Positions 1-64,000 of a stretch of DNA of 64,000 nucleotides are shown here, piece by piece. The notes under the pieces were generated by a model. The model saw only the letters and a list, made by a program, of their open reading frames with translations. It had not been told where the DNA came from and made no database searches. This DNA is from Alphaproteobacteria bacterium (GTDB lineage Bacteria; Pseudomonadota; Alphaproteobacteria; MPNO01; UBA2964). The stretch covers positions 112,495 through 176,494 of the forward strand of contig JBMYRG010000003.1 in NCBI GenBank assembly GCA_049602055.1, given 5' to 3'. The position numbers and the translations under genes were made by a program. Numbering within the stretch: the stretch's first letter is position 1; each line of letters opens with the position of its first letter.

Positions 1-109
1 CCCTCCGCCCGCCGCCGCGCCGGTACAGGTTGGTGGAATGGGACTGAAGGTAATCTGGAATGCGATTAAACGTCTATTTGGCGCGAAAGACACCTAGACC
101 CGATAAACC

Positions 110-523
110 TTAATGTAACTGGCGGTCGTCTTCGTTCGTCGTATTATCACTAGGGGCCGCGGACGTCGGTCCCGCCTGATGATGAACAATTTTCCAAACC
201 TTCCCCTCGCGATGAAAGACATTCGTCGCGATCAGGGAGCCGCCCGGAAGTTCTTCGAAACACACAACACTCGCGACGTCGCCATAAACCAGTGCCTTTG
301 CATCACGACATTTAATTTCAGGTGATTCCGGGTTGGTCAAAATTGCAGCCCAGCTCGTCACTATTCCCTGACGATCAAAAATCGGCCCCCAACCCGGATG
401 TAAGCAGCTAACCGGAACAACATCGGACCAAAGCTCTTCCATGACCTTGGGGTTTCGGTCAGCAAAGGCCCGATAAAATACTTCATTGGCGAACAAAACT
501 TCATCTACATCTGACAAGACCAT
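110..523 (-). CDS. NTF2-like / SnoaL-like (DUF4440-type) small protein
   Basis: 137 aa ORF. Sequence pattern (YRAFADRNP...EELWSD...LHPGW...) resembles nuclear transport factor 2 / ketosteroid isomerase-like fold proteins. TAA stop. Confidence 0.5.
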   Translation of the reverse strand: MVLSDVDEVLFANEVFYRAFADRNPKVMEELWSDVVPVSCLHPGWGPIFDRQGIVTSWAAILTNPESPEIKCRDAKALVYGDVASVVCFEELPGGSLIATNVFHREGKVWKIVHHQAGPTSAAPSDNTTNEDDRQLH

Positions 524-597
524 TATTCCTTATTTTCGGCAAACATCGCCTTTTGAATTCGGCAATCGATCAAATTCTCCCGCTTGGTTTCGCCAAG

Positions 598-1599
598 CTA
601 GATCTCCAACTTTTCTGAGTTGTTTGCGACTCCTTTTCTGTTGTCTGAGAAAAACCAAATAAGGGCGCCCGGAAGAGATAATATAAGGATCACAAATCCA
701 AACGCCACAGACAAAACAAGCGCATTTTCAGGCGCCACATCTATTGTTCCGAGCATTGCAATCATGGCACCTTCCCGCACGCCCCAGCCCGCAAATGAAA
801 TTGGCAACAGAGAGGCCAATATTACCGGCGGTATCAAAACCAACAGCGCTGAAATTTCGACCTCAATGGACAGACCTCGCGCAAGGGCAAACATAACCAA
901 GACCATGAGAATTTGGTTGGTAATCGACAACCCCAAAACCTGAGGGCCAGAACGGCTTGGCGCCAGAACGACACGGGAATTTTCAGCGAGCGATGTAATT
1001 AAATGAAAGAGTCGCGACGGCAACATTCTATTAAACAGCACCATCAATCGATCAAGCCACAAAAAGGCAAGCAACCCAACAAAGATTGTCGCAACAAGAA
1101 AAGCAAGGATAACCAGGATCGTCGTATCATCGATAAATCGTGCGGCCAGGGGAAATGTCAGCAACACAAGAATTGCTAGGCCAACAAGTGCTGTTACACG
1201 GTCCAACAGGACGCTGCTGATGGCTCGCTTTAAAACACCATCCTTGCGGTAAAACATCCAGATACGTACAGCATCTCCACCCAGGTTTGATGGCAATGCC
1301 TGATTAAAGAACATTGCGATCCATACCAGAGCGAAAGCAGTCCGCCGCTGCAAATTTCCACCCAATGCCGCGACAATTACATGCCAACGCCATGTCGCGA
1401 CAACCATCGACGCCAACAATAACATTGCAGCAATGCAAAAAGCGCTCCACTCAATACCTGCGACCCGAATCAGGGCTGCTTCAACGTCATAGGCCTGAAA
1501 CAGGAAGTAAAGAAGGGCAAGGGAAACGAACGCTTTAGCAATCGCAAAACCCGTCTGCCTTGCTGATGAATTGCCAGGAGCCCCAGGTTTGGTGGTCAT
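598..1599 (-). CDS. UPF0104 / lysylphosphatidylglycerol-synthase-TM-like (flippase-like) integral membrane protein
   Basis: 333 aa with multiple hydrophobic helices and a GGDAVRIWMF motif typical of the LPG_synthase_TM family. Ends with a TAG stop. Confidence 0.5.
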   Translation of the reverse strand: MTTKPGAPGNSSARQTGFAIAKAFVSLALLYFLFQAYDVEAALIRVAGIEWSAFCIAAMLLLASMVVATWRWHVIVAALGGNLQRRTAFALVWIAMFFNQALPSNLGGDAVRIWMFYRKDGVLKRAISSVLLDRVTALVGLAILVLLTFPLAARFIDDTTILVILAFLVATIFVGLLAFLWLDRLMVLFNRMLPSRLFHLITSLAENSRVVLAPSRSGPQVLGLSITNQILMVLVMFALARGLSIEVEISALLVLIPPVILASLLPISFAGWGVREGAMIAMLGTIDVAPENALVLSVAFGFVILILSLPGALIWFFSDNRKGVANNSEKLEI

Positions 1600-1705
1600 G
1601 CCAGATAAATTCCGTATCCATTTACAGCCAAAAACCTAAATCGCTGTATCCGACTAGTCATTAAGTGAATAATTACAAAATCCACAGCTAATTTTAGCGG
1701 AGAAA

Positions 1706-1782
1706 TGGCGCGCTCGGGAAGATTCGAACTCCCGACCCCTAGATTCGTAGTCTAGTGCTCTATCCAGCTGAGCTACGGGCGC
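1706..1782 (-). tRNA. tRNA-Arg (anticodon ACG)
   Basis: Reverse complement reads GCGCCCGTAGCTCAGCTGGATAGAGCACTAGACTACGAATCTAGGGGTCGGGAGTTCGAATCTTCCCGAGCGCGCCA. It has the cloverleaf with D-stem GCTC/GAGC, anticodon stem CTAGA/TCTAG, loop CTACGAA (anticodon ACG), T-loop TTCGAAT and 3' CCA. There is one C:A mismatch in the acceptor stem. Confidence 0.85.
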
Positions 1783-2018
1783 TTTGCTCGCATATTGGCG
1801 AAATCCCAGCAGATCGGCTGGGAAGAGGCGCGGACGTTACTGAAATTGGCATGGATTGGCAAGCGTTCCGACAATAGCTTTCAGAATTCTTTGTAATTCA
1901 GCTTGTTAAGCAATACCCCTTTGAGTAATATCTGCGGGAATCAAGGGGTTGGCACAATTTTCAACAGTCGGTTCATGGCGTTAACTCGCCGTATATCAGT
2001 TTTCAACAATCACTACGG

Positions 2019-3212
2019 GTGAGGCCCGAATACATGGCCCGAGCACTTTCCCACGTAACAGTTATATGTTCAGCCGTCGCATTGTCGGCCTGTTCGTTTT
2101 CAATGGATTCACTGTGGCCGTCATTGACAGGTGATAGCTCCAGCGCTGCCGCGGCCTCGCAAGCGAGGAAGGCAATTCCAATTGCGCCTTCCCAGGGTGA
2201 AAGACGGAATCAACCAATGATTGGCGCTGCGGCTCCACCGAATCTAGGAACCACGAATTTTGTTCCGCCGCCAGTAACACCAGGCCAATCAACTGGAACG
2301 TTCGTCGGGCAAAAAACCAATTTGCTACGCGGCGAATTGCAGCGCATGCGGCAACAAATTCGTCAGCAGAATAGCACTTTGCAGGCTATTCGGCGCGAAA
2401 CGGGAACCCATTCTCTCGCATATCACAGCGCAATTGCGTCAATTAATTCCCGTCTTCAGGTCGGAACGACACCCGGCAATCCGTACATGGTCAATCAATG
2501 GAATATTGCCCAATCTGGATTATCCAATATTGATCGCGATATTTCACAAATGAACTCGCTGGCAAATGCCGTTGCGGGAACCAGCACGATGTCGGCGTAT
2601 CTTCTTGAAACCACTCGGGCGGCATACGGGCTAAGCGGTGCGGTCGAAGCTGACCATCGCCAGCTGGCTATTCTTGAAGATGAGGTGAACCGAACGGTCG
2701 TCCTGATTGATCGTCTTCTTAACGAATTGAGTGAAGATATAAATCGCCAGACTGCCTACGTTGCCGCAGAACGCAGCAATCTTACAGCGCTATCGCTCGC
2801 TATCAAAAATGGTGAATCGCTTGGTAACAGCTTGGCCAATCGCGCATATGCGACAGCAGCGCCGGTAGCGGCGGTTGGATCCAGAAATGGGAGTGTCGCT
2901 AGTACGGCAGGTCGGCGACCATTGGTGGTCATTCGTTTTGACCGGCCAAACGTTTCATACCAGCAAGCCCTCTATACAGCCGTGAATAGGGTTTTGCAGC
3001 GGCGTCCACAGGCTGGGTTTGATCTAATTGCAGTTGCTTCCGGTCAAGGTAGCGCCGCGCAGGTAACCGTGGCCTCCAACAAGTCCAAACGGAATGCGGA
3101 AACGGTTCTAAGGTCTCTTTCTGAAATGGGGTTACCGCTCCAGCGGGTTCGGCTATCAGCAATTACCAGTGCTGATGCTAAATCAAACGAGGTCCATCTG
3201 TACGTACGCTGA
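2019..3212 (+). CDS. hypothetical lipoprotein with coiled-coil region
   Basis: 397 aa. N-terminal signal peptide with lipobox (VALSAC). Gln/Arg-rich coiled-coil-like segment. No recognisable catalytic motif. A downstream ATG (MARAL...) could be the true start. Confidence 0.45.
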   Translation: MRPEYMARALSHVTVICSAVALSACSFSMDSLWPSLTGDSSSAAAASQARKAIPIAPSQGERRNQPMIGAAAPPNLGTTNFVPPPVTPGQSTGTFVGQKTNLLRGELQRMRQQIRQQNSTLQAIRRETGTHSLAYHSAIASINSRLQVGTTPGNPYMVNQWNIAQSGLSNIDRDISQMNSLANAVAGTSTMSAYLLETTRAAYGLSGAVEADHRQLAILEDEVNRTVVLIDRLLNELSEDINRQTAYVAAERSNLTALSLAIKNGESLGNSLANRAYATAAPVAAVGSRNGSVASTAGRRPLVVIRFDRPNVSYQQALYTAVNRVLQRRPQAGFDLIAVASGQGSAAQVTVASNKSKRNAETVLRSLSEMGLPLQRVRLSAITSADAKSNEVHLYVR

Positions 3213-3360
3213 ACCAATTATCGACGAGTTTTCGTCGACAAAGATTCAATTCAATCGGCAGTTACTTAGGATATAAAGTGGCTGCCGATTTTTTGTATCC
3301 GGAGTAGCACGAGTTGTTGAAGCTCAATATCTTGGACCGGCATCCACGCGTCCACGCTCA

Positions 3361-4722
3361 GTGCTGGGGCATACCAATCCGCGAGAAGCACCGTTCACAG
3401 CGATGGGTAACGGTATCAATGACGACACAAGTGCCATTCAAGAAGCTATTGATGCCGCCATTCTCAATGCGCGCGGTGGCGGTGTCTTTGTTCCGGCAGG
3501 CACCTATAAAATCTCCAAAACACTACATATCCAAAATGTTTTAGGGCTGAAAATCTCTGGCGTGAGTGTCGGCGGAACCCGCCTCATTTGGGACGGACCT
3601 CCTGATGTCCCCATGTTTCTGATGCGCGATACGCGAGATGTTGTCATGAGCGACTTCTACATCGAGTCAACACCAGCCAAGCCACTCTTCACTGCAATTC
3701 AATCTGAAAATGGCGTGGGAACCCTTTACGCCCCTTCCCAAAATCATTTCCAGCGGCTCATCATAAACGGCAAAGCCAAAGGCGGTCTGACAAACGGTTT
3801 TCGCCTCGCAAAAGGTGCAGGGGGTGATAACAACAATGATTTTCATGAATTTATCCGTTGCCAGATCAGAAACTATCAAGGCTACGGCTATAGCGTCGAA
3901 CATTCCCAGTCGCACACTAATCGATTCCACTCCTGCACATTTTCCGGCTACGGATTTGGACGTGCCGGTGTCCGCACAACACATGGTTCTTTTTCGTGGT
4001 TCGGCGGTGGTGGCGGCGGTAACACCGTTGCCGATTTCTCGCTTGGATCCGCAAATGTAACGATCTCTATCATCAATGGAAATTTTGAAGACTCGCGGCG
4101 TCTTCTCATTACGGGAGGTCCAACCGGCGCGCGGTGGCCTATACTCCTACAGGGAATTCGCTTTGCTTCCGATAACCTGCCTGAGGATGGCATTATGATT
4201 GATGTTCAGAACCCGGGACCACTAATTCTGAAAAACAATCTTTTTGGCACCAATCTAAAGACCCACATGGCACGAGTTCGGATGAACAAAACACAGCAAG
4301 GTGCTAAATTTATTAGCCACGGAAATTTGTGGAGAGGTTTGGATGCGTATGACACGTCTCCTTATTTCTTCAAAGGAGCGGGCTCTGCATCTGTACAGGC
4401 AAATATAGAAGGAGATGCTTTTGTCAGTGGGCGCGGTCTGAGAGACCTAACTCGATTCCCGGACGGAGCAACCGCCCCGCCTGTACATTTCGGGACTCTC
4501 TATAAAACGAATAACAGCAGGCCAACTGTCATTTCAAACCTTCGAAATGGCTGGCCGGGTCAGAAATTAGACATTTTGATCGAGGACGATCAAACAAGAT
4601 TTGACTTCGAGTCTGGGTCCCTTAGAGGAAACGCCGCTCGCCTTTGGAATGCGGCGAAAGGCGACAGTCTGCAATGTATTTTTGACGGCAAGTTATGGCG
4701 TTGCAGACCTAGTAAACGATAG
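3361..4722 (+). CDS. right-handed beta-helix protein, pectate-lyase superfamily (Pectate_lyase_3 / tailspike-like)
   Basis: 453 aa. N-terminus GNGINDDTSAIQEAIDAAILNARGGGVFVPAGTYKI matches the Pectate_lyase_3 signature (GDGVTDDTAAIQ...GGG..Y.PAGTY). Gly-run GGGGGGN is present. GTG start at 3361, alternative ATG at 3403. TAG stop at 4720. Confidence 0.6.
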   Translation: MLGHTNPREAPFTAMGNGINDDTSAIQEAIDAAILNARGGGVFVPAGTYKISKTLHIQNVLGLKISGVSVGGTRLIWDGPPDVPMFLMRDTRDVVMSDFYIESTPAKPLFTAIQSENGVGTLYAPSQNHFQRLIINGKAKGGLTNGFRLAKGAGGDNNNDFHEFIRCQIRNYQGYGYSVEHSQSHTNRFHSCTFSGYGFGRAGVRTTHGSFSWFGGGGGGNTVADFSLGSANVTISIINGNFEDSRRLLITGGPTGARWPILLQGIRFASDNLPEDGIMIDVQNPGPLILKNNLFGTNLKTHMARVRMNKTQQGAKFISHGNLWRGLDAYDTSPYFFKGAGSASVQANIEGDAFVSGRGLRDLTRFPDGATAPPVHFGTLYKTNNSRPTVISNLRNGWPGQKLDILIEDDQTRFDFESGSLRGNAARLWNAAKGDSLQCIFDGKLWRCRPSKR

Positions 4723-4730
4723 CGCGAGAT

Positions 4731-5609
4731 TCACTCAATCAGTAAGTTGTCAATTAACCGCGCGGTTCCCAAGCGGGCAGCGCCAAATACACGCGCAGGC
4801 GCTGAATAACTCTTGAGCAATTCGAGTGTTTCCGAATTGAAAATGCCAACATAATCCACAGAGGCAAAGCCAATTTCAAGCAGCTCTGATCGAGCCAAGC
4901 TACAAATTCGCTCACAATCTGCTGGTTTCACAATTACATCATCCGCTACAGAACGTAAAACCCGGTTGAGCGCCGGGGCCAAAGCCCGTTCCTCCACAGA
5001 GAGATACCTGTTCCGCGAAGACATCGCCAACCCGTCTTCTTCACGAATGATTGGGGCACCAACGATCTCTACGGGAATATTCAAGTCTCTTACCAGCTGA
5101 CGAATGACGAGCAACTGTTGGTAGTCTTTTTCACCGAACACAGCGACGTCAGGTAAGCACTGCAAAAGCAGTTTAGCGACGACGGTTGCAACACCGTCAA
5201 AATGACCCGGCCGAAACGGACCGCAAAGGCCTGAGGTCACACCAGTGACGGATACAATCGTCGAGAATCCCTCGGGATAAACGTCGTCACGGCCAGGGCA
5301 AAACACCAAATCCGTACCAGCACTCGAAAGCTGTTGAACATCATGAACTTCATCAGCGGGATAAGCGTCAAAATCTTCGTTTTCACCAAATTGAGTTGGA
5401 TTAACAAAGATACTCGCAACGACTTTATCACAGCGAGATTTGGCCTCCGTTACCAGACTAAGGTGGCCTACGTGGATCGCCCCCATCGTTGGCACAAGGC
5501 CGACTGTCATACCTTCACGCCGCCAACTCGCAACGAGGCGCCGCAGATCACCAACACTGCGAACGATGAGATCAGACATTATTGATGTATCGACCGAAGG
5601 GGGCATCAT
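4731..5609 (-). CDS. panC: pantoate--beta-alanine ligase
   Basis: 292 aa with the VGLVPTMGAIHVGHLSLV HIGH-type motif of PanC. Adjacent to panB. Confidence 0.9.
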   Translation of the reverse strand: MMPPSVDTSIMSDLIVRSVGDLRRLVASWRREGMTVGLVPTMGAIHVGHLSLVTEAKSRCDKVVASIFVNPTQFGENEDFDAYPADEVHDVQQLSSAGTDLVFCPGRDDVYPEGFSTIVSVTGVTSGLCGPFRPGHFDGVATVVAKLLLQCLPDVAVFGEKDYQQLLVIRQLVRDLNIPVEIVGAPIIREEDGLAMSSRNRYLSVEERALAPALNRVLRSVADDVIVKPADCERICSLARSELLEIGFASVDYVGIFNSETLELLKSYSAPARVFGAARLGTARLIDNLLIE

Positions 5610-5661
5610 GTTTCAGATAAATAGATCAATGAGCTAGGAAATCTAGGCCAAACAAGGCTAA

Positions 5662-6495
5662 TTATGTCTTGTCGTTTTTGACCTTAAAACAATGCTCCGC
5701 AGCTGGAAAGCGCCGCGCCCTGACATCCTGTCCATACGCTTCAGCCGCCTCTCCCACCAGGGAACCAAGATCGGCATAGCGTTTCACAAAGCTCGGTGTG
5801 AAATCATTGAACAAGCCGACCATATCTTCTGTCACGAGAACCTGCCCATCACATTCGGCAGAAGCCCCAATACCAATCGTGGGGACCACGACCGAATTTG
5901 TAACTTCCCGGGCCAATGGTTCGACCACCCCTTCAACAACAATTGAAAAAGCCCCTGCTTCGGCGACCGCCCGAGCGTCAGAGATAATTTTCATGGCTTC
6001 CGTTCGGCCGCGGCCACGCGCGCGATAACCGCCTAGGCTATTCACGCTTTGGGGCATAAGCCCGACATGTCCCATAACCGGAATGCCCCGTGCCGAGAGA
6101 AACGCAATCGTTTCGGCCATTTCGGCACCGCCTTCGAGCTTCACAGCATCACATCCAGTTCGTTTCATTACCTTCGCTGCATTGCGAAATGCCTGCGAAT
6201 GGGATTCCTGATAGCTTCCAAACGGCATGTCGACAACGACACAGGCCCTTTCAGAGCCTCGGACGACAGCCGCGCCATGACCAATCATCATATCCAACGT
6301 CACACACAATGTTGAGTCCATGCCGTAGAAAACCATGCCAACGGAGTCGCCAACGATGAACAAATCCACGTGGGGATCCAGAATAGAGGCCATAGGGGCG
6401 CTATAGGCCGTCAGCGATACAATGGGGTCGCCACCTTTACGTGCCTTGATTTGTGGCACCGTAATGTGCCCTTTTTTGCGGCCAGCCGCGCTCAA
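5662..6495 (-). CDS. panB: 3-methyl-2-oxobutanoate hydroxymethyltransferase
   Basis: 277 aa. Ketopantoate hydroxymethyltransferase pattern ([12 protein letters not shown]...SLTAYS...[10 protein letters not shown]). Forms a panB-panC operon. Confidence 0.9.
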
Positions 6496-6651
6496 ATTTG
6501 ATCTCCAAATTCGGTGAATGAAGGCATCCTATTTCCGGCGATGCCACGTTTCGGCATGCTTTTACCCGGATTTCCCCCTATGCGAAAGGATTTCCTTGGC
6601 GCTAGCCCCTCTATGGATCATAAATAACCGTCAAACATCAACCAAAAGCCC

Positions 6652-8409
6652 ATGACCTTAGTTTTCAAACAACCCGATTTAGGCGCCTTCTGGAGAAAAA
6701 GCATCGTCACCCTCCTTGGCCCATTTCTCCTGATTTTATCAGCCTGCGAACATAGCGGCGCACCAACCGCAAAGCGGCATATGGTTGCCGCCGCAAATCC
6801 CCTAGCTGTCAAAGCAGGCCTGGAAATTTTACGGCAGGGCGGCAGTGCAGTAGACGCTGTGATCGCAACGCAAATGGTACTGACACTGGTTGAGCCACAA
6901 AGCTCCGGGATCGGTGGTGGTGCTTTCTTGCTCCATTATACACCCGGGAAAAACCGTCCCAACGAAGAGGCCGTCATCGATGCTTATGATGGTCGGGAAA
7001 CCGCCCCTGATTCAGCCGATGAAAATCTATTCACCGATACTCAAGGTAAAACCATTCCGTGGCGACAACGGATGGCCGGGGGCAAAGGTGTCGGAGTTCC
7101 CGGGCTACTGCGCATGCTGGAATTATCGCACAAACGTCACGGCAAACTGCCCTGGGCGCGCCTTTTTGATCGCGCCATCGAGATGGCTGAGCAGGGCTTC
7201 TTTGTGTCCCCCCGCCTGCACGCCATGATCAAGCGTGATCGGCATTTGAAGAACTTCCCCGTCACCAGACGTTTCTTTTTCACAAAAGACGGTAAACCGC
7301 TTCCCATAGGGACCCTGCTCAAAAACCCGGCGCTCGCCGATACGCTGCGACAAGTCGCGACCAAAGGTGCGGACGCTTTTTATACCGGCACCATTGCTAA
7401 AGATATTGCCGCGGCAGTAAGCAATACTCACCACCTTCCGGCAAAGTTGACGGTCGCAGACATTTCCCGCTATCAAGCCAAGAGGCGCGGTATCCTGTGC
7501 CACCTCTATCGACAATGGCAGATCTGTGGAATGCCGCCGCCGACCTCAGGCGGGATAGTCATTGCACAAATTCTGACAATGCTGGAGCCAATCGACATTG
7601 CCCGCATTCCACCCGCCTCAGCACAAGCTGTCCATCTGATTTCAGAAGCCAGTAAGCTCGCCTTCGCTGATCGCAATCAATATGTCGGTGATCCGGATTT
7701 CATAAAGGTGCCGGTTGCTGGTCTACTTGATCGGAATTATCTGAAAGCACGGGCAGCCATGATTTCAGCGGATAAAGCCATGGGAAAAGCCACACCCGGA
7801 GTTCCGCCTCAGCTAGCACAGAACGAATATGCCCCTGATACCGGCGACAACCGGCCTATATCGACAAGCCATATCAGCGTCATCGATGAGAAAGGTAACG
7901 CTGTCTCAATGACGACGACCATCGGGACCGCCTTTGGGTCACGTATTATGGTGCGCGGCTTTATGCTCAATGACGAGCTAACAGATTTCGCTTCCGTCCC
8001 ACACCTAAATGGGCGCCCGAAAGCTAATCGCGCTGAAGCTCGGAAACGACCACGCAGTTCTATGTCCCCGACGATCGTTACCGATCAGGAGGGAAAGCTC
8101 ATCATGGCTGTTGGCTCTCCAGGGGGCTCCAGCATTATCGGCTATGTCCTCAAAGCACTGATTGCGGGATTGGACTGGAAAATGACGATGCAGGATGCCA
8201 TCGCTCTGCCCAATTTCCTGAACAAAAATCGTAAAACCGAGCTTGAGAAGGGTACATTTTTAGAAAAAATTGCCCCCGCTTTACGCAAACTGGGGCATCA
8301 AATCGACATCCGCCGCAAGACCAGCGGGTTACATGGTATTAGAGTGCGGAGTAGTGGCTATGAGGGTGGCGCTGACCCACGCCGTGAAGGCGTCGCCCGT
8401 GGCGACTAA
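6652..8409 (+). CDS. ggt: gamma-glutamyltransferase
   Basis: 585 aa. Signal peptide / lipobox, then QMVLTLVEPQSSGIGGGAFLLHY and T..G.AFGS motifs typical of GGT. Confidence 0.9.
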   Translation: MTLVFKQPDLGAFWRKSIVTLLGPFLLILSACEHSGAPTAKRHMVAAANPLAVKAGLEILRQGGSAVDAVIATQMVLTLVEPQSSGIGGGAFLLHYTPGKNRPNEEAVIDAYDGRETAPDSADENLFTDTQGKTIPWRQRMAGGKGVGVPGLLRMLELSHKRHGKLPWARLFDRAIEMAEQGFFVSPRLHAMIKRDRHLKNFPVTRRFFFTKDGKPLPIGTLLKNPALADTLRQVATKGADAFYTGTIAKDIAAAVSNTHHLPAKLTVADISRYQAKRRGILCHLYRQWQICGMPPPTSGGIVIAQILTMLEPIDIARIPPASAQAVHLISEASKLAFADRNQYVGDPDFIKVPVAGLLDRNYLKARAAMISADKAMGKATPGVPPQLAQNEYAPDTGDNRPISTSHISVIDEKGNAVSMTTTIGTAFGSRIMVRGFMLNDELTDFASVPHLNGRPKANRAEARKRPRSSMSPTIVTDQEGKLIMAVGSPGGSSIIGYVLKALIAGLDWKMTMQDAIALPNFLNKNRKTELEKGTFLEKIAPALRKLGHQIDIRRKTSGLHGIRVRSSGYEGGADPRREGVARGD

Positions 8410-8439
8410 AAAAACAGCTAACCCAAAGAGAGACCAGGA

Positions 8440-9342
8440 ATGATAATCGCCCGCGTTTTTAACGCGTTGCCAGCGACCGCCCGCGGTGCCATCTGGATGG
8501 TCCTTGGGGGCGTCTCACTCATCCTGTTGGCTATCGTCATCAGAGACATTCAGGACAAGTTTCATGTCCTGCAGATGATATTTTTACGGAGCGTCGTTAG
8601 CTTTTTGATCATCCTGCCCTGGGCCCTGCGTCAGAAACGGGAAGATTTACAAACAAAACGACTGCCCCTGCATATCTTTCGCAATACCATTCATTACCTC
8701 GGAAATGTAGGTTGGTTTATCGGTGTCACCTTGGTCACGCTGGCAGACCTTCAAGCCCTGCAATTTACCGTACCGCTCTTCACAATTATGATGGCGACGA
8801 TATTTCTCAAAGAGCATGTGGGGCCACATCGATGGATCGCCACCATGCTTGGCTTCATTGGGGCGTTGGTTATTATCCGACCGGGGTTTGTGGAATTGAG
8901 CACAGGCACAATTGCTGTCGTCCTGTCAGCGATCTTCTACGCTGCCTCTCAAACCTCCACCAAATCACTCTCAAACACTGATACGCCAAATGCCATCCTG
9001 CTTTATATGTCATTGATTTTTATACCGGTATCAGCGATCCCCGCCTTCTATGTATGGGTTACGCCAGACTGGTCAGATACGATTCCAATCATCCTGTTAG
9101 GCGTATTTGGATACACCGCGCATGCGTGTATCATCCGGGCCTTCGCGGCCGCTGATGCCAGCTTTGTAATGCCCTTCGATTTTTTACGGCTGCCGATTGC
9201 CGCTGCGTTCGGATATTTCCTCTATACCGAATGGCCCGAATTCTGGGTATGGGTCGGTGGTGCAATTATATTTGCCTCCACCTACTACATCACCTGGCGT
9301 GAAAGCATGGTCAAAAAGGCAGCAGTCAAGCCAACCGACTAA
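8440..9342 (+). CDS. DMT superfamily (EamA-like) transporter
   Basis: 300 aa, about 10 TM helices, duplicated EamA-type halves. Confidence 0.7.
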   Translation: MIIARVFNALPATARGAIWMVLGGVSLILLAIVIRDIQDKFHVLQMIFLRSVVSFLIILPWALRQKREDLQTKRLPLHIFRNTIHYLGNVGWFIGVTLVTLADLQALQFTVPLFTIMMATIFLKEHVGPHRWIATMLGFIGALVIIRPGFVELSTGTIAVVLSAIFYAASQTSTKSLSNTDTPNAILLYMSLIFIPVSAIPAFYVWVTPDWSDTIPIILLGVFGYTAHACIIRAFAAADASFVMPFDFLRLPIAAAFGYFLYTEWPEFWVWVGGAIIFASTYYITWRESMVKKAAVKPTD

Positions 9343-9391
9343 GAAGACTTCGCAAGAAAACCCTGCGTGATATAGTCATTTTAAATGGGCA

Positions 9392-9835
9392 ATGGCGGAG
9401 AAAGCGATGAACCCCATCCATATTACCAAACTCGATCATGTTGTTCTAAGAGTCGCCGATATCGAAAAATCGATCCATTTCTATCGTGAAATATTGGGAT
9501 GCCCCGAAAAGCGAATTTCTGACGGGCTCTATCAGTATCAGGCCGGCACCTCGATGATCGACCTGGTTCCAATCGATAGCGATATTGGTCAACGGTCTGG
9601 CTATGGTCCGCCTGAGGCGGGGCGGAACGTTGATCATTTTGCGCTGACATTGGGTGAATTTGATGAAGAGGCAATTGTCGCCTATCTTGAAAAGAACGGC
9701 GTTACCGTCGAACGGAGTGGACGACGCTTCGGCGCCCAGGGATACGGACCATCGGTTTATTTTCAGGACCCTGATGGCAATTTTGTAGAACTGAAAGGCC
9801 CGTCGGAAGAAACGCCCTTGAGGCGCAAAAAATAA
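9392..9835 (+). CDS. VOC family (glyoxalase / bleomycin-resistance fold) protein
   Basis: 147 aa. HVVLRVADIEKSIHFY...DPDGNFVEL pattern of the glyoxalase fold. Confidence 0.6.
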   Translation: MAEKAMNPIHITKLDHVVLRVADIEKSIHFYREILGCPEKRISDGLYQYQAGTSMIDLVPIDSDIGQRSGYGPPEAGRNVDHFALTLGEFDEEAIVAYLEKNGVTVERSGRRFGAQGYGPSVYFQDPDGNFVELKGPSEETPLRRKK

Positions 9836-9850
9836 AAGCAAGGGATTAGC

Positions 9851-10471
9851 ATGTTAAAAATTATCGGACGTGACACATCATCCAACGTACAGAAAGTACT
9901 TTGGGTTTGCGGTGAACTGGGATTGCCATTCGAGCGTGAAGATTTAGGGGGGCCATTTGGCGGCAATGACAAACCTGAATATCGCGCGCTCAACCCGAAT
10001 GGCAAAGTACCAACCATTATCGATGACGAATTTGTCCTTTGGGAATCCAACGCCTGCACACGCTATCTGGCAGCCAAACACGCGCCGGGAACATTGTACC
10101 CCGATGATTTACAAACCCGTGGCAATGCTGAGCGCTGGATGGACTGGCAAATCGCAACGATGAGCCCCACCCTTGTCCCAGTATTCTGGGGAATGGTTCG
10201 CACAAAGCCGGAAGATCGCGATCTCGACGCCATTGAGGTGTCTCGCAAGAAACTGTCTGCTAATATCGCGATTATGGATAACCACCTCGCCAACTCGACC
10301 TATTTGGCAGGCGACAGCCTCACCATAGGCGACATTCCTCTAGGTATTACGGCCTATCGCTGGTTCAGTATGGATATTAAGCGTGAGTCATATCACAACG
10401 TTCAGCGCTGGTATGATCTACTATGCGAACGTCCTGCTTTTCAGGAACATATTATGAACCCTATGGCGTAA
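9851..10471 (+). CDS. glutathione S-transferase
   Basis: 206 aa. GST N-terminal thioredoxin-like motif (SSNVQKVLW...VPTIIDDEFVLWESNA) plus C-terminal domain. Confidence 0.8.
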   Translation: MLKIIGRDTSSNVQKVLWVCGELGLPFEREDLGGPFGGNDKPEYRALNPNGKVPTIIDDEFVLWESNACTRYLAAKHAPGTLYPDDLQTRGNAERWMDWQIATMSPTLVPVFWGMVRTKPEDRDLDAIEVSRKKLSANIAIMDNHLANSTYLAGDSLTIGDIPLGITAYRWFSMDIKRESYHNVQRWYDLLCERPAFQEHIMNPMA

Positions 10472-10475
10472 CAGA

Positions 10476-11096
10476 ATGAAAATTATCGGGCGAAAAAGCT
10501 CTTCCAATGTTCAGAAGGTCCTGTGGTGTTGTGCGGAGCTGGATATAGAGTATGAACGAGAAGATGCCGGGCGCGAGTTTGGCGTTGTGGATACTGACGC
10601 GTTCTACCAGATGAACCCTAATAGAAGGGTTCCTGTTTTAATCGACGGGGATTTTATTTTATGGGAGTCCAATGCAATTGTTCGCATGATTTCTGCGCAT
10701 TACGGTTTTGGGTCACTATATCCCGAAAATCTGCAGATTAGGGCAAATGCAGACCGGTGGATGGACTGGCAACTCGCAACCCTCGGTCCGGGCTTTACGG
10801 GGATGTTTCACGGGCTCATTCGCGACGAACCGGAAAAAAGAAACTGGGATGCGATTAATAAATCTATCGCGACAACGCAGGCCAATCTCGAAATACTGGA
10901 TCGATATCTGGCTGATTCCGCCTTCATCGCCGGTGATGAATTAACGATGGGCGACATCCCCATCGGTATTTACGCCTATCGCTGGTATGCTTTCGAAGAT
11001 CTAGACCGCAAATCGCTTCCCAATTTGGAGCGCTGGTACGCGTCCTTGCAGGAACGACCGGCTTTTCAGGAATTTGTCATGGTGGGACTGGGATAA
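10476..11096 (+). CDS. glutathione S-transferase (tandem paralog)
   Basis: 206 aa, about 50% identical to the upstream GST (MKIIGRKSSSNVQKVLWCC...VPVLIDGDFILWESNA). Confidence 0.8.
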   Translation: MKIIGRKSSSNVQKVLWCCAELDIEYEREDAGREFGVVDTDAFYQMNPNRRVPVLIDGDFILWESNAIVRMISAHYGFGSLYPENLQIRANADRWMDWQLATLGPGFTGMFHGLIRDEPEKRNWDAINKSIATTQANLEILDRYLADSAFIAGDELTMGDIPIGIYAYRWYAFEDLDRKSLPNLERWYASLQERPAFQEFVMVGLG

Positions 11097-11116
11097 CGAA
11101 CCCTGTCAGGGCATAT

Positions 11117-11980
11117 CTACTCGCCAACAGCGTATTTCTTTTCAGCTTCGTAATAATCGTTAAAGCCAACGACATCCCGTAAATGCGCGAACTCGGCGAG
11201 ACCCTCTGGTGTCTTGCCTGATTTCAGCGATTGGAGTGCTGCTTCCATTGCCGCTATGGAAGCTTCTATCATTGTGAGTGGGTACAGTACGATCTTAAAA
11301 CCCATCTCATGCAGGACATCGGGTGGCAAGAGCGGCGTATCACCCTGCTCGACCAGATTGGCCATTTTATGGCCGGGGACACCCTCACAGAATCCCCGCA
11401 TCTCTTCCTCGCTTTGAGGCGCTTCCAGGAAAAGAATGTCAGCACCCAGGTCAGCAAATGCCCTAATGCGCCACATGGCTTCATCAAACCCGTCGGTAGC
11501 TCGGGCATCCGTGCGGGCCATGATTAAAATATCAGCCCCCTCTTCGCGGGCATCAACGGCGGCCTGAATCCGGCCAATAGCTTCTCCACGATCAACGACC
11601 TGTTTGCCTCGCGTATGACCACATCTTTTCGGCGCGACCTGATCTTCAATCATACAACAGCCAAACCCGGCCTGTGCATAACCCGCAACGGTCCGTTTTA
11701 CGTTTAGAGCATTGCCGTACCCGGTATCGCCATCACCAATCACCGGGATAGAAACCGCGTCACAGATATTGCGTCCCTGCTCGAGCATTTCGCTATAAGA
11801 AATCAGCCCGGTATCTGGGACACCGAGACGCGCTGCCGATACCGCAAACCCGCTCATAAAGCTCAAACCAAAACCCGCCCGCTCGATAAGCCGTGCGGAA
11901 AGCGCATCATAGCAGGCGGGTGCCACGAGAATATCGGGGCTCGTCAGGAGCGTTCGAAGCTTATCAGCGTTGGATTGCAT
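11117..11980 (-). CDS. isocitrate lyase / PEP mutase family protein (2-methylisocitrate lyase or carboxyvinyl-carboxyphosphonate phosphorylmutase-like)
   Basis: 287 aa. PEP mutase / ICL fold motifs (LVAPACYDALSARL...GDTGYGN...EDQVAPKRCGH). TAG stop. Confidence 0.75.
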   Translation of the reverse strand: MQSNADKLRTLLTSPDILVAPACYDALSARLIERAGFGLSFMSGFAVSAARLGVPDTGLISYSEMLEQGRNICDAVSIPVIGDGDTGYGNALNVKRTVAGYAQAGFGCCMIEDQVAPKRCGHTRGKQVVDRGEAIGRIQAAVDAREEGADILIMARTDARATDGFDEAMWRIRAFADLGADILFLEAPQSEEEMRGFCEGVPGHKMANLVEQGDTPLLPPDVLHEMGFKIVLYPLTMIEASIAAMEAALQSLKSGKTPEGLAEFAHLRDVVGFNDYYEAEKKYAVGE

Positions 11981-12015
11981 TATTATTTCAAACCTTAGAA
12001 TTGACCCGAAGCGTC

Positions 12016-12195
12016 TTAGGAATCGTGGTCAAAGCTGACCCGGATCAGGTGGAAAACGAAGAAAATTGCAAAAGCAAAGAATAAGAGCCCGCCATAATAC
12101 GGGACGCCGTGGCCGGAATTTGCCGCGACAAACAGTCCGCCAACCGCCATGACAGCCGTTACCGCACCCATAATCCAATTACCTAGCTGTTTCAT
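12016..12195 (-). CDS. small two-helix membrane protein (59 aa), absent from the ORF track
   Basis: Translation is MKQLGNWIMGAVTAVMAVGGLFVAANSGHGVPYYGGLLFFAFAIFFVFHLIRVSFDHDS. GAGG Shine-Dalgarno lies about 10 nt upstream of the ATG. Two hydrophobic segments. Sits downstream of the histidine kinase on the same strand. Confidence 0.35.
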   Translation of the reverse strand: MKQLGNWIMGAVTAVMAVGGLFVAANSGHGVPYYGGLLFFAFAIFFVFHLIRVSFDHDS

Positions 12196-12296
12196 TGTAA
12201 AACCTCACATAACGAACCGAATTTCACACTTTGTATACCGCATCGGTGATTAACCGCAACTTACTCAGCGCATACTAAACTTGCCAGCAATGATGT

Positions 12297-13652
12297 CTAG
12301 CCGTGGACCAGTGTTGGGGTCGGCCGCTCACTATGATTAGGCTCAATCGGCAGCGATAACCGAAAAACCGTACCCTCATCCGTACTGCGCGCCAGGCTAA
12401 TATCACCACCATGGCCCAGCATCAGATCTTGTGCGATCGATAGACCAAGACCTGAGCCTCCGGCACGTGAAGAGCGCGCAAATGGCTGGAACAGCTCATT
12501 GCGAACGCGTTCCGGGAGGCCCGGCCCGTTATCAGAGATTTCAATAATGGCATGACCGACTTCGGAATGAGCTCTCACTGTTACCCGGGTTGCCCCCGCT
12601 TCAAAGGCATTACGCGCCAAATTGAGAAAAACTCGATACATTTGGTCTCTGTCAGCATGGAGTTCCAGTCGCGCATCAACACGGCTATCGAGAACAGTGT
12701 TGCCATCGCCCATCGTCTTCGCGGCGTCTGAAGTTTCATCTAGTAAGGGGGCCAATCCAAATCGCGTTAATTCAAGCTCTGTCGTCCCTTCCTGCACAAA
12801 GCGGAGAGTTTTTGAGCACAATGTTACAGCACGATCTATAGCGCCCATCAACGTCGGGGCAACACGCTTCACGTTGGGATCTTCGGAGACTTCCAAATGA
12901 TCTGACATCAGCTGAGCCGTCGCAAGGATGTTGCGCAGATCGTGGTTGATCTTGGCGACCGCGGTTCCCAACGCTGCGAGGCGCGTTTTCTGAATAAGTG
13001 CTGTTCGCAATCCCCGCTGCATGCCTGCTAGCTCACGTTCGGCAACACCAAGCTCATCAGTTCTTTTCCCCGGTTGAACGAGACGGGTCCCTTCTTCTGG
13101 TGCCTGGCGAAAGGAAACCATGGCGGCTGTAATGGACCGCATTGGGCGGACAAATAGCCATTGCAGGCTGGCATAAACCAATACGGCTGTCATGAGAGAG
13201 ATCATGATCGACAGCGCCAAGATATTCAGCGAATAATCGATCATCGCGCTCCGCAGGGGCGCTTCTGCAATAACAGTCTCGACGACAATATTAGGGTCTT
13301 TGGGTGACGCCCTAATGATCCGAAAGGTCCTGCTGTCGTCACTCAGGAGAATATCAAATGCATCGCCGATCAAGCCCATAAAACTGTGATTACTGAGATG
13401 GAATGTCGCGTCGATGCGGCGTGGCATCTCATCTGAAAGCATGAGCGATTTACTTGCTGGACGTTTTAAAACGATGCCAAATGATATTGCGTGATCCAGC
13501 AGCTCTTTTCTGAGCCGTTTATCGACCAGGTTATCCGGCGGAACCTCAAGCGCAAGACTGGCCAAATGGGCCGCAGCAATTCTCTCCTCAAGATACACGA
13601 GCCGGTATCGTCCTATAGAGGGCGCATATATAAACACTTCACTCAACATCAC
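12297..13652 (-). CDS. sensor histidine kinase (HisKA + HATPase_c), orphan in this window
   Basis: 451 aa. N-terminal domain, one TM segment, H-box (INHDLRNILATAQL) and G1/G2 ATP-binding motifs (DNGPGLP...GGSGLGLSI). No adjacent response regulator. Confidence 0.8.
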   Translation of the reverse strand: MMLSEVFIYAPSIGRYRLVYLEERIAAAHLASLALEVPPDNLVDKRLRKELLDHAISFGIVLKRPASKSLMLSDEMPRRIDATFHLSNHSFMGLIGDAFDILLSDDSRTFRIIRASPKDPNIVVETVIAEAPLRSAMIDYSLNILALSIMISLMTAVLVYASLQWLFVRPMRSITAAMVSFRQAPEEGTRLVQPGKRTDELGVAERELAGMQRGLRTALIQKTRLAALGTAVAKINHDLRNILATAQLMSDHLEVSEDPNVKRVAPTLMGAIDRAVTLCSKTLRFVQEGTTELELTRFGLAPLLDETSDAAKTMGDGNTVLDSRVDARLELHADRDQMYRVFLNLARNAFEAGATRVTVRAHSEVGHAIIEISDNGPGLPERVRNELFQPFARSSRAGGSGLGLSIAQDLMLGHGGDISLARSTDEGTVFRLSLPIEPNHSERPTPTLVHG

Positions 13653-13868
13653 AAAAAAATGGTGAGCAGCAGTAATCTGGCCGAAAGGCCTAATCCCCGT
13701 CTGGTGTTATGAGTTGTGTCTGACGCCATCAGCGGCAGTATACAGATTATTGTCGATAGGCGGTAAAGAAGATGCCGTACGCAAAAATAACTGGCCCTGG
13801 CCCAAAATAGAATAACGCCACCAAGCAAGAAGCCAGGCGGCGCTACCTAATAACGTCGCTAGAGGTTA

Positions 13869-14072
13869 TTAGCGCTTTTTAGCGGCGCAAGGATTGCAAC
13901 CACGCTTTTTGGCAGCACAGGGATTGCAACCACGTTTCGCGGCACAAGGATTACAGGCAGCAAGCTGGACATTACTGGATTTGCTGATGTCAGCAGTGGC
14001 TGCAGGCAGAGCTGTTGACGCGGCAGCAATTGCGGCAACGCTAAGGATTGTGGCAGTTTTCTTGATATTCAT
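13869..14072 (-). CDS. small secreted Cys-rich repeat peptide (3x CNPCAAK(K)RG)
   Basis: ATG at 14072 is preceded by a strong AGGAGG SD. Signal peptide MNIKKTATILSVAAIAAASTALPAATA. Mature part AACNPCAAKRGCNPCAAKKRGCNPCAAKKR. The DNA repeats differ at synonymous sites, consistent with a selected coding sequence. Confidence 0.55.
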   Translation of the reverse strand: MNIKKTATILSVAAIAAASTALPAATADISKSSNVQLAACNPCAAKRGCNPCAAKKRGCNPCAAKKR

Positions 14073-14095
14073 TTGGATCTCCCCTCCTAAAAGAA

Positions 14096-14111
14096 TTTTC
14101 GGCACCGAAAA
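14096..14111 (-). terminator. perfect palindrome TTTTCGGCACCGAAAA between the oxidoreductase stop and the SD of the Cys-repeat peptide gene (terminator / attenuator-like)
   Basis: 16-nt inverted repeat followed on the minus strand by AATTCTTTT, immediately upstream of AGGAGG. Confidence 0.3.
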
Positions 14112-14293
14112 GAAATTCCATCCGGAGGCAGAGTGTGGCGATCAAGACACAATTGTCTCAACAATCCGCAATTCTCCGCTTCCATTACATAATCATGCGG
14201 GACCCCGACACCAACTGATTACGCGATCACCTGCTTTCAACTTGTTGTGAGTGCAGCGTTAGAATGACGAACGAGAATTGATTCCGTCGACAA

Positions 14294-15718
14294 TTATCCT
14301 AAGGCGAGGAGAAATCTGACGATCTTTTTAGTACGATCACTAAACAGCGATGGCGTATAATAAGACCCCGCAGTCCGCTTGTTAATTTCGCCCAGTGTCG
14401 GATAAGGCAGGATGAGCCCGGCGACGTCCTTAATCTTCATCCTTTTCGAAATCGGCAGACACCAGCTTTGAATGATTTCGCCAGCCTTTTCACCAACCAT
14501 ACTGGCACCAACGATAACACCTTTCGATGTCGTGATCACTTTTAACAAGCCGTCCGTCTCCGCTTCCGCACGCGCGCGGTCATTATCGGCGAACTTAGCC
14601 TGTAGAACTTTTACATCGCCGAACTGTTGGCGCGCAGCCTCTTCTGTCAGGCCGACCTGAGCGAGCTCAGGCGATGTATAAGTCACCCAAGGCACAGCGG
14701 TGTAATCTGATTTTGCCGGCAACCGGAACAGAATATTCCGGATTGCAATTCCAGCCTGATATCCCGCTATGTGAGTAAATTTATATCCCTCCGCGGCATC
14801 GCCGATTGCAAACACCCGCTTGTTTGAGGTTTGCATCCGAGCATTAACAGGAATTCCACCACGTCCCGCCTCAATCCCAGCGGCTTCAAGGTTTAAGTCG
14901 CTAATATTCGGTGTGCGACCAACAGCAAGAAGCAGATGGGAGCCCTCAATGGTGAGTACTTCACCATCACGTTCGGCTTCGATAGCAATGGCACCAGCAC
15001 TGCCGGAAATGGATTTGACGAGCGCTCCCTCACGAATATCGATGCCCTCTGCACTAAGTCTTTCAGTTACAACAACGGCAAGGTCCGGGTCATCATTGCC
15101 AAGCGCTTTCAACCCTTCAATGACCGTTACTTTTGCACCGAGCCTTCGATGCGCTTGCGCTAACTCTAGGCCGATGGGGCCACCCCCTATCACCAGAAGA
15201 TGATCTATCGGTTCAGCGTGATCAAAGATTGTCTCATTGGTAAAGAATGGAACGGTATCAAGGCCGGGAATTGGTGGTACCGCGGGCGCAGAACCTGTCG
15301 AAATAATGATACGCTTCGCAGATATTTCATACTCACCGGCAACAACAGTCCGGGGACCGCTGAAACGCCCATGTTCTCGAATAACCCGGACACCAAGCTC
15401 CTCAAACCTTTCCTGAGAGTCGTGTGGCGCAATACCGGCGATCACGCCTTTCACATGGGAACGGACCTTTTCATGATCGATTGCCGGTTCACCGGTCTCA
15501 ACACCAAACCGATTTGCGGTTCGTACTGAGTGAGCAGCATGGCCTGCCGCAATCAGGGCCTTCGATGGGACACAACCGTAATTCAGGCAGTCACCACCCA
15601 TCTCGCCTTTTTCAAGGAGAACGAGATCCGCCCCCATCTGAACCGCACCGGCAGCAAAGGATAGACCACCAGAGCCAGCCCCAATGACACAAACATCGGT
15701 CACAATCCGTTCACCCAT
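14294..15718 (-). CDS. class I pyridine nucleotide-disulfide oxidoreductase (dihydrolipoyl dehydrogenase / mercuric reductase-like flavoprotein)
   Basis: 474 aa. FAD-binding GxGxxG (VIGAGSGG), redox-active disulfide GGDCLNYGCVPSK, NAD-binding motif and a C-terminal dimerisation domain. No C-terminal Cys pair as in MerA. Confidence 0.8.
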   Translation of the reverse strand: MGERIVTDVCVIGAGSGGLSFAAGAVQMGADLVLLEKGEMGGDCLNYGCVPSKALIAAGHAAHSVRTANRFGVETGEPAIDHEKVRSHVKGVIAGIAPHDSQERFEELGVRVIREHGRFSGPRTVVAGEYEISAKRIIISTGSAPAVPPIPGLDTVPFFTNETIFDHAEPIDHLLVIGGGPIGLELAQAHRRLGAKVTVIEGLKALGNDDPDLAVVVTERLSAEGIDIREGALVKSISGSAGAIAIEAERDGEVLTIEGSHLLLAVGRTPNISDLNLEAAGIEAGRGGIPVNARMQTSNKRVFAIGDAAEGYKFTHIAGYQAGIAIRNILFRLPAKSDYTAVPWVTYTSPELAQVGLTEEAARQQFGDVKVLQAKFADNDRARAEAETDGLLKVITTSKGVIVGASMVGEKAGEIIQSWCLPISKRMKIKDVAGLILPYPTLGEINKRTAGSYYTPSLFSDRTKKIVRFLLALG

Positions 15719-15754
15719 GGGAAACTCCGCGATAAGTTTGTTTCTTTATGAAGC

Positions 15755-16585
15755 CTAACGGCCCTTGAACTTTTTATAGAGCACCGGCAACAACGCAAGT
15801 GCCGCCAACCCGATAATGGGTAGCAAGAATCTTAGTTCAAAGATAATTCCGAGATTAACGTCCTGACCAGCCTCGAGCAGCGCACCAACGCCGTCACCAA
15901 CCAAGGCGTACACGAAAGTACCGGGAATAATGCCGACGGCGGTTCCGAAAATATAAACGCCAACCGGGACACCTAAGAAGGCGGGGACTAAATTCACCAG
16001 CCAAAAAGGAAATACCGGGATCAAACGCAGGAATAACAGGTAGCTCAGCGCATTTTCCTTAAACCCGTCTTCCATCTTACGAATTGCGTTACCAGCCTTG
16101 TCGCGGAGCAAATCCGCCAATGCATAACGCGCCGCCAGAAAAATAGCCGTCGCACCAATCGTTGCACCAAAAACCGTTAAGGTACCGCCTAACCAGGGTC
16201 CGAACAGAAAACCACCTGCAATCGTCATAACGGCACCACCAGGAATAGAAAACGCCGTCACCACCGCGTACATGCCTGCATAGGCCAACCAGGCGACCAG
16301 ACCTGTATCGGCGACCCAACCAGTCAACGCTTCCCGGTTCTCTTTCAACGCCGTCAGGGAAAGATAACGATCAAGATCAAAGGCAAAGAAAACAACCAAC
16401 CCTGCAACAAGCACAACAACAGGGATTAATTTCGCTGGAGAAAACCCCGTCTTTCCACCGGATTCCGGCGCCGCGGAGTCTTTCTGCGTGTCATTACCCA
16501 AGGTCTTCTCCTTCGGAAAACCGGTTAAGGCATGCTGTTCAGATGCTCGCCCAACCATACCCACTAATTCTTTATCCATTTGCAT
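15755..16585 (-). CDS. DedA / TVP38 / TMEM64 family membrane protein
   Basis: 276 aa. Polytopic, with the conserved DedA core (FIPGGAVMTIAGGFLFGPW...). Confidence 0.75.
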   Translation of the reverse strand: MQMDKELVGMVGRASEQHALTGFPKEKTLGNDTQKDSAAPESGGKTGFSPAKLIPVVVLVAGLVVFFAFDLDRYLSLTALKENREALTGWVADTGLVAWLAYAGMYAVVTAFSIPGGAVMTIAGGFLFGPWLGGTLTVFGATIGATAIFLAARYALADLLRDKAGNAIRKMEDGFKENALSYLLFLRLIPVFPFWLVNLVPAFLGVPVGVYIFGTAVGIIPGTFVYALVGDGVGALLEAGQDVNLGIIFELRFLLPIIGLAALALLPVLYKKFKGR

Positions 16586-16759
16586 GTACCATAGTCATTC
16601 TACACTGATCTAGTCACCGTAGGGGGGTGAACCAATCAACTGCCGCTAAACTAAACGTGAAGAGAGTGAATTTAGACGGACTCAATGAATTGACTTCGCC
16701 GCGCCAAAACCTTATACAGCCTCCTCTTTTTAATAATCTCCTATTTGCGGAGTTCTGCC

Positions 16760-16894
16760 GTGAAGCGCACATATCAACCGAGCGTTCTCGTTCGTAAACG
16801 TCGTCATGGGTTTCGTGCCCGTAAAGCCACCGTTGGCGGTCGCCGGGTTCTAGCTACCCGTCGCGCTCGGGGCCGCAAACGTCTGTCCGCCTGA
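16760..16894 (+). CDS. rpmH: 50S ribosomal protein L34
   Basis: 44 aa, [47 protein letters not shown] start. Below the ORF-track length cut-off. Confidence 0.9.
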
Positions 16895-16897
16895 ACG

Positions 16898-17302
16898 ATG
16901 ACCGAGGCGCCTCAGCGCCTGAAACGTCGCCATCAGTTTCTCCGCATAGCCCGCGGTGGGAAGAAATGTGCAATGCCCGGTCTTGTTCTTCAGGCCCAGA
17001 AACAGCCGCCCCTTGATCCAGGCGCTGCCGTCGACAATATCCGAGTAGGCTTCACCGTCAGCCGCAAAGTAGGGAATTCCGTAGTTCGCAATCGTGCACG
17101 CCGACGGCTTCGCGCTGCAGCAGATGTCGTGCTAAAAGATCACGCAGCTGACGGGCACGATTATGTCATTATTGGACGGGCAGCCACGCCGAGCCGCAAG
17201 TTTGATGCGTTGGTCGGTGATCTCGAAGATGCGCTACAAAAGCTGGGAAAATGGCGGAGCCCGACAAATGAGGACAAACAAGCGGAAAGGGAGGGCATAT
17301 AA
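16898..17302 (+). CDS. rnpA: ribonuclease P protein component
   Basis: 134 aa basic protein directly after rpmH. RNase P protein pattern (FLRIARGGKK...VGNSVVRNRARRRLR). Confidence 0.85.
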   Translation: MTEAPQRLKRRHQFLRIARGGKKCAMPGLVLQAQKQPPLDPGAAVDNIRVGFTVSRKVGNSVVRNRARRRLRAAADVVLKDHAADGHDYVIIGRAATPSRKFDALVGDLEDALQKLGKWRSPTNEDKQAEREGI

Positions 17303-17305
17303 AAA

Positions 17306-17569
17306 ATGAATTTATTGTCGGCAGTTCTGCGATCTCTCTGTCGTGGCCTCATTCGCTTCTATCAATGGGTAATTTCACCTTTATTTCCGGCAACCTGCCG
17401 TTACGCCCCCTCTTGCTCGCATTACGCCGCTGACGCTATTACACGCTTCGGAATTCTTCGTGGTGGCTGGATGGCGATCAAACGCATTGGTCGATGCCAC
17501 CCTTGGGGCGGGACTGGTTATGACCCAGTACCCGAAACAATCGACAACACCTACACGAAAGCAAAATAA
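17306..17569 (+). CDS. yidD: membrane protein insertion efficiency factor YidD
   Basis: 87 aa. [19 protein letters not shown]...[14 protein letters not shown] motif. Confidence 0.85.
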
Positions 17570-17574
17570 AGGTC

Positions 17575-19389
17575 ATGGAACAACGCAATCTCATAATGGC
17601 CGTCGTCGCCTCTGTTACGATCCTGCTCGGATGGCAGTTTCTCTATGAACAGCCACGTATCGAAAAGGAAATGGCTGCGCGCAAAGCAGCACAAATAGAG
17701 GCTGCCAAGAACAAACCGGCAGCTGTTCCAGGCCAAGTGCCTGCCACCAGTGGCCAGGGGGCGACCGTTCCGTCACCCACCCTTCAAACAGTAGTGCCAT
17801 CCGTTCCTGGCAGTGGCGCGCCGGTTCCAACCGCCCCTGTCGTGGGGATCCCCGTGAAACCATCGGGCCCCTCGCGCGCTTCGATTTTACAAAAAGCGCC
17901 CCGGGTGCAAATCAATTCAAATCGTCTAATTGGGTCGATTCAACTCAAAGGCGGTCAGTTTGACGACCTCACCTTTACCAGCTATCGGGAAACGCTCGAT
18001 AAATCGAGCCCAGCAATCACGTTGCTGTCACCCACTGGCACCAAGAACCCTTACTATGCACAATTCGGCTGGGTTTCCGCAAACGCGAGCGTCAAATTAC
18101 CAACCCCCGAAACTGTCTGGACGGCAGACCGGACAGCCCTGTCCCCTAAACAGCCTCTGACACTTAGATGGGATAATGGCCAGGGTGTAAAATTCAAACG
18201 GACAATCTTGCTTGATGAAAACTACATGTTTTCGGTCACGCAATCAGTTGAAAATAATAGCGGCAAAGCCATTACGCTGTACCCTTACGGTCTGGTTTCC
18301 CGCACCGGGACGCCCGAAACGCTGGGATTCTTCATTTTGCATGAAGGATTACTCGGTGTCTTCAATGGCCAACTGAAAGAACTCGATTACGACGATGTTC
18401 AAGAGGCGAAAACGATCACTCAACGGAGCAAAGGTGGCTGGATCGGTATCACCGACAAGTACTGGCTCACCGCGCTTATCCCCAATCAAAAATCCGACAT
18501 ACAAACCAATTTTCGCCATAACCTGCAATTAAATAAAGACAAGTATCAGGTCGATTATCTCGGCGACCCGCAGGTTATTCCGGCTGGCGGGTCAGGATCC
18601 GTCAGCAACCGGTTATTCGCCGGAGCCAAAGAAGTTAAACTTCTGGATGCCTATGAAGAAAATCTCGGCATTTCGCGCTTTGATCTCGCAATTGATTTTG
18701 GTTGGTTCTATTTCCTGACCAAGCCGATTTTCTACGTCCTGCTGTGGTTTGCTGATCACATCGGAAATTATGGGTTGGCCATTCTGCTGCTCACGGTTTT
18801 GATCAAGCTGGCCTTTTTCCCGCTCGCCAATAAATCCTATCGCGCCATGAGTAGGCTCAAGCAATTGCAACCAAAAATGACCAAGCTGCGCGACCGGCAT
18901 AAGGATGACCGGGCAAAAATGAACGAAGCGATGATGCAGCTTTATAAAAATGAAAAGGTCAATCCTGCTGCTGGTTGCTTCCCGATGCTCGTCCAGATTC
19001 CAGTATTCTTTGCTTTGTACAAAGTGCTGTTTGTTTCCATTGAGATGCGTCACGCGCCATTCTACGGCTGGATTCAGGACCTGTCGGCACCGGACCCGAC
19101 GTCTGTTTTCAGCCTGTTCGGCCTTATTCCCTGGACGCCACCAGAATTCCTGCTCATTGGCATCTGGCCGATCCTGATGGGTATTACGATGTATCTGCAG
19201 CAGAAATTGAATCCGGCTCCGGCGGACCCGATGCAGGCGAAAATCTTTATGTTCCTGCCGATCATGTTCACCTTCATGCTGGCCCGTTTCCCAGCAGGAC
19301 TCGTAATTTACTGGGCGTGGAACAATATTCTGTCGATTGCCCAGCAATGGGTCATCATGCGGCGCATGGGGGTCAAGGTTAACCCCTGA
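17575..19389 (+). CDS. yidC: membrane protein insertase YidC
   Basis: 604 aa. N-terminal TM, large periplasmic domain, C-terminal 5-TM Oxa1 core (GWFYFL...LLLTVLIKL...CFPMLVQIPVFFALY). Confidence 0.9.
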   Translation: MEQRNLIMAVVASVTILLGWQFLYEQPRIEKEMAARKAAQIEAAKNKPAAVPGQVPATSGQGATVPSPTLQTVVPSVPGSGAPVPTAPVVGIPVKPSGPSRASILQKAPRVQINSNRLIGSIQLKGGQFDDLTFTSYRETLDKSSPAITLLSPTGTKNPYYAQFGWVSANASVKLPTPETVWTADRTALSPKQPLTLRWDNGQGVKFKRTILLDENYMFSVTQSVENNSGKAITLYPYGLVSRTGTPETLGFFILHEGLLGVFNGQLKELDYDDVQEAKTITQRSKGGWIGITDKYWLTALIPNQKSDIQTNFRHNLQLNKDKYQVDYLGDPQVIPAGGSGSVSNRLFAGAKEVKLLDAYEENLGISRFDLAIDFGWFYFLTKPIFYVLLWFADHIGNYGLAILLLTVLIKLAFFPLANKSYRAMSRLKQLQPKMTKLRDRHKDDRAKMNEAMMQLYKNEKVNPAAGCFPMLVQIPVFFALYKVLFVSIEMRHAPFYGWIQDLSAPDPTSVFSLFGLIPWTPPEFLLIGIWPILMGITMYLQQKLNPAPADPMQAKIFMFLPIMFTFMLARFPAGLVIYWAWNNILSIAQQWVIMRRMGVKVNP

Positions 19390-19420
19390 CCCACCCAGCG
19401 TCCCAAACAGGGACAGCGAA

Positions 19421-20089
19421 ATGTCACAGCAAGCGACTGACGGAATTGTCGCCGATCCGGAACAGATTAAGTTCGGAAGAAAGCTCTTCTCGGGTAGCTG
19501 TGAGTTTTTCGCGGGCTCTACCAAACTGGAAAATTTGCCGCCACCGGGATTACCCGAAATTGCCTTTGCCGGTAGATCCAACGTCGGAAAGTCCAGTCTC
19601 ATTAACGCGCTGACCGGACAGACAACACTCGCCCGCACCTCACGAACACCGGGACGAACCCAGCAACTCAATTTTTTCAATCTGGGCGACAGCATGGCGC
19701 TGGTCGATATGCCGGGCTATGGATACGCGCGGGCATCAAAGTCGCGCATACGGGATTGGACGACCCTGATGCATGATTATTTAAAAGGCCGCGTTACGCT
19801 ACATCGGCTATGTCTGTTGGTTGATGCCCGTCATGGCATCAAGGAATCCGACGAAACATTGATGAATGAACTGGACCAGGCGGCGGTGGTTTATCAGATC
19901 GTGCTCACTAAAGCCGATAAGGTATCCAGGACAGCCCTCGTAGAGTTTTCGAAAACATTCGATGCAATGCGGAAGAAACACCCCGCTGGTCATCCAGATA
20001 TTATTGCGACAAGTGCACGCAAAAACATAGGCATCCAGGAGCTTCGTACGTCGCTCGCAGCGCTGGCAGCGCCCCAGCAATTCATATAA
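19421..20089 (+). CDS. engB: ribosome biogenesis GTP-binding protein YihA / EngB
   Basis: G1 motif GRSNVGKSSLINALTG and the DMPGYGY switch region. The ATG at 19421 is chosen rather than the longer upstream ORF, which overlaps yidC. Confidence 0.85.
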   Translation: MSQQATDGIVADPEQIKFGRKLFSGSCEFFAGSTKLENLPPPGLPEIAFAGRSNVGKSSLINALTGQTTLARTSRTPGRTQQLNFFNLGDSMALVDMPGYGYARASKSRIRDWTTLMHDYLKGRVTLHRLCLLVDARHGIKESDETLMNELDQAAVVYQIVLTKADKVSRTALVEFSKTFDAMRKKHPAGHPDIIATSARKNIGIQELRTSLAALAAPQQFI

Positions 20090-20120
20090 AGTTTCGCGCG
20101 TTTAAGAAACGAGTAGATCG

Positions 20121-21068
20121 ATGGCTACATCAAAAGAAAAAAAATCAGGCGAACAAAGCGCCCAGAATAAAAGGCTGGAGAAAGCGAGAACCCTTTCCGA
20201 AGCCTTGCCCTATATGCGCGCCTATGCCGGCAAAACCTTTGTCGTCAAATATGGTGGGCATGCGATGGGCGACCCTGAGCTGGCGAAACTTTTCGCCCGC
20301 GATATCGTTTTGCTCAAACAGGTCGGGATCAATCCTATCGTCGTCCATGGTGGCGGCCCGCAAATCGGCACCATGCTTGAACGGCTAAAGATCAAAAGCT
20401 CCTTCATTGATGGTTTGCGGGTGACGGATGCAGCGACCGTTGAAGTCGTTGAAATGGTCCTCGCCGGCAGTATCAACAAACAGGTGGTTGGCGCTATTAA
20501 TGAAGCCGGCGGCACGGCCATTGGCCTGTCGGGGAAAGACGGTAACCTGATTCAGGCCAGAAAACTAAAGCGGAAAAAGCGCGATCCAGATTCGAACATC
20601 GAGAAAGTTGTTGATCTCGGCTTTGTCGGCGACCCGGTCGCCATCAATGCTGGTGTTCTGGAAGAGCTCGCCTCCTCCGACATCATCCCTGTCATTGCGC
20701 CATTAGGAACCGGCCCCAAAGGCGTCACCTATAACATCAACGCCGATACGGCAGCCGGCGCCATCGCTGCTGCTGTCGGCGCTTCCCGCTTGCTAATGCT
20801 CACGGACGTCAAAGGTGTACTTGATAAAAAGGGTGATCTTATCGCGGAGATGACAGCGTCTCAGGGACGCACCAACATCCGCAACGGAACAATCAAAGGC
20901 GGCATGATTCCCAAGACAGAGACATGCCTTGATGCCGTTAAAGGTGGCGTGGAAGCCGCGGTCATTCTTGATGGCCGCGTCCCACATGCCTTAATCCTCG
21001 AAATATTTACCGAACATGGTGTCGGTACACTTATCCGCCAGGCTCCCAAGCGTCGGAAGAAACGGTAA
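20121..21068 (+). CDS. argB: acetylglutamate kinase
   Basis: 315 aa. Amino-acid kinase motifs ([12 protein letters not shown]...VVHGGGPQI). Confidence 0.9.
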
Positions 21069-21084
21069 TCGCGGTCTTTCCCCT

Positions 21085-21783
21085 ATGACGGATGCAATGG
21101 TTCGAACGTCTGATCACGCCGTGATCTTTGATCTCGACGGAACCCTGGTAGACACCTTACCGGACCTCCACGTCGCATTGAATCGCGTGCTTGAGGAAGA
21201 GGGGCTGCAAACCTTAGACCCGACCGAAACACGATTGATGATTGGCGGCGGTGCCCGAAACCTTATCGAACTCGCATTTCAAAAACGCCAAATAGCTGCA
21301 CAAGACACCCGAATTGAAGCGGGTTTTGATCGCTTTCTTGAATATTATGGGGCTGAACCAACCGTTCATTCACGTCCTTATCCAGGTGTTCTAGAAGCTC
21401 TCATCACCCTTTCTGCCGGTGGAACCGCACTTGGGGTCTGTACCAACAAACCTCAGGACATGACGGACCAGGTTCTGCAAGGGTTGCAACTCGCTCGCTT
21501 CTTTGGTGATGCGGTGATTGGGGGAGATGCTCTTTCCATCCGCAAACCCGATGCTGGACATTTACTGGCTGTCGTCGAGAAAACAGGCCGCCCCCCCGAG
21601 AAAACTTTCATGGTCGGCGATAGCGAAACCGATGTTGGCGCTGCCCGAAACGCCGGCATACCCATCGTCGCAGTTGATTTTGGCTATACAGCTCTGAGGC
21701 CGGAACAATTGAAAGCCGATATTGTCATATCGCATTTTGACGAGCTGCTGCCTGCACTCACGTCGCTGGGCTTCAACGCCTGA
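21085..21783 (+). CDS. HAD-superfamily hydrolase, phosphoglycolate phosphatase-like
   Basis: DxD motif VIFDLDGTLVDT near the N-terminus and HAD motifs III/IV (GDSETDVGAARNAG). The ATG at 21085 is preferred over the longer ORF that overlaps argB. Confidence 0.7.
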   Translation: MTDAMVRTSDHAVIFDLDGTLVDTLPDLHVALNRVLEEEGLQTLDPTETRLMIGGGARNLIELAFQKRQIAAQDTRIEAGFDRFLEYYGAEPTVHSRPYPGVLEALITLSAGGTALGVCTNKPQDMTDQVLQGLQLARFFGDAVIGGDALSIRKPDAGHLLAVVEKTGRPPEKTFMVGDSETDVGAARNAGIPIVAVDFGYTALRPEQLKADIVISHFDELLPALTSLGFNA

Positions 21784-21792
21784 CCTGTCTGT

Positions 21793-22707
21793 CTATTCGT
21801 AATGTAGAGATTCTGCAGACGAGGTGCGCACGGCAACGACCGCCGGATAAATTGCTGCAACCAGACAGGTCCCAATGCAAATGAGCGAGATAAGTCCCGT
21901 CGCTTGGAATGACACCAAAAAGCGATAATCAAACAAGGTAAAGTGGTCGAGAAATGAGACGCTGACGGCGCCCAGGATATTCCCGATGATTGCCGCGAGA
22001 AAGGCACCGACAAATCCCACGATTAGCCCTTCTGCGATAAGCATTTTAATAATCTGTAATCGATCCATGCCAATCGTTCGAAAAACAGAAAATTCCCGTT
22101 CACGGCCATGAACCTGTATCAACAAAGTATTCGCAACTCCGATCGTGGCCAGAATGACAGTCATCACCAAAATAAAGTCGAATATCAGGAAATCGCCACA
22201 CACCTCCACAAGATCTTTGTAGCGTTGCCGGGACTCGGCGAGGGCACCTCGAAAGGCACTTCCAAAGGCAGTGTTCCTGCCGATAATGATGACTAGTTTT
22301 TCCGCCGTTACCGGTAATATTTGAAAATCAAAAGTACGGCGTTCTGACTGACCTGATTCAATGTCTTCATGGTCATAGGCAATCGGCACATTAGTGGCCA
22401 ACCCCGCCAAAATGGCCTCACGAAATTTTGGGTCCATTGCGCCAGTGTCACCGAGCCGGAGAACGCCGGCCAGACGGGATGCCTACTCATTCGCGACCAG
22501 TAAATTTCCTGTCATATCGAGAACGGCCACCGGCCCCGGATAAGCGTTAAAAGCCCCCTTATCCGACGCCAATTCCAGAATGGTCTTGTAGCGAGATTTT
22601 CCGCTACTCATAAAATTGGAAAACATTGAGGCCATAATCAAATTGTTTGCCGTCAAGCATCGCTTGGACTTTGGACAATTACCCTTCTTGCATTTTTCGT
22701 TGAGCAA
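21793..22707 (-). pseudogene. FtsX-family ABC permease remnant (MacB/LolE-like). It is N-terminally truncated and carries an in-frame TAG at 22483..22485.
   Basis: The C-terminal FtsX 3-TM domain is intact (VILATIGVANTLLIQVHGREREFSVFRTIGM...). The same frame continues upstream through one TAG (…LLVANE*ASRLAG…). The frame is closed at 22732, so TM1 is missing. No partner ATPase is present. Confidence 0.5.
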
Positions 22708-24517
22708 TTGGCTTGCGCCGGCGTAACTCTTCTACAGACACCACAGTGGCTTCAGCGCTTACATTCTTGCCTGAGATTTTGAAACTCGGCTTTCCGAACA
22801 AATATCCTTGGCCAAACCGAACCTCGCAGGCCCGAAACATCTCAGCCGTTTCCCCGTCTTCAACCATTTCAGCAATTGTCGCGATACCGAGATCGTGGCA
22901 TAGACCAGTCACCGCCTTGAGAAAGGCACGGTTACGTTCATTGCAGGCTGCCCCTCGGACATACTGACCATCGATTTTGACAACATCGACTTCTAGAGCG
23001 TGCAGGTAACGCAAAGCGGCCGCGCCGGCCCCAAAGTCATCGAGACACACCTGATGACCAACACGTCTTAAACCCTGAATAAAGCGATTTGCGGCCCCCA
23101 AATCTTCGATACCGGCAGATTCGGTAATTTCGAAAAGAATTTGCTGCCGAACCTTACTGGCGCGTTCGAGCTGATCATGTAACGCCGCAATAAAGGCGGT
23201 ATTCGCAAGCGATTGGCCTGACACGTTCATCGCAACAGAATACTAATTACCTTTGGCTTTCATGGCCTGTAACCAATCAAGAACTCGAGCGCACATTGCC
23301 AGATCAAAGTCAGCAATGATGCCGGTGTTTTCTGCAAAGGTGATCAAATGATAGGACGAATCTTCGATTTTTTTGTTAAATTGGGCGAGCGCCTCATAGT
23401 GATGCAACGACCCATCAGCCAACGAAACGATGGGCTGAAACGCTACATCAAATTTGCCATGATCCAGGATCTCCCTAAATCTGGAAAGCGTCTCTTTATT
23501 CTCCCGGGTGAGCTTTTCAAGATTGCCTGAAAGGCTGGTCATGTCGAAATCGTCACCCTGACGATCACAAAATCCATTGACGGTGTAGAGCATCACCCAA
23601 ACAGAATCCGCCTCGCTCAACCCTCCAATATCTGCGTCGACCGTCCCGGATTTAACCGTAACGCCGTCACCACTCGGATCTGCCGTACGGAATATTTCTT
23701 CAACTCTGTTGGTAATACGGGCGACGTCGAAGGCGTCGTCATGAAGAAAACCGAAGGCCCCTTCATCTAATTGGCCTGCGGTTTGACCAGCTGCTGAACT
23801 GGCCTGCAAACCGGCCCCCATCGACCGTATAAGAGTTTCAGAGCTTTCATGATCAAGGCGATCCCGAAATTCATCGAGATCCCCCGTATGGATCATCGTC
23901 AGTTTTAAATGTTCACCTCGACTTTGAGCTTCATGAATTTGTCGACTGGCGATCTCAGCGAAGGCTTCTTTCTTTAAAAGCCCGGTGTCTGAATCTCTAT
24001 CGGCATCAGCCGAAATCTCTATAGCTGGATTAACCCGGGATAAGCGAAACGCAAAATAATGATGCCCTGGCATATCCGGCAGGTGATATCCAGTCATCAA
24101 AACCGGCAATGCTGACCCCGACATACCCGCAAGCTGAACCTGGGTAGGGTCCAGTCGTGTTCCGGGTGACATGCTGGAAAGGAGTTCCTGCACCAAACCC
24201 TGTTTTTCAGGATGAAGGAGAGCCATGAATTCGGTGCCCACGAGAGCTTCCGGCGCAGCACCCATGAGTGACTACGTTGCACCGGCGGCGAACGAGATTT
24301 TTTGCTCGGCGTTGGTTTCAATAAGGATATCAGCAGCGCAGAATGCTAAAGCGACAAACCGGTCACGTTCGCGGCGGAGAGATTCGACATAACCAGAGAC
24401 GCCGCTCTGCTGTGATTCCGTTGCCGTCATGATAAACCCGTGTGCGATTTTGAACGCTAAAGTAGACGCTCCGTGATAGTAAGGCGCAGGGCTTAACGAT
24501 TCGTTGTCCTGCGGCAA
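22679..24517 (-). pseudogene. PAS / degenerate-GGDEF / EAL c-di-GMP phosphodiesterase-type gene with two in-frame TAG codons (24272..24274 and 23243..23245)
   Basis: Three consecutive same-frame ORFs. The PAS-like N-terminus is continuous across the first TAG (…FAAGAT*SLMGAAPEALVGTEFMALLHPEKQ…). The EAL domain is continuous across the second (…DWLQAMKAKGN*YSVAMNVSGQSL…). The GGDEF is degenerate (QLDEGAFGFL). EAL motifs FQPIV…EAL and DDFGAG are present. Confidence 0.55.
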
Positions 24518-24562
24518 TTATTTCAAGCAACATCGACCTCAACCCTGACTAGAAGAAGCAAG

Positions 24563-25252
24563 ATGAGCCAAACAAATAAATCACCTACAGATCAGATCGA
24601 AACCTGGATTTTCGATCTCGACAATACTCTTTATCCCGTCACAAAACGCCTGTTGGCCCATATCGACGAGCATATGGAGGGATTCGTCGCCAAGTACCTC
24701 GGAATCAGTCGCGAACAGGCGCATCAAGTACAAAAATCCTATTTCAGAAAATACGGCCTGACGCTGCGCGGTCTAATGATTCATGACGGGCTTGACCCTG
24801 CTCAATATTTTGAGGAAATGACGCCAATGGATCTAAACGAGGTAGATCCCAATCCGTCGCTAGGCGCCGACATTGCTCGCCTAAGTGGGCGCAAGATCAT
24901 ATACACCAACGCTTCCGCCCATCATGCCGAACTGGTCCTTGAACGTATGGGATTCGACGATGACATCTTCGAAGCTATTTTCGATATTCAAGCAGCCACG
25001 TATGTTCCAAAACCGGCCATCGAAGGATACCGGCAGCTATGTGATACTTATTCTGTCGACCCCAACCGCGCCGTGATGATTGACGATATATCCCGTAACC
25101 TTGAACCAGCTTCTGAGCTCGGCATGATGACAGTTTGGAAAAAAACAGGTGCCGAGTGGGCTCAAGATATCGCTGTGGAAAATCATATCGACCTCGTCGT
25201 CGACGACTTACAGGGCTGGATTCAGGACATTCTGAAATCCCCAGCCCACTGA
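24563..25252 (+). CDS. pyrimidine 5'-nucleotidase (HAD superfamily, subfamily IA)
   Basis: 229 aa. TWIFDLDNTLYP motif and a typical YjjG / pyrimidine-nucleotidase layout. Confidence 0.75.
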   Translation: MSQTNKSPTDQIETWIFDLDNTLYPVTKRLLAHIDEHMEGFVAKYLGISREQAHQVQKSYFRKYGLTLRGLMIHDGLDPAQYFEEMTPMDLNEVDPNPSLGADIARLSGRKIIYTNASAHHAELVLERMGFDDDIFEAIFDIQAATYVPKPAIEGYRQLCDTYSVDPNRAVMIDDISRNLEPASELGMMTVWKKTGAEWAQDIAVENHIDLVVDDLQGWIQDILKSPAH

Positions 25253-25351
25253 TTTTCAGCGCCCCTATGAGTTGACAGAACTATGGCTGTAACTATGGTG
25301 CGGAAACCGTTTTTTAATCCAAAATACTCGGCGAGGAACAGGTAGAACAAG

Positions 25352-26209
25352 ATGAGCAGCAGCGACCTTCAATCAACAATAGATCAAGCATGGGAAGACC
25401 GGGACTCCGTTTCACCCAGCACAACGGGCGACGTTCGCGATGCCATCGAAGCCGCTCTCAACGGTCTGGATTCTGGAAAATTCAGAGTAGCCGCAAAATC
25501 AGGCAGCGGCTGGCAGGTCGAACAGTGGCTTAAAAAGGCCGTCCTGCTCTCTTTCCGTTTGTTTGACAATGCTCCAATGCCAGGTGGGCCAACCGACCCC
25601 GTTCGGGGCGAAACGCCCTGGTTCGATAAGGTAGCGCCCAAGTTTGCTGGCTGGGACGACGCCCGTTTCCGCGATGCGGGTTTCAGGGCAGTCCCTAACT
25701 GTACGGTCCGACGGGGATCATATATCGCCCCTGGTGTTGTTCTCATGCCGAGTTTTGTGAATATCGGCGCCTATGTCGACTCCGGTACCATGGTCGACAC
25801 CTGGGCAACCATTGGCTCCTGCGCACAAATTGGCAAAAACTGTCATATTTCTGGCGGTGTCGGTATCGGCGGTGTGCTAGAACCTCTCCAGGCCGAGCCC
25901 GTTATCATCGGCGATAACTGCTTCATCGGTGCCCGATCCGAAGTCGCTGAGGGCGTCATCGTCGAAGATGGCGCCGTATTATCGATGGGCGTCTTCCTTG
26001 GCGCTTCGACGAAAATTATTGACCGCGCAACGGGTGAAATTCACCTCGGCACCGTCCCGGCCTATTCTGTTGTTGTTCCCGGTACCATTGCTGGAAAGGA
26101 ACTACCCGACGGCACACCGGGGCCAAACCTTTACTGCGCCGTCATTGTTAAACGGGTTGATGAAAAAACCCGGTCACGCACCTCCATAAACGATCTGTTA
26201 CGCGATTGA
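25352..26209 (+). CDS. dapD: 2,3,4,5-tetrahydropyridine-2,6-dicarboxylate N-succinyltransferase
   Basis: 285 aa. Hexapeptide-repeat left-handed beta-helix region and the DapD N-terminal domain. Followed by dapE. Confidence 0.9.
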
Positions 26210-27360
26210 GTAACATTGTAGACGCCCTGGAACTGGCGCAGGCACTGATCCGGTGCCCGAGCGTAACACCTGCGGATGAAGGGGCGCTTGGCGTCCTGCA
26301 GTCCTCACTGGAGGGTTTAGGCTTCACCTGCCACCGGATGACCTTTTCGGAAAAAGGAACACCAGACGTCGACAATCTCTATGCCCGTCTCGGCACAGAT
26401 GGCCCTAATTTTTGCTATGCCGGGCATACAGATGTTGTACCGGTGGGGAACGAAGCCGGTTGGACGGTCGATCCATTTGGCGCTGACGTCATCGATGGAA
26501 CCCTCTATGGCCGAGGCGCCACGGATATGAAAGGTGGCATCGCCTGTTTTGTGTCCGGCATGTCACGATTCCTTGAGAAACGGTCAGGCAGTTTCAGCGG
26601 CTCAATTAGCCTGCTGATTACCGGCGATGAGGAAGGTCCCTCAATAAACGGTACTCGCAAGGTTCTCGACTGGATGGCCGAACGCAACGAGACGCTAGAT
26701 GCCTGTATCGTCGGCGAGCCAACCAACCCCAATAAACTGGGAGAGATGGTCAAGATAGGGCGCCGCGGCTCAATCTCCGGATGGCTGACCGTCCATGGTA
26801 TGCAGGGACATACGGCCTACCCGCATCTCGCCGATAATCCATTACCGCGCATGCTTGCGATGTTAAGCGCTATCACTTCGGAACAACTCGATGAGGGAAC
26901 CGATCATTTTCAGCCCTCCAATCTGCAATTAACCACCGTAGATGTCGGCAATACAGCGACCAATATCATTCCCGGCGAGGTTCGCGCGGTATTTAACATT
27001 CGCTTTAACGATCTTCATACCAGCGAGTCATTAATGGCGTGGTTGAAAGGCAAATTCGATGAAGTCGGTGGCGATTATGACATTGAGTTTCAAATCACCG
27101 GCGAGGCGTTCCTGACGCCACCCGGCAAGCTTAGCAGTTTGCTGTCCGACGCCGTTGAAAAAGCGACCGGCATGAAACCTGATCTCAGTACAACTGGCGG
27201 CACCTCAGATGCCCGTTTCATAAAAGATTTTTGCCCCATCGCTGAATTCGGACTCATCAGTCAGACCATGCACAAAGTCGACGAATGTGCCCGCCTGTCT
27301 GATATGGAACAGCTGACCGATATTTACGAGATGGTTCTGGACGGCTATTTCGCCGAATGA
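26206..27360 (+). CDS. dapE: succinyl-diaminopimelate desuccinylase
   Basis: 384 aa M20 peptidase (GHTDVVP...ATDMKGG...). Start overlaps the dapD stop. Confidence 0.9.
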
Positions 27361-27947
27361 TCGATTTTAAAGAGTTCAGCCGCGCAATTTTCGGGGCCTG
27401 GATGCTGGCTCGCTTCGATGCCAATGGCCTCATGCTGTTCGAAAACACGGTAAGCGCTTTCTGGCGTTCATATTGGGCAGGCATCCTAGCACTCCCGGCA
27501 TATATTGCGCTTGTCATGATGCGAACACCGGAGGCTATGATTACTGTCGGTGCCCTGCCCGCCGTCCTTATCCAGACTTCAGGCTATATCATTGGCTGGT
27601 TTGCGATGCCTTTTGTTATGCTAGGTGTCTGCCGGATCATTGATCGAGAGGAACATTTCTGCAGATATTTCGCAGCCTATAACTGGGCGGCATTGCTGCA
27701 GATCACCCTAATGCTTGCTCTGACAACACTGGCCAAGACCGGAATGTTGCCACCGGCGTTCGCCGGTATGATCAGCGTTGCTGCGATCATCGCTATTCTG
27801 TTTTATCAGGGATATATTGCCCGCGTCGCCCTTGTAATACCGGCTTTCGGGGCATTTGGCATCGTACTGCTCGACCTAATGATTGGTCTTGTCGTCGACA
27901 GCTGGACGACCAAACTACTCGCTGGTCACAGATTATTTGGCGGGTAA
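27357..27947 (+). CDS. hypothetical integral membrane protein
   Basis: 196 aa, 4-5 hydrophobic helices. ATGA overlap with the dapE stop. No recognised motif. Confidence 0.4.
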
Positions 27948-28678
27948 GTCACTTCGGTCAGGAACAGTCCCTCTGGAGGCGCGGTTGGACCTCCTTTGGT
28001 TCTATCACGAGCCGCAAGCGCTTCACTGATATCGTCAGCGGTCCATTTTCCTTCACCAACCAGTTTCAATGTACCTACGAAATTACGAACCTGGTGATGC
28101 AAGAAGGAGGGCGCGCTGGCGCATATATCAATAACCTCACCATCACGAGACACATCGAGAGATATCAAGGTTTTGACCGGCGTTTTCGCTTGGCACATGC
28201 TTGCCCGAAAAGTTGAGAAATCGTGTTTCCCAATCAATCGTTGGGCGGCTTCATGCATTGCCCCAGCATCGAGCTCTACGCCTACATGCCACGCTAAATA
28301 TCTCTGAGTCGCTAATGGCGATCGTCGATTAATAATCCGGTAGCGATAGGATCGTGCCTGCGCCGAGAACCGCGCATGAAACTCCTCAGAAACGGCAACC
28401 GCCTGAAGCACCGATATCGGGTTTGGTCGCAAATGTGCATTGAGGGCGTCACGTACCGTATTGGCATCCGTATCGCGATGAATATCAACGTGCGCTGCCT
28501 GCCCCAATGCGTGAACACCGGCGTCAGTTCTCCCCGCGCCCTGCACAACGACAGTTTCACCGCAAAAGGCATGAACCGCTTTTTCCAGCTCCTCTTGGAT
28601 CGAGGGTCCGTTGTCCTGCCGCTGCCAACCTACATAATCCGTTCCATCATATTCGATCACAAGGTGATAGCGTGTCAT
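27926..28678 (-). CDS. truA: tRNA pseudouridine(38-40) synthase
   Basis: 250 aa. [18 protein letters not shown] and the RTDAGVHA catalytic Asp motif. Confidence 0.9.
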
Positions 28679-29619
28679 GAACCATCCCCTTGAGGGGATT
28701 GTAAAACAGTCCCTACGGGCAAGTCATAACCCCGCAAGAAGGCTTCCGCATCGGTTGCCGATTTTCCCGGTCGTTGCATTACCAAGGGTCGGATCGCACC
28801 CTCTCGACAAGCAATCACGGCGTTCTGTGTCAGAACTGTACCGGCGTCCCCATTATTTTCCACACATTCCGCAGACAAAATTCGAATTCGGTCGCCATTG
28901 CGTTCGAACCAGGTCCCGGGCCAGGGATTCAGCGCACGGATCTTTCGCTCAACTTCAATCGCCGGCTGGTGCCAATCTAGGAGGCCCTCTTCACGAGTTG
29001 TTTTCGCCGCGTAGGTCACCCCGTCTTCCGGCTGGATCTTTGGCTCAATGTTTCCTGACAGCAAGTCAGTCAATGCACAACAGACTGACGTTGCGCCAAC
29101 CTGCGCAAGTTCATCATGCAAACCCTCCGTGGTCGTTTCCGGCCCGATCGGTACCCGGTCCTGTCTTAAGATGGGTCCCGTATCAAGACCTTCATCCATC
29201 TGCATGATGGTGACACCTGTCTCGTCATCTCCAGCCATGATGGCGCGCTGGATCGGGGCCGCCCCGCGCCAACGCGGCAGCAGGGAAACATGAATATTGA
29301 TACAGCCCAAACGGGGGGCTTCAAGAACAGCTTTGGGCAGTATCAAGCCATAGGCCATCACAATGGCCAAATCAGCGTTAAGCGCCACAAAGTCCGAGAC
29401 CGTCTCGGTCTTTTTAAAGGTCTCCGACGTCCGCACTGGAATGCCACGGCCTTCAGCGAATTTATGAACCGGTGACGGCGTTACTCGATGTCCGCGCCCT
29501 GAGGGTCTTGGTGGCTGGCTATAGACGCAGACAACGTCATGCCCACCTTCGATGAGCGCAGCCAAGGCGGGCACTGCGATCTCGGGCGTACCCATAAAGA
29601 CAAGGCGCATTGTTGCCAT
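28675..29619 (-). CDS. fmt: methionyl-tRNA formyltransferase
   Basis: 314 aa. Formyltransferase N-terminal domain with [14 protein letters not shown]. Overlaps truA by 4 nt. Forms a def-fmt operon. Confidence 0.9.
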
Positions 29620-29624
29620 ACGCG

Positions 29625-30143
29625 CTACGTCACCGCCCCTGACTTTTTGAGTTTGGACATTTTGCGGAGGATCATATTACGCTTGAGCATTGAAATGTGA
29701 TCGACGAAGAGTTTGCCATCAAGGTGATCCATCTCATGCTGAATACAGGTCGACAATAGCCCCTCGGCTTCGATTTCCTGAACCTCATTATTATAATCCA
29801 AATACCTGACGCTCACCTTCGCTGGGCGCTCCACTTCTGCATATTGATCTGGAAAGGACAAACAGCCTTCGTCATAGACTGCGAGATCGTCTGAAGAGTC
29901 GAGAATTTCAGGGTTCGCCATTCGGATCGGGGATCGATCTGTATCCCCCCGTGACGTATCAACGACAATGACCCGTTTATGCACTGAAACCTGGGGTGCC
30001 GCCAACCCGACACCTGGCGCGGCATACATTGTCTCCAACATATCGTCCATCAATGTCCTGATCTCATCATTAACCTCCTCGACTGGCGCACAGCACTTTT
30101 TAAGGATTGGATCAGGTGCTTTTATGATCGGGAGAACAGCCAT
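29625..30143 (-). CDS. def: peptide deformylase
   Basis: 172 aa with the three PDF motifs GVGLAAPQV, EGCLS, HEMDHL. Confidence 0.9.
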   Translation of the reverse strand: MAVLPIIKAPDPILKKCCAPVEEVNDEIRTLMDDMLETMYAAPGVGLAAPQVSVHKRVIVVDTSRGDTDRSPIRMANPEILDSSDDLAVYDEGCLSFPDQYAEVERPAKVSVRYLDYNNEVQEIEAEGLLSTCIQHEMDHLDGKLFVDHISMLKRNMILRKMSKLKKSGAVT

Positions 30144-30294
30144 TTTGTGCCGCGCAACCTCTTTAAAACCAAACAGCGATGTAGGTAGGCCCTAGCGCCC
30201 GTGAGGTCAAGAACAGAGCCAATAAAACAGGCGGCCCTTGATTCGCTAAGTCCCGTGATAGGATTTCGATCCATAACATTTTGGGGCGGCGAAT

Positions 30295-31419
30295 ATGGAT
30301 ATCATTTCGATCATCGCGATTGCTGTTGCGGTCGTTCTCGCGGCAGCGCTCGCCGTGCTTATCCTGCGCAGCAACCCAAAATCCTCCGACCCCCAGGCAG
30401 AACTGATTGGCCGCCTGGCGCAAATGGCTGAAACCAATGCCGCGCAACAAGCTCAGCTCGCAGAACGATTACAGGCGCAAGAGCGGGCCCTAAGCAGGAC
30501 ATTGGAAGAACGGCTTACCGATCTATCAAAACGGATCGGCGATAATTTGCAGCAAAGCACGACAAAAACCGGCGAGACCATGACAAAGTTGCAAGAGCGG
30601 CTCGCCGTCATTGACGCTGCACAAAAAAATATCACCGAGCTGTCCACGCAGGTGGTCAGTCTTCAGGACGTTTTATCGAACAAACAGGCCCGCGGTGCAT
30701 TTGGCGAAATACAATTGCAAGATCTCGTAAAAAACGTCCTGCCACCTTTTGCCTATGGATTTCAGACGACTCTTGGAAATGGCAAGCGGGCTGATTGCGT
30801 CATTCATCTGCCAAACCCACCTGGCTCTATCGTTATCGATGCAAAATTCCCCTTGGAAAGCTATCGAGCTCTGGCTGACGCCACTGACGATGCCGGACGG
30901 GTGGTGGCAGGACGTCAATTGATCACCGACGTTAGTAAGCACGTCAATGATATCGCTGACCGCTACATCGTCCCAGGCGAAACAGCAGAATCAGCCTTAA
31001 TGTTCCTGCCTTCCGAAGCGGTTTATGCGGAACTCCACGCTAATTTCGCGAAAGTCATGGAACATTCCTATGCCAAGCGCGTCTGGATTGTGTCGCCAAC
31101 GACATTGATGGCGACGCTCAATACAGTTCGGGCAATCCTCAAAGATGCTCAGATGCAGGAGCAGGCAAGTGTGATCCAAAATGAAGTCCTGACCATGCTG
31201 GGAGATGTTGGACGTCTCGATCAGCGGGTCGAAAATCTCGAAAAACATTTTGGAATGGCGGAAAAAGATTTGCGCGAAATTCGTATTTCAGCAGAGAAAG
31301 TGTCTAAAAGAGGCGAACGCATCACCGAAATAGAGTTGGGCGAAGCAGGAGAAGAGGCAGACGCCATCGACCATGTCACAGGTGATGGCATCGCCAGTAT
31401 CCACCGTATCGGAAAATAA
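30295..31419 (+). CDS. rmuC: DNA recombination protein RmuC
   Basis: 374 aa. N-terminal TM, long coiled coil, C-terminal RmuC nuclease-like domain. Confidence 0.8.
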   Translation: MDIISIIAIAVAVVLAAALAVLILRSNPKSSDPQAELIGRLAQMAETNAAQQAQLAERLQAQERALSRTLEERLTDLSKRIGDNLQQSTTKTGETMTKLQERLAVIDAAQKNITELSTQVVSLQDVLSNKQARGAFGEIQLQDLVKNVLPPFAYGFQTTLGNGKRADCVIHLPNPPGSIVIDAKFPLESYRALADATDDAGRVVAGRQLITDVSKHVNDIADRYIVPGETAESALMFLPSEAVYAELHANFAKVMEHSYAKRVWIVSPTTLMATLNTVRAILKDAQMQEQASVIQNEVLTMLGDVGRLDQRVENLEKHFGMAEKDLREIRISAEKVSKRGERITEIELGEAGEEADAIDHVTGDGIASIHRIGK

Positions 31420-31481
31420 CAGGAGCGCCGACCATACAAGCGATACTGGGCATTTTTGTTCTTCTATTTTGCGCTTGGTTT

Positions 31482-32669
31482 ATGAGCGAAAATCGACGCG
31501 CCCTTCCGATTCGTACGCTGATCGCAGGGCTCTCCCTGCAAATCTGCTTAGCGCTTGTTCTTTTAAAGGTACCACTCGCCCGTGAAGGTTTCCTGGCGCT
31601 AAACGGCATTGTCACCGCCCTACAACAAGCAACACAGGAAGGTACTTCGTTTCTGCTCGGCTACCTTGGCGGCGGCAAACTTCCGTTTGAGGTAAAGCCT
31701 GGAAGTAGCGCGTTTATACTGGCTTTTCAGGCCTTGCCTCTGGTTCTTGTCATTAGTGCCCTTTCGGCATTGCTGTATTACTGGCGAATTCTGCCCGCAA
31801 TCGTTCGCGGCTTCGCCTGGTGTCTGAGAAAGACGCTCGGCGTTGGTGGCACCGCCGGTGTCAGTACAGCTGCCAACGTATTTGTCGGGATGGTGGAAGC
31901 GCCTCTATTGGTTCGACCATATCTCGCTAAGGCAACACGTAGCGATCTGTTCGTCATAATGGTTGCCGGCACGGCGACCATCGCAGGAACCGTTATGGTT
32001 CTATACGCAACTTTTTTGAACGGCGTTATTCCCGACCCAATCGGCCACTTACTCACGGCTTCCATCCTAAACGCGCCGGCTGCCATCGTCATTGCGCGGT
32101 TGATGATACCGCCAGCAACGACCGAAGAAGAAACGTCGATTAGGCTTGAGAGCCAGTATCAAAGCTCTATGGATGCCGTCACCAAAGGAACGCTCGACGG
32201 GCTGACATTACTCCTCAATATCTGCGCGATGCTTATTGTTGTCGTTGCGTTGGTCGCCTTGGTCAATGCTGGTCTCGGATTACTGCCGCATTGGGGCGGC
32301 AGTGCGATAACCTTACAGGGCCTGTTTGGATATCTCATGGCACCGATCGCCTGGCTGATCGGCATTCCCTGGGCGGAAGCCGGGACGGCCGGTAGCCTGC
32401 TGGGGACCAAGATCGTGTTGAACGAGTTCCTCGCTTACCTTGGCATGGCCCAAACCCCAAATTCCGATCTCAGCGACCATAGCAAGCTGATCATGACCTA
32501 TGCCTTATGTGGCTTCGCAAACTTTCAAAGCCTCGGCATCATGATCGGGGGATTGGGGGCAATGGCTCCCGAAAGACGAAGCGAAATCATTGGGCTTGGT
32601 ATGCGCTCAATCGTGGCCGGCGTCATGGCCACCTGCATGACAGCCGCTTTGGTCGGTATAATTTTCTAA
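31482..32669 (+). CDS. concentrative nucleoside transporter (NupC / CNT family). The real start is probably upstream, near 31434.
   Basis: 395 aa from the first ATG. NupC-family core is present. The in-frame upstream stretch IQAILGIFVLLFCAWF encodes the expected TM1. There is no ATG/GTG/TTG in that stretch. An ATA codon lies 8 nt downstream of an AGGAG SD. Confidence 0.75.
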   Translation: MSENRRALPIRTLIAGLSLQICLALVLLKVPLAREGFLALNGIVTALQQATQEGTSFLLGYLGGGKLPFEVKPGSSAFILAFQALPLVLVISALSALLYYWRILPAIVRGFAWCLRKTLGVGGTAGVSTAANVFVGMVEAPLLVRPYLAKATRSDLFVIMVAGTATIAGTVMVLYATFLNGVIPDPIGHLLTASILNAPAAIVIARLMIPPATTEEETSIRLESQYQSSMDAVTKGTLDGLTLLLNICAMLIVVVALVALVNAGLGLLPHWGGSAITLQGLFGYLMAPIAWLIGIPWAEAGTAGSLLGTKIVLNEFLAYLGMAQTPNSDLSDHSKLIMTYALCGFANFQSLGIMIGGLGAMAPERRSEIIGLGMRSIVAGVMATCMTAALVGIIF

Positions 32670-32670
32670 C

Positions 32671-33321
32671 TTAAATATCCGTCCACATGCGCAAGAGATT
32701 CGCATGTGTTTTAACCAGAAGCGGAATTGTTTCTACATCATTGAGCTGATCAATCGCTGTTCTGAGATCATGTAAAACGGCTCGCTGATCAGCACTTCGA
32801 ACCGCACTTTGAATCCAGGTTACAGCCGCCAAACGCTCCCCACGTGTCACCGGAGATACCCGATGAAACATCCCTGTTGGATAAACAACCGCATGACCAG
32901 GCGGCAACTTCACGATTTGTTCGCCAGCGCCGCTTTCAAGCGTCAGAGCGCCACCGTCATAGCTATCAGGGTTATTGAGGAAAACTGTAATCGAAATATC
33001 GACCCGCATATTTCCCATAATTGCCGCATCTACATGATTGCCATACGTCATGCCATCGCTATAGCGGCTTAGCGTCGGTGGAAAAATCACCTTGGGCAAT
33101 GCAACACTCTGAAATAACGGGTTACGTTGCAACGCGACCCCAAGAATTTGATGCACTTCCTGCTGACCAGGTGAGCCAGCCTTCATCTGTAGATTATTTT
33201 TGATGTTGTGGATGTGTTTTCCCGCCGTCGTAGTACCACTTTCATATTCCACGTTCTTGGAAAGAGCTCGCAATCGTGCCGTTTCTTCCGGTGTCAGTAA
33301 CTCGGGAATGCAGGTAATCAT
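32671..33321 (-). CDS. Fe(II)/2-oxoglutarate-dependent PKHD-type hydroxylase (YbiX/PiuC-like)
   Basis: 216 aa. HxD…H facial triad (HVDAA…H near MFHRVSPVTRGERL), Arg for 2OG binding. Confidence 0.75.
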   Translation of the reverse strand: MITCIPELLTPEETARLRALSKNVEYESGTTTAGKHIHNIKNNLQMKAGSPGQQEVHQILGVALQRNPLFQSVALPKVIFPPTLSRYSDGMTYGNHVDAAIMGNMRVDISITVFLNNPDSYDGGALTLESGAGEQIVKLPPGHAVVYPTGMFHRVSPVTRGERLAAVTWIQSAVRSADQRAVLHDLRTAIDQLNDVETIPLLVKTHANLLRMWTDI

Positions 33322-33346
33322 TTTACGTATCCCGTCCCTATCATGA

Positions 33347-33940
33347 TTAAATAACCCGGCGAGCCTTTATTGCGGCCGACAATGTCCCGTCATCAAGATA
33401 ATCCAGTTCACCACCAACTGGTACGCCATGCGCGAGACGAGAAATTTTAACGTCACAATCGGCCAGCCGTTCGGCGACATAATGTGCCGTCGTCTGTCCA
33501 TCGACAGTTGCGGATGTCGCAAGAATTATTTCAGAAACATTATCTGACTCAGCGCGGGCTACCAGCCCAGCAATTGCAAGGTCTTCCGGCCCAATACCAT
33601 CCAAGGCCGACAAGGTGCCTCCCAGCACGTGATAGAGGCCACTAAACGATGCCGTCCGCTCCAGCGCCCACAGGTCTGCGACATCTTCGACGACACAGAT
33701 AACGGATACATCGCGTCTTGTATTCACACAGACTGAACAGGGGTCAGTGACATCAATATTACCGCATATATCACAGCTTTTCATTGCTTCGGCGGCATCG
33801 CTCAGGGCCTGTGCCAAAGGTAACATCAGGCTCTCCCGGCGTTTGATCAGGAACAAAACCGCTCGACGTGCCGATCGCGGGCCGAGGCCTGGCAAACGTG
33901 CAAAATGCTGTATTAATTGATCAATGGCGGTGACAGCCAT
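33347..33940 (-). CDS. recR: recombination protein RecR
   Basis: 197 aa. HhH, C4 zinc finger ([16 protein letters not shown]), Toprim domain. Confidence 0.9.
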
Positions 33941-33979
33941 TAATGGGTTTTCCTCGCGTTAGAATACGTCATAGCAAAA

Positions 33980-34303
33980 TCAAATCGGAAGGTTCATACC
34001 CGGAGGCAGGTTAAGACCACCTGTGATCTTGGACATTTCCTCGGCAACACGAACCTCCAGTTTTCCTTTCGCATCAGAAAAAGCAGCAACGATCAGATCC
34101 TCAACAACCTCTGCATCATTTGAATTGAAAAGCGTTGGGTCGATATGCAGACCAAGCATTTCGCCTTTGCCATTTAGGCGCACCGTCACCATACCACCCC
34201 CGGAGGCGCCGGAAATTTCCAGCTCAACAAGCTTTTCCTGCATTTCCTGCATTTTGGTCTGCATTTCCTGGGCCTGCTTCATCATCTGGCCAAGATTCTT
34301 CAT
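33980..34303 (-). CDS. ybaB: nucleoid-associated protein YbaB/EbfC
   Basis: 107 aa, conserved YbaB fold, between dnaX and recR. Confidence 0.9.
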
Positions 34304-36120
34304 GAGTCTGCCTTTTCAGTTACGGTGTCATCATCTGTATCATCTTCTTCGACCGAGTCAGGAAATTCTTCGGGGACCCGTTCGATAACGGCTTCAACTG
34401 TCGCACCAGGAAACGCCTCGAGAGCTGCCTGCACCAACGGATGACTGGTTGCCCTACCCCGCCGCGCCGCTTCCTTGGCGTCCAACTGTTCGCGGATTGT
34501 TGGCTCACCTGCTTCTTCTGAAAGGCTGACAAGCCATTGATCACCGGTCCATTCGTTCAAAAACTTACTAACCCGTGTCGCGAGGTCAGAAGGCGCAGCC
34601 GGTTCCGTTCTCAGCGCGATGTGCCCTGGCTCAAATCTCACGAGATGGACATGATTGACCAACGTCGCATGCAAAATTCCTTCGCGGCATTCTTCAAACA
34701 TCGCAACAATCTGCTCAAAGCTTTGGAATCTGGTACTCTGCTCGTACACTACAGGGGCTTGTTGCGTTTCCTGTATGGGGGGGAGCGGCTCCGGATCTTC
34801 CATCGGTGTCTGTTGCGGCATCGCATCGTGCCCCCTCATGCCACCAGCCATACGCGCTCCCCCATCGTCCTGTGAAGCATTTGATGGTGAAAGTGATGGC
34901 GCTGACGTTGACGGTGCTGTCGCGGGACTCGTTGGATTATCTTTTAAGGTGCGTACCAAATCTGCCGGGCTTGGCATATCGGACATATAGGCCAGCCGGA
35001 TCAGTACCATTTCCGCGGCCTGCGCGGATGACGGCAGACTTTGGACCTCACTTAACCCTTTGAGCAGCAATTGCCAGGTCCGGCCTAACACCGGAACGGA
35101 CAGCGTCTCGGCGAGCGACAGACCGCGCTGGCGGTCCATCTGCGAAATACCCTGACCTTCGGCGGCGGAAGGCGATAATTTAATCCGGGTGAGCCAATGG
35201 GTCAGCTGCAGGAGATCCTGTAAAACAATCGCTGGATCGGCACCTGCATCATAAAGCTGATTAAATATATTCAGCGCTTCATCGACGGTCCCCTGCATCG
35301 CCGCGGCGAAAAGGTCGTAAATCAGACCTCCATCTGCCAGGCCAAGCATTTCGCGGACAGCTTCCTCGGAAACTTCGTCACCGTCAGCATTTCCAGCATG
35401 GGCGATAGCCTGATCAAGTAACGACAAGCCATCACGCACCGAGCCATCTGCGGCGCGGGCGATCAACCCCATCGCCCCTTCCGCAACCGTCGCCGACTCT
35501 TGCTTTGAAACAGAGTTAAAATGAGCAATCAAGGTTTCTGCATCGACACGCCTCAGATCAAACCGTTGACATCGAGACAAGACTGTGACCGGGACTTTTC
35601 GGGTTTCTGTCGTCGCAAAGATGAATTTCACATGCTCTGGGGGTTCCTCCAGCGTCTTCAAAAGCGCATTGAAAGCGCTTGAAGACAGCATATGCACCTC
35701 ATCGATAATATATATCTTGAAACGGGCATCTAGCGGCCGATAGCGGACACCGTCAATAAGCTCCCTAATATCATTGACCCCCGTCCGACTGGCGGCATCC
35801 ATCTCAATAACATCTACATGCCGATCTTCGGTAATCGCCAGACAATGAGCGCAGACGCCACACGATTCCGGGGTGGGCCCACCATTTCCTTCCGCGCCGA
35901 TGCAATTGAGCGCGCGTGCGATGATCCGGGCCGTACTAGTTTTGCCGACACCACGAACACCCGTCAGAATAAACGCATGAGGTAATCGATCTGCGTGAAT
36001 GGCATTGGTCAGCGTCCGCACCATCGCATCCTGACCAATTAACTCGGCAAAGGTCCGGGGCCGGTACTTCCGGGCGAGAACGCGATACGGCTGAGGAGAC
36101 GGTGTATCGTCGGTTGCCAC
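34300..36120 (-). CDS. dnaX: DNA polymerase III subunits gamma and tau
   Basis: 606 aa. Walker [10 protein letters not shown], zinc module CxxC…CxxC, DEVH Walker B, C-terminal tau domains. Confidence 0.9.
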
Positions 36121-36177
36121 GTTGCTTGGTCCCTGTCTGGCCTGTGCGCTATTGCTGATACCCCCAATAGGGGAAAT

Positions 36178-36283
36178 CCGGTGGGAGGCTGGACTGACGA
36201 CCCGAGAAAGACTCGTTACGGCTGCTTCCTTCCGGACCTGACCGGGTTAGCGAGGATCTCGTCCATCGCCAACCTCCCACCGA
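36178..36283 (-). ncRNA. ffs: signal recognition particle RNA (4.5S, ffs)
   Basis: Minus-strand sequence GGTGGGAGGTTGG…CCGGTCAGGTCCGGAAGGAAGCAGCCGTAACGAG…CCAGCCTCCCACC. It contains the universally conserved domain IV motif and closes with complementary 5' and 3' ends. Located upstream of dnaX, as is common. Ends are within about 3 nt. Confidence 0.7.
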
Positions 36284-36374
36284 TACTATATCAGGAATCT
36301 TCACGCGGCCCCAAGACGCTAAACGCTTTTCATGCAACATTGCGTCGATACGTCCTCTATGCGAGGCTATAATC

Positions 36375-37295
36375 ATGAAATCACCAAATTTTTATGGCGA
36401 AACCGGCCTTAATCGCATGGCGGAGCGCCGCTCCGATTCGACCTGGCTGCAAACACTTGCTGCAAATCAGGATGCAATCATTGTCCCGATATGGCGAACC
36501 CGCAATTTGATCGCCCAAAACACCGAGACTCCGGAGGCAATTCACCTCTCAGTTGGAACCGCTCGCGATCTTTTGGGTGAAAATACGCACCTGATTTTTC
36601 TCGGATATCGCAACGACGTGCCGCATTTCGCTGTCGACATATCCCATATAGACGAGCCGCACGAACACCCGGTGCTGAAAGAAACCGGCGAATTCACAGA
36701 CATTCGTGATATCAGTTTGAATCTACCGCGTGAAGATGGCGGATTGCTTGCCTATTCCCGTGCTATCGCTCAATGGCACAAAACCCACAGGTTCTGTGGT
36801 CGCTGTGGCCACCCATCGGAGCCTAAAGATGGCGGCCATATGAGGCTGTGCACTAATCCAAACTGCAACACTCAACATTTTCCGCGGACCGATATGGCCG
36901 TGATCATGCTTGTCAGCTCAGGAGACAAGATCATTCTTGGCCGTAAGAAGGAATGGCCCGAAGACCGCTTCTCAATCCTCGCCGGGTTTGTCGAACCGGG
37001 AGAGACCATAGAAGGGGCCGTCGCCCGTGAAGTGATGGAAGAGGTCGGCATTCCTATCACCAACATTCGCTATCATTCATCCCAGCCATGGCCGTTTCCG
37101 TCCAACCTGATGCTCGGCTTTTTCGCCGAGGCAGAAAGCGAAACCATCAATATTACGGATGACGAATTGGCAGAAGCTCGCTGGTTTACCCGTGACGAGT
37201 TGCTTGATGAAGCAAAAGCCTATGCCGAAAAACCACACTCGGTCTCCATCGCACGGCGATTAATTGCCGAATGGGCGTTGGGTATCGAGCCTTAA
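36375..37295 (+). CDS. nudC: NAD(+) diphosphatase (NudC, Nudix with zinc ribbon)
   Basis: 306 aa. CGRCG…C…C zinc ribbon followed by the Nudix box (GFVEPGETIEGAVAREVMEEVGI). Confidence 0.8.
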   Translation: MKSPNFYGETGLNRMAERRSDSTWLQTLAANQDAIIVPIWRTRNLIAQNTETPEAIHLSVGTARDLLGENTHLIFLGYRNDVPHFAVDISHIDEPHEHPVLKETGEFTDIRDISLNLPREDGGLLAYSRAIAQWHKTHRFCGRCGHPSEPKDGGHMRLCTNPNCNTQHFPRTDMAVIMLVSSGDKIILGRKKEWPEDRFSILAGFVEPGETIEGAVAREVMEEVGIPITNIRYHSSQPWPFPSNLMLGFFAEAESETINITDDELAEARWFTRDELLDEAKAYAEKPHSVSIARRLIAEWALGIEP

Positions 37296-37314
37296 TCGCC
37301 CGTCAGACACGAAT

Positions 37315-38172
37315 TTAATTGTGTTCGCGGTAGGATTCCGCTCGATAGGTTCCGAGAATTCGAACTTCATTTGAGAAGAACTTAAGCTCTTCTAGGGCGA
37401 GTTTCAGATTCTCATCATTCGGATGGCCTTCAACATCGGCATAGAATTGCGTCGCCTTAAAGCTGCCTTTGATCATGTAGCTTTCGAGCTTGGTAATGTT
37501 GACGCCATTGGTCGCGAAGCCCCCCAGAGATTTAAAAAGCGCCGCCGGTACATTCCGAACCCGAAAAACAAAGCTGGTAACCAGTGGCCCCGATCCGCGA
37601 CGCTGTTTTTGCGGTCGACGCGACAAAACAACAAAGCGCGTCGTATTATGATCCGCATCTTCAATATTGGCCCGCAGAGATTTCAATCCGTAAATTTCAC
37701 CGGCAAGCTTTGAGGCGATTGCTGCTTCACTTTTATTACCATGCTCTGACAGCTCCTTTGCGGCGCCCGCCGTATCGGCATGAACAATGGCATCCAACTT
37801 TAATTTTTGAATCATCGCACGGCATTGTGCCAATGCATGCACATGACTACGCACAACGCGGATTGACTTAAGCGTCGCCCCCTTAGGCACGAGAAGATGA
37901 TGATTCACACGCATGAAATGCTCACGCACGATAAACAACCCGGAATCCGGCATTAATCGATGGATATCCGCCACACGGCCAGCGACAGAATTTTCTATCG
38001 GTGTCATGGCGTATTTGGCCCGACCCTTTTCAACAGCTGCAAACATATCCTCAAAAGTCTGCGCCGGCAGGACATTCATTTCAGGGTAAACCTGCTGGCA
38101 GGCGAGGTGCGAATACGCGCCCGGCAGACCCTGAAACACAATGGTGTTCGATGGATTTTTTGAAATTCCCAT
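37315..38172 (-). CDS. pheA: prephenate dehydratase
   Basis: 285 aa. PDT domain (VFQGLPGAYSHLA…TRF) and C-terminal ACT domain. Confidence 0.85.
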   Translation of the reverse strand: MGISKNPSNTIVFQGLPGAYSHLACQQVYPEMNVLPAQTFEDMFAAVEKGRAKYAMTPIENSVAGRVADIHRLMPDSGLFIVREHFMRVNHHLLVPKGATLKSIRVVRSHVHALAQCRAMIQKLKLDAIVHADTAGAAKELSEHGNKSEAAIASKLAGEIYGLKSLRANIEDADHNTTRFVVLSRRPQKQRRGSGPLVTSFVFRVRNVPAALFKSLGGFATNGVNITKLESYMIKGSFKATQFYADVEGHPNDENLKLALEELKFFSNEVRILGTYRAESYREHN

Positions 38173-38194
38173 AATTCAAATTGCCTCGTGGGGG

Positions 38195-38926
38195 CTAGTT
38201 CTCCAATATTTTTCGGGCACGTTCTAAATCGGCGGGAGTATCAACACCGTCCGGGATAGTGTCAACGAGAGCAACATCAACGCGCATCCCTGCTTCCAAC
38301 GCGCGGAGTTGCTCAAGCTTTTCGCGTTTTTCCAAAACACTCTCGGGCAAATCTACAAACCGCCGCAATGCCTCACGCCGAAAAGCGTAAATACCGATGT
38401 GGTGATAGTGCGCCCCCGCCCCTGTTGGAACTGTCGCCCGGCTAAAATATAGCGCCTGCCCAACTGTTTCGCCTTTAGCTAACCCGACCACTGCCTTTAC
38501 TGCATTTGGATCATACCGTTCTGCCTCATCGGAGATTTCGGTCACCAGAGTCGCAACATCTACCGACGAATCACCCAAGGGCTTCAACACAGCATCGATA
38601 ACGGTCGGGTCTATCGTTGGAAGATCACCTTGCAAATTAACGACCACATCAAATTCCGCCGCTGGGTCAAACGATTCGAGAGCCGCATAAACCCGATCAG
38701 AGCCACTTGGTAGCTCGGGATCTGTCATGACCGCCCTACCCCCTGCTGCCATGACGGTATCAACAATCTTTTGATCACCGCAGGCGACCAACACGGGACC
38801 TACCTTTGCGGCTTCGGCTCGTCGAAGAACATGCACGATCATCGGCAGACCCGCTATGTCAGCGAGAGGCTTATCCGGTAAACGCGTAGAAGCGAGACGG
38901 GCAGGAATTACAATTATCGGCTTCAC
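38195..38926 (-). CDS. kdsB: 3-deoxy-manno-octulosonate cytidylyltransferase
   Basis: 243 aa, VIPARLASTRLPDKPL N-terminal motif of CMP-Kdo synthetase. Confidence 0.85.
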   Translation of the reverse strand: MKPIIVIPARLASTRLPDKPLADIAGLPMIVHVLRRAEAAKVGPVLVACGDQKIVDTVMAAGGRAVMTDPELPSGSDRVYAALESFDPAAEFDVVVNLQGDLPTIDPTVIDAVLKPLGDSSVDVATLVTEISDEAERYDPNAVKAVVGLAKGETVGQALYFSRATVPTGAGAHYHHIGIYAFRREALRRFVDLPESVLEKREKLEQLRALEAGMRVDVALVDTIPDGVDTPADLERARKILEN

Positions 38927-39120
38927 AAAATAGCTTTCGGTTGGTGTTTCTGACTGGTAGAGCTATGCCTGTTTACCGTGTCACAGGTGTGTGCGGCAAC
39001 ATGCCACGTCGCCAAAAGGTGCCATACAAACGGAATATTAGGCATATTTTACTGTACTGAATAAACTATCGGGTCCTAATTAAGGGCTCAGAGAGTTTCC
39101 TGACCCGCTGAGGTTCCAAC

Positions 39121-39642
39121 ATGTCCTCATTTGAGATTAATAAAATCGCCGGCGCCATTCTTACGGTCGCCCTTGTCGCAATGGTCATCGGTATTATCGG
39201 TGATGCCTTGGTCAAACCTAAAGATCACAAAAGCTCCATTGTCGTTGCGGACGCCCCAGCACCGGTGAAAAAAGAGGAAAAGAAGTTGGAGCCGATTGGT
39301 CCTCTCCTCGCGAGCGCTGATGTTGAAAAGGGCAAGAAAGTCGCCAATCTATGCAAGGCCTGCCACACCTTTGACAAGGGTGGTAAACACAAGATCGGCC
39401 CCGCATTGTGGGAGACAGTAGGTCGCGAAATGGGTGGCAGTGCCGACTTTAAATATTCTTCCGGCATGATGAAAATGAAGGCGAGTTGGGGCTATGAAGA
39501 ACTCAACAAGTTCCTTTTAAAACCGCGAACATACGTCAAAGGGACGAAAATGGCCTTCGTCGGCATCAAAAAGGCCAAGGATCGCGCCAATTTAATCGCT
39601 TATCTCCGGTCCTTGAGCGACTCGCCAAAGCCGCTACCTTAA
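39121..39642 (+). CDS. membrane-anchored c-type cytochrome (cytochrome c552/CycM-like)
   Basis: 173 aa. N-terminal TM anchor, single CKACH heme-binding motif, conserved Met ligand region. Confidence 0.8.
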   Translation: MSSFEINKIAGAILTVALVAMVIGIIGDALVKPKDHKSSIVVADAPAPVKKEEKKLEPIGPLLASADVEKGKKVANLCKACHTFDKGGKHKIGPALWETVGREMGGSADFKYSSGMMKMKASWGYEELNKFLLKPRTYVKGTKMAFVGIKKAKDRANLIAYLRSLSDSPKPLP

Positions 39643-39737
39643 CCTAGATCGCGGGTTGTGCCGATATCGAAACGGTAAGGTTCTGTTAACCATATAACCC
39701 CTAAAGTTATCCACATATTAAATAGGGATAAATTTAT

Positions 39738-40217
39738 ATGCTCGATGCAGCGACGCCCTCACAAATTACTATTTCCGAATTCGAGTTTGATGAAAGACGC
39801 GTGATAGGACGTGCTTTGCGCCGCTGGGATCAAATTCGTGAAAATGCCCATTTTCCTGACCTTGAGCGTTGTTTGTCCGCCTTTAACGAGGGCATGAGTA
39901 ATTACGTTGTCGTCAATGCCATTGGTTCCGGTGAGGAGGATGACCGTATCGTTCAATGTGGTACCGAGTTTCGCAACGCTTTGGCCCGTGACCCGGTCGG
40001 CTCTCCCGTTAGAACGATTATGCCTTCAACAATTGAACGCGGGCTCGTTTTTTGGCGGGTGGCCGCAGAAATGAAAAAACCCATCGCCGATGTTGGCGAA
40101 TGCACCAATGCCAGCGGAGAAGAGATTCTTTACCGCAGTGTTTTTCTGCCTGTTGGAGATGATTCTAGCACGGTGACGCACCTAATTGGTGCCTTTAGCT
40201 ATAAAACAAGACACTGA
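39738..40217 (+). CDS. hypothetical protein (possible small PAS-like fold)
   Basis: 159 aa soluble protein, no clear motif. Assignment is tentative. Confidence 0.35.
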   Translation: MLDAATPSQITISEFEFDERRVIGRALRRWDQIRENAHFPDLERCLSAFNEGMSNYVVVNAIGSGEEDDRIVQCGTEFRNALARDPVGSPVRTIMPSTIERGLVFWRVAAEMKKPIADVGECTNASGEEILYRSVFLPVGDDSSTVTHLIGAFSYKTRH

Positions 40218-40373
40218 CGCCTAAACGACGTCTCGAGTATCACTATAGATAATGGCTGACTTCTGAAAAGCCGATTGATATTGCCCCGCCTAAGCAAGTA
40301 ATTAAGGGTACTCTTTAAAAAGTGATGTTAAAGACGTCTTTCCTTCCTTCAGGTTTATGGTCAGACTCATATT

Positions 40374-41153
40374 ATGGTTAACAAGTGCCCTCAGCAATTT
40401 GTCGATTTCGCTGGTTCCCTTGCCGATGCTTCGGGGCCCATTCTGAGTCGTCATTTTCGAACATCTCTGCCGGTCGACACGAAACCCGACCAGACGCCTG
40501 TCAGTATCGCTGATCGTGATGCTGAACAGATAATGCGCACGCGCATTTCCGAACGATATCCGGATCACGGTATCGTAGGAGAGGAATATGGAAATGATCG
40601 CACTGATGCCGAATATGTCTGGGTTCTTGATCCGATCGATGGCACCAAAGCCTATTTAGCGGGCAAACCCCTCTTTGGAACCCTAATCGCCCTTCTCCAA
40701 GGTGGCATCCCAATCTTAGGGGTAATTGACCAGCCTATTTTGGGGGAACGGTGGCTCGGTGCCTCAGGACGGCAAACGACGTTTAACGGCACCGACGTTA
40801 CAACACGCGAGTGTCCCTGCCTTGAAAATGCGACGTTAAATGCCACATCACCAGATTTGTTTGAAGACACAGACAACAGCCGATTTATGGAATTGTCAGA
40901 GACGGTAAAAATGACAATTTATGGAGGCGATTGTTATGCCTACGGATTGCTGGCGAGCGGTCACATTGATCTGGTCGTAGAGGCTGACTTAAAACCTTAC
41001 GATTTCTTTGCACTTGTTCCGGTAGTCTCGGGTGCGGGCGGCAGAATGACTGACTGGCAGGGAAAAACACTCACTATGGAATCAGATGGACGTATCATTG
41101 CAACGGGTGACGCCACAATTTTGCCGCAGGTAACCGGTATTCTAAACGCATAG
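40374..41153 (+). CDS. inositol monophosphatase family protein (possibly histidinol-phosphatase HisN)
   Basis: 259 aa. IMPase motifs (EE…G, WVLDPIDGTKAY, GGDCYAY). Confidence 0.75.
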   Translation: MVNKCPQQFVDFAGSLADASGPILSRHFRTSLPVDTKPDQTPVSIADRDAEQIMRTRISERYPDHGIVGEEYGNDRTDAEYVWVLDPIDGTKAYLAGKPLFGTLIALLQGGIPILGVIDQPILGERWLGASGRQTTFNGTDVTTRECPCLENATLNATSPDLFEDTDNSRFMELSETVKMTIYGGDCYAYGLLASGHIDLVVEADLKPYDFFALVPVVSGAGGRMTDWQGKTLTMESDGRIIATGDATILPQVTGILNA

Positions 41154-41165
41154 GCGAGGGAAATT

Positions 41166-43013
41166 ATGAAAAAGGCACTCTTCGCGATATACGCAACCGG
41201 GCTTCTCCTACAGCTTGTTACGTCACCGGACGCCAGCGCCCAAAACCTGACGCCCCGCCATGCCATGACTCTCGGGGATAAGCCCAAATACGGGCCGGGC
41301 TTCAAACATCTGGATTACGTCAATCCCAACGCCCCGAAAGGTGGGGAAGTCCACCTCTATTCGATTGGCGGCTTTGACAGCTTCAACCCATACATCATTA
41401 AGGGTGATCCGGCGACCGGTACAAACCTCATGTTTGAAACATTGATGAGTTCGCCTGCTGATGACAGCCTCAGTGAATATGGTCTTATCGCAGAGTCCGT
41501 CGAAGTTCCGGACGACCTTTCATACGTCATCTATAATTTGCGCAAAGAAGCGAAATTCCATGATGGGTCGTCAATAACCGCCGATGATGTCGTTTTCAGC
41601 TTCACGTCGCTGAAAACCAAAGGCCAGCCCTTTTACCGTTATTACTATGCCAATGTCGCAAAGGCTGAAAAGCTTACCCCCCATCGGGTCAAATTCAGCT
41701 TCACTGGCCCGCCAAACCGCGAATTGCCACAAATCGTTGGGCAACTGCCAGTTCTCTCCAAGGCGTGGTGGAGTAAAAACGACTTTTCAAAAACGACTTT
41801 AAAACCGCCTCTCGGCAGCGGCCCCTATAAGGTCAAGTCTTTCGAACCGGGTCGGTATATTACCTTTGAACGGGTTAAAAATTACTGGGGACAGAACATC
41901 CCGTTACGGGTTGGCCAACATAATTTTGATATCGTCCGGTATGATTATTACCGTGATCAAGCCGTCGCCCTGGAAGCTTTCAAAGCAGGGTTATATGACT
42001 TCCGTTTCGAAGGGTCCTCTAAGGACTGGGCAACCGGCTATAACTTTCCCGCCCAAAAACGCGGTGAAGTAAAGATTGCGTTGTTGGAACATTCCCGACC
42101 AGTCGGGATGCAGGCATTCGTCTTGAATTCAAGACGCCCACAATTCAAAAACAAGCCGGTCCGGCAAGCACTCTCCTATGCATTTGATTTCGAATGGTCT
42201 AATCGACAGCTTTTTTACGGACAGTACAGCCGAACGGCCAGTTATTTTGAAAACTCCGATCTTGCCGCAACAAACCCACCCACGGCTGAGGAACTCAAAA
42301 TACTTGAGCCGCTGCGGGGCAAGGTGCCGGATGAGGTTTTCAACGAAGTTTACAAACCCGCCAAGACTGATGGTTCCGGCAATAACCGCCGCAATCTGCG
42401 CAAAGCTGTGCGTCTTCTCAAGAAAGCAGGCTGGAAAGTCGTCAATAACCAGCTTGTCAGCCCGACAACGGGCAAGCCTATGGAGATTGAGTTTCTCCTC
42501 GTGAGCCCGGCCTTTGAGCGCGTTGTGTCGCCATTTATTCGCAACCTTAAACGCCTTGGAATCCAGGGAAGAATTCGAACCGTTGACCCCGCACAATATC
42601 AAAACAGGGTGCGTGAATTTGATTACGACGTCATCGTATCGACCTTTGGACAGTCCCTGTCACCGGGCAATGAACAGAGAAATTACTGGCACAGTAACGC
42701 CGCCACGCGCTCAGGGAGCCGTAACCTCATTGGTATTCAAGATCCCGCGATAGATGTATTGGTCGAAAAAATTGTTGCCGCCAAGGATCGCAAATCACTT
42801 GTCGTCGCGAGCAGAGCCCTGGATCGAGTCCTGCAATGGAACCAATTTGTCATACCGCAATGGCATATCCGGGCAGATCGTATTGCCTGGTGGGACAAGT
42901 TTGGTCGACCCGCCAAACGTCCAAGTTTCGGGATCGGGTTTTTCTCTTGGTGGGTTGATGCCCAAAAAGCAGCCGCCATCCAGCCCAAGCGCCAAAAGTC
43001 TATATCTAAATGA
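41166..43013 (+). CDS. yejA: ABC transporter substrate-binding protein, family 5 (YejA-like peptide / microcin C binding)
   Basis: 615 aa, signal peptide, SBP_bac_5 layout. First gene of a yejABEF-type operon. Confidence 0.8.
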   Translation: MKKALFAIYATGLLLQLVTSPDASAQNLTPRHAMTLGDKPKYGPGFKHLDYVNPNAPKGGEVHLYSIGGFDSFNPYIIKGDPATGTNLMFETLMSSPADDSLSEYGLIAESVEVPDDLSYVIYNLRKEAKFHDGSSITADDVVFSFTSLKTKGQPFYRYYYANVAKAEKLTPHRVKFSFTGPPNRELPQIVGQLPVLSKAWWSKNDFSKTTLKPPLGSGPYKVKSFEPGRYITFERVKNYWGQNIPLRVGQHNFDIVRYDYYRDQAVALEAFKAGLYDFRFEGSSKDWATGYNFPAQKRGEVKIALLEHSRPVGMQAFVLNSRRPQFKNKPVRQALSYAFDFEWSNRQLFYGQYSRTASYFENSDLAATNPPTAEELKILEPLRGKVPDEVFNEVYKPAKTDGSGNNRRNLRKAVRLLKKAGWKVVNNQLVSPTTGKPMEIEFLLVSPAFERVVSPFIRNLKRLGIQGRIRTVDPAQYQNRVREFDYDVIVSTFGQSLSPGNEQRNYWHSNAATRSGSRNLIGIQDPAIDVLVEKIVAAKDRKSLVVASRALDRVLQWNQFVIPQWHIRADRIAWWDKFGRPAKRPSFGIGFFSWWVDAQKAAAIQPKRQKSISK

Positions 43014-44845
43014 CCCGACTATTTTTAAAGGTCATTGCCCTCGCGACGTCACTGGCTATCGGTGCCCAGGCCAGTGATCTATCAAAAAGCCATGGTCTGT
43101 CCGCGTTTGGAGATTTGAAATATTCCAGCGGCTTCAAACATTTCGACTACGTCAATCCAGACGCCCCAAAAGGCGGTACGATCCGACTGGCAGGCATCGA
43201 TTCATTCGATAGCCTTAATCCTTATATTCTCAAAGGCGTACCGGTCGCCGGGATCGGGCTCATTCATGCAACGCTCATGGAACGCGCCAATGATGAGCCG
43301 GATGCTCTGTATGGCCTGGTCGCTGAAAGCGTATCCGTCGCTTTGGATAAAAGTTCGATTACTTTTGATTTGCGCCCAACAGCCAAATTCAGCGACGGCT
43401 CAGCAATAACCTCTGACGATGTTGTCTTTACATTCCAGACCCTCGTCAAAAAGGGACACCCTCAATATCGCTTCATTTTTGCAGACGTCGCAAGCGTCAA
43501 AGCTCTTAACAAGCATCGCGTCAAATTTACGTTCAAAGCTCCGAATAACCGGGACTTACCGCTTCAGATCGCTGGATTACCGGTTCTTTCCAAAAGCTAT
43601 TACGACAAAGTGCCGTTTGACAAAACAACGATGACGGCACCACCGGGCGCTGGCCCCTATCGTGTTGCAAAGGTCGAACCGGGACGTTCCGTTTTGTACC
43701 AACGCATAAAAAACCATTGGGCAGAGAACCTTCCCGTTATGCAAGGCCGATATAATTTCGATAAAGTCCAGTTCGATTATTTCAGGGACCGGGACATCGC
43801 TTTTCAAGCATTTTTCTCAAAGTCGTATGACTTCCGGGAAGAATTTACATCGCGCAGCTGGGCCACCCAGTATGACGACAAACTCCCGGTCAAAGATGGC
43901 CGTATCGTCCGGGCAACCCTGGCCGACGCGACACCTTCTGGCGTCCAGGCATTCTTTTTCAATATGCGGCGTAACAAATTCGAGGACCGCCGCGTCCGGG
44001 CAGCACTTGATCTTGCTTTCGATTATGAATGGACTAACAAAACTTTATTTTACGGTCTGTACGACCGGACCAACAGCATGTTCGCCAATAGTGCTTTAGC
44101 GGCGGAGAAGCCGCCAACACCGGAGGAAATCGCACTGCTCGAACCATTGCGCGGCAAGGTACCAGCCGAGGTATTCTCGAAAGTCTACCAATCCCCTAAG
44201 ACCGATGGTTCCGGTCGCAATCGAGCGAACCTGCGGAAAGCGACACGCCTCCTTCGCGAAGCAGGCTGGAAAATCGTCAATAACAAACTCGTCAGCAAAT
44301 CCGGCAAACCACTCACTATAGAGTTCTTGCTGTTCGAAAGCTCGTTCCAGCGCATCATCAGCCCCTATGTCCGTAACCTGAAACGTCTCGGCATCGATGC
44401 CAGAATCCGGATTGTCGATGTCGCTAACTTCCAGCATCGGATGCGGCAATATGATTTTGATGTTGTGGTCCAACGCTATGTCCAAACCAATACGCCTGGC
44501 ATCGAACAAAAAACATTCTTCAGTTCCAAAATGGCGGATGTGCCAGGGTCAAGAAACCTCGCCGGCATCAAAAATCCTGCGATTGATTACCTGATTGAAA
44601 AAATAATCGCCGCAAAGTCTCGTAAGAATCTCGTCACCGCTGTGCACGCTCTTGACCGAGTCTTAATGTGGAACCGCTATATGGTCCCGCAATGGTATAA
44701 GGGTGTCCATAATATCGCCTATTGGAATAAGTTTGACCGTCCCAAAATTAAACCCAAGTTTGATCTCGGTATGCTGGACACGTGGTGGTATAGCGCTAAG
44801 AAGGCCTCCATGATTGACGCAGGTAAAGCGCTACCAAAACCATAA
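43010..44845 (+). CDS. yejA: ABC transporter substrate-binding protein, family 5 (second YejA paralog)
   Basis: 611 aa, about 45% identical to the upstream SBP over the whole length. ATG overlaps the previous stop. Confidence 0.8.
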   Translation: MTRLFLKVIALATSLAIGAQASDLSKSHGLSAFGDLKYSSGFKHFDYVNPDAPKGGTIRLAGIDSFDSLNPYILKGVPVAGIGLIHATLMERANDEPDALYGLVAESVSVALDKSSITFDLRPTAKFSDGSAITSDDVVFTFQTLVKKGHPQYRFIFADVASVKALNKHRVKFTFKAPNNRDLPLQIAGLPVLSKSYYDKVPFDKTTMTAPPGAGPYRVAKVEPGRSVLYQRIKNHWAENLPVMQGRYNFDKVQFDYFRDRDIAFQAFFSKSYDFREEFTSRSWATQYDDKLPVKDGRIVRATLADATPSGVQAFFFNMRRNKFEDRRVRAALDLAFDYEWTNKTLFYGLYDRTNSMFANSALAAEKPPTPEEIALLEPLRGKVPAEVFSKVYQSPKTDGSGRNRANLRKATRLLREAGWKIVNNKLVSKSGKPLTIEFLLFESSFQRIISPYVRNLKRLGIDARIRIVDVANFQHRMRQYDFDVVVQRYVQTNTPGIEQKTFFSSKMADVPGSRNLAGIKNPAIDYLIEKIIAAKSRKNLVTAVHALDRVLMWNRYMVPQWYKGVHNIAYWNKFDRPKIKPKFDLGMLDTWWYSAKKASMIDAGKALPKP

Positions 44846-44862
44846 CGACAGAACAAAAATAA

Positions 44863-45987
44863 ATGCTCGCCTATATTATCCGCCGCCTCCTGCTGATCAT
44901 TCCGACCCTGATCGGAATCATGGTGATCAATTTTGCGATCATTCAGTTTGCTCCGGGTGGTCCAATTGAGCAGATCATCGCCCAATTGACCGGCACCGAC
45001 GTCGGCGCAACGGCACGCATTGGTGGCACCGGAGGAACCGAGTCCGGTTCAACGGCGACAACGTCACAGCAAGCCTCCGCTGGCGCTGCTGGCGCGGCAA
45101 ACAACGCTTATCGCGGTGCTCAAGGGCTCGATCCCGAATTCATCAAACAACTTGAAAAGCAGTTCGGCTTCGACAAGCCGATACATGAACGGTTCCTGTT
45201 GATGATGGGGAAATATATTCAGTTTGATTTTGGAACCAGTTATTTCCGGGATCAGAAAGTCGTCGATCTGGTTCTGGATAAACTACCCGTCTCAGTCTCC
45301 CTTGGCATATGGACGACGCTCCTCGTCTATTTTATTTCCATCCCGCTCGGCATTCGCAAAGCCGTCAATGACGGTAGCCCATTTGATATCTGGACCAGCG
45401 CCGTCATCATTATCGGCAATGCCATTCCAGGGTTCTTATTTGCCGTCATGCTGGTGGTGCTTTTTGCGGGCGGCAGTTATTTCGACTGGTTCCCCTTACG
45501 CGGGCTGGTCTCAGAGAACTGGGATCAGCTTAGCTGGCCAATGAAAATCCTTGATTATCTATGGCACATGGTTTTGCCCATTACCGCACTCGTCATTGGT
45601 GGCTTCGCTGCCCTAACCTTTTTGACCAAGAACTCCTTTCTCGACCAGATCAATCAGCAATATGTTCTGACGGCCAAAGCCAAGGGGCTGACGGAACATC
45701 GTGTGCTCTATGGCCATGTCTTCCGCAACGCGATGCTCATCGTCATTGCCGGGTTCCCAAGCGCCTTTGTCGGCATCCTGTTTACCGGCGCATTGCTGAT
45801 CGAAATTATTTTTTCGCTCGATGGCCTCGGACTATTGGGCTTCGAAGCGGTCATCAAGCGCGATTACCCAATTATGTTTGCATCATTGTTCTTCTTCACC
45901 CTTCTCGGCCTCGTCATGAAGCTAATCGGCGATTTGACCTACACGCTAATCGATCCGCGTATCGATTTTGAGGCGCGCGATGTCTGA
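44863..45987 (+). CDS. yejB: ABC transporter permease YejB
   Basis: 374 aa. DppB/OppB-type permease with an insertion carrying a Gly/Thr/Ala-rich loop. BPD_transp_1 EAA motif. Confidence 0.85.
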   Translation: MLAYIIRRLLLIIPTLIGIMVINFAIIQFAPGGPIEQIIAQLTGTDVGATARIGGTGGTESGSTATTSQQASAGAAGAANNAYRGAQGLDPEFIKQLEKQFGFDKPIHERFLLMMGKYIQFDFGTSYFRDQKVVDLVLDKLPVSVSLGIWTTLLVYFISIPLGIRKAVNDGSPFDIWTSAVIIIGNAIPGFLFAVMLVVLFAGGSYFDWFPLRGLVSENWDQLSWPMKILDYLWHMVLPITALVIGGFAALTFLTKNSFLDQINQQYVLTAKAKGLTEHRVLYGHVFRNAMLIVIAGFPSAFVGILFTGALLIEIIFSLDGLGLLGFEAVIKRDYPIMFASLFFFTLLGLVMKLIGDLTYTLIDPRIDFEARDV

Positions 45988-47077
45988 GACAGGCGCAGCA
46001 ATCCAGCCGGAAAGTAGTGGCGGCCATACGCGGCCGACATTTATGGGCGTGAAGATATCGTCGCTCACGGAAAGGCGTATCGCCAGCTTTAAAGCCAACA
46101 GGCGAGGCTATTGGTCGTTCTGGATATTTCTGGTGCTGTTTGTCTTTAGCCTGTTTGCAGAACTGATCGCCAACGACAAGCCTCTGCTGGTTGAATATCA
46201 AGGAAGCTATTACTTCCCTGTCCTCAAGGTATATCCCGAAACCGTCTTTGGCGGAGATTTCCAGACCGAAGCTGAATATCGTGAAAAGGACGTTCAGGAT
46301 CTCATTGCCGAAAAAGGCGGCAAGATATACTGGGCTCCTGTCCGGTATAGCTACGGCACAGTCAATTTGAATCTCAACAAGCCCGCGCCCTCGCCCCCAA
46401 CCCTTGAAAATCTATTGGGCACCGATGATCAGGCACGAGATGTTTTCGCCCGGGTAATTTACGGCTTTCGGATCTCGGTTCTCTTCGGACTCATCCTGAC
46501 CATCATCTCTTCGGTCGTTGGTATCGCTGCTGGCGCCATACAGGGATATTTCGGTGGTTGGACCGATCTTCTCTTCCAGCGCTTTATCGAAATCTGGTCG
46601 GGTCTGCCAAGGTTGTTCCTCCTTATTATTCTGGCCAGCGTGTTTCAGCCAAGCTTCTGGATGTTGCTTGGCCTGTTGCTGCTGTTCGAATGGATGGCGC
46701 TCGAAGGCGTTGTACGCGCCGAATTCCTGCGGGCACGTAATTTCGATTATGTGCGCGCCGCCCGCTCACTCGGCGTTGGAAATGCGACGATCATCCGGCG
46801 CCACGTCCTGCCCAACGCCATGACCGCCGCCCTGACCTTTCTCCCGTTTGTACTGATTGGCTCAATCACGGCCCTGACATCGCTTGATTTCCTCGGATTT
46901 GGATTACCTCCCGGATCGCCGTCGCTCGGTGAATTACTCGCTCAGGGTAAAGCTAATTTGCAGGCTCCCTGGCTTGGTATTACCGCCTTTTTGGTTCTCG
47001 CCGGAATGTTGAGCCTACTGGTCTTTATTGGAGAGGCCATCCGCGATGCCTTTGATCCCCGAAAGACTATGCAGTGA
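45968..47077 (+). CDS. yejE: ABC transporter permease YejE
   Basis: 369 aa. DppC-type permease with a long N-terminal periplasmic extension. Overlaps yejB by 20 nt. Confidence 0.85.
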   Translation: MRRAMSETGAAIQPESSGGHTRPTFMGVKISSLTERRIASFKANRRGYWSFWIFLVLFVFSLFAELIANDKPLLVEYQGSYYFPVLKVYPETVFGGDFQTEAEYREKDVQDLIAEKGGKIYWAPVRYSYGTVNLNLNKPAPSPPTLENLLGTDDQARDVFARVIYGFRISVLFGLILTIISSVVGIAAGAIQGYFGGWTDLLFQRFIEIWSGLPRLFLLIILASVFQPSFWMLLGLLLLFEWMALEGVVRAEFLRARNFDYVRAARSLGVGNATIIRRHVLPNAMTAALTFLPFVLIGSITALTSLDFLGFGLPPGSPSLGELLAQGKANLQAPWLGITAFLVLAGMLSLLVFIGEAIRDAFDPRKTMQ

Positions 47078-48723
47078 TGGCAAATTCACCCAACACAGCG
47101 CAACCGATTTTGCAAGTCGACAACCTTTCCGTCTCTTTCGGCATTGAAGAGCGCGAAGTAAAAGCCGTGCGCGGCGCAAGTTTTGAAATCGGCAAAGGCG
47201 AAACCGTCGCCCTAGTTGGCGAAAGTGGATCTGGAAAATCAGTGACCGCGCTTTCCACAATCCAACTACTGCCCTACCCGATGGCACATCACCCATCAGG
47301 AAGCATCCGGTTCAACGGCGAAGAACTTGTCGGTGCCCACGAAGAAGTATTGCGCCGAATTCGCGGCAATCGTATCGGAATGATATTTCAGGAGCCGATG
47401 ACATCGCTCAACCCTCTCCATACGTTGGAAAAACAGATTGGCGAGGTTCTTTTCCTGCATAAAAAGTTGGATCGTGTAGCCGCACAAGCACGAGTTCTCG
47501 ATCTATTAAAACAGGTCGGTCTGCGCGATGCAGAGAATCGATTGCAGGCATACCCGCACCAAATTTCAGGAGGGCAACGGCAGCGGGTCATGATCGCAAT
47601 GGCCCTTGCCAATGATCCCGATCTATTGATTGCCGATGAGCCAACCACGGCTCTGGATGTGACAATCCAGGCGCAAATTCTGGCCCTTTTGGAGGAGCTG
47701 CAGCAGAAGCGCGGCATGTCGATATTGTTAATTACGCACGATCTCGGGATCGTGCGTAAGGTCGCTGATCGGGTTTGCGTGATGACAGAGGGCCGTATCG
47801 TCGAACAGGGCGACACAGCAGAAATTTTTGATAACCCTCAACATAGCTATACGCAGCATTTATTGGCAGCCGAACCAAAGGGCAAGCCAGCAACAGCAGC
47901 AATGGGCGCCCCCGTCGTCGTGGAAACCAAAGATCTAAAAGTCTGGTTTCCGATCAAACGCGGCATCCTGCGTAAAACCGTCGGCCATATCAAAGCGGTC
48001 GATGGCGTCTCCGTTGAGGTCCGCGAAGGCCATACCGTAGGCGTTGTGGGCGAAAGCGGCTCCGGCAAAACAACGCTGGCGATGGGGCTGCTCCGGCTGG
48101 AGCGCAGCGAAGGGCCGATAAGTTTCCTGGACCAGAACATTCAGGGAAAAAGCTGGAAAGAGTTGCGCCCCCTGCGCAAAGAAATGCAAATTGTTTTTCA
48201 GGATCCCTATGGCTCGCTGAGCCCACGCATGTCAGTTGGTCAAATCATCGAAGAAGGCATGTTGATCCATATGCCAAACCTGTCGTTTGACGAACGGCGA
48301 CAGCTGATAGCGGAAACGCTGGTTGAAGTGGGGCTCGACCCAGAAACACAGGATCGCTATCCGCATGAATTCTCGGGTGGCCAAAGGCAACGTATCTCTA
48401 TCGCGCGCGCCATGGTCTTGAGACCGCGTTTGGTCGTTTTGGATGAGCCAACGTCAGCCCTCGATATGTCCGTGCAAGCGCAGATCGTCGATCTCCTGCG
48501 CGATCTACAGCAAAAGCACAAACTCGCTTACCTGTTTATTAGCCATGACCTGAAAGTTGTCCGCGCTCTTGCTGATGAAGTTCTCGTCATGCGCAATGGC
48601 AAGGTCGTTGAACAGGGGCCAGCAACCAAGATCTTTGATGAACCTCAAAAAGACTACACAAAGGCTCTGCTCAAGGCGGCATTCGACATAGAAGCCGTGG
48701 AAAGTGATGCGGTCTCAACCTAA
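47074..48723 (+). CDS. yejF: ABC transporter ATP-binding protein YejF (two fused ABC domains)
   Basis: 549 aa. Two Walker A (GESGSGKS, GESGSGKT), two signature motifs (LSGGQRQR x2), two Walker B. Confidence 0.9.
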   Translation: MMANSPNTAQPILQVDNLSVSFGIEEREVKAVRGASFEIGKGETVALVGESGSGKSVTALSTIQLLPYPMAHHPSGSIRFNGEELVGAHEEVLRRIRGNRIGMIFQEPMTSLNPLHTLEKQIGEVLFLHKKLDRVAAQARVLDLLKQVGLRDAENRLQAYPHQISGGQRQRVMIAMALANDPDLLIADEPTTALDVTIQAQILALLEELQQKRGMSILLITHDLGIVRKVADRVCVMTEGRIVEQGDTAEIFDNPQHSYTQHLLAAEPKGKPATAAMGAPVVVETKDLKVWFPIKRGILRKTVGHIKAVDGVSVEVREGHTVGVVGESGSGKTTLAMGLLRLERSEGPISFLDQNIQGKSWKELRPLRKEMQIVFQDPYGSLSPRMSVGQIIEEGMLIHMPNLSFDERRQLIAETLVEVGLDPETQDRYPHEFSGGQRQRISIARAMVLRPRLVVLDEPTSALDMSVQAQIVDLLRDLQQKHKLAYLFISHDLKVVRALADEVLVMRNGKVVEQGPATKIFDEPQKDYTKALLKAAFDIEAVESDAVST

Positions 48724-49065
48724 TCCGGTTTTGAGCTTTGCAGATTCTATTATCTCGGCGAAGCGGCTCAGAAATGCTTCACCGTCTTCGGTACGTTTGA
48801 CCAAAACACTCCGGCGATCTCGTGGATCTTTCGCCCGTTCAATGAATTTAAGGTCAGCCAATCTGTCGAGGGCTCTTGTAACCGCCGGCTTGGAAATCGC
48901 GAGATTAGCAGTCAGGCCACGAACGGTATGAGGACCATCCGTAAGATACACCGCCAATATGATCGCTATTTGGCGCGCTGACAAATCCGGCTCATCGCCT
49001 CGCACCGCATTCGCCAGCGCCTCGAACCAAAACCTAAGGCATTGTTTTTGTTCGGAATTTATCAC
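48715..49065 (-). CDS. MarR family transcriptional regulator
   Basis: 116 aa winged HTH. Convergent with yejF and overlaps its 3' end. Confidence 0.7.
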   Translation of the reverse strand: MINSEQKQCLRFWFEALANAVRGDEPDLSARQIAIILAVYLTDGPHTVRGLTANLAISKPAVTRALDRLADLKFIERAKDPRDRRSVLVKRTEDGEAFLSRFAEIIESAKLKTGLG

Positions 49066-49086
49066 TGATTGCGCTCACAAACTGTC

Positions 49087-50484
49087 CTAGCGGCGCTTCT
49101 TCTTTGCGAAACGTTTCTCGATGACGTCATAAAGCGCCCGCATGCCCATTGCCTCACCACCGATAGGCCGACCGGGCCGGGCCACGGCGTTCCACGCCAT
49201 AATATCAAAATGGACCCATGGTGTTTTGTTTGAAATAAATTCCTGCAAAAACAGTGCTGCTGTAATCGCGCCAGCGAAACCGCCTTCAGACACGTTATTG
49301 ATATCCGCAACCTCACTATTAAGAAGCCTGCGATAGGCCGGAAATAAAGGTAAACGCCAGGTGGGATCATTCCCCTTCTCACCGGCCTTGTAAACATCAC
49401 TCGCCAGAGTCTCATCATTGCAGAACATCGCAGCGATCTGTGTGCCGACAGCGACGCGGGCCGCTCCGGTCAGCGTTGAAAAATCTGCGATCAAGGCCGG
49501 GTTCTCGCGATCAGCCTCCGCCAACGCATCGCACATCACTAGTCTGCCTTCGGCATCGGTGTTGCCAACTTCAACAGTTATACCCTTGCGAGTCCGAATA
49601 ACGTCCGACGGCCGATAGGCATTGCCAGAAACAGAGTTTTCTACCGCGCCGATCAAAACCCTTAAGCGCACATCAAGCCGAGCATCCATGATCATATGCG
49701 CCAACCCAAGAACATTGGCTGAACCGCCCATATCCTTTTTCATGCGCAACATACCAGCAGCACTCTTGAGATCGAGCCCGCCTGTATCAAAGCACACGCC
49801 CTTCCCAACCAGCGTTACCTTTGGCGCATCTTTCCTGCCCCAGGTCATATCGATAAGCCGCGGCGCTTTGCTGGCCGCTCGGCCAACCGCGTGAATGGTT
49901 GGATAGTTTTGTTTAAGTAAAGAATTACCAGTAATAACTTTAATCCGGGCACTGTGTTTTTTAGCCAGCTTGCGAGCGGCTGACGCCAGTTCAGGCGGCC
50001 CCATGTCTTCTGGCGGTATATTAATCAGGTCGCGAACCAAAGCTGTCGCATCGGCAGTGCGTTTGACCGCGCCGCGATCACAATTCTTGGGCCAGACCAA
50101 AGATGGGTTCGCTGCCGCTACCGGTTTGCTTTTATATTGGGTGAACCGGTAACAGCCGAGCGCCCAACCCAAAGCCGCAGCCGTCGCACCGGCCTTATCC
50201 ATCCGCGCGTCAATCGCATAGCGGCCTGCAGGCAATTTTGATGGCAAATCCGCATAGGCCCAAAGCCCTTGATGATCATCAACACCAACCAAAACCTGCG
50301 CCAATGATCCGTCTTTCCCTGCAACCAGGCTTATCGACCCAACGGTTGCGTCGAATCCGGCTGACTTCACCCAGCGTTTCATCGCAGCATCCTGGGTTTT
50401 GAGCCATGCGGCAAAGACCGCAGTCTCAATGGGGATGATGGGGACGGTGCGGCGATCAGCCGAAGCCATAAAGCGATAGGTCAT
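49087..50484 (-). CDS. leucyl aminopeptidase family protein (peptidase M17)
   Basis: 465 aa. M17 catalytic motif NTDAEGRL and metal ligands. Confidence 0.85.
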   Translation of the reverse strand: MTYRFMASADRRTVPIIPIETAVFAAWLKTQDAAMKRWVKSAGFDATVGSISLVAGKDGSLAQVLVGVDDHQGLWAYADLPSKLPAGRYAIDARMDKAGATAAALGWALGCYRFTQYKSKPVAAANPSLVWPKNCDRGAVKRTADATALVRDLINIPPEDMGPPELASAARKLAKKHSARIKVITGNSLLKQNYPTIHAVGRAASKAPRLIDMTWGRKDAPKVTLVGKGVCFDTGGLDLKSAAGMLRMKKDMGGSANVLGLAHMIMDARLDVRLRVLIGAVENSVSGNAYRPSDVIRTRKGITVEVGNTDAEGRLVMCDALAEADRENPALIADFSTLTGAARVAVGTQIAAMFCNDETLASDVYKAGEKGNDPTWRLPLFPAYRRLLNSEVADINNVSEGGFAGAITAALFLQEFISNKTPWVHFDIMAWNAVARPGRPIGGEAMGMRALYDVIEKRFAKKKRR

Positions 50485-51560
50485 GAGGCGGAAACACCAT
50501 TTGAAATATTGGAAACCATAGATTCCATATCGACGGCACCATTGACGCGAGAGCCGATAGCGATATGCGGGCTCATGATGACGTTTTTATAGGGCAGGAA
50601 TGGATCATCATCGTCGCCTGGTTCCTTGTAATGAACATCCATCCCAACGCCGCCAATCTGACCAGAATCGAGTGCTGCGAGCAGGGCGTCTTTCTGGATG
50701 ATATCGGCCCGCGCGATATTAACGATGACGATGCCGGGCTTGGCATTATCAAGTTGTTCTGCCCCGATCAGTCCATTGGTTGAGTCATTGAGCGGCACAT
50801 GAATGCTCACAAAATCTGACTGCTCGAATAGGTCATTAAGAGACACATAGCGTGCGTTAAACTCGTTTTCGAGTTCTGAGTTCAACTGGTTCCGCTGAGT
50901 GTAGATGACTTCCATATCAAAAGCATTCGCCCAGTTCGCGACATAGCGGCCAACAGACCCAAGACCGACGATGCCCAGGGTCGACCCAAACATGTTTTTA
51001 ACACCCGAAATGCGTGCCCAGTTTGAATTTGCCGTGTGGCGGCGATCATATTCACGCGCCGGCCATCCCTCCGCCTGTAATGCCTCAATCGTCAACAGCT
51101 TGTTGGTCTCAACCGTCTTCTTGGCTAATGCCATCATCAAGGAAAAAGCATGTTCACCGACGGCGACGTTCACCGTGCGGTGGAATGGTAGTGCTGGAAT
51201 CTTCCGGGCGGCGCAGGCCTCTTCATCCACGTTCCGCATGTCGGTACGGAAGTTCTGCACGATCTTAAGATTAGGCGCCAAGGCAAGTTCCTCTTCCCCA
51301 ACGATAAATTCCTCAATCACAACCGCATCCGCTTCGGGTAACGCTGCCCGAAATTCTTCCTGGCTATTTGTAAGCACAACCCGAGACGGCGCTACAGCCG
51401 GATACTTCTTACGAAGCTCTTCACACCATTGAGGAAATTCAGGCATATCGACGGAGTAATAGTCGGCAAATCCGGCGATCCGTTCAGGGTCACAATCTGG
51501 ATCGAGCATGACGCTCAGGGCGCGGATAATATGGTCGTTTTGAATGACGATTGTAGGCAT
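50481..51560 (-). CDS. D-isomer-specific 2-hydroxyacid dehydrogenase family protein
   Basis: 359 aa. NAD-binding GLGSVG, catalytic R/E/H triad region. N-terminal extension. Overlaps the aminopeptidase gene by 4 nt. Confidence 0.75.
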   Translation of the reverse strand: MPTIVIQNDHIIRALSVMLDPDCDPERIAGFADYYSVDMPEFPQWCEELRKKYPAVAPSRVVLTNSQEEFRAALPEADAVVIEEFIVGEEELALAPNLKIVQNFRTDMRNVDEEACAARKIPALPFHRTVNVAVGEHAFSLMMALAKKTVETNKLLTIEALQAEGWPAREYDRRHTANSNWARISGVKNMFGSTLGIVGLGSVGRYVANWANAFDMEVIYTQRNQLNSELENEFNARYVSLNDLFEQSDFVSIHVPLNDSTNGLIGAEQLDNAKPGIVIVNIARADIIQKDALLAALDSGQIGGVGMDVHYKEPGDDDDPFLPYKNVIMSPHIAIGSRVNGAVDMESMVSNISNGVSAS

Positions 51561-51650
51561 CGGTTATGGTCTTTCCGGTTAAGGCTTTTATGTATTTCTC
51601 AATTGGCGGCACTGTATCGCCACAGACCCGCTCGAACAACTGGCGGCCTG

Positions 51651-52547
51651 TTATTTGCCGATTGGGCCCAAAACGGAGCCAAAAAAGACTTCTGCGGCTG
51701 GTCCAGCCATACCGCGACCACTATGGGCTATGCCGGAAACCTCCTTGAGTCGCCACAAGAACGGGATCTCCAAAGAACGCGCCACCTCTTTTGATTGCTG
51801 ATAGAATCTGCGTCCACGGGCGAGGCGATGCGGCCCCTGTGCATTGGCCTCATCCGTGCGGCGTAAACTCTTATGGGTTTCATCGTTGTCGCCTTGACCC
51901 AGCAGGATAGTCAACTTACGTCCAAAAGCCCGGCGCAGCGTCTCCATATCGGCTGGAGCGTCTCTCAGCCCATACGGAAACTCGATGGCGAAATTCGGCT
52001 CGGTATACCAGCCAGCATTGGCCGCCACGGCGGTGATCATTTTGTTCGAAGGAGCAAAGATGATCATCCGGTGCACGAACTGGGAGCCAGCCGAGTGACC
52101 GAACAGGTAATATCTCTGTTGCCCAAATCCGAGCTGTACACGGGCTTGATCAAACACCCGATCTATGACCGGAAACGACCAGACTGATCGTGGCAAGGTG
52201 TCCCCCGATCCATTTTTCAGATTGCCAAGATTAAAGCGACGTGACCCTCGATAATTCTTGCGACTGAATTCGGGAGCCAGAATAAGCGCGCCGTAAAGCT
52301 GTGCTATCTCAGCAAAATAATGTCGATAATCAGCTGCATTTCGATTGAGACCATGAACGACAATTAGTACCGGTCCGTCCCGCTTAAAACTCGAGGGTCG
52401 GTAATAATAAACGTCCATAGGAGCGGAGACTTCGCCACGGCCATCATCCACCGAGATAACGCCAAGGTCACCGGGTAGCGATATACAGCCAGACAGAAAA
52501 AGGACCAACAAGAAACCAGACCAACGCAGTAATCTTAACAAATGCAT
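51651..52547 (-). CDS. alpha/beta hydrolase lipoprotein (esterase / PHB-depolymerase-like)
   Basis: 298 aa. Lipobox LSGC, nucleophile elbow GHSAGS, HG oxyanion motif. Confidence 0.55.
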   Translation of the reverse strand: MHLLRLLRWSGFLLVLFLSGCISLPGDLGVISVDDGRGEVSAPMDVYYYRPSSFKRDGPVLIVVHGLNRNAADYRHYFAEIAQLYGALILAPEFSRKNYRGSRRFNLGNLKNGSGDTLPRSVWSFPVIDRVFDQARVQLGFGQQRYYLFGHSAGSQFVHRMIIFAPSNKMITAVAANAGWYTEPNFAIEFPYGLRDAPADMETLRRAFGRKLTILLGQGDNDETHKSLRRTDEANAQGPHRLARGRRFYQQSKEVARSLEIPFLWRLKEVSGIAHSGRGMAGPAAEVFFGSVLGPIGK

Positions 52548-52551
52548 TTAG

Positions 52552-53442
52552 TTACTTCTGTAATCTCTTCAGCTGGGCTTCACGGTGCGCAATGTATGCT
52601 GAAGACGCAAATATTAGCGCACCACCGACCCACACCCATATATCCGGCACCTCCGAAAAGGCAAGCCATCCAATGAGCGCCGCAAACGGCAGTCGAATAA
52701 ACTCAAACGGAAACACCGCTGTCGCATCCGCCGCGGCAAAAGCTCGACCCATAAACCTCTGATTAAGCGTCGCTAAAAGCCCAACCCCGATCATCAGAGC
52801 GACTTGTTCCAATGTCGGTGTCGTCCAGAACATCAAAGCGGGAATCAATATCAACGGCGTCGCATAGAGCATCAGATAAAAGACGATCTTATCCGGATGA
52901 TCCGTGCGGGTGGCGTATTTGATAATCGAACTACTCGCCGCGGTGAATAAGGCCCCCAGCAAAACAAGGAGCGCCCCAATATTCACCTCATCAAACCCTG
53001 GACGAAGAATAATCAGAGCACCGCAGAATCCAGCGACCAAAGCCGCAATCCGGCGGAAATGAATTCTTTCACCCAAAAACAGCAATACCAAGATAGTGCC
53101 AAATAGCGGTGCGGTGAAAAACAACGCCATTGAGTCTGAAACGGGCAGCATCGCGGCACCTGGGAAAAATGTCAGAAGAAACCCAACACCGATGAAGCCA
53201 CGAAAGGCGTAAATCTTGTGATTTTCACTTTGCCAAATAGGGGCTCCAATCCTGATAGCGAAAGGCAACATACAAACAAGGTTTGTAAAACACCGAAAGA
53301 AGGCAATCTCAAATGGGTGAATTTCCTGCGCCACATCGCGAATAAGCGTTGTCATGATGGTGAAGCTCAACGCCGCCGCCGTCATCCAGATACCGCCCTG
53401 AACCGTCGGCGATAATCCGCTAATAAATTTAGAGGGGGCCAT
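52552..53442 (-). CDS. DMT superfamily (EamA-like) transporter
   Basis: 296 aa, 10 TM, duplicated EamA halves. Confidence 0.7.
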   Translation of the reverse strand: MAPSKFISGLSPTVQGGIWMTAAALSFTIMTTLIRDVAQEIHPFEIAFFRCFTNLVCMLPFAIRIGAPIWQSENHKIYAFRGFIGVGFLLTFFPGAAMLPVSDSMALFFTAPLFGTILVLLFLGERIHFRRIAALVAGFCGALIILRPGFDEVNIGALLVLLGALFTAASSSIIKYATRTDHPDKIVFYLMLYATPLILIPALMFWTTPTLEQVALMIGVGLLATLNQRFMGRAFAAADATAVFPFEFIRLPFAALIGWLAFSEVPDIWVWVGGALIFASSAYIAHREAQLKRLQK

Positions 53443-53617
53443 TAATTAAATAAACACATCAGGCCGTAACAGGCATCGAAAAAATGTCGAAATATTTCAT
53501 AGAAAATTACATCAAGAATGAAGGCCATCACCAGAACCGGCAGACAAACGAACATCACAAAATATAGCGCAGCCCATTTCGTGAAACATCGGCGCGGAAT
53601 ATGGATACCGGCAACAG

Positions 53618-54616
53618 TTGATACTTTGCGGAAAAACAATGTCATTAGACATAGAGTATAATGATATGAAGCCGAACGAAATCGTTAAGAAGGCGCAGGA
53701 TTTCGAGATTATCTGGGACAAAGGCGATCGCGCCCGCTGGGAGGGAGTCTCAAGCCAGGCTGGTCGATCGTCCCTTGAGCAATCCTGGATATACGGGGAA
53801 GCCGTTCGCGATCATTACTGCATGTCCATAAAACGGGCGGTAATACGCTCGGATGACAGGACGCTCGGTATATTTCAAATCTTCCAGAAACGGTTCATGG
53901 GCATTGCAACCTTAAGCCGTCTTGTACGTGGCCCGATATGGCTGGACCAGCAAGAAGAGGCAATGGCGGCAATTGCAAACTCGTTCTCACTCCCGCGCCG
54001 CAATCTTCTTTTCTGATCGCCAGAGCTTTCCGACACGCCAGAACATCTCGGTCAGATGCGTAAAATCGGCAAACGTCGAATGGTCACCGGCCTCAGTACC
54101 ACGTGGCTGGATATTTCAAAAACTGATGAGGAGTTGATGGAAGGCTTTTCAGGCAACTGGCGCAACATGTTGCGTGCAGCTGACAGAGCCAATCTTAAGA
54201 TCAGAATGAGGGATGACGGTAAGGGGGTCAGCACCCACCTGTCTGCCTATGAAGCGTTTCGTCAGCAAAAAAAGTTTGTCGGACCGCCGAGCGGATTGAT
54301 TCAGGCGATGAGCGATAACGGTCGCAAAGAAGACATCATCACCCTAACCGCAGGGACACCTCAACAGATCGTCGCGGGTGTCCTTTTTGTCTGCCACGGC
54401 AATAGCGCGACCTATTACACCAGCTGGAATACCGATGAAGGCCGTAACAGCCGGGCCCACAACCTTCTTCTTTGGCAAGCCCTTCAGGAACTCCGCGGCC
54501 ACGGAATCCGCTGGCTCGACCTTGGGGGTCTTAATACAGAATCAGCGGCTGGCATCGCCCGCTTTAAAATAGGCCTTGGTGGCGAGATCGTGACCCTCTC
54601 CGGCACTTACCTTTAA
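53618..54616 (+). pseudogene. FemAB-like / BioF2-like GNAT acyltransferase (Acetyltransf_6 type) split by a single in-frame TGA at 54014..54016
   Basis: Two same-frame ORFs. Read-through gives …ANSFSLPRRNLLF*SPELSDTPEHLGQMRKIGKRRMVTGL…, a continuous FemAB-family sequence. The N-terminal half carries SWIYGEA…GPIW, the C-terminal half the GNAT core. Confidence 0.5.
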
Positions 54617-54622
54617 GAATGA

Positions 54623-55177
54623 TCAGCCGCGCGGCGTTGACTCTTTCGATAAACGCGACACCCGACGCTTTGGCTTGGTATAGAATATATGTTGGCCAAT
54701 CTTGGCTTCCCGGCGCATATGGTTCGCCCAGTTTGGACTAACCGTCACCGCGTGATACCAAAGTGCCCCTTTCGTTGGATCTATCGTCACGCCCTTACGG
54801 ATAAGGTGCGCCACAAAGATCGCCTCGTACCACGACTTCACGTCACGAGGGGCATCGCTTTTGCCATCACACCACCAGGAAAACTGGCAGCGATGCAGCC
54901 GACGATGACCTCCCTGCCGAATGACTTTACAGACATGGTCAGGAAATCGCTTGTCCGCGACACGGTTCAGCACGACATGGCCAACCGAGATCTTCCCCAA
55001 CAATGGTTCGCCACGCGCTTCAAAATAGATATTCTGCGCCAGGCAAAACAACTCCGGCGACTTTTTATAAGTTTCTACTTTCATCGCTTGTGCCGAAAAC
55101 AAAATTGAAGAAAAAGTCCAAGTAATAAAAGAGAAGGATAAAATCCGACCCATAAAACCAACCCAATTTTTAACCAT
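54623..55177 (-). CDS. cell wall hydrolase, SleB family (Hydrolase_2)
   Basis: 184 aa. Signal peptide, then NIYFEARGEPLLGKISVGHVVLNRV…FPDHVCKVIRQ, characteristic of SleB-like lytic enzymes. 5' end is AT-rich. Confidence 0.75.
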   Translation of the reverse strand: MVKNWVGFMGRILSFSFITWTFSSILFSAQAMKVETYKKSPELFCLAQNIYFEARGEPLLGKISVGHVVLNRVADKRFPDHVCKVIRQGGHRRLHRCQFSWWCDGKSDAPRDVKSWYEAIFVAHLIRKGVTIDPTKGALWYHAVTVSPNWANHMRREAKIGQHIFYTKPKRRVSRLSKESTPRG

Positions 55178-55415
55178 AGTAAAATTTTATTTTTTGTCTT
55201 ATTGAGGTGAAGATGGGTTACCTTTGTATTTAATTTCAGGAAAAAATATTTATAATTTTATATATTTTTAAATAAACTTTTGAATATTAACTATATATTT
55301 TCTTTTATTTCAGCTGTTAATTGAACATTAAAATATACCTTCACTTCACAGTGAATTTTTATTTTTAAAATTTTCACGAAAAGAAACCCGAAATCTATGG
55401 TTAACGGGCAGACAG
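55178..55415. promoter_or_regulatory. about 240-bp AT-rich (>75% A+T) intergenic island with the palindrome TTCACaGTGAA
   Basis: It is upstream of the sleB-like gene and downstream of the monooxygenase gene. Composition is sharply atypical for the window. Likely promoter / UP-element or nucleoid-protein binding region. Confidence 0.4.
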
Positions 55416-56567
55416 CTATATCTCTATCGAGGTCGCATCAAAGGTAAACAACCAGTCATACCGCTCGCGCACTTTATCGGGTTGCCATTCGGTATCGACG
55501 TACCTCTGAGCTACAACCGGATCACCAAGCTGCGAATTATGAAATCGGTCTGCATTTTCATTTGAACCGCGGATCGTCCTGGCCGTGCGCTCAAGTCGTA
55601 ACGCTTCATAGCGTTGCAGTCCTGCTTCAACGTCGGACCCAAATTTCTCAATACACCGCGCCAGTACCATACCGTCTTCAATCGCCATCACCGCGCCTTG
55701 CGCCAGCATCGGCACCATGGCGTGACAGGCATCCCCAAGAAGAGTGATACGGCCCTCTGTCCAGCGTTCCATCGGCTCCCGGCGCATTAATGCCCATTTG
55801 TAGGGGATATCGATATTCTTGATCATGGTGTGAACGGTGTCATGCCAGCCTTCAAAATCAGCGAGACATTCCTCTGTCGTACCACGTGCCGTCCAGGATT
55901 CCACTGTCCAGCTATCTTTTTCCAGAATTCCAACGAAGTTTAATAAGGCACCATGGCGCACGAAGTAATGAACAATATGACCACCGGGTCCAACCCAGTT
56001 GGTGCCGACGGGTCGGACCAGCCCTTTCGGCAAATCATTGGCATCGATGATTCCGCGCCAGGCCAGCAGTCCGGAAAAGGTTTTATCTTCTTCGCCAAAC
56101 AGCGTCTGGCGGATATTGGAATGGGCGCCATCGGCGCCGATCAAGACATCACCAGAGACATCATCGTTATCTCTGAGGTGAAGGGTTACCCCAGTGTCAT
56201 CCTGACTACATTCGGTACAAAAGGCATTCAGGTGAATGGCATCAGATTTCTCTGCCCGTACCGCATCAACGAGTAACTGGTGAAGATCGGCCCGGTGGAA
56301 CATCAGATAAGGAAAGCCATAACGTTCAACGGATTCCGCGCCGAGATCAAACAGCTTCCAGGTCTGTCCCGAATTCCACATACGGATTTCTTTGCCACTC
56401 GGCTGCCAAGCGATCTTTTCCATCGCTTCGCCCAGACCGAGATAGGACAGGACCCGAGTGCCGTTGGCACTCATCTGGAAACCAGCACCAATTTCACCAA
56501 GCTGAGGGGCTTGTTCGAAGACGTCAACGTCGATGCCACGTTTGAGCATAGCCAAAGCAGCGGTCAA
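55416..56567 (-). CDS. FAD-dependent aromatic monooxygenase (salicylate / 3-hydroxybenzoate hydroxylase-like). The true start is likely at 56615.
   Basis: 383 aa from the TTG. DG and GD FAD motifs are present. The Rossmann motif HVLVAGAGIGGL is encoded in-frame upstream of the first ATG/GTG/TTG. An ATT codon at 56613..56615 lies 8 nt after a GAGGA SD and 1 nt after the aldolase stop. Confidence 0.8.
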   Translation of the reverse strand: MTAALAMLKRGIDVDVFEQAPQLGEIGAGFQMSANGTRVLSYLGLGEAMEKIAWQPSGKEIRMWNSGQTWKLFDLGAESVERYGFPYLMFHRADLHQLLVDAVRAEKSDAIHLNAFCTECSQDDTGVTLHLRDNDDVSGDVLIGADGAHSNIRQTLFGEEDKTFSGLLAWRGIIDANDLPKGLVRPVGTNWVGPGGHIVHYFVRHGALLNFVGILEKDSWTVESWTARGTTEECLADFEGWHDTVHTMIKNIDIPYKWALMRREPMERWTEGRITLLGDACHAMVPMLAQGAVMAIEDGMVLARCIEKFGSDVEAGLQRYEALRLERTARTIRGSNENADRFHNSQLGDPVVAQRYVDTEWQPDKVRERYDWLFTFDATSIEI

Positions 56568-56616
56568 TCCGCCGATACCGGCACCGGCGACCAGGACATG
56601 TGGGTTATCAGGAATT

Positions 56617-57336
56617 TTAAAGGTCCTCGCAACCCGCCCGGCGGCTGAGATATTCCCAGATTCGCTTATGACCGACGGTGGAAATTTTTGCTTTGTTTAA
56701 GGCGGCGTCAATTTCACCCTCAGACAAGAACTTTACCACCCCCATTTGCATAGCGGTGGTCTGAACCCGCGCATTGACGACTGCGTAGATCGCTGTCGTC
56801 ACCACTGTATGCAACGCCTCAGTGGCAACGGTGAGTCCGTGACCCCGCATGAGGACAAGACGGTTATCGCCAAGCGTCTCTGCCAGATCACGGCCATGAT
56901 CCATGTTTACGACCAGCATATCCGTATCGCCAAACTTGTCAGCTATATCCCAGACCGGGACTTCCTTGCCCATCCGCGACGCATTGTGAAACACTGGCTT
57001 CAATGGCACCGATGTAATACCAAATGGCAGAAGTGCCTCCGAATGGCTGTGAACCACGCCATTGACCTCAGGATGAAGTTCATAAACGGCGGCGTGAATA
57101 AAACGTTCTAGATAACCAGTCGATCCGTCCGGATCGATCATGTCACCAGAGAAGTCGAATTCCCGAATATCATCCAGCGTCACCAGCTCCGGGCTACGAG
57201 ACCGCGACAACAAAAACCGTTCTGGGTTTTCAGGATGACGCGCACTCACATGGCCGAAGCCATCCACAACTCCCTGATGCGCCAGAATTCGGTTCGCCAC
57301 CACGAGGTCACGACGCAGCTCATCCAGTTCAGACAT
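56617..57336 (-). CDS. class II aldolase / adducin family protein
   Basis: 239 aa. N-terminal ANRILA…GHVSARHP and metal-binding His residues typical of class II aldolases / decarboxylases. Confidence 0.8.
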   Translation of the reverse strand: MSELDELRRDLVVANRILAHQGVVDGFGHVSARHPENPERFLLSRSRSPELVTLDDIREFDFSGDMIDPDGSTGYLERFIHAAVYELHPEVNGVVHSHSEALLPFGITSVPLKPVFHNASRMGKEVPVWDIADKFGDTDMLVVNMDHGRDLAETLGDNRLVLMRGHGLTVATEALHTVVTTAIYAVVNARVQTTAMQMGVVKFLSEGEIDAALNKAKISTVGHKRIWEYLSRRAGCEDL

Positions 57337-57360
57337 ACGTTTTTACTCTTCGACTTATGA

Positions 57361-58167
57361 TTACTCTTGAACGACGTCGATCCAGATTCCATCGGGATCG
57401 GCCGTTTGATAAGAACCCAGCGCATTGCTGGCAAACAGCTCGCGACGCACCTCAGATTCCTCACTACCACCGAGACGGCGAGATGCCAGAAACGTGTTCT
57501 TTTCCCCTATCCGTTTTTCTTCGGCCTTAAAGGCATCCATATCTTTTACCTTGAACCCAATGTGATCAGGTCCCGGGCGCTTGATCGACATGCCTGCAAA
57601 AATCGAAACACTCCACGGCATGATCGACAGTGTCATCGTGCCATCAGTGAGATGGAAATTCGGGTCGCCTTCCTTGCGGTTGGAAAGCTGAAGTTCAAAA
57701 ACTTCCGAATAAAACTCGGCGCATTTCTCGGCATTCGGTGTACGGATCGCATACCGGTTAAAGGTGCAGTTGGCAGAGCTCTCAACGCCATCGGCGTAAA
57801 CATCGCGAAGATTCTTGCTGCCCTTTTCGGCCAGATCAAACACGTTACCGTCCGGGTCATGTCCTGAATAGGCGGCAAAGGGACGGATTGCGGGGCGTTT
57901 GACACAGGCAGCCCCCTCATAAGCGCCGGCCATACGTTCTTCGACTAGCTCGATACTGTCGACCACCATCCCGAAATGGTCGAGACCACCGACATAACCG
58001 TCCCGCCTCGGTATGATATTCAGACCAAGATTGCCGTCGCTGACAACGGACGCGCTTTCGAAATCATTCCGTCCTGAAGTCTCCAGCCCGAAGACCGATT
58101 GATAATATTTTTGCAAAAACGGGTACTGGTTACTGATAATCGCCATGTGATTGATATGAGCAAACAT
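57361..58167 (-). CDS. two-domain VOC family protein (glyoxalase / extradiol dioxygenase fold)
   Basis: 268 aa, two βαβββ modules with His/Glu metal ligands. Paralog of the next gene. Confidence 0.65.
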   Translation of the reverse strand: MFAHINHMAIISNQYPFLQKYYQSVFGLETSGRNDFESASVVSDGNLGLNIIPRRDGYVGGLDHFGMVVDSIELVEERMAGAYEGAACVKRPAIRPFAAYSGHDPDGNVFDLAEKGSKNLRDVYADGVESSANCTFNRYAIRTPNAEKCAEFYSEVFELQLSNRKEGDPNFHLTDGTMTLSIMPWSVSIFAGMSIKRPGPDHIGFKVKDMDAFKAEEKRIGEKNTFLASRRLGGSEESEVRRELFASNALGSYQTADPDGIWIDVVQE

Positions 58168-58189
58168 TGTCTAACTCCCTGTAAGGATT

Positions 58190-59023
58190 TTATTCTTCTG
58201 ATGCGCCGATATAGACGCCTTCGATATCTGTGAGATGATAATCGTTTAACGGCACGCTTTGGAATAGTCCGAGGCGTGCTTTTCCTTCATCGCCATAGCC
58301 CAGCGGGCGCGAACGCATCAGCGGATTTTGACCGGTTAGATCTTCAAGGTCGTCCTTAAGCGCGTCAATGCTCTCTACTTTAAAGCCGATATGGTCGGGA
58401 CCAAGGCGTTGTGGATCCATGCCGAAATAGTCATCCATATTCCATTGCAGGACCGCGAGGGTCATCCGGCCATCAGACAGATAAAAATTTGGATCGCCCT
58501 CCTTCTTGTTGAGCAGGTTCAACTCAAACACCTCTGAATAAAATTCGGCACAGCGTTCAGCATGGCGGGTGCGCAAGGCGAAATGGCTAAACTTGCGAAC
58601 CGTCTCCTCACGGGCCTCGGAATAGATATCCTTTTGCATCTTCTTTTCCGACAGATCGAAGATGTTTGTATCGGGGTCGTGCGCACTATAGGCCGCGAAA
58701 GGGCGAACGGGTGGCCGTTTTAAGAGCTTGATCGTCGGATCGAACTTATCGATCCGGGCGCGCGCTTCTTCAAGATCTTCAACCTCCAGGCCAAAATGAT
58801 CGAGGCCGCTCGTACGACCTTCGCGCCGTGGAATAATATTCATCCCAACATAGCCATCACTCACGACGACCGCCCGCGCTGGACGCGGGTTCTTCGCAGT
58901 CTTGAGACCAAACAGCGCTTCGTAGAACTTTGCATTAATTGCGTAATGATCCGTACAGATCGCAATGTGATTCAATCGAGCAAACATAGGCCCATCCCGG
59001 CGGTGATCATCATTATTCAGCAA
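58190..59023 (-). CDS. two-domain VOC family protein (tandem paralog)
   Basis: 277 aa, about 45% identical to the previous ORF (MFARLNHIAIC… vs MFAHINHMAII…). Confidence 0.65.
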   Translation of the reverse strand: MLNNDDHRRDGPMFARLNHIAICTDHYAINAKFYEALFGLKTAKNPRPARAVVVSDGYVGMNIIPRREGRTSGLDHFGLEVEDLEEARARIDKFDPTIKLLKRPPVRPFAAYSAHDPDTNIFDLSEKKMQKDIYSEAREETVRKFSHFALRTRHAERCAEFYSEVFELNLLNKKEGDPNFYLSDGRMTLAVLQWNMDDYFGMDPQRLGPDHIGFKVESIDALKDDLEDLTGQNPLMRSRPLGYGDEGKARLGLFQSVPLNDYHLTDIEGVYIGASEE

Positions 59024-59135
59024 ATCCTATCACAGCATTCTTTACCGCCCAACCAATTGAGAATCTACATTTGAAGTCCCGAGATGTCGTGATATCGTCA
59101 CCTCGATTTAGACAAACATAAAAATTTTCAGGGAG

Positions 59136-60179
59136 ATGATAATGAATCGATTATTGATTGCAGCATTACCACTAGCAGGATTGGTACTGGCTGTCCCGGC
59201 CAATGCCGACGCCGTCGCTGATTTTTATAAGGAAAAAACTGTCACAGCCATTTCCGGTGGTGGTGCTGGTGGCGGTTTCTCTTTCGTCGCACGGGTTCTT
59301 GGCCGTCACATGGCCGACAACATTCCCGGCAAACCGACATGGGTTGTGAAAGCTATGCCTGGGGCCGGTGGCGCGCGTTCGATCAAATATATCGTCAATG
59401 CGGCAGCGCAGGACGGCACAACAATCGGAGCGGTTCTGCCGCCATCAATCATTTCACCATTGCTGCGCAAAAATGTTGGTTATGATTCTGCCAAGCTGCA
59501 ATGGATCGGCTCGGTTACTGACCAGGCCTCTGTTCTGGTTGCCTGGAAAACCTCTCCCGCCAAGTCGCTTGAAAAAATCAAAAAAGTTCAAGTAACTACA
59601 GCAACATCCAGCAAATTATCGAGCGGTTATCTGTTCCCGGCCTGGATGAACGCAACCATCGGCACCAAATTCAAGATTATTCCTGGCTATCGCGGTGCTG
59701 ACCGTCAAAACGCCGCCATGGAAACCGGCGAAGTCAATGGTCGCAGCAGCTTCTATAATAGCTTCAAAACAACCAAGCCGCATTGGCTCAAAGATAAGAC
59801 GATCATCCCGCTTGTTTATATGGGACCAAAAACAGTGGACCTTAAGGGTGTCCCTTATATGATGGATTTGATGAAAACCAAGGAACAGCGCGAGATCGCC
59901 AACTTCCTGCAAACCGGCTCTCAAGTCGGTAACGGCTTCTTTGTCTCACCAGCTGTCCCCAAGGCACGTGTCATGGCATTGCGGGCTGCGTTTAACAAGA
60001 CGGTTACCAGCACGGCGTTCCTGGCTGAGGCGAAAAAACGCAGCATGATCGTCGCACCGGTCCGCGGTGAGGAGCTTGATGCGATTGTCGCGGCGGCGAT
60101 GAAAACGTCCCCGGTAACCATCAATAAATTCAAAAAGATGGTCAAAATCGACAAGTTGAAAAGCAAAAAGAAGAAATAG
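59136..60179 (+). CDS. tripartite tricarboxylate transporter substrate-binding protein (TctC / Bug family)
   Basis: 347 aa. Signal peptide, then the ISGGGAGGGFSFVARVL…MPGAGGA pattern of Bug/TctC proteins. No tctA/tctB in the window. Confidence 0.7.
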   Translation: MIMNRLLIAALPLAGLVLAVPANADAVADFYKEKTVTAISGGGAGGGFSFVARVLGRHMADNIPGKPTWVVKAMPGAGGARSIKYIVNAAAQDGTTIGAVLPPSIISPLLRKNVGYDSAKLQWIGSVTDQASVLVAWKTSPAKSLEKIKKVQVTTATSSKLSSGYLFPAWMNATIGTKFKIIPGYRGADRQNAAMETGEVNGRSSFYNSFKTTKPHWLKDKTIIPLVYMGPKTVDLKGVPYMMDLMKTKEQREIANFLQTGSQVGNGFFVSPAVPKARVMALRAAFNKTVTSTAFLAEAKKRSMIVAPVRGEELDAIVAAAMKTSPVTINKFKKMVKIDKLKSKKKK

Positions 60180-60184
60180 AACTG

Positions 60185-61735
60185 ATGCCCGAAGGCACTG
60201 TTAAATTGTCAAATACGGAGGCGGATAGATTCCGCCTCCGTAATTTTGTCGACGCGCTCATTGCCGCCGATGAGCTTGAGATCGTCGAGACGCCTACCGA
60301 GCTTGCTGATCTCACGTCCCACATGGATGGCAATGAAAAAGCTGTCCTATTTCAAAAAGCCGGGCCAGAAGAGGCTGAGATTATCGGCAATGCCGGCGCA
60401 AGCCGATCTCGCCTGGCCCTCGCCTTTGGCGTTGCCGAACCTGATCTGTTACCAGAACTTCTGAAACGGCTCGCCACCAAGCAACCCATTGAGACCATTG
60501 ATAAAGACGATGCACCGGTACAGGAAATCGTCTGGACCGGTGATGAGGCCGACTTCACCAAACTTCCGGTACCGTTCCAGCATGGCCGCGACGGCGGGCC
60601 TTATCTCTCCGCGACGCTCGATTTCACGATCAACCCGGAAACCGGAATGACCAATCTTGGCTGCCGCCGCATGATGTTACGCGGCCGCCGTGAAGCAGGT
60701 GTTGATCTCAATGCCCCGAGTGACCTGCGGGCTATCTACGAAGCCGCTTCAAGACGCGGAGAAAAATTGCCCGTCAGCTTTGTCCTCGGCGCCCACCCGA
60801 TAGATTATGTCGCTGCAACCATGAGAGTCCCGGTTGACGAGACTGGACTGCTCGCCTCCTTGCGCGGCGAACCGCTAAAGCTCGTTAAAAGCATCACCAA
60901 TGACATTCTGGTTCCGGCTGATGCTGAGATGGTGATCGAGGGTTATCTAGACGAACATGGCTATGTCGAAGACGAAGGACCATTCGGAGAATTTGCCGGC
61001 TATTACGGGGTGATGAAAAAGAATCCGGTCTTTCATTTGACCGCCATCACCAAGCGCTCAGACGCTTTATTCCAGACCGCCACAATCAGCGGGCCTTATA
61101 TCGGGCGCACGGACACTGCCGTTCTCAACACGTTAAAATCGGAGGCTGTCGTCTGGCGGGCCCTGCAAACAGCCATCCGCGAGCCGGTAGCCGTCAACGC
61201 GACCGGTGCTGGAGCCGGTATGTTCAATTTGCGGATATCAATGCGACCCCGTGTCCCCGGCGAAGCACAAAACGCCATCGCCGCCGCCTTTGGCTGTCTT
61301 GCCAATGTGAAGAACGTGTTTGTGGTCAATGACGACATTGATATTTTTGACAATGACCAGATGGAATGGGCATTGGCGACACGCTTTCAGCCCGACCGGG
61401 ACCTCGTGGTACAGGGCGGCATGCGAACCCTGCCACTCGACCCTTCTCTTTACGGTGCCAGGGTTGGCTCTAAAGCAGGGTTTGATTTGACTATCCCTAA
61501 CGACAAGAGAAGTTCGATCGAATTCACGGTCCCGGCACCCCCGACAATGTCTGGCGAAAAGTTCGAGAGTGTTCGCGCCGCCCTTGAGGACGGACCGAAG
61601 AGCTACGAACAGCTTATGGGCGCCATCGGTACCCGCGATGGCCGCGACGTCGTTCTGGCACTCGATGAAATCCGTTCGGAAGGAAATCTCAGCCGATTGA
61701 AAGAGGGCGAATACTGCCTAAGTGATAAGGGCTGA
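60185..61735 (+). CDS. UbiD-family (prFMN-dependent) decarboxylase
   Basis: 516 aa. UbiD N-terminal domain, conserved VVNDDIDIFDNDQMEWALATRFQPDRDL segment, about 60-aa C-terminal extension. No ubiX nearby. Confidence 0.8.
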   Translation: MPEGTVKLSNTEADRFRLRNFVDALIAADELEIVETPTELADLTSHMDGNEKAVLFQKAGPEEAEIIGNAGASRSRLALAFGVAEPDLLPELLKRLATKQPIETIDKDDAPVQEIVWTGDEADFTKLPVPFQHGRDGGPYLSATLDFTINPETGMTNLGCRRMMLRGRREAGVDLNAPSDLRAIYEAASRRGEKLPVSFVLGAHPIDYVAATMRVPVDETGLLASLRGEPLKLVKSITNDILVPADAEMVIEGYLDEHGYVEDEGPFGEFAGYYGVMKKNPVFHLTAITKRSDALFQTATISGPYIGRTDTAVLNTLKSEAVVWRALQTAIREPVAVNATGAGAGMFNLRISMRPRVPGEAQNAIAAAFGCLANVKNVFVVNDDIDIFDNDQMEWALATRFQPDRDLVVQGGMRTLPLDPSLYGARVGSKAGFDLTIPNDKRSSIEFTVPAPPTMSGEKFESVRAALEDGPKSYEQLMGAIGTRDGRDVVLALDEIRSEGNLSRLKEGEYCLSDKG

Positions 61736-61767
61736 TAAAACAGAATAACCAGGGCGGCGCTAAAACG

Positions 61768-62925
61768 ATGGCTGATCAGTTTTTCGACACGATCCCTGCC
61801 TTCACGGAATTCAAGGAAGTCGTCCAGAAAGATCGATACCGACCCTTGCCCGAAGACTGGCTCATCGGCGTCGCTGATGTCGTCAACTCCACAGGTGCTT
61901 TGCAGGCCGGACGGTACAAGGCTGTAAAAATTGTCGGTGCCAGTGTCATATCCGCGATCATGAATCTCGATAGAGATGCGTCCTTCCCTTTCGTCTTTGG
62001 TGGCGATGGTGCCGCGTTCGCCGTGCCAGAAAGCCGTCAAGATGACGTTGCTGAAGCCCTTGCCGGGTGTCAACGCTGGGCAGAGGAAGAGATTGATCTG
62101 GAACTACGCGCTGCGCTGGTACCGGTGCGCGATGTTTTGGCCGCCGGCAAACAGGTAAGCGTCGCCCGATTTCAGGTTTCGCCGGGTGTCGCCTATGCAA
62201 TGTTTTCTGGTGGCGGAATCGCCTGGGCCGATGCCGCTATGAAAGCTGGTGACTATACCATCGACCCGGCGGCACCGGGTACCCGTCCCGATCTCAACGG
62301 ACTGTCCTGCCGCTGGCGGCCAATGGAATCACAGAACGGCGAAATTCTCTCGTTACTGGTTATCCCACGCGATCCTGAAACCGAAGTCGAATTTGCAAAA
62401 CTGGTCGAAGAAATTCTCTCGATCCTGAACCGCGAAGCCGAGCGTGATGGACATCCTGTCGCCCCGGATGGACCGACCTATTCTTGGCCACCCTAGGGAC
62501 TAGGCATTGAAGTCAGCGCGTCACGGGGTACGAAGTCTAAACTCAGCCGTACGCTCGCCATTATCGGGGAACAGGCGGTACCCTGTTTTCTCGAACTGTT
62601 TGGTGGTCGGCTCAAACGCTTCGATCCCGCGCGTTACAAGCTTGAAACCACGCAAAACACGGATTTTCGCAAATATGATGACGGACTCAAATTGACCGTC
62701 GATTGCAAAACGGAAACGATTTCAGAGATCGAGAAAATTCTCTCAGCGGCTCAGGAAACCGGCACGGCCTTTTTCGGCCTTTATCGACAGGATAGCGCTG
62801 TAATGACCTGCATCGTCCCATCACCCTTTACCAACGACCACATCCATTTTGTCGATGGTGGTTCGGGGGGATATGCACTGGCCGCCGTGCAGCTCAAAAA
62901 AGCCATAGCGGCAGCCAGCGATTAA
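61768..62925 (+). pseudogene. DUF3095-like protein (nucleotide-cyclase-like fold?) with one in-frame TAG at 62494..62496
   Basis: Frame stays open from 62497 to 62925 (…PDGPTYSWPP*GLGIEVSASRGTK…TVDCKTETISE…). Total is about 385 codons. The N-terminal half has VVNSTGAL…FVFGGDGAAFAVP, reminiscent of class III cyclase / GGDEF folds. Confidence 0.5.
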
Positions 62926-62935
62926 ACCTTAAGCG

Positions 62936-64000
62936 TCACACGTGGTCTTCGAGCCAGTCCATCAGCATCGGCATCTGATGAACCCAGCAGTCATGGGAAC
63001 AATGCACCGTGCCGCCTTCTTTGGGGTCATCATAGATATGCAACGTTTTGTCCTCAGCGCCGATTTCGCTAAACAGCTTTTTGGCACCTTCGACGTCCAT
63101 AAGCTTGTCCATCGATCCGTGAGTCATGATGGTCGGCACTTTGATGTTCTGAGCGATCCCTTCCATCGTGAAATCTTTTAGCAGGACCTGTGCCTCTTCA
63201 TCCGTCACACCACCCAGCAACCGCTGGACGGTCGGTCGCAAATGTTCGTAATGAAGGTACAGATCATCAAGAATCGAATAACAGCCACACCAGGAAATGA
63301 GCGCCTTGATACGATCCTCAAACGCTGCGACGCGCGGTGCATAATACCCTGCCATCGAAATACCCATTAGCGCTACACGATCAGGATCGATCTCTGGCCG
63401 CGAGAACAGATAATCAAAACTAGCTTTGCCCGGCACTTCGTAATCGGGCCGTGTCGGGATGTTCTTCACATACATTGAGGAGCCACGTCCGGGGGTGTCG
63501 ACGAGCAGCATCGCATAACCGCGCTCGCATAATTCACTACCGCCAAAGTAAATCTCTTCAGCAAAAGCATCTGCCCCACCAATGAAAAATACCGCCGGCC
63601 ATTTCTCGGTCTTTGGATTGCGCGGGTGACAGAAATACCCTTCGTAAACTTCATCGCCGCAGGGGACTTCAATTACTTCAATCTTGGGATCGTTATATTT
63701 TGCGCCTGCCCGAAAGCATTCCTGGGACTTCAAGAAACGTTCACGCTTGTCATCATTGCGTTCGATGGTCAGCAATACATCCGACATCCGCCAATACTGA
63801 TTGGCGGCATAATAATATTTCATCGCTGTGCGGGTGTGACCGGCTGCTTCTGCTTTCTTGGCGCGCGCCTCGGTATCCTCGGCTTTATCGATCCAGGCCT
63901 GTTCAAACGCATCTTTATCGCCGGGTTCAATGTCCTTCAGAACACGCGAAATTTCGAACACATCGCCGCCGCCATAAGCGGCCTCCGCAACGGTCCGCAA
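62936..64000 (-). CDS. alpha/beta hydrolase (esterase / dienelactone-hydrolase-like), 5' end beyond the window
   Basis: At least 354 aa. Nucleophile elbow GISMAG, C-terminal HG…H. The ORF runs off the window edge. Confidence 0.6.
   Translation of the reverse strand: MRTVAEAAYGGGDVFEISRVLKDIEPGDKDAFEQAWIDKAEDTEARAKKAEAAGHTRTAMKYYYAANQYWRMSDVLLTIERNDDKRERFLKSQECFRAGAKYNDPKIEVIEVPCGDEVYEGYFCHPRNPKTEKWPAVFFIGGADAFAEEIYFGGSELCERGYAMLLVDTPGRGSSMYVKNIPTRPDYEVPGKASFDYLFSRPEIDPDRVALMGISMAGYYAPRVAAFEDRIKALISWCGCYSILDDLYLHYEHLRPTVQRLLGGVTDEEAQVLLKDFTMEGIAQNIKVPTIMTHGSMDKLMDVEGAKKLFSEIGAEDKTLHIYDDPKEGGTVHCSHDCWVHQMPMLMDWLEDHV

Follow-up and report, generated by a model that had tools for sequence, protein, structure and literature searches.

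The 67-aa peptide encoded in the window (the whole stretch of 64,000 nucleotides analysed here) is a stand-alone member, or solo paralogue, of an undescribed NPC-repeat family with the core N-P-C-A-A-K; its ORF is a genuine conserved protein-coding gene under purifying selection. With a probability of roughly 0.4, our preferred reading is that the product may serve as a disordered periplasmic thiolate array, which would bind thiophilic ligands, Cu(I) first.

The peptide gene and its product

The minus-strand ORF at window positions 13869-14072 is translated to 67 aa (MNIKKTATILSVAAIAAASTALPAATADISKSSNVQLAACNPCAAKRGCNPCAAKKRGCNPCAAKKR, followed by the stop codon). The features of the gene, taken from the translation and, for the repeats, from codon-pattern matches and DNA comparison, are as follows.

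13869..14072, minus strand: CDS of the 67-aa precursor peptide, stop codon included
13992..14072, minus strand: predicted Sec signal peptide, codons 1-27 (MNIKK, hydrophobic core, PAATA)
13929..13955, minus strand: repeat 1, CNPCAAKRG, codons 40-48
13899..13928, minus strand: repeat 2, CNPCAAKKRG, codons 49-58
13872..13898, minus strand: repeat 3, CNPCAAKKR, codons 59-67

An identical protein is deposited in NCBI as MGB0575047.1, a 'hypothetical protein' from an Alphaproteobacteria MAG. The basic n-region, the hydrophobic core and the A-T-A cleavage motif, all read from the sequence, indicate that the gene encodes a Sec-exported precursor; the L22, P23 and A-x-A positions of the signal peptide are kept family-wide in the alignments. 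The mature part consists of 40 aa with a net charge of +8, and its six Cys are located in three CNPC motifs. The preliminary description, which had proposed a 67-aa secreted peptide with a 40-aa mature part and six Cys in three CxxC motifs, agrees with the translation and, for secretion, with the signal-peptide features. The AlphaFold model of the peptide has a pLDDT of 54 and no fold, and the mature peptide is predicted to be disordered. A lipobox reading of L-A-A-C (residues 37-40) was rejected, as this segment lies 13 residues past the predicted cleavage site (after Ala27). The expected lipobox, L-[AS]-[GA]-C, comes straight after the hydrophobic core; here the charged spacer DISKSSNVQ precedes L-A-A-C, and in the long family proteins L-A-A-C lies 40-100 residues into the chain.

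A degenerate codon pattern for CNPCAAK gave three matches (13935-13955, 13908-13928 and 13878-13898) versus 0.01 expected by chance. The periods of the repeats are 27 and 30 nt, and the length of 30-33 nt given earlier has to be corrected. Codon choice varies between the copies (TGT/TGC, CCT/CCC and GCC/GCT/GCG), and the DNA identity between them is only 87% and 70%. Over the first 46 codons, 17 synonymous and 3 non-synonymous codon differences were counted against the nearest species (L001), and 18 and 3 against a second orthologue (L014). The view that synonymous variation reflects selection at the protein level is borne out both by the differing codons among the copies and by the 17 versus 3 differences. 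Conservation of the ORF had been set beforehand as the test that could refute the gene; 138 homologues of the peptide (E down to 9e-35) and 130 confirmed genomic loci in species-representative genomes were found. Because synonymous differences dominate against the orthologues and the homologues and confirmed loci are many, this is a real, selected gene. A plus-strand ORF at 13894-14250 was ruled out, since the substitutions track the minus-strand frame.

The NPC-repeat family

The preliminary description had not recognised the family; likewise, Pfam and NCBIfam searches with the peptide gave no family match, and nothing relevant was found in the literature for NPCAAK, DUF6969, CNPC with periplasm, or P460 with cysteine-rich. 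A profile search retrieved 314 representatives among 1.84 billion proteins, almost all from marine Alphaproteobacteria. The window peptide has the features that define the family: a Sec-type signal peptide, the segment [IV]-Q-[LI]-A-A-C, and tandem (C)NPC-A-A-K units. Residues C40, P42, C43, A45, C59, N60, P61 and C62 are invariant in both alignments (A1 and A2).

The 358 family proteins contain 3418 NPC motifs; their median net charge is +9, and His and Met are nearly absent. In about 27% of the NPC motifs, Asn is preceded by a residue other than Cys, and four family members are without any CxxC. Judged from these sequences, the family-wide unit is NPC, not CxxC; chelation by CxxC pairs would not be universal, because those four members have none. 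Repeat number is variable even between close orthologues and between members of one 90%-identity cluster, with values of 2 to 6.

Leader, terminator and the adjacent kinase gene

The flanking elements of the gene and the downstream kinase gene are listed below.

14079..14088, minus strand: Shine-Dalgarno (SD) region, AGGAGGGGAG, from the sequence; spacing kept in close orthologues
14096..14111, no strand assigned: imperfect palindrome, TTTTCGGCACCGAAAA, no function supported
13804..13849, minus strand: intrinsic terminator, a GC-rich stem followed by UAUUCUAUUUU, 3' of the stop codon
12297..13729, minus strand: sensor histidine kinase, frameshifted by a 1-nt deletion in the A7 run 13653-13659, downstream of the peptide gene

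The AGGAGG element proposed earlier is indeed present at 14083-14088, 10 nt ahead of the ATG; a GGAG lies 6 nt ahead of it, and close orthologues retain GGGAG at the same spacing. The palindrome had been called perfect and regarded as a possible attenuator or terminator. It is not perfect, and neither role is supported. Its two arms of 7 nt (TTTTCGG and CCGAAAA) surround a central CA that is not self-complementary (7+2+7). Its RNA fold reaches only -3.7 kcal/mol (z = -0.58), a value matched by 56 of 200 shuffled sequences. It was not picked up by the terminator scan, forms no part of the consensus fold for the leaders of the five closest orthologues, and is partly retained in close relatives only, being absent from distant ones. 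No Rfam match was found for 13500-14500. A hairpin sequestering the SD, suggested by the 5' fold, was also rejected: it reaches a z of only -1.0, and orthologues show no compensation of the anti-SD pairing.

The terminator at 13804-13849 has a folding energy of -24.3 kcal/mol (z -2.65). Its consensus stem in eight orthologues comprises 13 pairs, of which three show compensatory changes, and leads into a T-run. Since this conserved terminator follows the stop codon, the peptide gene is a separately terminated unit.

The kinase gene adjoins the peptide gene in 17/17 loci of the window type, with the terminator between them, and a response regulator and kinase pair lies directly upstream of a short family member in four other loci. 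Together with the net charge and the six Cys, these arrangements might suggest a cationic disulfide-rich effector, which would act as an antimicrobial peptide or as a ligand that the neighbouring histidine kinase senses in the periplasm. This is very improbable: the conserved terminator separates the two genes, the window kinase is frameshifted while the peptide gene is intact, and no immunity, export or processing genes are present. Moreover, the NPC repeats also occur inside large haem proteins, an arrangement difficult to square with a toxic or signalling role. The two-component systems upstream of some paralogues reached no metal-sensor cut-off.

Genomic context of the window locus

Two genes lie upstream of the peptide gene on the same strand.

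14294..15718, minus strand: class-I pyridine-nucleotide disulfide oxidoreductase (PNDR), MerA/Lpd-like, 474 aa (Pfam Pyr_redox_2 and Pyr_redox_dim)
15755..16585, minus strand: DedA/VTT-domain membrane protein, 276 aa (Pfam VTT_dom)

The DedA-oxidoreductase-peptide-kinase context is lineage-specific. It was found in 17/80 species-level loci, all of one clade with a common rnpA-yidC synteny; the order DedA, PNDR, peptide is retained in 12 species-level loci. The PNDR gene is missing in four of the 17 window-type loci, where DedA, peptide and kinase are kept, and L023 is without both DedA and PNDR. The earlier suggestion of a general dedA/PNDR link, when checked across other genomes, was therefore reduced to this single clade. 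Because 17/17 loci share the rnpA-yidC synteny, the adjacency to DedA and PNDR may be inherited rather than functional. We infer at most that the peptide might cooperate with the neighbouring DedA protein, oxidoreductase or kinase.

The best NCBIfam matches of the PNDR were all below cut-off, including MerA (TIGR02053; 356.8 vs 454.45) and RclA (181 vs 740), and its C-terminus (...KIVRFLLALG) contains no Cys, so the C-terminal Cys pair is lacking. PNDR domains are the commonest fusion partners of one DedA subfamily (COG0398), irrespective of an NPC-repeat peptide, and the DedA-PNDR pairing is common without any NPC-repeat-like peptide (PMC10127716). Glutathione-related genes are located nearby, namely two GSTs, a glyoxalase and a gamma-glutamyltranspeptidase.

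These neighbours bear on the idea that the peptide is a sacrificial periplasmic thiol buffer against oxidants or electrophiles, working with the membrane protein and the flavoprotein in an RclABC-like manner, or a MerP-like partner of a MerT/MerA-like pair. RclA, whose gene occurs together with those of RclB and RclC, reduces Cu(II) and HOSCN (PMC7527725, PMC9335216, PMC12096828). The locus resembles MerP/MerT/MerA and RclA/RclB/RclC in combining genes for a class-I flavoprotein disulfide reductase, a membrane protein and a small periplasmic CxxC protein; the retained gene order, the MerA/RclA-like similarity of the PNDR and the glutathione-related genes would fit such a role. However, the peptide has neither the HMA fold nor the GMTCxxC of MerP (Pfam search), the reductase is far below every equivalog cut-off and without MerA's C-terminal Cys pair, and the membrane protein is a DedA, not MerT or RclC. 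Considering also that the association is confined to one clade, is incomplete even there, and that DedA and PNDR commonly pair in the absence of such a peptide, this reading is improbable.

By tblastn, no P460, FGE-like, DUF6969 or Sulf_transp gene was found in the window; the sole match for the partner genes was an ordinary class-I cytochrome c at 39298-39615. Neither FGE-like nor DUF6969 genes occur within 8 kb at the window locus and the other 16 loci of its type.

Haem-protein fusions and neighbours of the paralogues

In other marine Proteobacteria, long NPC arrays also flank periplasmic haem proteins, being fused to Cytochrome_P460 or SoxA/TsdA-type cytochrome c domains, and P460-type fusions are the majority. 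Uncharacterised P460 proteins with N-terminal NPC arrays were found in Sneathiella, Oceanibacterium, Pelagibius and Hyphomicrobiales. The P460 fusions share with the window peptide the signal peptide, the Q-L-A-A-C start and the NPC repeats, and the window peptide resembles their N-terminal module standing alone; short and long forms of the family are often adjacent. Unlike these fusions, the window peptide has no haem domain and its locus has no FGE-like or DUF6969 partner. At L082 and in P0132, P0140, P0141, P0145 and P0259, a SoxA/TsdA-like monohaem domain with a conserved Cys about 55 residues past CxxCH is flanked by arrays on both sides. A PDB sequence search gave no match for the P460 fusion and only generic FGE-fold matches for the FGE-like protein.

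Among the 80 loci, no metal-homeostasis gene (CopA, CusF, multicopper oxidase, MerR/CueR) recurred beside family members. A protein with a sub-threshold cupredoxin-like match only is present in 9/80 loci; SCO1 accompanies Cys-rich periplasmic proteins at L007 and L010 and occurs in only 2-3 loci overall. A YeeE-type Sulf_transp gene was found in 10/80 loci, DUF302 and rhodanese genes are also near, and a NosR-like protein occurs with ApbE and MsrB in 3-4 loci. Sulfur-related genes, the SoxA/TsdA fusions included, accompany the family no less often than copper-related ones, which speaks against metal binding.

Instead, sulfane sulfur or thiosulfonate might be loaded onto the cysteines, or these might pass on reducing equivalents; the peptide, free or tethered, would then serve periplasmic haem enzymes as a swinging arm, as SoxY does for SoxAX. 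The arrays around the SoxA/TsdA-like domain with its conserved Cys, the sulfur-related genes and the NosR-like/ApbE/MsrB group are in favour of such a sulfur or thiol-disulfide carrier, and the NPC motifs without a preceding Cys would suit single-thiol covalent chemistry better than chelation. A periplasmic Cys on a flexible segment is likewise presented to a haem enzyme by SoxY. SoxY itself, an Ig-like protein paired with SoxZ, has only one Cys, located in a C-terminal GGCGG; the NPC family, on the other hand, has many Cys in a low-complexity array, no SoxY-like GGCGG terminus and no sox genes nearby. Furthermore, the fused domains are mostly of the P460 type, whose chemistry is nitrogen-oxide chemistry, and none of the sulfur genes is near the peptide in the window. 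A carrier role is doubtful, though the most probable of the alternatives.

An FGE-sulfatase-like neighbour with a signal peptide and an invariant GCGxC was found in 27/80 loci, and a DUF6969 neighbour in 34/80. Both accompany the arrays regardless of the fused haem domain, in alpha- and gammaproteobacteria. Sampling from the DUF6969 side showed a CNPC-repeat/P460 gene directly upstream in 3/3 loci, two of which have the full order FGE-like, P460 fusion, short peptide, DUF6969. No solved structure matched the DUF6969 model. The arrays might be substrates of a new post-translational modification by the periplasmic FGE-like protein and/or the cytoplasmic DUF6969 protein, converting Cys to, for example, formylglycine; this would be a Sec-exported modified peptide with RiPP-like logic but no MNIO enzyme. 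C-N-P, the core of the repeat, is similar to C-x-P in CxPxR, the motif recognised by FGE, and a precedent is given by RiPP precursors with Sec signals and Cys repeats (PMC12452194). True FGEs are Cu(I) enzymes, and the GCGxC of the FGE-like protein sits where they hold the Cu(I)-binding Cys (PMC12123546). Against this, Ala occupies the fifth position of the motif, where FGE needs Arg. The Cys spacing is CxxC, unlike the CxxxxC of FGE. The DUF6969 homologues (5531) far outnumber the repeat family, no classical RiPP maturase (radical SAM, YcaO, LanM, MNIO and the like), protease or transporter recurs in the 80 loci or occurs at the window locus, and the 17 window-type loci have neither candidate enzyme within 8 kb. 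Such a modification is therefore rather unlikely. A specific version, in which the free or P460/SoxA-tethered arrays are substrates of an FGE-like cuproenzyme and DUF6969 and their Cys become formylglycine, a thio-adduct or a cross-link, has an equally low probability; if true, it would represent a new class of Sec-exported modified peptides or protein-borne cofactor arms without a known RiPP maturase.

Proposed function of the thiolate array

In the preferred reading, the Cys residues beside Asn-Pro and Ala-Ala-Lys would form an array of reactive thiolates that captures a thiophilic periplasmic ligand; Cu(I) or some other soft metal is the most probable candidate. Both the binding and the identity of the ligand are putative. 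The Lys residues could offset the negative charge of metal-thiolate clusters, and the peptide might buffer the ligand or hand it over, like metallothioneins, bufferins and oxazolins. The repeat count would set the capacity, not the fold; the variation of the repeat number from 2 to 6 fits such a capacity role. The predicted disorder without ligand is compatible with a metallothionein-like binder, yet it is no test of one.

A metal chaperone, a metallothionein-like peptide and a RiPP precursor had been named as candidates in the preliminary description, and the context that bears on metal binding or a RiPP precursor is indirect. The periplasmic redox and metal neighbours and the haem fusions of the paralogues form a supporting context, and the copper-chelating bufferins, the oxazolins and the Cu(I)-dependent FGEs offer an independent precedent. 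As the window is without P460, FGE-like and DUF6969 genes, inference from the paralogues may not transfer to the window copy. Periplasmic cysteines are normally oxidised to disulfides; no reductant pathway has been demonstrated at the window locus, which speaks against a thiolate array.

Comparison with metal-buffering peptides

The peptide is like metallothioneins in being short, Cys/Lys-rich, almost without aromatics and His, and without a predicted ligand-free fold, and in that its capacity would scale with the Cys number. Metallothioneins are cytosolic, whereas the NPC peptide is predicted to be exported, and its tandem repeat is regular, with Asn-Pro invariably preceding Cys. Its Pfam match to Metallothio_Euk had E = 0.18 and 12.3 bits versus a cut-off of 22.

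The oxazolins/Buf_EGKCG (HvfA-type) and the bufferins are MNIO-modified, Sec-exported copper-binding peptides (PMC12452194, PMC11626156). The oxazolin precursors have a Sec signal peptide and differ in how many Cys repeats they contain, and copper-chelating bufferin domains occur as fusions of Buf1, Cytochrom_C and FGE-sulfatase (PMC12452194, PMC11626156). The NPC family shares with these groups a Sec signal instead of a leader peptide, a periplasmic location (predicted for NPC peptides), small Cys repeats of variable number with Lys/Gly flanking the Cys, and the fusion of some members to larger periplasmic domains, cytochrome c and FGE-sulfatase being among theirs. However, there is no sequence relationship: the repeats are NPCAAK, not EGKCG, no DUF2282 match was found in Pfam or NCBIfam, and no modification is known for NPC repeats. 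No MNIO (DUF692) or DUF2063 gene was detected within 8 kb at L001-L005 and L008 (precomputed Pfam). MNIO, DUF2063 and DoxX genes were likewise absent beside the window gene, and no such cluster recurred in at least three of the 80 loci.

Significance

Exported Cys-repeat peptides have been recognised only recently as bacterial copper buffers (bufferins and oxazolins), and to our knowledge all of these depend on MNIO enzymes. The NPC family has the same overall logic, yet its sequence is unrelated and no MNIO accompanies it. The family has no database model or literature, and its cultivable carriers include Sneathiella chungangensis KCTC 32476 and Oceanibacterium hippocampi CECT 7691. If the arrays carry sulfur or are modified by the FGE-like and DUF6969 proteins, they would point to a novel periplasmic chemistry on P460-type haem enzymes. 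If they bind metal, the NPC repeats would give abundant marine Alphaproteobacteria an independent means of buffering metals in the periplasm.

The peptide gene and its flanking sequences

Features of the peptide locus (window coordinates)
13869-14072, minus strand: peptide coding sequence, product (translation) MNIKKTATILSVAAIAAASTALPAATADISKSSNVQLAACNPCAAKRGCNPCAAKKRGCNPCAAKKR
14096-14111: palindrome, 7-nt arms flanking a CA centre
13804-13849, minus strand: hairpin with U-rich tail directly 3' of the peptide stop (-24.3 kcal/mol, z -2.65)

The precursor begins with a predicted Sec-like signal peptide (basic n-region, hydrophobic core, A-T-A motif), and its 40-residue mature part contains six Cys, nine Lys/Arg and one Asp. 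The degenerate CNPCAAK codon pattern was matched three times in the 64-kb window, always inside this ORF, against 0.01 matches expected by chance. The repeat periods are 27 and 30 nt rather than the 30-33 nt of the preliminary description; the synonymous variation and the AGGAGG ribosome-binding site (14083-14088) described there were both confirmed, the DNA copies being only 87% and 70% identical with differing synonymous codons. Over codons 1-46, the peptide differs from its orthologue at locus L001 by 17 synonymous and 3 non-synonymous changes, and from that at L014 by 18 and 3. An identical protein from an alphaproteobacterial MAG is deposited at NCBI (MGB0575047.1, 'hypothetical protein'). 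The refuting condition set in the preliminary description, a lack of conservation, therefore does not hold. The peptide ORF is a genuine gene. An overlapping plus-strand ORF was rejected, since the substitutions track the minus-strand frame.

The palindrome at 14096-14111 exists but is not perfect as first described, because its arms surround the CA centre. Its suggested role as an attenuator or terminator was not borne out: the RNA fold is weak (-3.7 kcal/mol, equalled by 56 of 200 shuffles), the terminator scan did not detect it, and it is partly retained in the four nearest species, gone in more distant ones and missing from the consensus fold of the orthologous leaders. Rfam gave no match around the palindrome and leader. 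A larger hairpin sequestering the ribosome-binding site was also rejected (z -1.0, non-significant; pairs without compensation in orthologues). Eight orthologues retain the hairpin after the stop codon, three of its pairs showing compensatory changes; with its U-rich tail, it indicates that the peptide gene closes a transcription unit, and the downstream kinase is not obviously co-transcribed. Another palindrome, GACACAATTGTCTC (core ACAATTGT), occupies 14146-14159, some 75 nt 5' of the peptide start; the four closest orthologous leaders also have it, and it is a possible operator site.

Extent and variation of the NPC-repeat family

As the preliminary description had noted, the family is not a recognised one: Pfam and NCBIfam gave no match to the peptide, and none of the papers searched contained the repeat motif. 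A word-indexed protein search returned 138 homologues, none of them named, and a profile search of 1.84 billion representatives returned 314 matches at E<=1e-3. Scanning one genome per species gave 130 confirmed loci, 80 of which underlie the locus statistics below. The hosts are marine Rhodospirillales, Kiloniellales, Pelagibius, Sneathiella, Oceanibacterium, Hyphomicrobiales and a few Granulosicoccaceae (Gammaproteobacteria).

The 358 family proteins contain 3418 NPC motifs. The residue before the motif is Cys in 73%, Lys in 12% and Ala in 7%; AAK comes next in 41% and a further NPC in 31%. CxxC is altogether lacking from four short members. This makes N-P-C-A-A-K the conserved unit, most commonly present in the CxxC form that the window peptide shows. 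The proteins have a median net charge of +9 and hardly any His or Met. AlphaFold predicted no fold for the peptide (pLDDT 54).

Sequences that are otherwise over 90% identical, or that come from the nearest species, carry anywhere between 2 and 6 repeats, and the array appears, on sequence comparison, to grow and shrink fast. For example, when L013, L001, L014 and the proteins P0003 and P0123 are set beside the window array (13872-13955), repeat numbers of 2, 3, 4, 5, 6 and more occur in otherwise near-identical sequences. The orthologue at L004/L012 (8001-8225; OX638326.1, a 4.15-Mb MAG chromosome) was called as 52 aa, stopping within repeat 2, whereas its tblastn alignment covers residues 1-66, which suggests a frameshift or an assembly error within the repeats.

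Fusion of the repeats to haem proteins

Fusion proteins and their partner
L007 5913-6860; L067 7749-8855; L077 7836-8834; L090 7680-8789: two-array P460 fusions, periplasmic, 300-500 aa
L082 7980-8870; proteins P0132, P0140, P0141, P0145, P0259: SoxA/TsdA-like domain with arrays on both flanks
L007 4818-5690 (minus strand) and 26 other loci: periplasmic FGE-sulfatase-like protein, invariant G-C-G-x-C-R-x-A-A-R-H near the C-terminus

At 53 of the 80 loci, the signal peptide, Q-L-A-A-C start and NPC array seen in the short peptide recur as the N-terminal half of a protein of 300-500 aa, which ends in a Pfam Cytochrome_P460 match with a CxxCH motif near the end. Short genes like that of the window often directly adjoin these long ones. 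The two-array fusions, some from cultured Sneathiella and Oceanibacterium strains, have a conserved S-x-C-[VI]-[VI]-P-R-L linker between the arrays and the P460 domain after them. In P0147 and P0195, a putative LysM-like segment, read from the sequence, separates the arrays, and extra arrays are inserted within the P460 domain.

In Granulosicoccaceae and several representatives, a SoxA/TsdA-type monohaem domain stands between two arrays. These arrays are long (up to about 25 NPC units), and the Cys of an F-C-M motif, conserved some 55 residues past the CxxCH, is possibly a haem ligand.

Gene neighbourhoods

ORFs around all loci were clustered and the clusters checked with Pfam, which gave three context types. 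The first (17 loci, including the window) has rnpA-yidC, then divergent DedA, PNDR (a disulfide oxidoreductase), peptide and histidine kinase. The dedA/PNDR neighbourhood, which the preliminary description proposed to look for in other genomes, thus holds for these loci in part, PNDR being missing in four Pelagibius loci and both genes in L023, and other contexts occur elsewhere. The window PNDR is a 474-aa class-I disulfide reductase flavoprotein without a C-terminal Cys pair, below every NCBIfam cut-off (MerA 357 vs 454; RclA 181 vs 740). An Rcl-like or Mer-like partnership of the peptide with DedA and PNDR is unlikely. DedA proteins of subfamily COG0398, possibly not that of the window DedA, are most often fused to such PNDR domains in many bacteria (PMC10127716); the pairing is thus known independently of any such peptide. 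All loci of this type have common wider synteny, so shared descent rather than function may explain the adjacency.

Relative to three orthologues, the kinase gene (12297-13729, minus strand) has lost 1 nt in an A7/T7 homopolymer (13653-13659), which splits it and puts its N-terminal 27 codons in a different frame; this is either an assembly error or a pseudogene. Downstream, a conserved 59-aa two-helix membrane ORF (12016-12195, minus strand) was also called in L001-L004 and L008.

The second context (about 45 loci) has the P460 fusion as member, with DUF6969 in 34 loci and the signal-peptide-bearing FGE-like protein beside the fusion in 27. The invariant GCGxC of the latter places a CxxC where FGEs carry a Cu(I)-binding CxxxxC pair. 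In a sample taken from the DUF6969 side, the CNPC-repeat/P460 gene lay directly upstream of DUF6969 in 3 of 3 cases, and two of these had the complete order FGE-like, P460 fusion, short peptide, DUF6969. These two proteins might act on the C-N-P motif, which recalls the CxPxR of FGE substrates (PMC4505483, PMC12123546). We rank this attractive model third and consider it improbable: tblastn found no P460, FGE-like or DUF6969 gene within the window, and DUF6969 offered no lead on function. The chance that the peptide belongs to a new modification system is modest. Across the 80 loci there was no recurrent MNIO, radical-SAM, YcaO or lanthipeptide enzyme. The sole tblastn match of the partner set in the window is a class-I cytochrome c (39298-39615) resembling the small one beside some P460 fusions.

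Variable neighbours in this context include YeeE-type Sulf_transp (10 loci), DUF302, an SNase-like protein (10), class-I cytochrome c (7), a 168-aa protein whose cupredoxin-like match stays below threshold (9), and a NosR-like protein accompanied by ApbE and MsrB (3-4). Sulf_transp, DUF302 and rhodanese neighbours, together with the SoxA/TsdA fusions, are consistent with a sulfur or redox carrier, which we rank second as a rather doubtful possibility. At L035, L037, L043 and L047, a NosR/NirI-like membrane iron-sulfur protein, ApbE, a HAD hydrolase and MsrB lie upstream of DUF6969/FGE-like/P460 fusion and hint at electron supply to the periplasm.

The third context (4 loci) has a response regulator and kinase upstream of the short peptide, followed in L010 by two Cys-rich periplasmic proteins and SCO1. 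Genes for two such unannotated proteins, one of about 150 aa (W-C-Y...H-H-Q-C-A-x-W-C) and the other of about 182 aa (C-x6-C-x3-C), accompany SCO1/SenC in the vicinity of family members at L010 7340-8971, L007 3351-4715 (minus strand) and L019. Single MAGs may hold more than one context (L023 with L081, L034 with L039, L010 with L025).

Possible function

The peptide is a selected, polycationic cysteine array, predicted to be exported and unstructured; relatives tether the same array to periplasmic haem enzymes, with a co-conserved FGE-like protein and DUF6969. The array cysteines would be reactive thiolates binding a thiophilic ligand. Cu(I) or another soft metal is ranked first, at a probability of about 0.4, because the composition and predicted disorder are metallothionein-like, the repeat-number variation is capacity-like, SCO1 and FGE-like proteins are neighbours, and bufferins and oxazolins offer independent precedent. 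Cytochrome c and FGE-sulfatase are fusion partners of copper-binding bufferin domains, and the Sec-exported oxazolins consist of Cys repeats in variable number (PMC12452194, PMC11626156). An antimicrobial or signalling role is very improbable.

By sequence, the peptide appears to lie outside all known Cys-rich metal-peptide families. It has no Pfam or NCBIfam signature of bufferins and oxazolins and, at the loci covered, lacks their MNIO/DUF2063 partners, and metallothionein, MerP and lipoprotein identities were rejected on the defining test of each. Despite this, it may work like bufferins, oxazolins and metallothioneins, and on that analogy we would class it among exported Cys-repeat thiophile binders. 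The family has no name, is found only in widespread marine bacteria, is associated with haem enzymes and can be studied experimentally.

Follow-up and report, generated by a model that had tools for sequence, protein, structure and literature searches.

Nonsense-interrupted genes and conserved, probable near-cognate start codons in a 64-kb stretch of an uncultured marine alphaproteobacterium

Genes and flagged codons in the window

The window analyzed here, a 64,000-nt stretch of DNA, comes from an uncultured marine alphaproteobacterium; the MAGs nearest to it bear the labels Alphaproteobacteria UBA2964 and Rhodospirillaceae SP3. An origin in E. coli was rejected, megablast having given no hit, and the literature had none for the accession numbers. 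An earlier sequence-only reading had singled out seven codons, five in-frame stops and two codons standing where canonical starts were expected, as a single cluster of point-disrupted genes. All seven are present at the positions it gave (Table 1), and they represent two unrelated things, not one phenomenon. The five stops are true interruptions, with Pfam domains running across them and sense codons in relatives; the two supposedly lost starts are aligned near-cognate codons conserved in other species. Nor are there seven independent events: the stops reduce to four genes at three pseudogenised loci, and the two flagged starts belong to intact genes. Ordinary decay at three loci, alongside two intact genes with near-cognate starts, is the account we hold to be very probable.

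Table 1. Genes carrying the flagged codons, with window coordinates
Feature	Coordinates	Strand	Flagged codon and associated signals
Remnant: PAS-type sensor N-terminus fused in frame to C-terminal FtsX permease domain	21793..22635	-	TAG 22483-22485
Degenerate-GGDEF/EAL (c-di-GMP phosphodiesterase-type) pseudogene	22679..24430	-	TAG 23243-23245; TAG 24272-24274
NupC-family nucleoside transporter gene, intact	31421..32669	+	AGGAG 31421-31425, 8-nt spacer, ATA 31434
FemAB/GNAT (Acetyltransf_6)-like gene	53639..54616	+	TGA 54014-54016, inside Pfam matches
3-Hydroxybenzoate-6-monooxygenase-like FAD monooxygenase gene, intact	55416..56628	-	GAGGA 56628-56624, 8-nt spacer, ATT 56615-56613
DUF3095 gene	61768..62925	+	TAG 62494-62496

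When a greedy, non-overlapping set of ORFs from seven related loci was mapped onto the window by tblastn, no further internal stops or frame-shifted matches appeared between 22.7 and 64 kb.

Decay of accessory genes

Three of the five stops fall in a single sensor/EAL operon. In its EAL gene, the EAL domain (Pfam, 1.5e-57, residues 318-548) runs across the stop at 23243, and an intact 581-aa orthologue at the related locus L087 has Asp at this position and Gln at that of the 24272 stop. The TAG at 23243 is common to the window and the independent strain L003, and is older than the private stops; the codon at 24272 is CAG (Gln) in both L003 and L146, its TAG being private to the window. Between the window and L003, the EAL gene carries seven nonsynonymous changes (one of them the stop) and one synonymous change, against a ratio of about 1:1 in its neighbors (Fisher p=0.023); substitution at random would make 24-29% of changes synonymous and about 3% nonsense. 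The pattern indicates that this gene evolves neutrally, selection having been relaxed after inactivation; the other three genes offer too few differences, or no close strain, for such a comparison.

The companion gene survives as a remnant in which the sensor portion gives way, at about 22189, to the final ~130 aa of a permease; the Pfam FtsX match is confined to residues 154-271 of this remnant. Past '...VEICGDF' the L087 orthologue is still sensor (>428 aa). Strain L003 has the same PAS-sensor/FtsX fusion but GAG (Glu) at 22483, where the TAG is again private to the window. This two-gene signaling operon would have been inactivated before the sampled strains split, because the TAG at 23243 and the sensor-FtsX deletion fusion are shared; the dead operon would then have drifted neutrally, with this strain gaining CAG>TAG at 24272 and GAG>TAG at 22483. 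The description of the disruptions as single-codon events, and as recent pseudogenisation limited to substitutions, fits the five stops themselves; it is not quite exact for the operon, where the gene with the 22483 stop also bears the deletion and the L003-shared stop is older.

The remaining two stops lie in separate genes. At the position of the TGA at 54014, L004 (96.8% nucleotide identity) has TGG (Trp) in an intact, 316-aa FemAB/GNAT-like gene, and L009 and L010 likewise have TGG. The DUF3095 profile matches continuously over the stop at 62494 (positions 1-378 of 378, E=1.9e-127), and the interrupted codon is CAG or CAA (Gln) in all six related species, within 'SWPPQGLGIE'. The shortened DUF3095 product of 242 aa is recorded solely from the Logan assembly of run SRR27204701; exact-protein look-ups of the neighboring genes at 59136-60179 and 60185-61735 gave no match, so that no close strain covers 62494. 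The changes TGG>TGA and CAG>TAG would have arisen independently in this strain. Alignment of the loci to orthologues, a check originally proposed, recovered sense codons at all five stops, and intact orthologues of the interrupted genes are present in L004, L007-L012, and L087. All five stops, plain G:C>A:T or G:C>T:A substitutions, would truncate their products.

Overall this amounts to ordinary gene decay at the level of the strain; the sole notable part is the pair of conserved near-cognate starts. As in other bacterial nonsense and deletion pseudogenes, stops replace sense codons conserved in orthologues, a dead gene gathers additional lesions in a neutral substitution pattern, and the affected genes are accessory signaling and envelope genes. 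No essential difference from such pseudogenes is apparent; the local density is on the high side (4 of about 40 genes in the flagged 41 kb, somewhat above the pseudogene load typical of free-living bacteria), and no small indels were seen. The stops mark functions being shed by a planktonic strain: c-di-GMP signaling, a sensor, a cell-envelope acyltransferase-like gene, and the cyclase-like DUF3095. The set also invites caution, since seven seemingly unified "disruptions" resolve into routine decay and annotation-unfriendly start codons.

Sequence error, mutagenesis, and recoding

The four strain-private stops (24272, 22483, 54014, and 62494) could be consensus, base-call, or assembly errors in metagenome-derived sequence, leaving the genes intact; we consider this quite improbable. 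The window-private alleles are recorded from one run only, and sense codons occupy these sites in sister strains that come from separate samples. However, a separate Logan assembly, of run SRR27204701, is 100% identical over all seven flagged sites, a reproduction that tempers the artefact suggested earlier, although its reads are possibly those of the window itself. Window-private differences in genes are 51% synonymous, where random error would make the share 24-29%, and private SNPs are similar in order of magnitude to those of the other two strains (41 in the window versus 26 and 25). Moreover, two of the four private stops lie in genes that are dead on independent evidence, the shared TAG in one case and the deletion in the other, and no sequence motif is common to the surroundings of the stop sites.

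A mutator or chemically mutagenised background, producing an excess of point disruptions that includes two ATG losses, was another suggestion, and it is scarcely credible. The window lineage is somewhat richer in private SNPs, and every stop-creating change is G:C>A:T or G:C>T:A, but such changes necessarily go towards A/T and their direction is therefore uninformative. Private GC>AT and AT>GC transitions occur in similar numbers, half of the genic SNPs are synonymous, and the private SNPs are bunched at 28-31 kb in a manner resembling a recombination tract. Both "lost starts", for their part, are older than the species.

Equally remote is the idea that the stops are decoded, whether by a suppressor tRNA, as pyrrolysine or selenocysteine, or by programmed read-through, so that the genes remain functional. 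At three sites, near-cognate read-through would bring back the ancestral amino acid (UAG read by tRNA-Gln at 24272 and 62494, UGA by tRNA-Trp at 54014), and a trickle of wild-type protein from leaky stops is plausible. Yet the residues replaced were Gln, Glu, Asp, Trp, and Gln, four different amino acids for which one recoding could not account; ordinary sense codons stand at these sites in sister strains and species; and the neutral evolution of the EAL gene speaks against decoding. Both codons are in regular use as terminators, TAG closing 15 and TGA 28 of the 72 long ORFs in the window. The TAG stops at 598, 4720, 11117, and 12297 do end normal genes, as the sequence-only reading held, and the TAG-terminated PrpB-like protein and histidine kinase finish at family-typical C-termini, which bears out its view that a global reassignment is unlikely. 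Its proposed search for a suppressor tRNA found neither tRNA-CUA nor tRNA-UCA in the window, whose single tRNA is Arg-ACG; Rfam revealed no SECIS or other recoding element there, matching only this tRNA and an SRP RNA.

Probable near-cognate initiation at two intact genes

In the NupC-family gene, the window is free of ATG, GTG, and TTG from the in-frame stop upstream as far as 31482; canonical starts upstream of the N-terminal region are likewise absent in L146 and, within the 40 codons inspected upstream, in L087. Counted from the ATA, residue 3 pairs with position 3 of the NupC profile. The aligned codon is ATA in the sister strain L146 and ATT in L087, L088, L089, and L095, placed in these relatives 7-8 nt past a GGAG-type or G-rich ribosome-binding stretch. 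Conservation of ATT/ATA extends through the NupC clade at identities of at least 68%; every one of the roughly 70 homologues whose identity is 65% or lower has a canonical start there or within six codons upstream. With seven synonymous and three conservative changes between the window and L146, the gene is, by its substitution pattern, intact and under purifying selection.

A single nucleotide separates the ATT of the monooxygenase gene from the stop that ends the aldolase gene upstream (TAA, 56619-56617), which itself lies in the spacer before the start. Between an in-frame TAA 28 codons upstream of the ATT and position 56567 the window has no canonical start, and neither does L004. At this one aligned position, ATT, ATC, and ATG alternate across seven genomes of 70-97% nucleotide identity (ATT in L008, L009, L010, and L012, ATC in L004, ATG in L007); in every genome compared the start falls 1-2 nt past the upstream stop and 8 nt past GAGGA or GAGGG. 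The Pro-His codons that follow are conserved with synonymous variation, and residue 5 from the ATT pairs with position 6 of the NCBIfam monooxygenase profile. This gene, too, is intact and, to judge from its substitutions, under purifying selection.

A few features complicate the comparison. In L008, a 1-nt deletion shifts the ATT out of frame. The frame is open further upstream in L007, L009, L010, and L012, with GTG, TTG, or ATG about 30-40 codons up, and initiation inside the aldolase gene may be possible in these four; in the window and L004 the upstream frame is closed by a stop. A CTG at 56594 was considered as the monooxygenase start and rejected, being CTA in L012 and TTG solely in L008, the carrier of the deletion. 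Also set aside was a prfB-type programmed +1 frameshift linking aldolase to monooxygenase: the aldolase stop context (GAGGAC CTT TAA A) resembles that of prfB (SD - CUU UGA C), with the monooxygenase in the +1 frame, but in relatives CTA, CTC, or TTG stands in place of the slippery CUU and the SD spacing differs, so that the site lacks conservation.

It is very unlikely that the two genes have been silenced by start loss or are N-terminally truncated, beginning at ATG 31482 and TTG 56567. Gene callers in public assemblies did choose these codons, with products of 395 and 377 aa. Yet across species the intervening stretches keep their protein sequence while varying synonymously; they encode the first transmembrane helix of NupC in one case and, in the other, Pro-His together with the Rossmann-fold β1 strand; a product begun at TTG 56567 would start within GxGxxG-L and lack the FAD-binding motif. 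Purifying selection on both genes argues likewise against loss. The public gene calls truncate both proteins, NupC by a transmembrane helix and the monooxygenase by its FAD-binding motif.

Conservation of the codons points instead to initiation at AUU/AUA in both genes. The NupC-type transporter would initiate at AUA (AUU in sister species) and the FAD monooxygenase at AUU, each served by a good Shine-Dalgarno sequence 8 nt upstream; the monooxygenase is probably translationally coupled, because its start lies so close to the aldolase stop. In Escherichia coli, AUU, AUA, and AUC initiate at ~1-2% of AUG, and the only confirmed cases are infC and pcnB (10.1101/063800); in Staphylococcus aureus, AUU/AUA starts that are conserved and have a strong SD sequence yield ~10-30% of AUG expression (PMC13009471). 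AUA is able to match AUG when the initiation region is optimised (PMC5499595). Judged from infC, pcnB, and S. aureus ccpN, the near-cognate starts would most likely hold expression down and make it depend on IF3 and growth state.

As in E. coli infC and pcnB, S. aureus infC, cvfC1, ccpN, and citZ, and Deinococcus dnaA (ATC), a near-cognate AUN codon stands at the family-typical N-terminus (10.1101/063800; PMC13009471; PMC2830850), with an optimally spaced, good Shine-Dalgarno sequence before it and conservation across species that admits occasional AUG/AUC/AUA swaps. The differences are that the genes here are a nucleoside transporter and a monooxygenase, not translation or regulatory factors, and that the monooxygenase start is probably coupled to an upstream stop. 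What is new is the pair of evolutionarily conserved AUU/AUA starts in non-regulatory genes, one for nucleoside transport and one for an aromatic monooxygenase.

Whether the clade uses AUU/AUA initiation far oftener than model bacteria is a further question, to which our answer is a doubtful perhaps. If so, IF3 start-codon discrimination may be relaxed, or translational attenuation of transport and catabolic genes may be widespread; standard gene callers would systematically misplace the starts of such genes or shorten them in the genomes of this clade, and start-codon models for marine MAGs would need revising. A screen of alignment start against first canonical codon, confounded by gene overlaps conserved in another frame, showed no non-canonical starts beyond those of NupC and the monooxygenase. 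The window holds two conserved near-cognate starts among about 60 genes, whereas genome-wide counts of AUU/AUA-type cases are two confirmed in E. coli, four in S. aureus, and at least four in Deinococcus deserti.

Seven codons and their states in relatives

Read from sequence alone, seven codons in the window (G+C 51%) had been taken for one cluster of point disruptions, and all seven are present where that reading placed them. As an observation it is confirmed in part and in its interpretation supported in part: the five stops are gene decay, while the two supposedly lost starts have counterparts in relatives. The DNA does not come from E. coli. Relatives were obtained by exact-protein look-ups and two collection scans. 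Four contigs (L005, L006, L167, L168) from the Logan assembly of run SRR27204701 represent the same strain, being 100% identical to the window bar one mismatch and holding all seven codons; sister strains come from other samples (L001, L003, L146 and L004, at 99.9%, 99.2%, 99.0% and 96.8% identity), and other-species relatives comprise a TARA contig and uncultured marine Alphaproteobacteria whose MAGs carry such labels as UBA2964 and Rhodospirillaceae SP3. Contigs L007-L012 and L087 are syntenic with the window at 70-84% nucleotide identity.

Read-through translations place each stop inside a recognisable gene: a degenerate-GGDEF/EAL protein whose EAL domain (residues 318-548, E=1.5e-57) crosses the 23243 stop, a DUF3095 protein (profile positions 1-378 of 378, E=1.9e-127), a FemAB/Acetyltransf_6-like protein with an internal stop, and an ORF that opens with a PAS-sensor-like N-terminus and ends in ~130 residues of FtsX permease domain. 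Because relatives hold sense codons at all five aligned positions, the stops are derived nonsense substitutions, textbook pseudogenisation by ordinary gene decay, and the recent pseudogenisation first offered as one option is borne out for them. The C>T change that makes TAG at 62494 also makes an 8-bp palindrome, CCCTAGGG, containing CCTAGG (62491-62498), and G>A at 54016 gives rise to a GATC site; no motif common to all stop sites was found.

Features of the window, with codon states in relatives
Feature	Position	Strand	Window	Relatives
Stop, EAL gene	24272	minus	TAG	CAG in L003, L146; Gln in L087
Stop, EAL gene	23243	minus	TAG	TAG in L003; Asp in intact 581-aa L087 orthologue
Stop, sensor/FtsX fusion	22483	minus	TAG	GAG in L003
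Stop	54014	plus	TGA	TGG in L004 (intact 316-aa gene), L009, L010
Stop	62494	plus	TAG	CAG/CAA in 6/6 related species
NupC gene	31434-32669	plus
NupC start	31434	plus	ATA	ATA in L146; ATT in L087, L088, L089, L095
Monooxygenase gene	55416-56615	minus
Monooxygenase start	56615-56613	minus	ATT	ATT in L008, L009, L010, L012; ATC in L004; ATG in L007
Aromatic-catabolism-like cluster	55416-61735
fmt	28675-29619	minus
606-aa ORF	34300-36120	minus
SRP RNA (ffs)	36181-36277	minus
tRNA-Arg(ACG)	1706-1782	minus

Gene decay and its rivals

Three of the five stops (24272, 23243, 22483) fall in one sensor/EAL locus that was dead beforehand. The 23243 TAG is older than the strain split, and the sensor gene adjoining the EAL gene is truncated, running near 22189 into an FtsX remnant, a fusion common to the window and L003; the L087 counterpart is a sensor of >428 aa. 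Between window and L003 the EAL gene differs at eight sites, seven protein-changing and one silent, against 48 synonymous and 36 nonsynonymous differences (~1:1) in neighbouring intact genes (Fisher p=0.023); if substitutions struck these genes at random, 24-29% of them would be synonymous and ~3% nonsense. The EAL gene drifts neutrally.

There is a small chance that the stops are sequence artefacts, while a one-directional mutagenised or mutator background, another of the original suggestions, is not supported. A three-way comparison over 7.4 kb gave 41 differences private to the window and 26 and 25 to two sister strains. Among the in-gene private differences 19 of 37 are synonymous, which argues against both, and transitions run in both directions, which argues against mutagenesis; the pattern is natural divergence under purifying selection rather than random error or one-directional change. 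Most window-private SNPs (36 of 41, against L003 and L146) are clumped at 28-31 kb, within 28000-31200 (truA, fmt, def, rmuC), with nine private amino-acid changes in fmt alone; the outgroup L087 matches the window at some sites and the other strains at others, and the segment looks like an imported recombination tract.

Suppression or recoding, including programmed read-through, is contradicted: TAG and TGA both serve as normal terminators here (for TAG the sequence-only reading had recognised this; 15 of 72 long ORFs end with it, and TAG-terminated PrpB-like and histidine-kinase genes have family-typical C-termini), the ancestral residues are four different amino acids, the EAL gene evolves as described, and no suppressor tRNA or recoding element was found within the window. 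Hypothetical low-level near-cognate read-through would by chance bring back the ancestral residue at three sites (Gln twice, Trp once), but such leakiness, if any, would not be programmed. No RNA genes were found in the window besides the tRNA-Arg and the SRP RNA; the latter immediately precedes, in the same orientation, a 606-aa ORF, presumably dnaX.

With ORFs from seven related loci mapped to the 22.7-64 kb region, no further internal stops and, as originally claimed, no frameshifts came to light; the true tally is therefore three pseudogenised loci (four genes) out of ~40 genes in the 41 kb first flagged, rather than a cluster of seven disruptions. Four genes in ~40 is on the high side, yet within reach of a window chosen post hoc.

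Two probable near-cognate starts

For NupC, the first canonical start in frame after the upstream stop is ATG 31482, where initiation would cost the protein its first transmembrane helix; AGGAG stands 8 nt upstream of the ATA. Window and L146 differ by seven synonymous and three conservative changes. In the relatives with ATT (68-82% amino-acid identity) that codon lies 7-8 nt past a GGAG-type or G-rich stretch, and every one of ~70 homologues further removed has its canonical start on the aligned codon or ≤6 codons upstream.

An in-frame TAA 28 codons upstream bounds the 3-hydroxybenzoate-6-monooxygenase-like gene, and from there no ATG, GTG or TTG occurs before 56567, itself within the GxGxxG-L FAD-binding motif. 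The ATT sits 1 nt past the aldolase stop and 8 nt past GAGGA. Codons after it keep x-x-x-Pro-His while varying synonymously and are therefore translated; the alignment to the 3-hydroxybenzoate-6-monooxygenase profile begins with profile position 6 at residue 5. A prfB-like +1 frameshift at GAGGAC CTT TAA A was ruled out because its Leu codon varies. In L008 (OX638326.1), a 1-nt deletion aligned to 56590-56615 throws the conserved ATT out of frame, so that the sole start left possible is a TTG aligned with CTG 56594 of the window; either the start has truly shifted or the assembly of that MAG contains an indel. The surrounding cluster also includes a class II aldolase/3,4-dihydroxyphthalate-decarboxylase-like gene, two VOC/glyoxalase-fold genes, a 347-aa gene and a UbiD-family decarboxylase.

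Both genes are therefore alive, with conserved near-cognate starts rather than lost ones; that initiation takes place at ATT/ATA, and how it is regulated, is inferred. They resemble E. coli infC and pcnB, the sole two confirmed AUU starts there, where AUA, AUC and AUU initiate at ~1-2% of AUG (10.1101/063800), and those of S. aureus cvfC1, ccpN and infC, where conserved AUU/AUA codons follow strong SD sequences and give ~10-30% of AUG expression (PMC13009471). Deinococcus provides additional cases (PMC2830850), and AUA in vitro can equal AUG given an optimised initiation region (PMC5499595). Both gene families are new for this mechanism, and the finding amounts to ordinary gene decay plus two new cases of known start-codon usage. 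Unusually frequent AUU/AUA starts across the clade, the only reading with real novelty if true, seem improbable.

The M20-peptidase (dapE-like) ORF has a TTG start at 26206 that overlaps the stop codon of the gene before it, which encodes a dapD-like hexapeptide-repeat protein; in the sister contig (L003 4330) the public gene call takes an ATG 44 codons downstream, another start treated inconsistently by gene callers.

Follow-up and report, generated by a model that had tools for sequence, protein, structure and literature searches.

Two in-frame amber codons in a PAS/GGDEF/EAL gene very probably mark the stepwise decay of a c-di-GMP phosphodiesterase

In the window (the whole 64-kb stretch of DNA analysed here), three open reading frames at 22679–24517 lie in the same frame and are separated by TAG codons alone. 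This arrangement raises the question of whether the two amber codons are read through to give a functional c-di-GMP phosphodiesterase, or whether they are lesions in a gene that is being lost. We find that the locus is very probably a recently broken phosphodiesterase pseudogene in stepwise decay and not a case of stop-codon read-through.

Reading frame, start and domains of the interrupted gene

When we translated the reverse strand, we found that the frame running from 24517 to 22679 is open throughout except at two TAG codons, which stand in the contexts acgTAGtca and aatTAGtat, as reported in the initial annotation. A plus-strand reading of 22679–24517 was rejected, as it meets stops throughout. 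The gene span proposed at first therefore holds as regards the shared frame and the TAGs, but the gene lies on the minus strand and starts at an ATG at 24430. The PAS / degenerate-GGDEF / EAL c-di-GMP phosphodiesterase pseudogene as we delimit it from its translation, its domains and the intact 583-aa homologue P0001 (22679–24430, minus strand) has 583 codons, two internal TAGs and a TAA terminator at 22681–22679. The first internal stop (TAG1, 24272–24274, minus strand, acgTAGtca) is codon 53, a Gln codon changed from CAG to TAG, and the second (TAG2, 23243–23245, minus strand, aatTAGtat) is codon 396, a Glu codon changed from GAG to TAG; the downstream ORFs that result are 340 aa and 183 aa long. 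We found no frameshift anywhere in the gene, and the frame is broken by the TAGs alone. Missing frameshifts are what is expected of a very young pseudogene, yet read-through requires them to be missing as well.

The ATG at 24430 is the start common to all orthologues, and the 583 codons that it opens match the length of P0001. The initial annotation had given a 612-aa product, which is not borne out; it would begin at a TTG at 24517, and we rejected this start because the frames of L005 and L006 are not open to that point. The 29 codons 5′ of the ATG (24431–24517, minus strand) do stay open, which accounts for the 612-aa estimate. This segment is similar in L003 and L004, unlike in L005 and L006, and is probably a conserved 5′ leader and not coding sequence.

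In the conceptual read-through protein, an EAL domain (Pfam PF00563) is matched at residues 318–548 with E = 1.5e-57. The GGDEF domain is matched weakly and over only part of its profile (positions 1–110 of 161; E = 2.3e-5, 24.7 bits against a cut-off of 23.8), and in the alignment the GGDEF signature of the window's family reads DEGAF or DDGAF, with DEGAF in the window copy. The window copy has no PAS match at E ≤ 0.01; P0001, which is 85% identical, has one at residues 32–126 (E = 7e-5, 23.2 bits against a cut-off of 22.6), so codon 53 falls inside the PAS region. The reading frame through the catalytic domain is interrupted, as codon 396 lies within EAL and codon 53 upstream of it. The EALxR signature is not intact in the window, where it reads EALAQ (R350Q), and the arginine is present in L001, L002, L003, L004, L005 and L006; this arginine is part of the consensus that separates active from degenerate EAL domains (PMC3484386).

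Among solved structures, the best match to the family profile is RbdA (PA0861) of Pseudomonas aeruginosa, a PAS-GGDEF-EAL c-di-GMP phosphodiesterase (PDB 5xgb), which aligns from PAS through EAL (profile positions 17–548 against chain residues 7–560, E = 1.8e-46). The order of the three domains is identical in RbdA and in the window family; unlike RbdA, however, the family has a degenerate GGDEF signature, and the window copy has two stops and EALAQ in place of EALAR.

The neighbouring deletion and the stop sites across related strains

A protein search with the gene product returned many full-length homologues without interruption, and the intact orthologues in relatives are 573–611 aa long. 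When we scanned a genome collection, the window's own species was not among the matches; all relatives had at most 84% amino-acid identity and belonged to uncultured Alphaproteobacteria or Rhodospirillaceae MAGs. For a codon alignment we used five more distant relatives in which the EAL gene is intact over its full length (L002–L006); the codon at site 1 is CAA or CAT (Gln/His) in these relatives, and the codon at site 2 is GAA or GAC (Glu/Asp). The initial annotation had proposed that a single PAS / degenerate-GGDEF / EAL gene was split into the three ORFs and that homologues continue through both bisected positions, and the intact homologues and these codons bear out both points.

The gene order in an 85%-identical relative is HAD, EAL (583 aa), PAS-GGDEF (601), DUF2336 (430), ABC ATPase (265), MacB/FtsX permease (718), HAD, ArgB, EngB and YidC; in the window only about 890 bp separate the EAL gene from the second HAD gene. 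The alignment of the window to L003, L004, L005 and L006 stops at 22189–22194 and picks up about 5.2 kb further on in each, with GATTTC flanking the break on both sides; window position 22189 corresponds to position 12242 of L003, and 22194 to 17461. The similarity of L001 to the window also stops at 22189. This break (22189–22194, minus strand) marks the junction of a deletion of about 5.2 kb with a 6-nt microhomology, and with the deletion most of the PAS-GAF-GGDEF cyclase gene, the DUF2336 gene, the ABC ATPase gene and most of the permease gene were lost. At the junction there is a chimeric remnant ORF of 280 codons (21793–22635, minus strand), in which the N-terminus of the PAS-GAF-GGDEF cyclase runs on, without a change of frame, into the C-terminal FtsX-type domain of a MacB-like permease (FtsX match at residues 154–271, 1.3e-16). 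The remnant is called as a 280-aa gene in two related contigs (L017 and L018). In the window it carries a third stop (TAG3, 22483–22485, minus strand), where codon 51 is changed from GAG to TAG (Glu to stop). In the intact genes neighbouring the EAL locus we found no interruption.

The initial annotation had asked for a comparison with sister strains, and this comparison orders the lesions. L001 (JGI 3300044674) has 98.4% DNA identity to the window and begins within the EAL gene at about codon 95–96, with site 1 outside its coverage; over the part that it covers the gene is intact, with GAG at site 2, and downstream it has an intact 573-aa PAS-GGDEF cyclase gene. Four contigs from four different samples (L011, L017, L019 and L020) are 99.8–99.9% identical to the window and have TAG at site 2; apart from L016, the TAG2 contigs come from ENA ERZ27295583, JGI 3300004097, JGI 3300028844 and SRR5204267. 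The two of these four that reach site 1, L017 and L019, have CAG there, and so does L012, a 99.0%-identical contig that lies upstream and stems from the sample that gave L011. The deletion is common to L011 and L017, which are the TAG2-only contigs that reach the junction and are colinear across it. At site 3, L001 and all four TAG2-only contigs have GAG. L016, the Logan assembly of SRR27204701, matches the window at 100% identity over 2624 nt and has TAG1, TAG2 and TAG3; among the sequences compared, TAG1 and TAG3 are confined to the window strain and SRR27204701. The stop sites are not conserved: site 1 is CAG, CAA or CAT in eight other sequences and site 2 is GAG, GAA or GAC in six. These alignments show TAG1 and TAG2 to be recent, derived nonsense mutations at the level of strains (CAG>TAG and GAG>TAG), with TAG2 as the older lesion, common to a clade, and TAG1 as specific to the window strain.

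Selection on the gene and the course of its decay

To see on which branch the changes in the EAL gene arose, we polarised the 22 codon differences between the window and L001 with the five more distant relatives. All 15 amino-acid-changing codons, TAG2 included, arose on the window branch, and the L001 branch has none; of the synonymous changes, three fall on the window side, two on the L001 side and two are ambiguous, which gives three to five for the window side. The ratio of non-synonymous to synonymous changes is about 15:4 in the EAL gene as compared to 29:43 in the flanking genes (Fisher p = 0.004), where intact genes were compared with a sister strain. From these counts dN/dS on the window branch is roughly estimated at about 1, and the gene evolves neutrally on this lineage. 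Seven of the changes are at columns that are invariant among seven orthologues (R278W, R286G, R350Q, P359S, R496C, E526G and C207G), and R350Q is the change from EALAR to EALAQ in the EALxR motif.

These data show an ancestral intact module, a clade-wide deletion with TAG2 and a load of missense changes, and later TAG1, C207G and TAG3 in the window strain. The ancestral arrangement, which related uncultured marine Alphaproteobacteria have kept, is a HAD hydrolase, the phosphodiesterase (583 aa), a PAS-GAF-GGDEF diguanylate cyclase, DUF2336, an ABC ATPase, a MacB/FtsX permease, a second HAD hydrolase and argB. In a first, clade-wide stage, this module underwent the microhomology-mediated 5.2-kb deletion, the change of Glu396 to TAG and about 13 missense changes, listed here without regard to order; in a second stage, confined to the window strain, the change of Gln53 to TAG, Cys207Gly and the Glu-to-TAG change in the chimeric remnant followed. 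Translation would now end at codon 53, and so no functional phosphodiesterase should be made. The 340-aa and 183-aa ORFs downstream should give no functional enzyme because half of the EAL fold is missing from each. The initial annotation had likewise expected termination to leave non-functional fragments, and we infer that the fragments have no residual function. Early termination would probably also lower transcription downstream and of the remnant through Rho-dependent polarity.

As in ordinary bacterial gene decay through nonsense and deletion, close relatives here keep intact orthologues, the disabling changes are derived, dN/dS climbs to about 1, the deletion next to the gene shows microhomology where its ends join, and more lesions are added over time. 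Nothing essential sets this locus apart from such pseudogenes; what is unusual is that three successive stages have been caught in public metagenomes.

Nonsense alleles across the window and competing readings

Over 59 kb the window is colinear with a 192-kb contig of a sister strain (ENA ERZ27295583), and between the two we counted 113 synonymous, 75 non-synonymous, 5 nonsense and 19 intergenic differences. Three of the nonsense differences are in the window, all of them TAG, and two are in the sister strain: TAA in place of GAA at window position 12512, in a HATPase_c (histidine-kinase-like) gene at 12297–13652, an allele that is also present in a JGI 3300004097 contig, and TAG in place of AAG at window position 33183, in a 2OG-Fe(II) oxygenase gene at 32671–33321. 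Codon usage, taken together with the spectrum of substitutions seen here, predicts that under neutrality 2.7% of coding substitutions are nonsense and that 43% of those are TAG; the observed share, 5 of 193 coding differences, is about neutral.

In a six-frame search we also looked for pairs of segments that share a frame, are each 70 codons or longer and have one stop between them, and then matched these to Pfam. Most of the pairs only shadow a gene that lies in another frame. A pair at 40374/41166 was rejected as a split gene and is two separate genes, for an inositol monophosphatase and a solute-binding protein. The sole real additional split gene encodes a DUF3095 protein (61768–62925, plus strand), in which codon 243 is changed from CAG to TAG (62494–62496); profile positions 1–241 are matched before the stop and 245–378 after it. 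At this site five sister contigs have CAG, with an uninterrupted product of 385 aa, homologues most often have Gln, and TAG is found only in the window and in the SRR27204701 Logan assembly. The gene is 38 kb from the EAL locus and has just one other change. Some sources annotate DUF3095 relatives as adenylate cyclases. The nonsense alleles in otherwise intact genes of both strains suggest a general load of unpurged mutations.

These counts bear on a variant of the decay reading, which we regard as improbable, in which the gene was already dead and the 5′-proximal stops (codon 53 in the EAL gene, codon 51 in the chimera) were selected because they silence a truncated product that is costly or toxic, as well as the membrane-protein chimera. 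Of the substitutions in the dead 2.6 kb, only three can be assigned to the window side (with L001 or the more distant relatives), and two of the three are nonsense and near the 5′ end of their ORFs, against the 2.7% expected; however, with n = 3 and a post hoc choice chance would do equally well, the nonsense share across the window is at its neutral expectation, and both strains also have nonsense alleles in genes that are otherwise intact.

Amber tolerance would touch the whole strain or lineage: a suppressor tRNA-CUA or a weak RF1, for example, could leave TAG nonsense alleles only partly disabling. If this were so, it would account for all four in-frame stops in the 64-kb window being TAG, including the one in the DUF3095 gene with its single other change. 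We consider this very unlikely. The TAG bias amounts to p = 0.033 for four of four stops in the window and p = 0.055 for five of six, both post hoc, and the p of 0.033 is unimpressive because the finding had been selected for TAG.

Even less credence can be given to programmed or suppressor-mediated read-through (by an amber suppressor tRNA, pyrrolysine or a weak RF1) that would yield a full-length, functional 583-aa phosphodiesterase. The frame is open over both TAGs without a frameshift and each of the window's four in-frame stops is TAG, as read-through would have it; but each TAG is missing from strains that are 98.4–99.8% identical, dN/dS is about 1 with invariant residues lost (the EALxR arginine among them) and with no purifying selection downstream of the stops, the partner cyclase gene is deleted, and Gln and Glu, which stood at the two sites ancestrally, are not Lys-like. 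TAG itself acts as an ordinary stop in this genome. The 64 non-overlapping ORFs in the window end in 28 TAA, 22 TGA and 14 TAG codons (two of these TAGs being the internal ones), and TAG thus ends about 12 other genes; in both orthologue sets that we checked, for the def (deformylase) and permease genes, it stands at the same residue where orthologues stop with TAA or TGA. We rejected TAG reassignment on the basis of this stop-codon usage and these conserved termination points. In the 64-kb window we found no tRNA-CUA or pyl genes, and its sole tRNA is a tRNA-Arg(ACG); a suppressor tRNA may still be encoded elsewhere in the genome. To programmed recoding systems (pyrrolysine at UAG, suppressor tRNAs, TAG-recoded phages) the only likeness is an in-frame TAG flanked by open frame; in contrast to those systems, the TAGs here are unconserved, TAG is an ordinary terminator and the window holds no suppressor or pyl machinery. 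The initial annotation had suggested that the gene is functionally continuous across its amber codons, and the derived TAGs, the neutral evolution, the EALAR-to-EALAQ change, the deleted partner genes and the ordinary use of TAG all go against this view.

Least likely of all is that the TAGs are sequencing or assembly errors in a gene that is intact in the organism: nothing specific speaks for this beyond the fact that the two strain-specific TAGs are single-base differences, and the stops are not such artefacts because TAG2 is carried by four other metagenome contigs from four other samples and all three stops are in the independently assembled Logan contig.

Taken together, the picture is one of a natural population with recent unpurged loss-of-function alleles, not of a recoding system, and we return to the EAL locus as a pseudogene in stepwise decay. 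For annotation, the three ORFs at 22679–24517 should be given as one pseudogene and 21793–22635 as a deletion chimera; they are neither separate PAS and EAL proteins nor a recoding candidate. The locus records how a marine alphaproteobacterial population lost a c-di-GMP module, in three stages preserved in public metagenomes, from intact, to a deletion with one stop, to three stops, and is a small, clean example of the speed at which a signalling gene decays after it or its partner cyclase is disabled. It is an ordinary young pseudogene of a kind already known, and it matters little beyond annotation.

Three further differences lie elsewhere in the window. In the tRNA-Arg(ACG) gene (1706–1782, minus strand), a substitution at position 1714 turns the acceptor-stem pair C5-G68 into a C-A mismatch, and the sister contig has G at this position. 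At 14270–14281, in the spacer between two convergent genes, there are five substitutions in 12 nt, all of them to A in the window as compared to two sister strains. Finally, between 28000 and 44000 the divergence from the sister contig is about 0.6–1.4%, as compared to about 0.1–0.2% elsewhere (5–10 times more), which points to a recombination tract or to a strain history that is mosaic.
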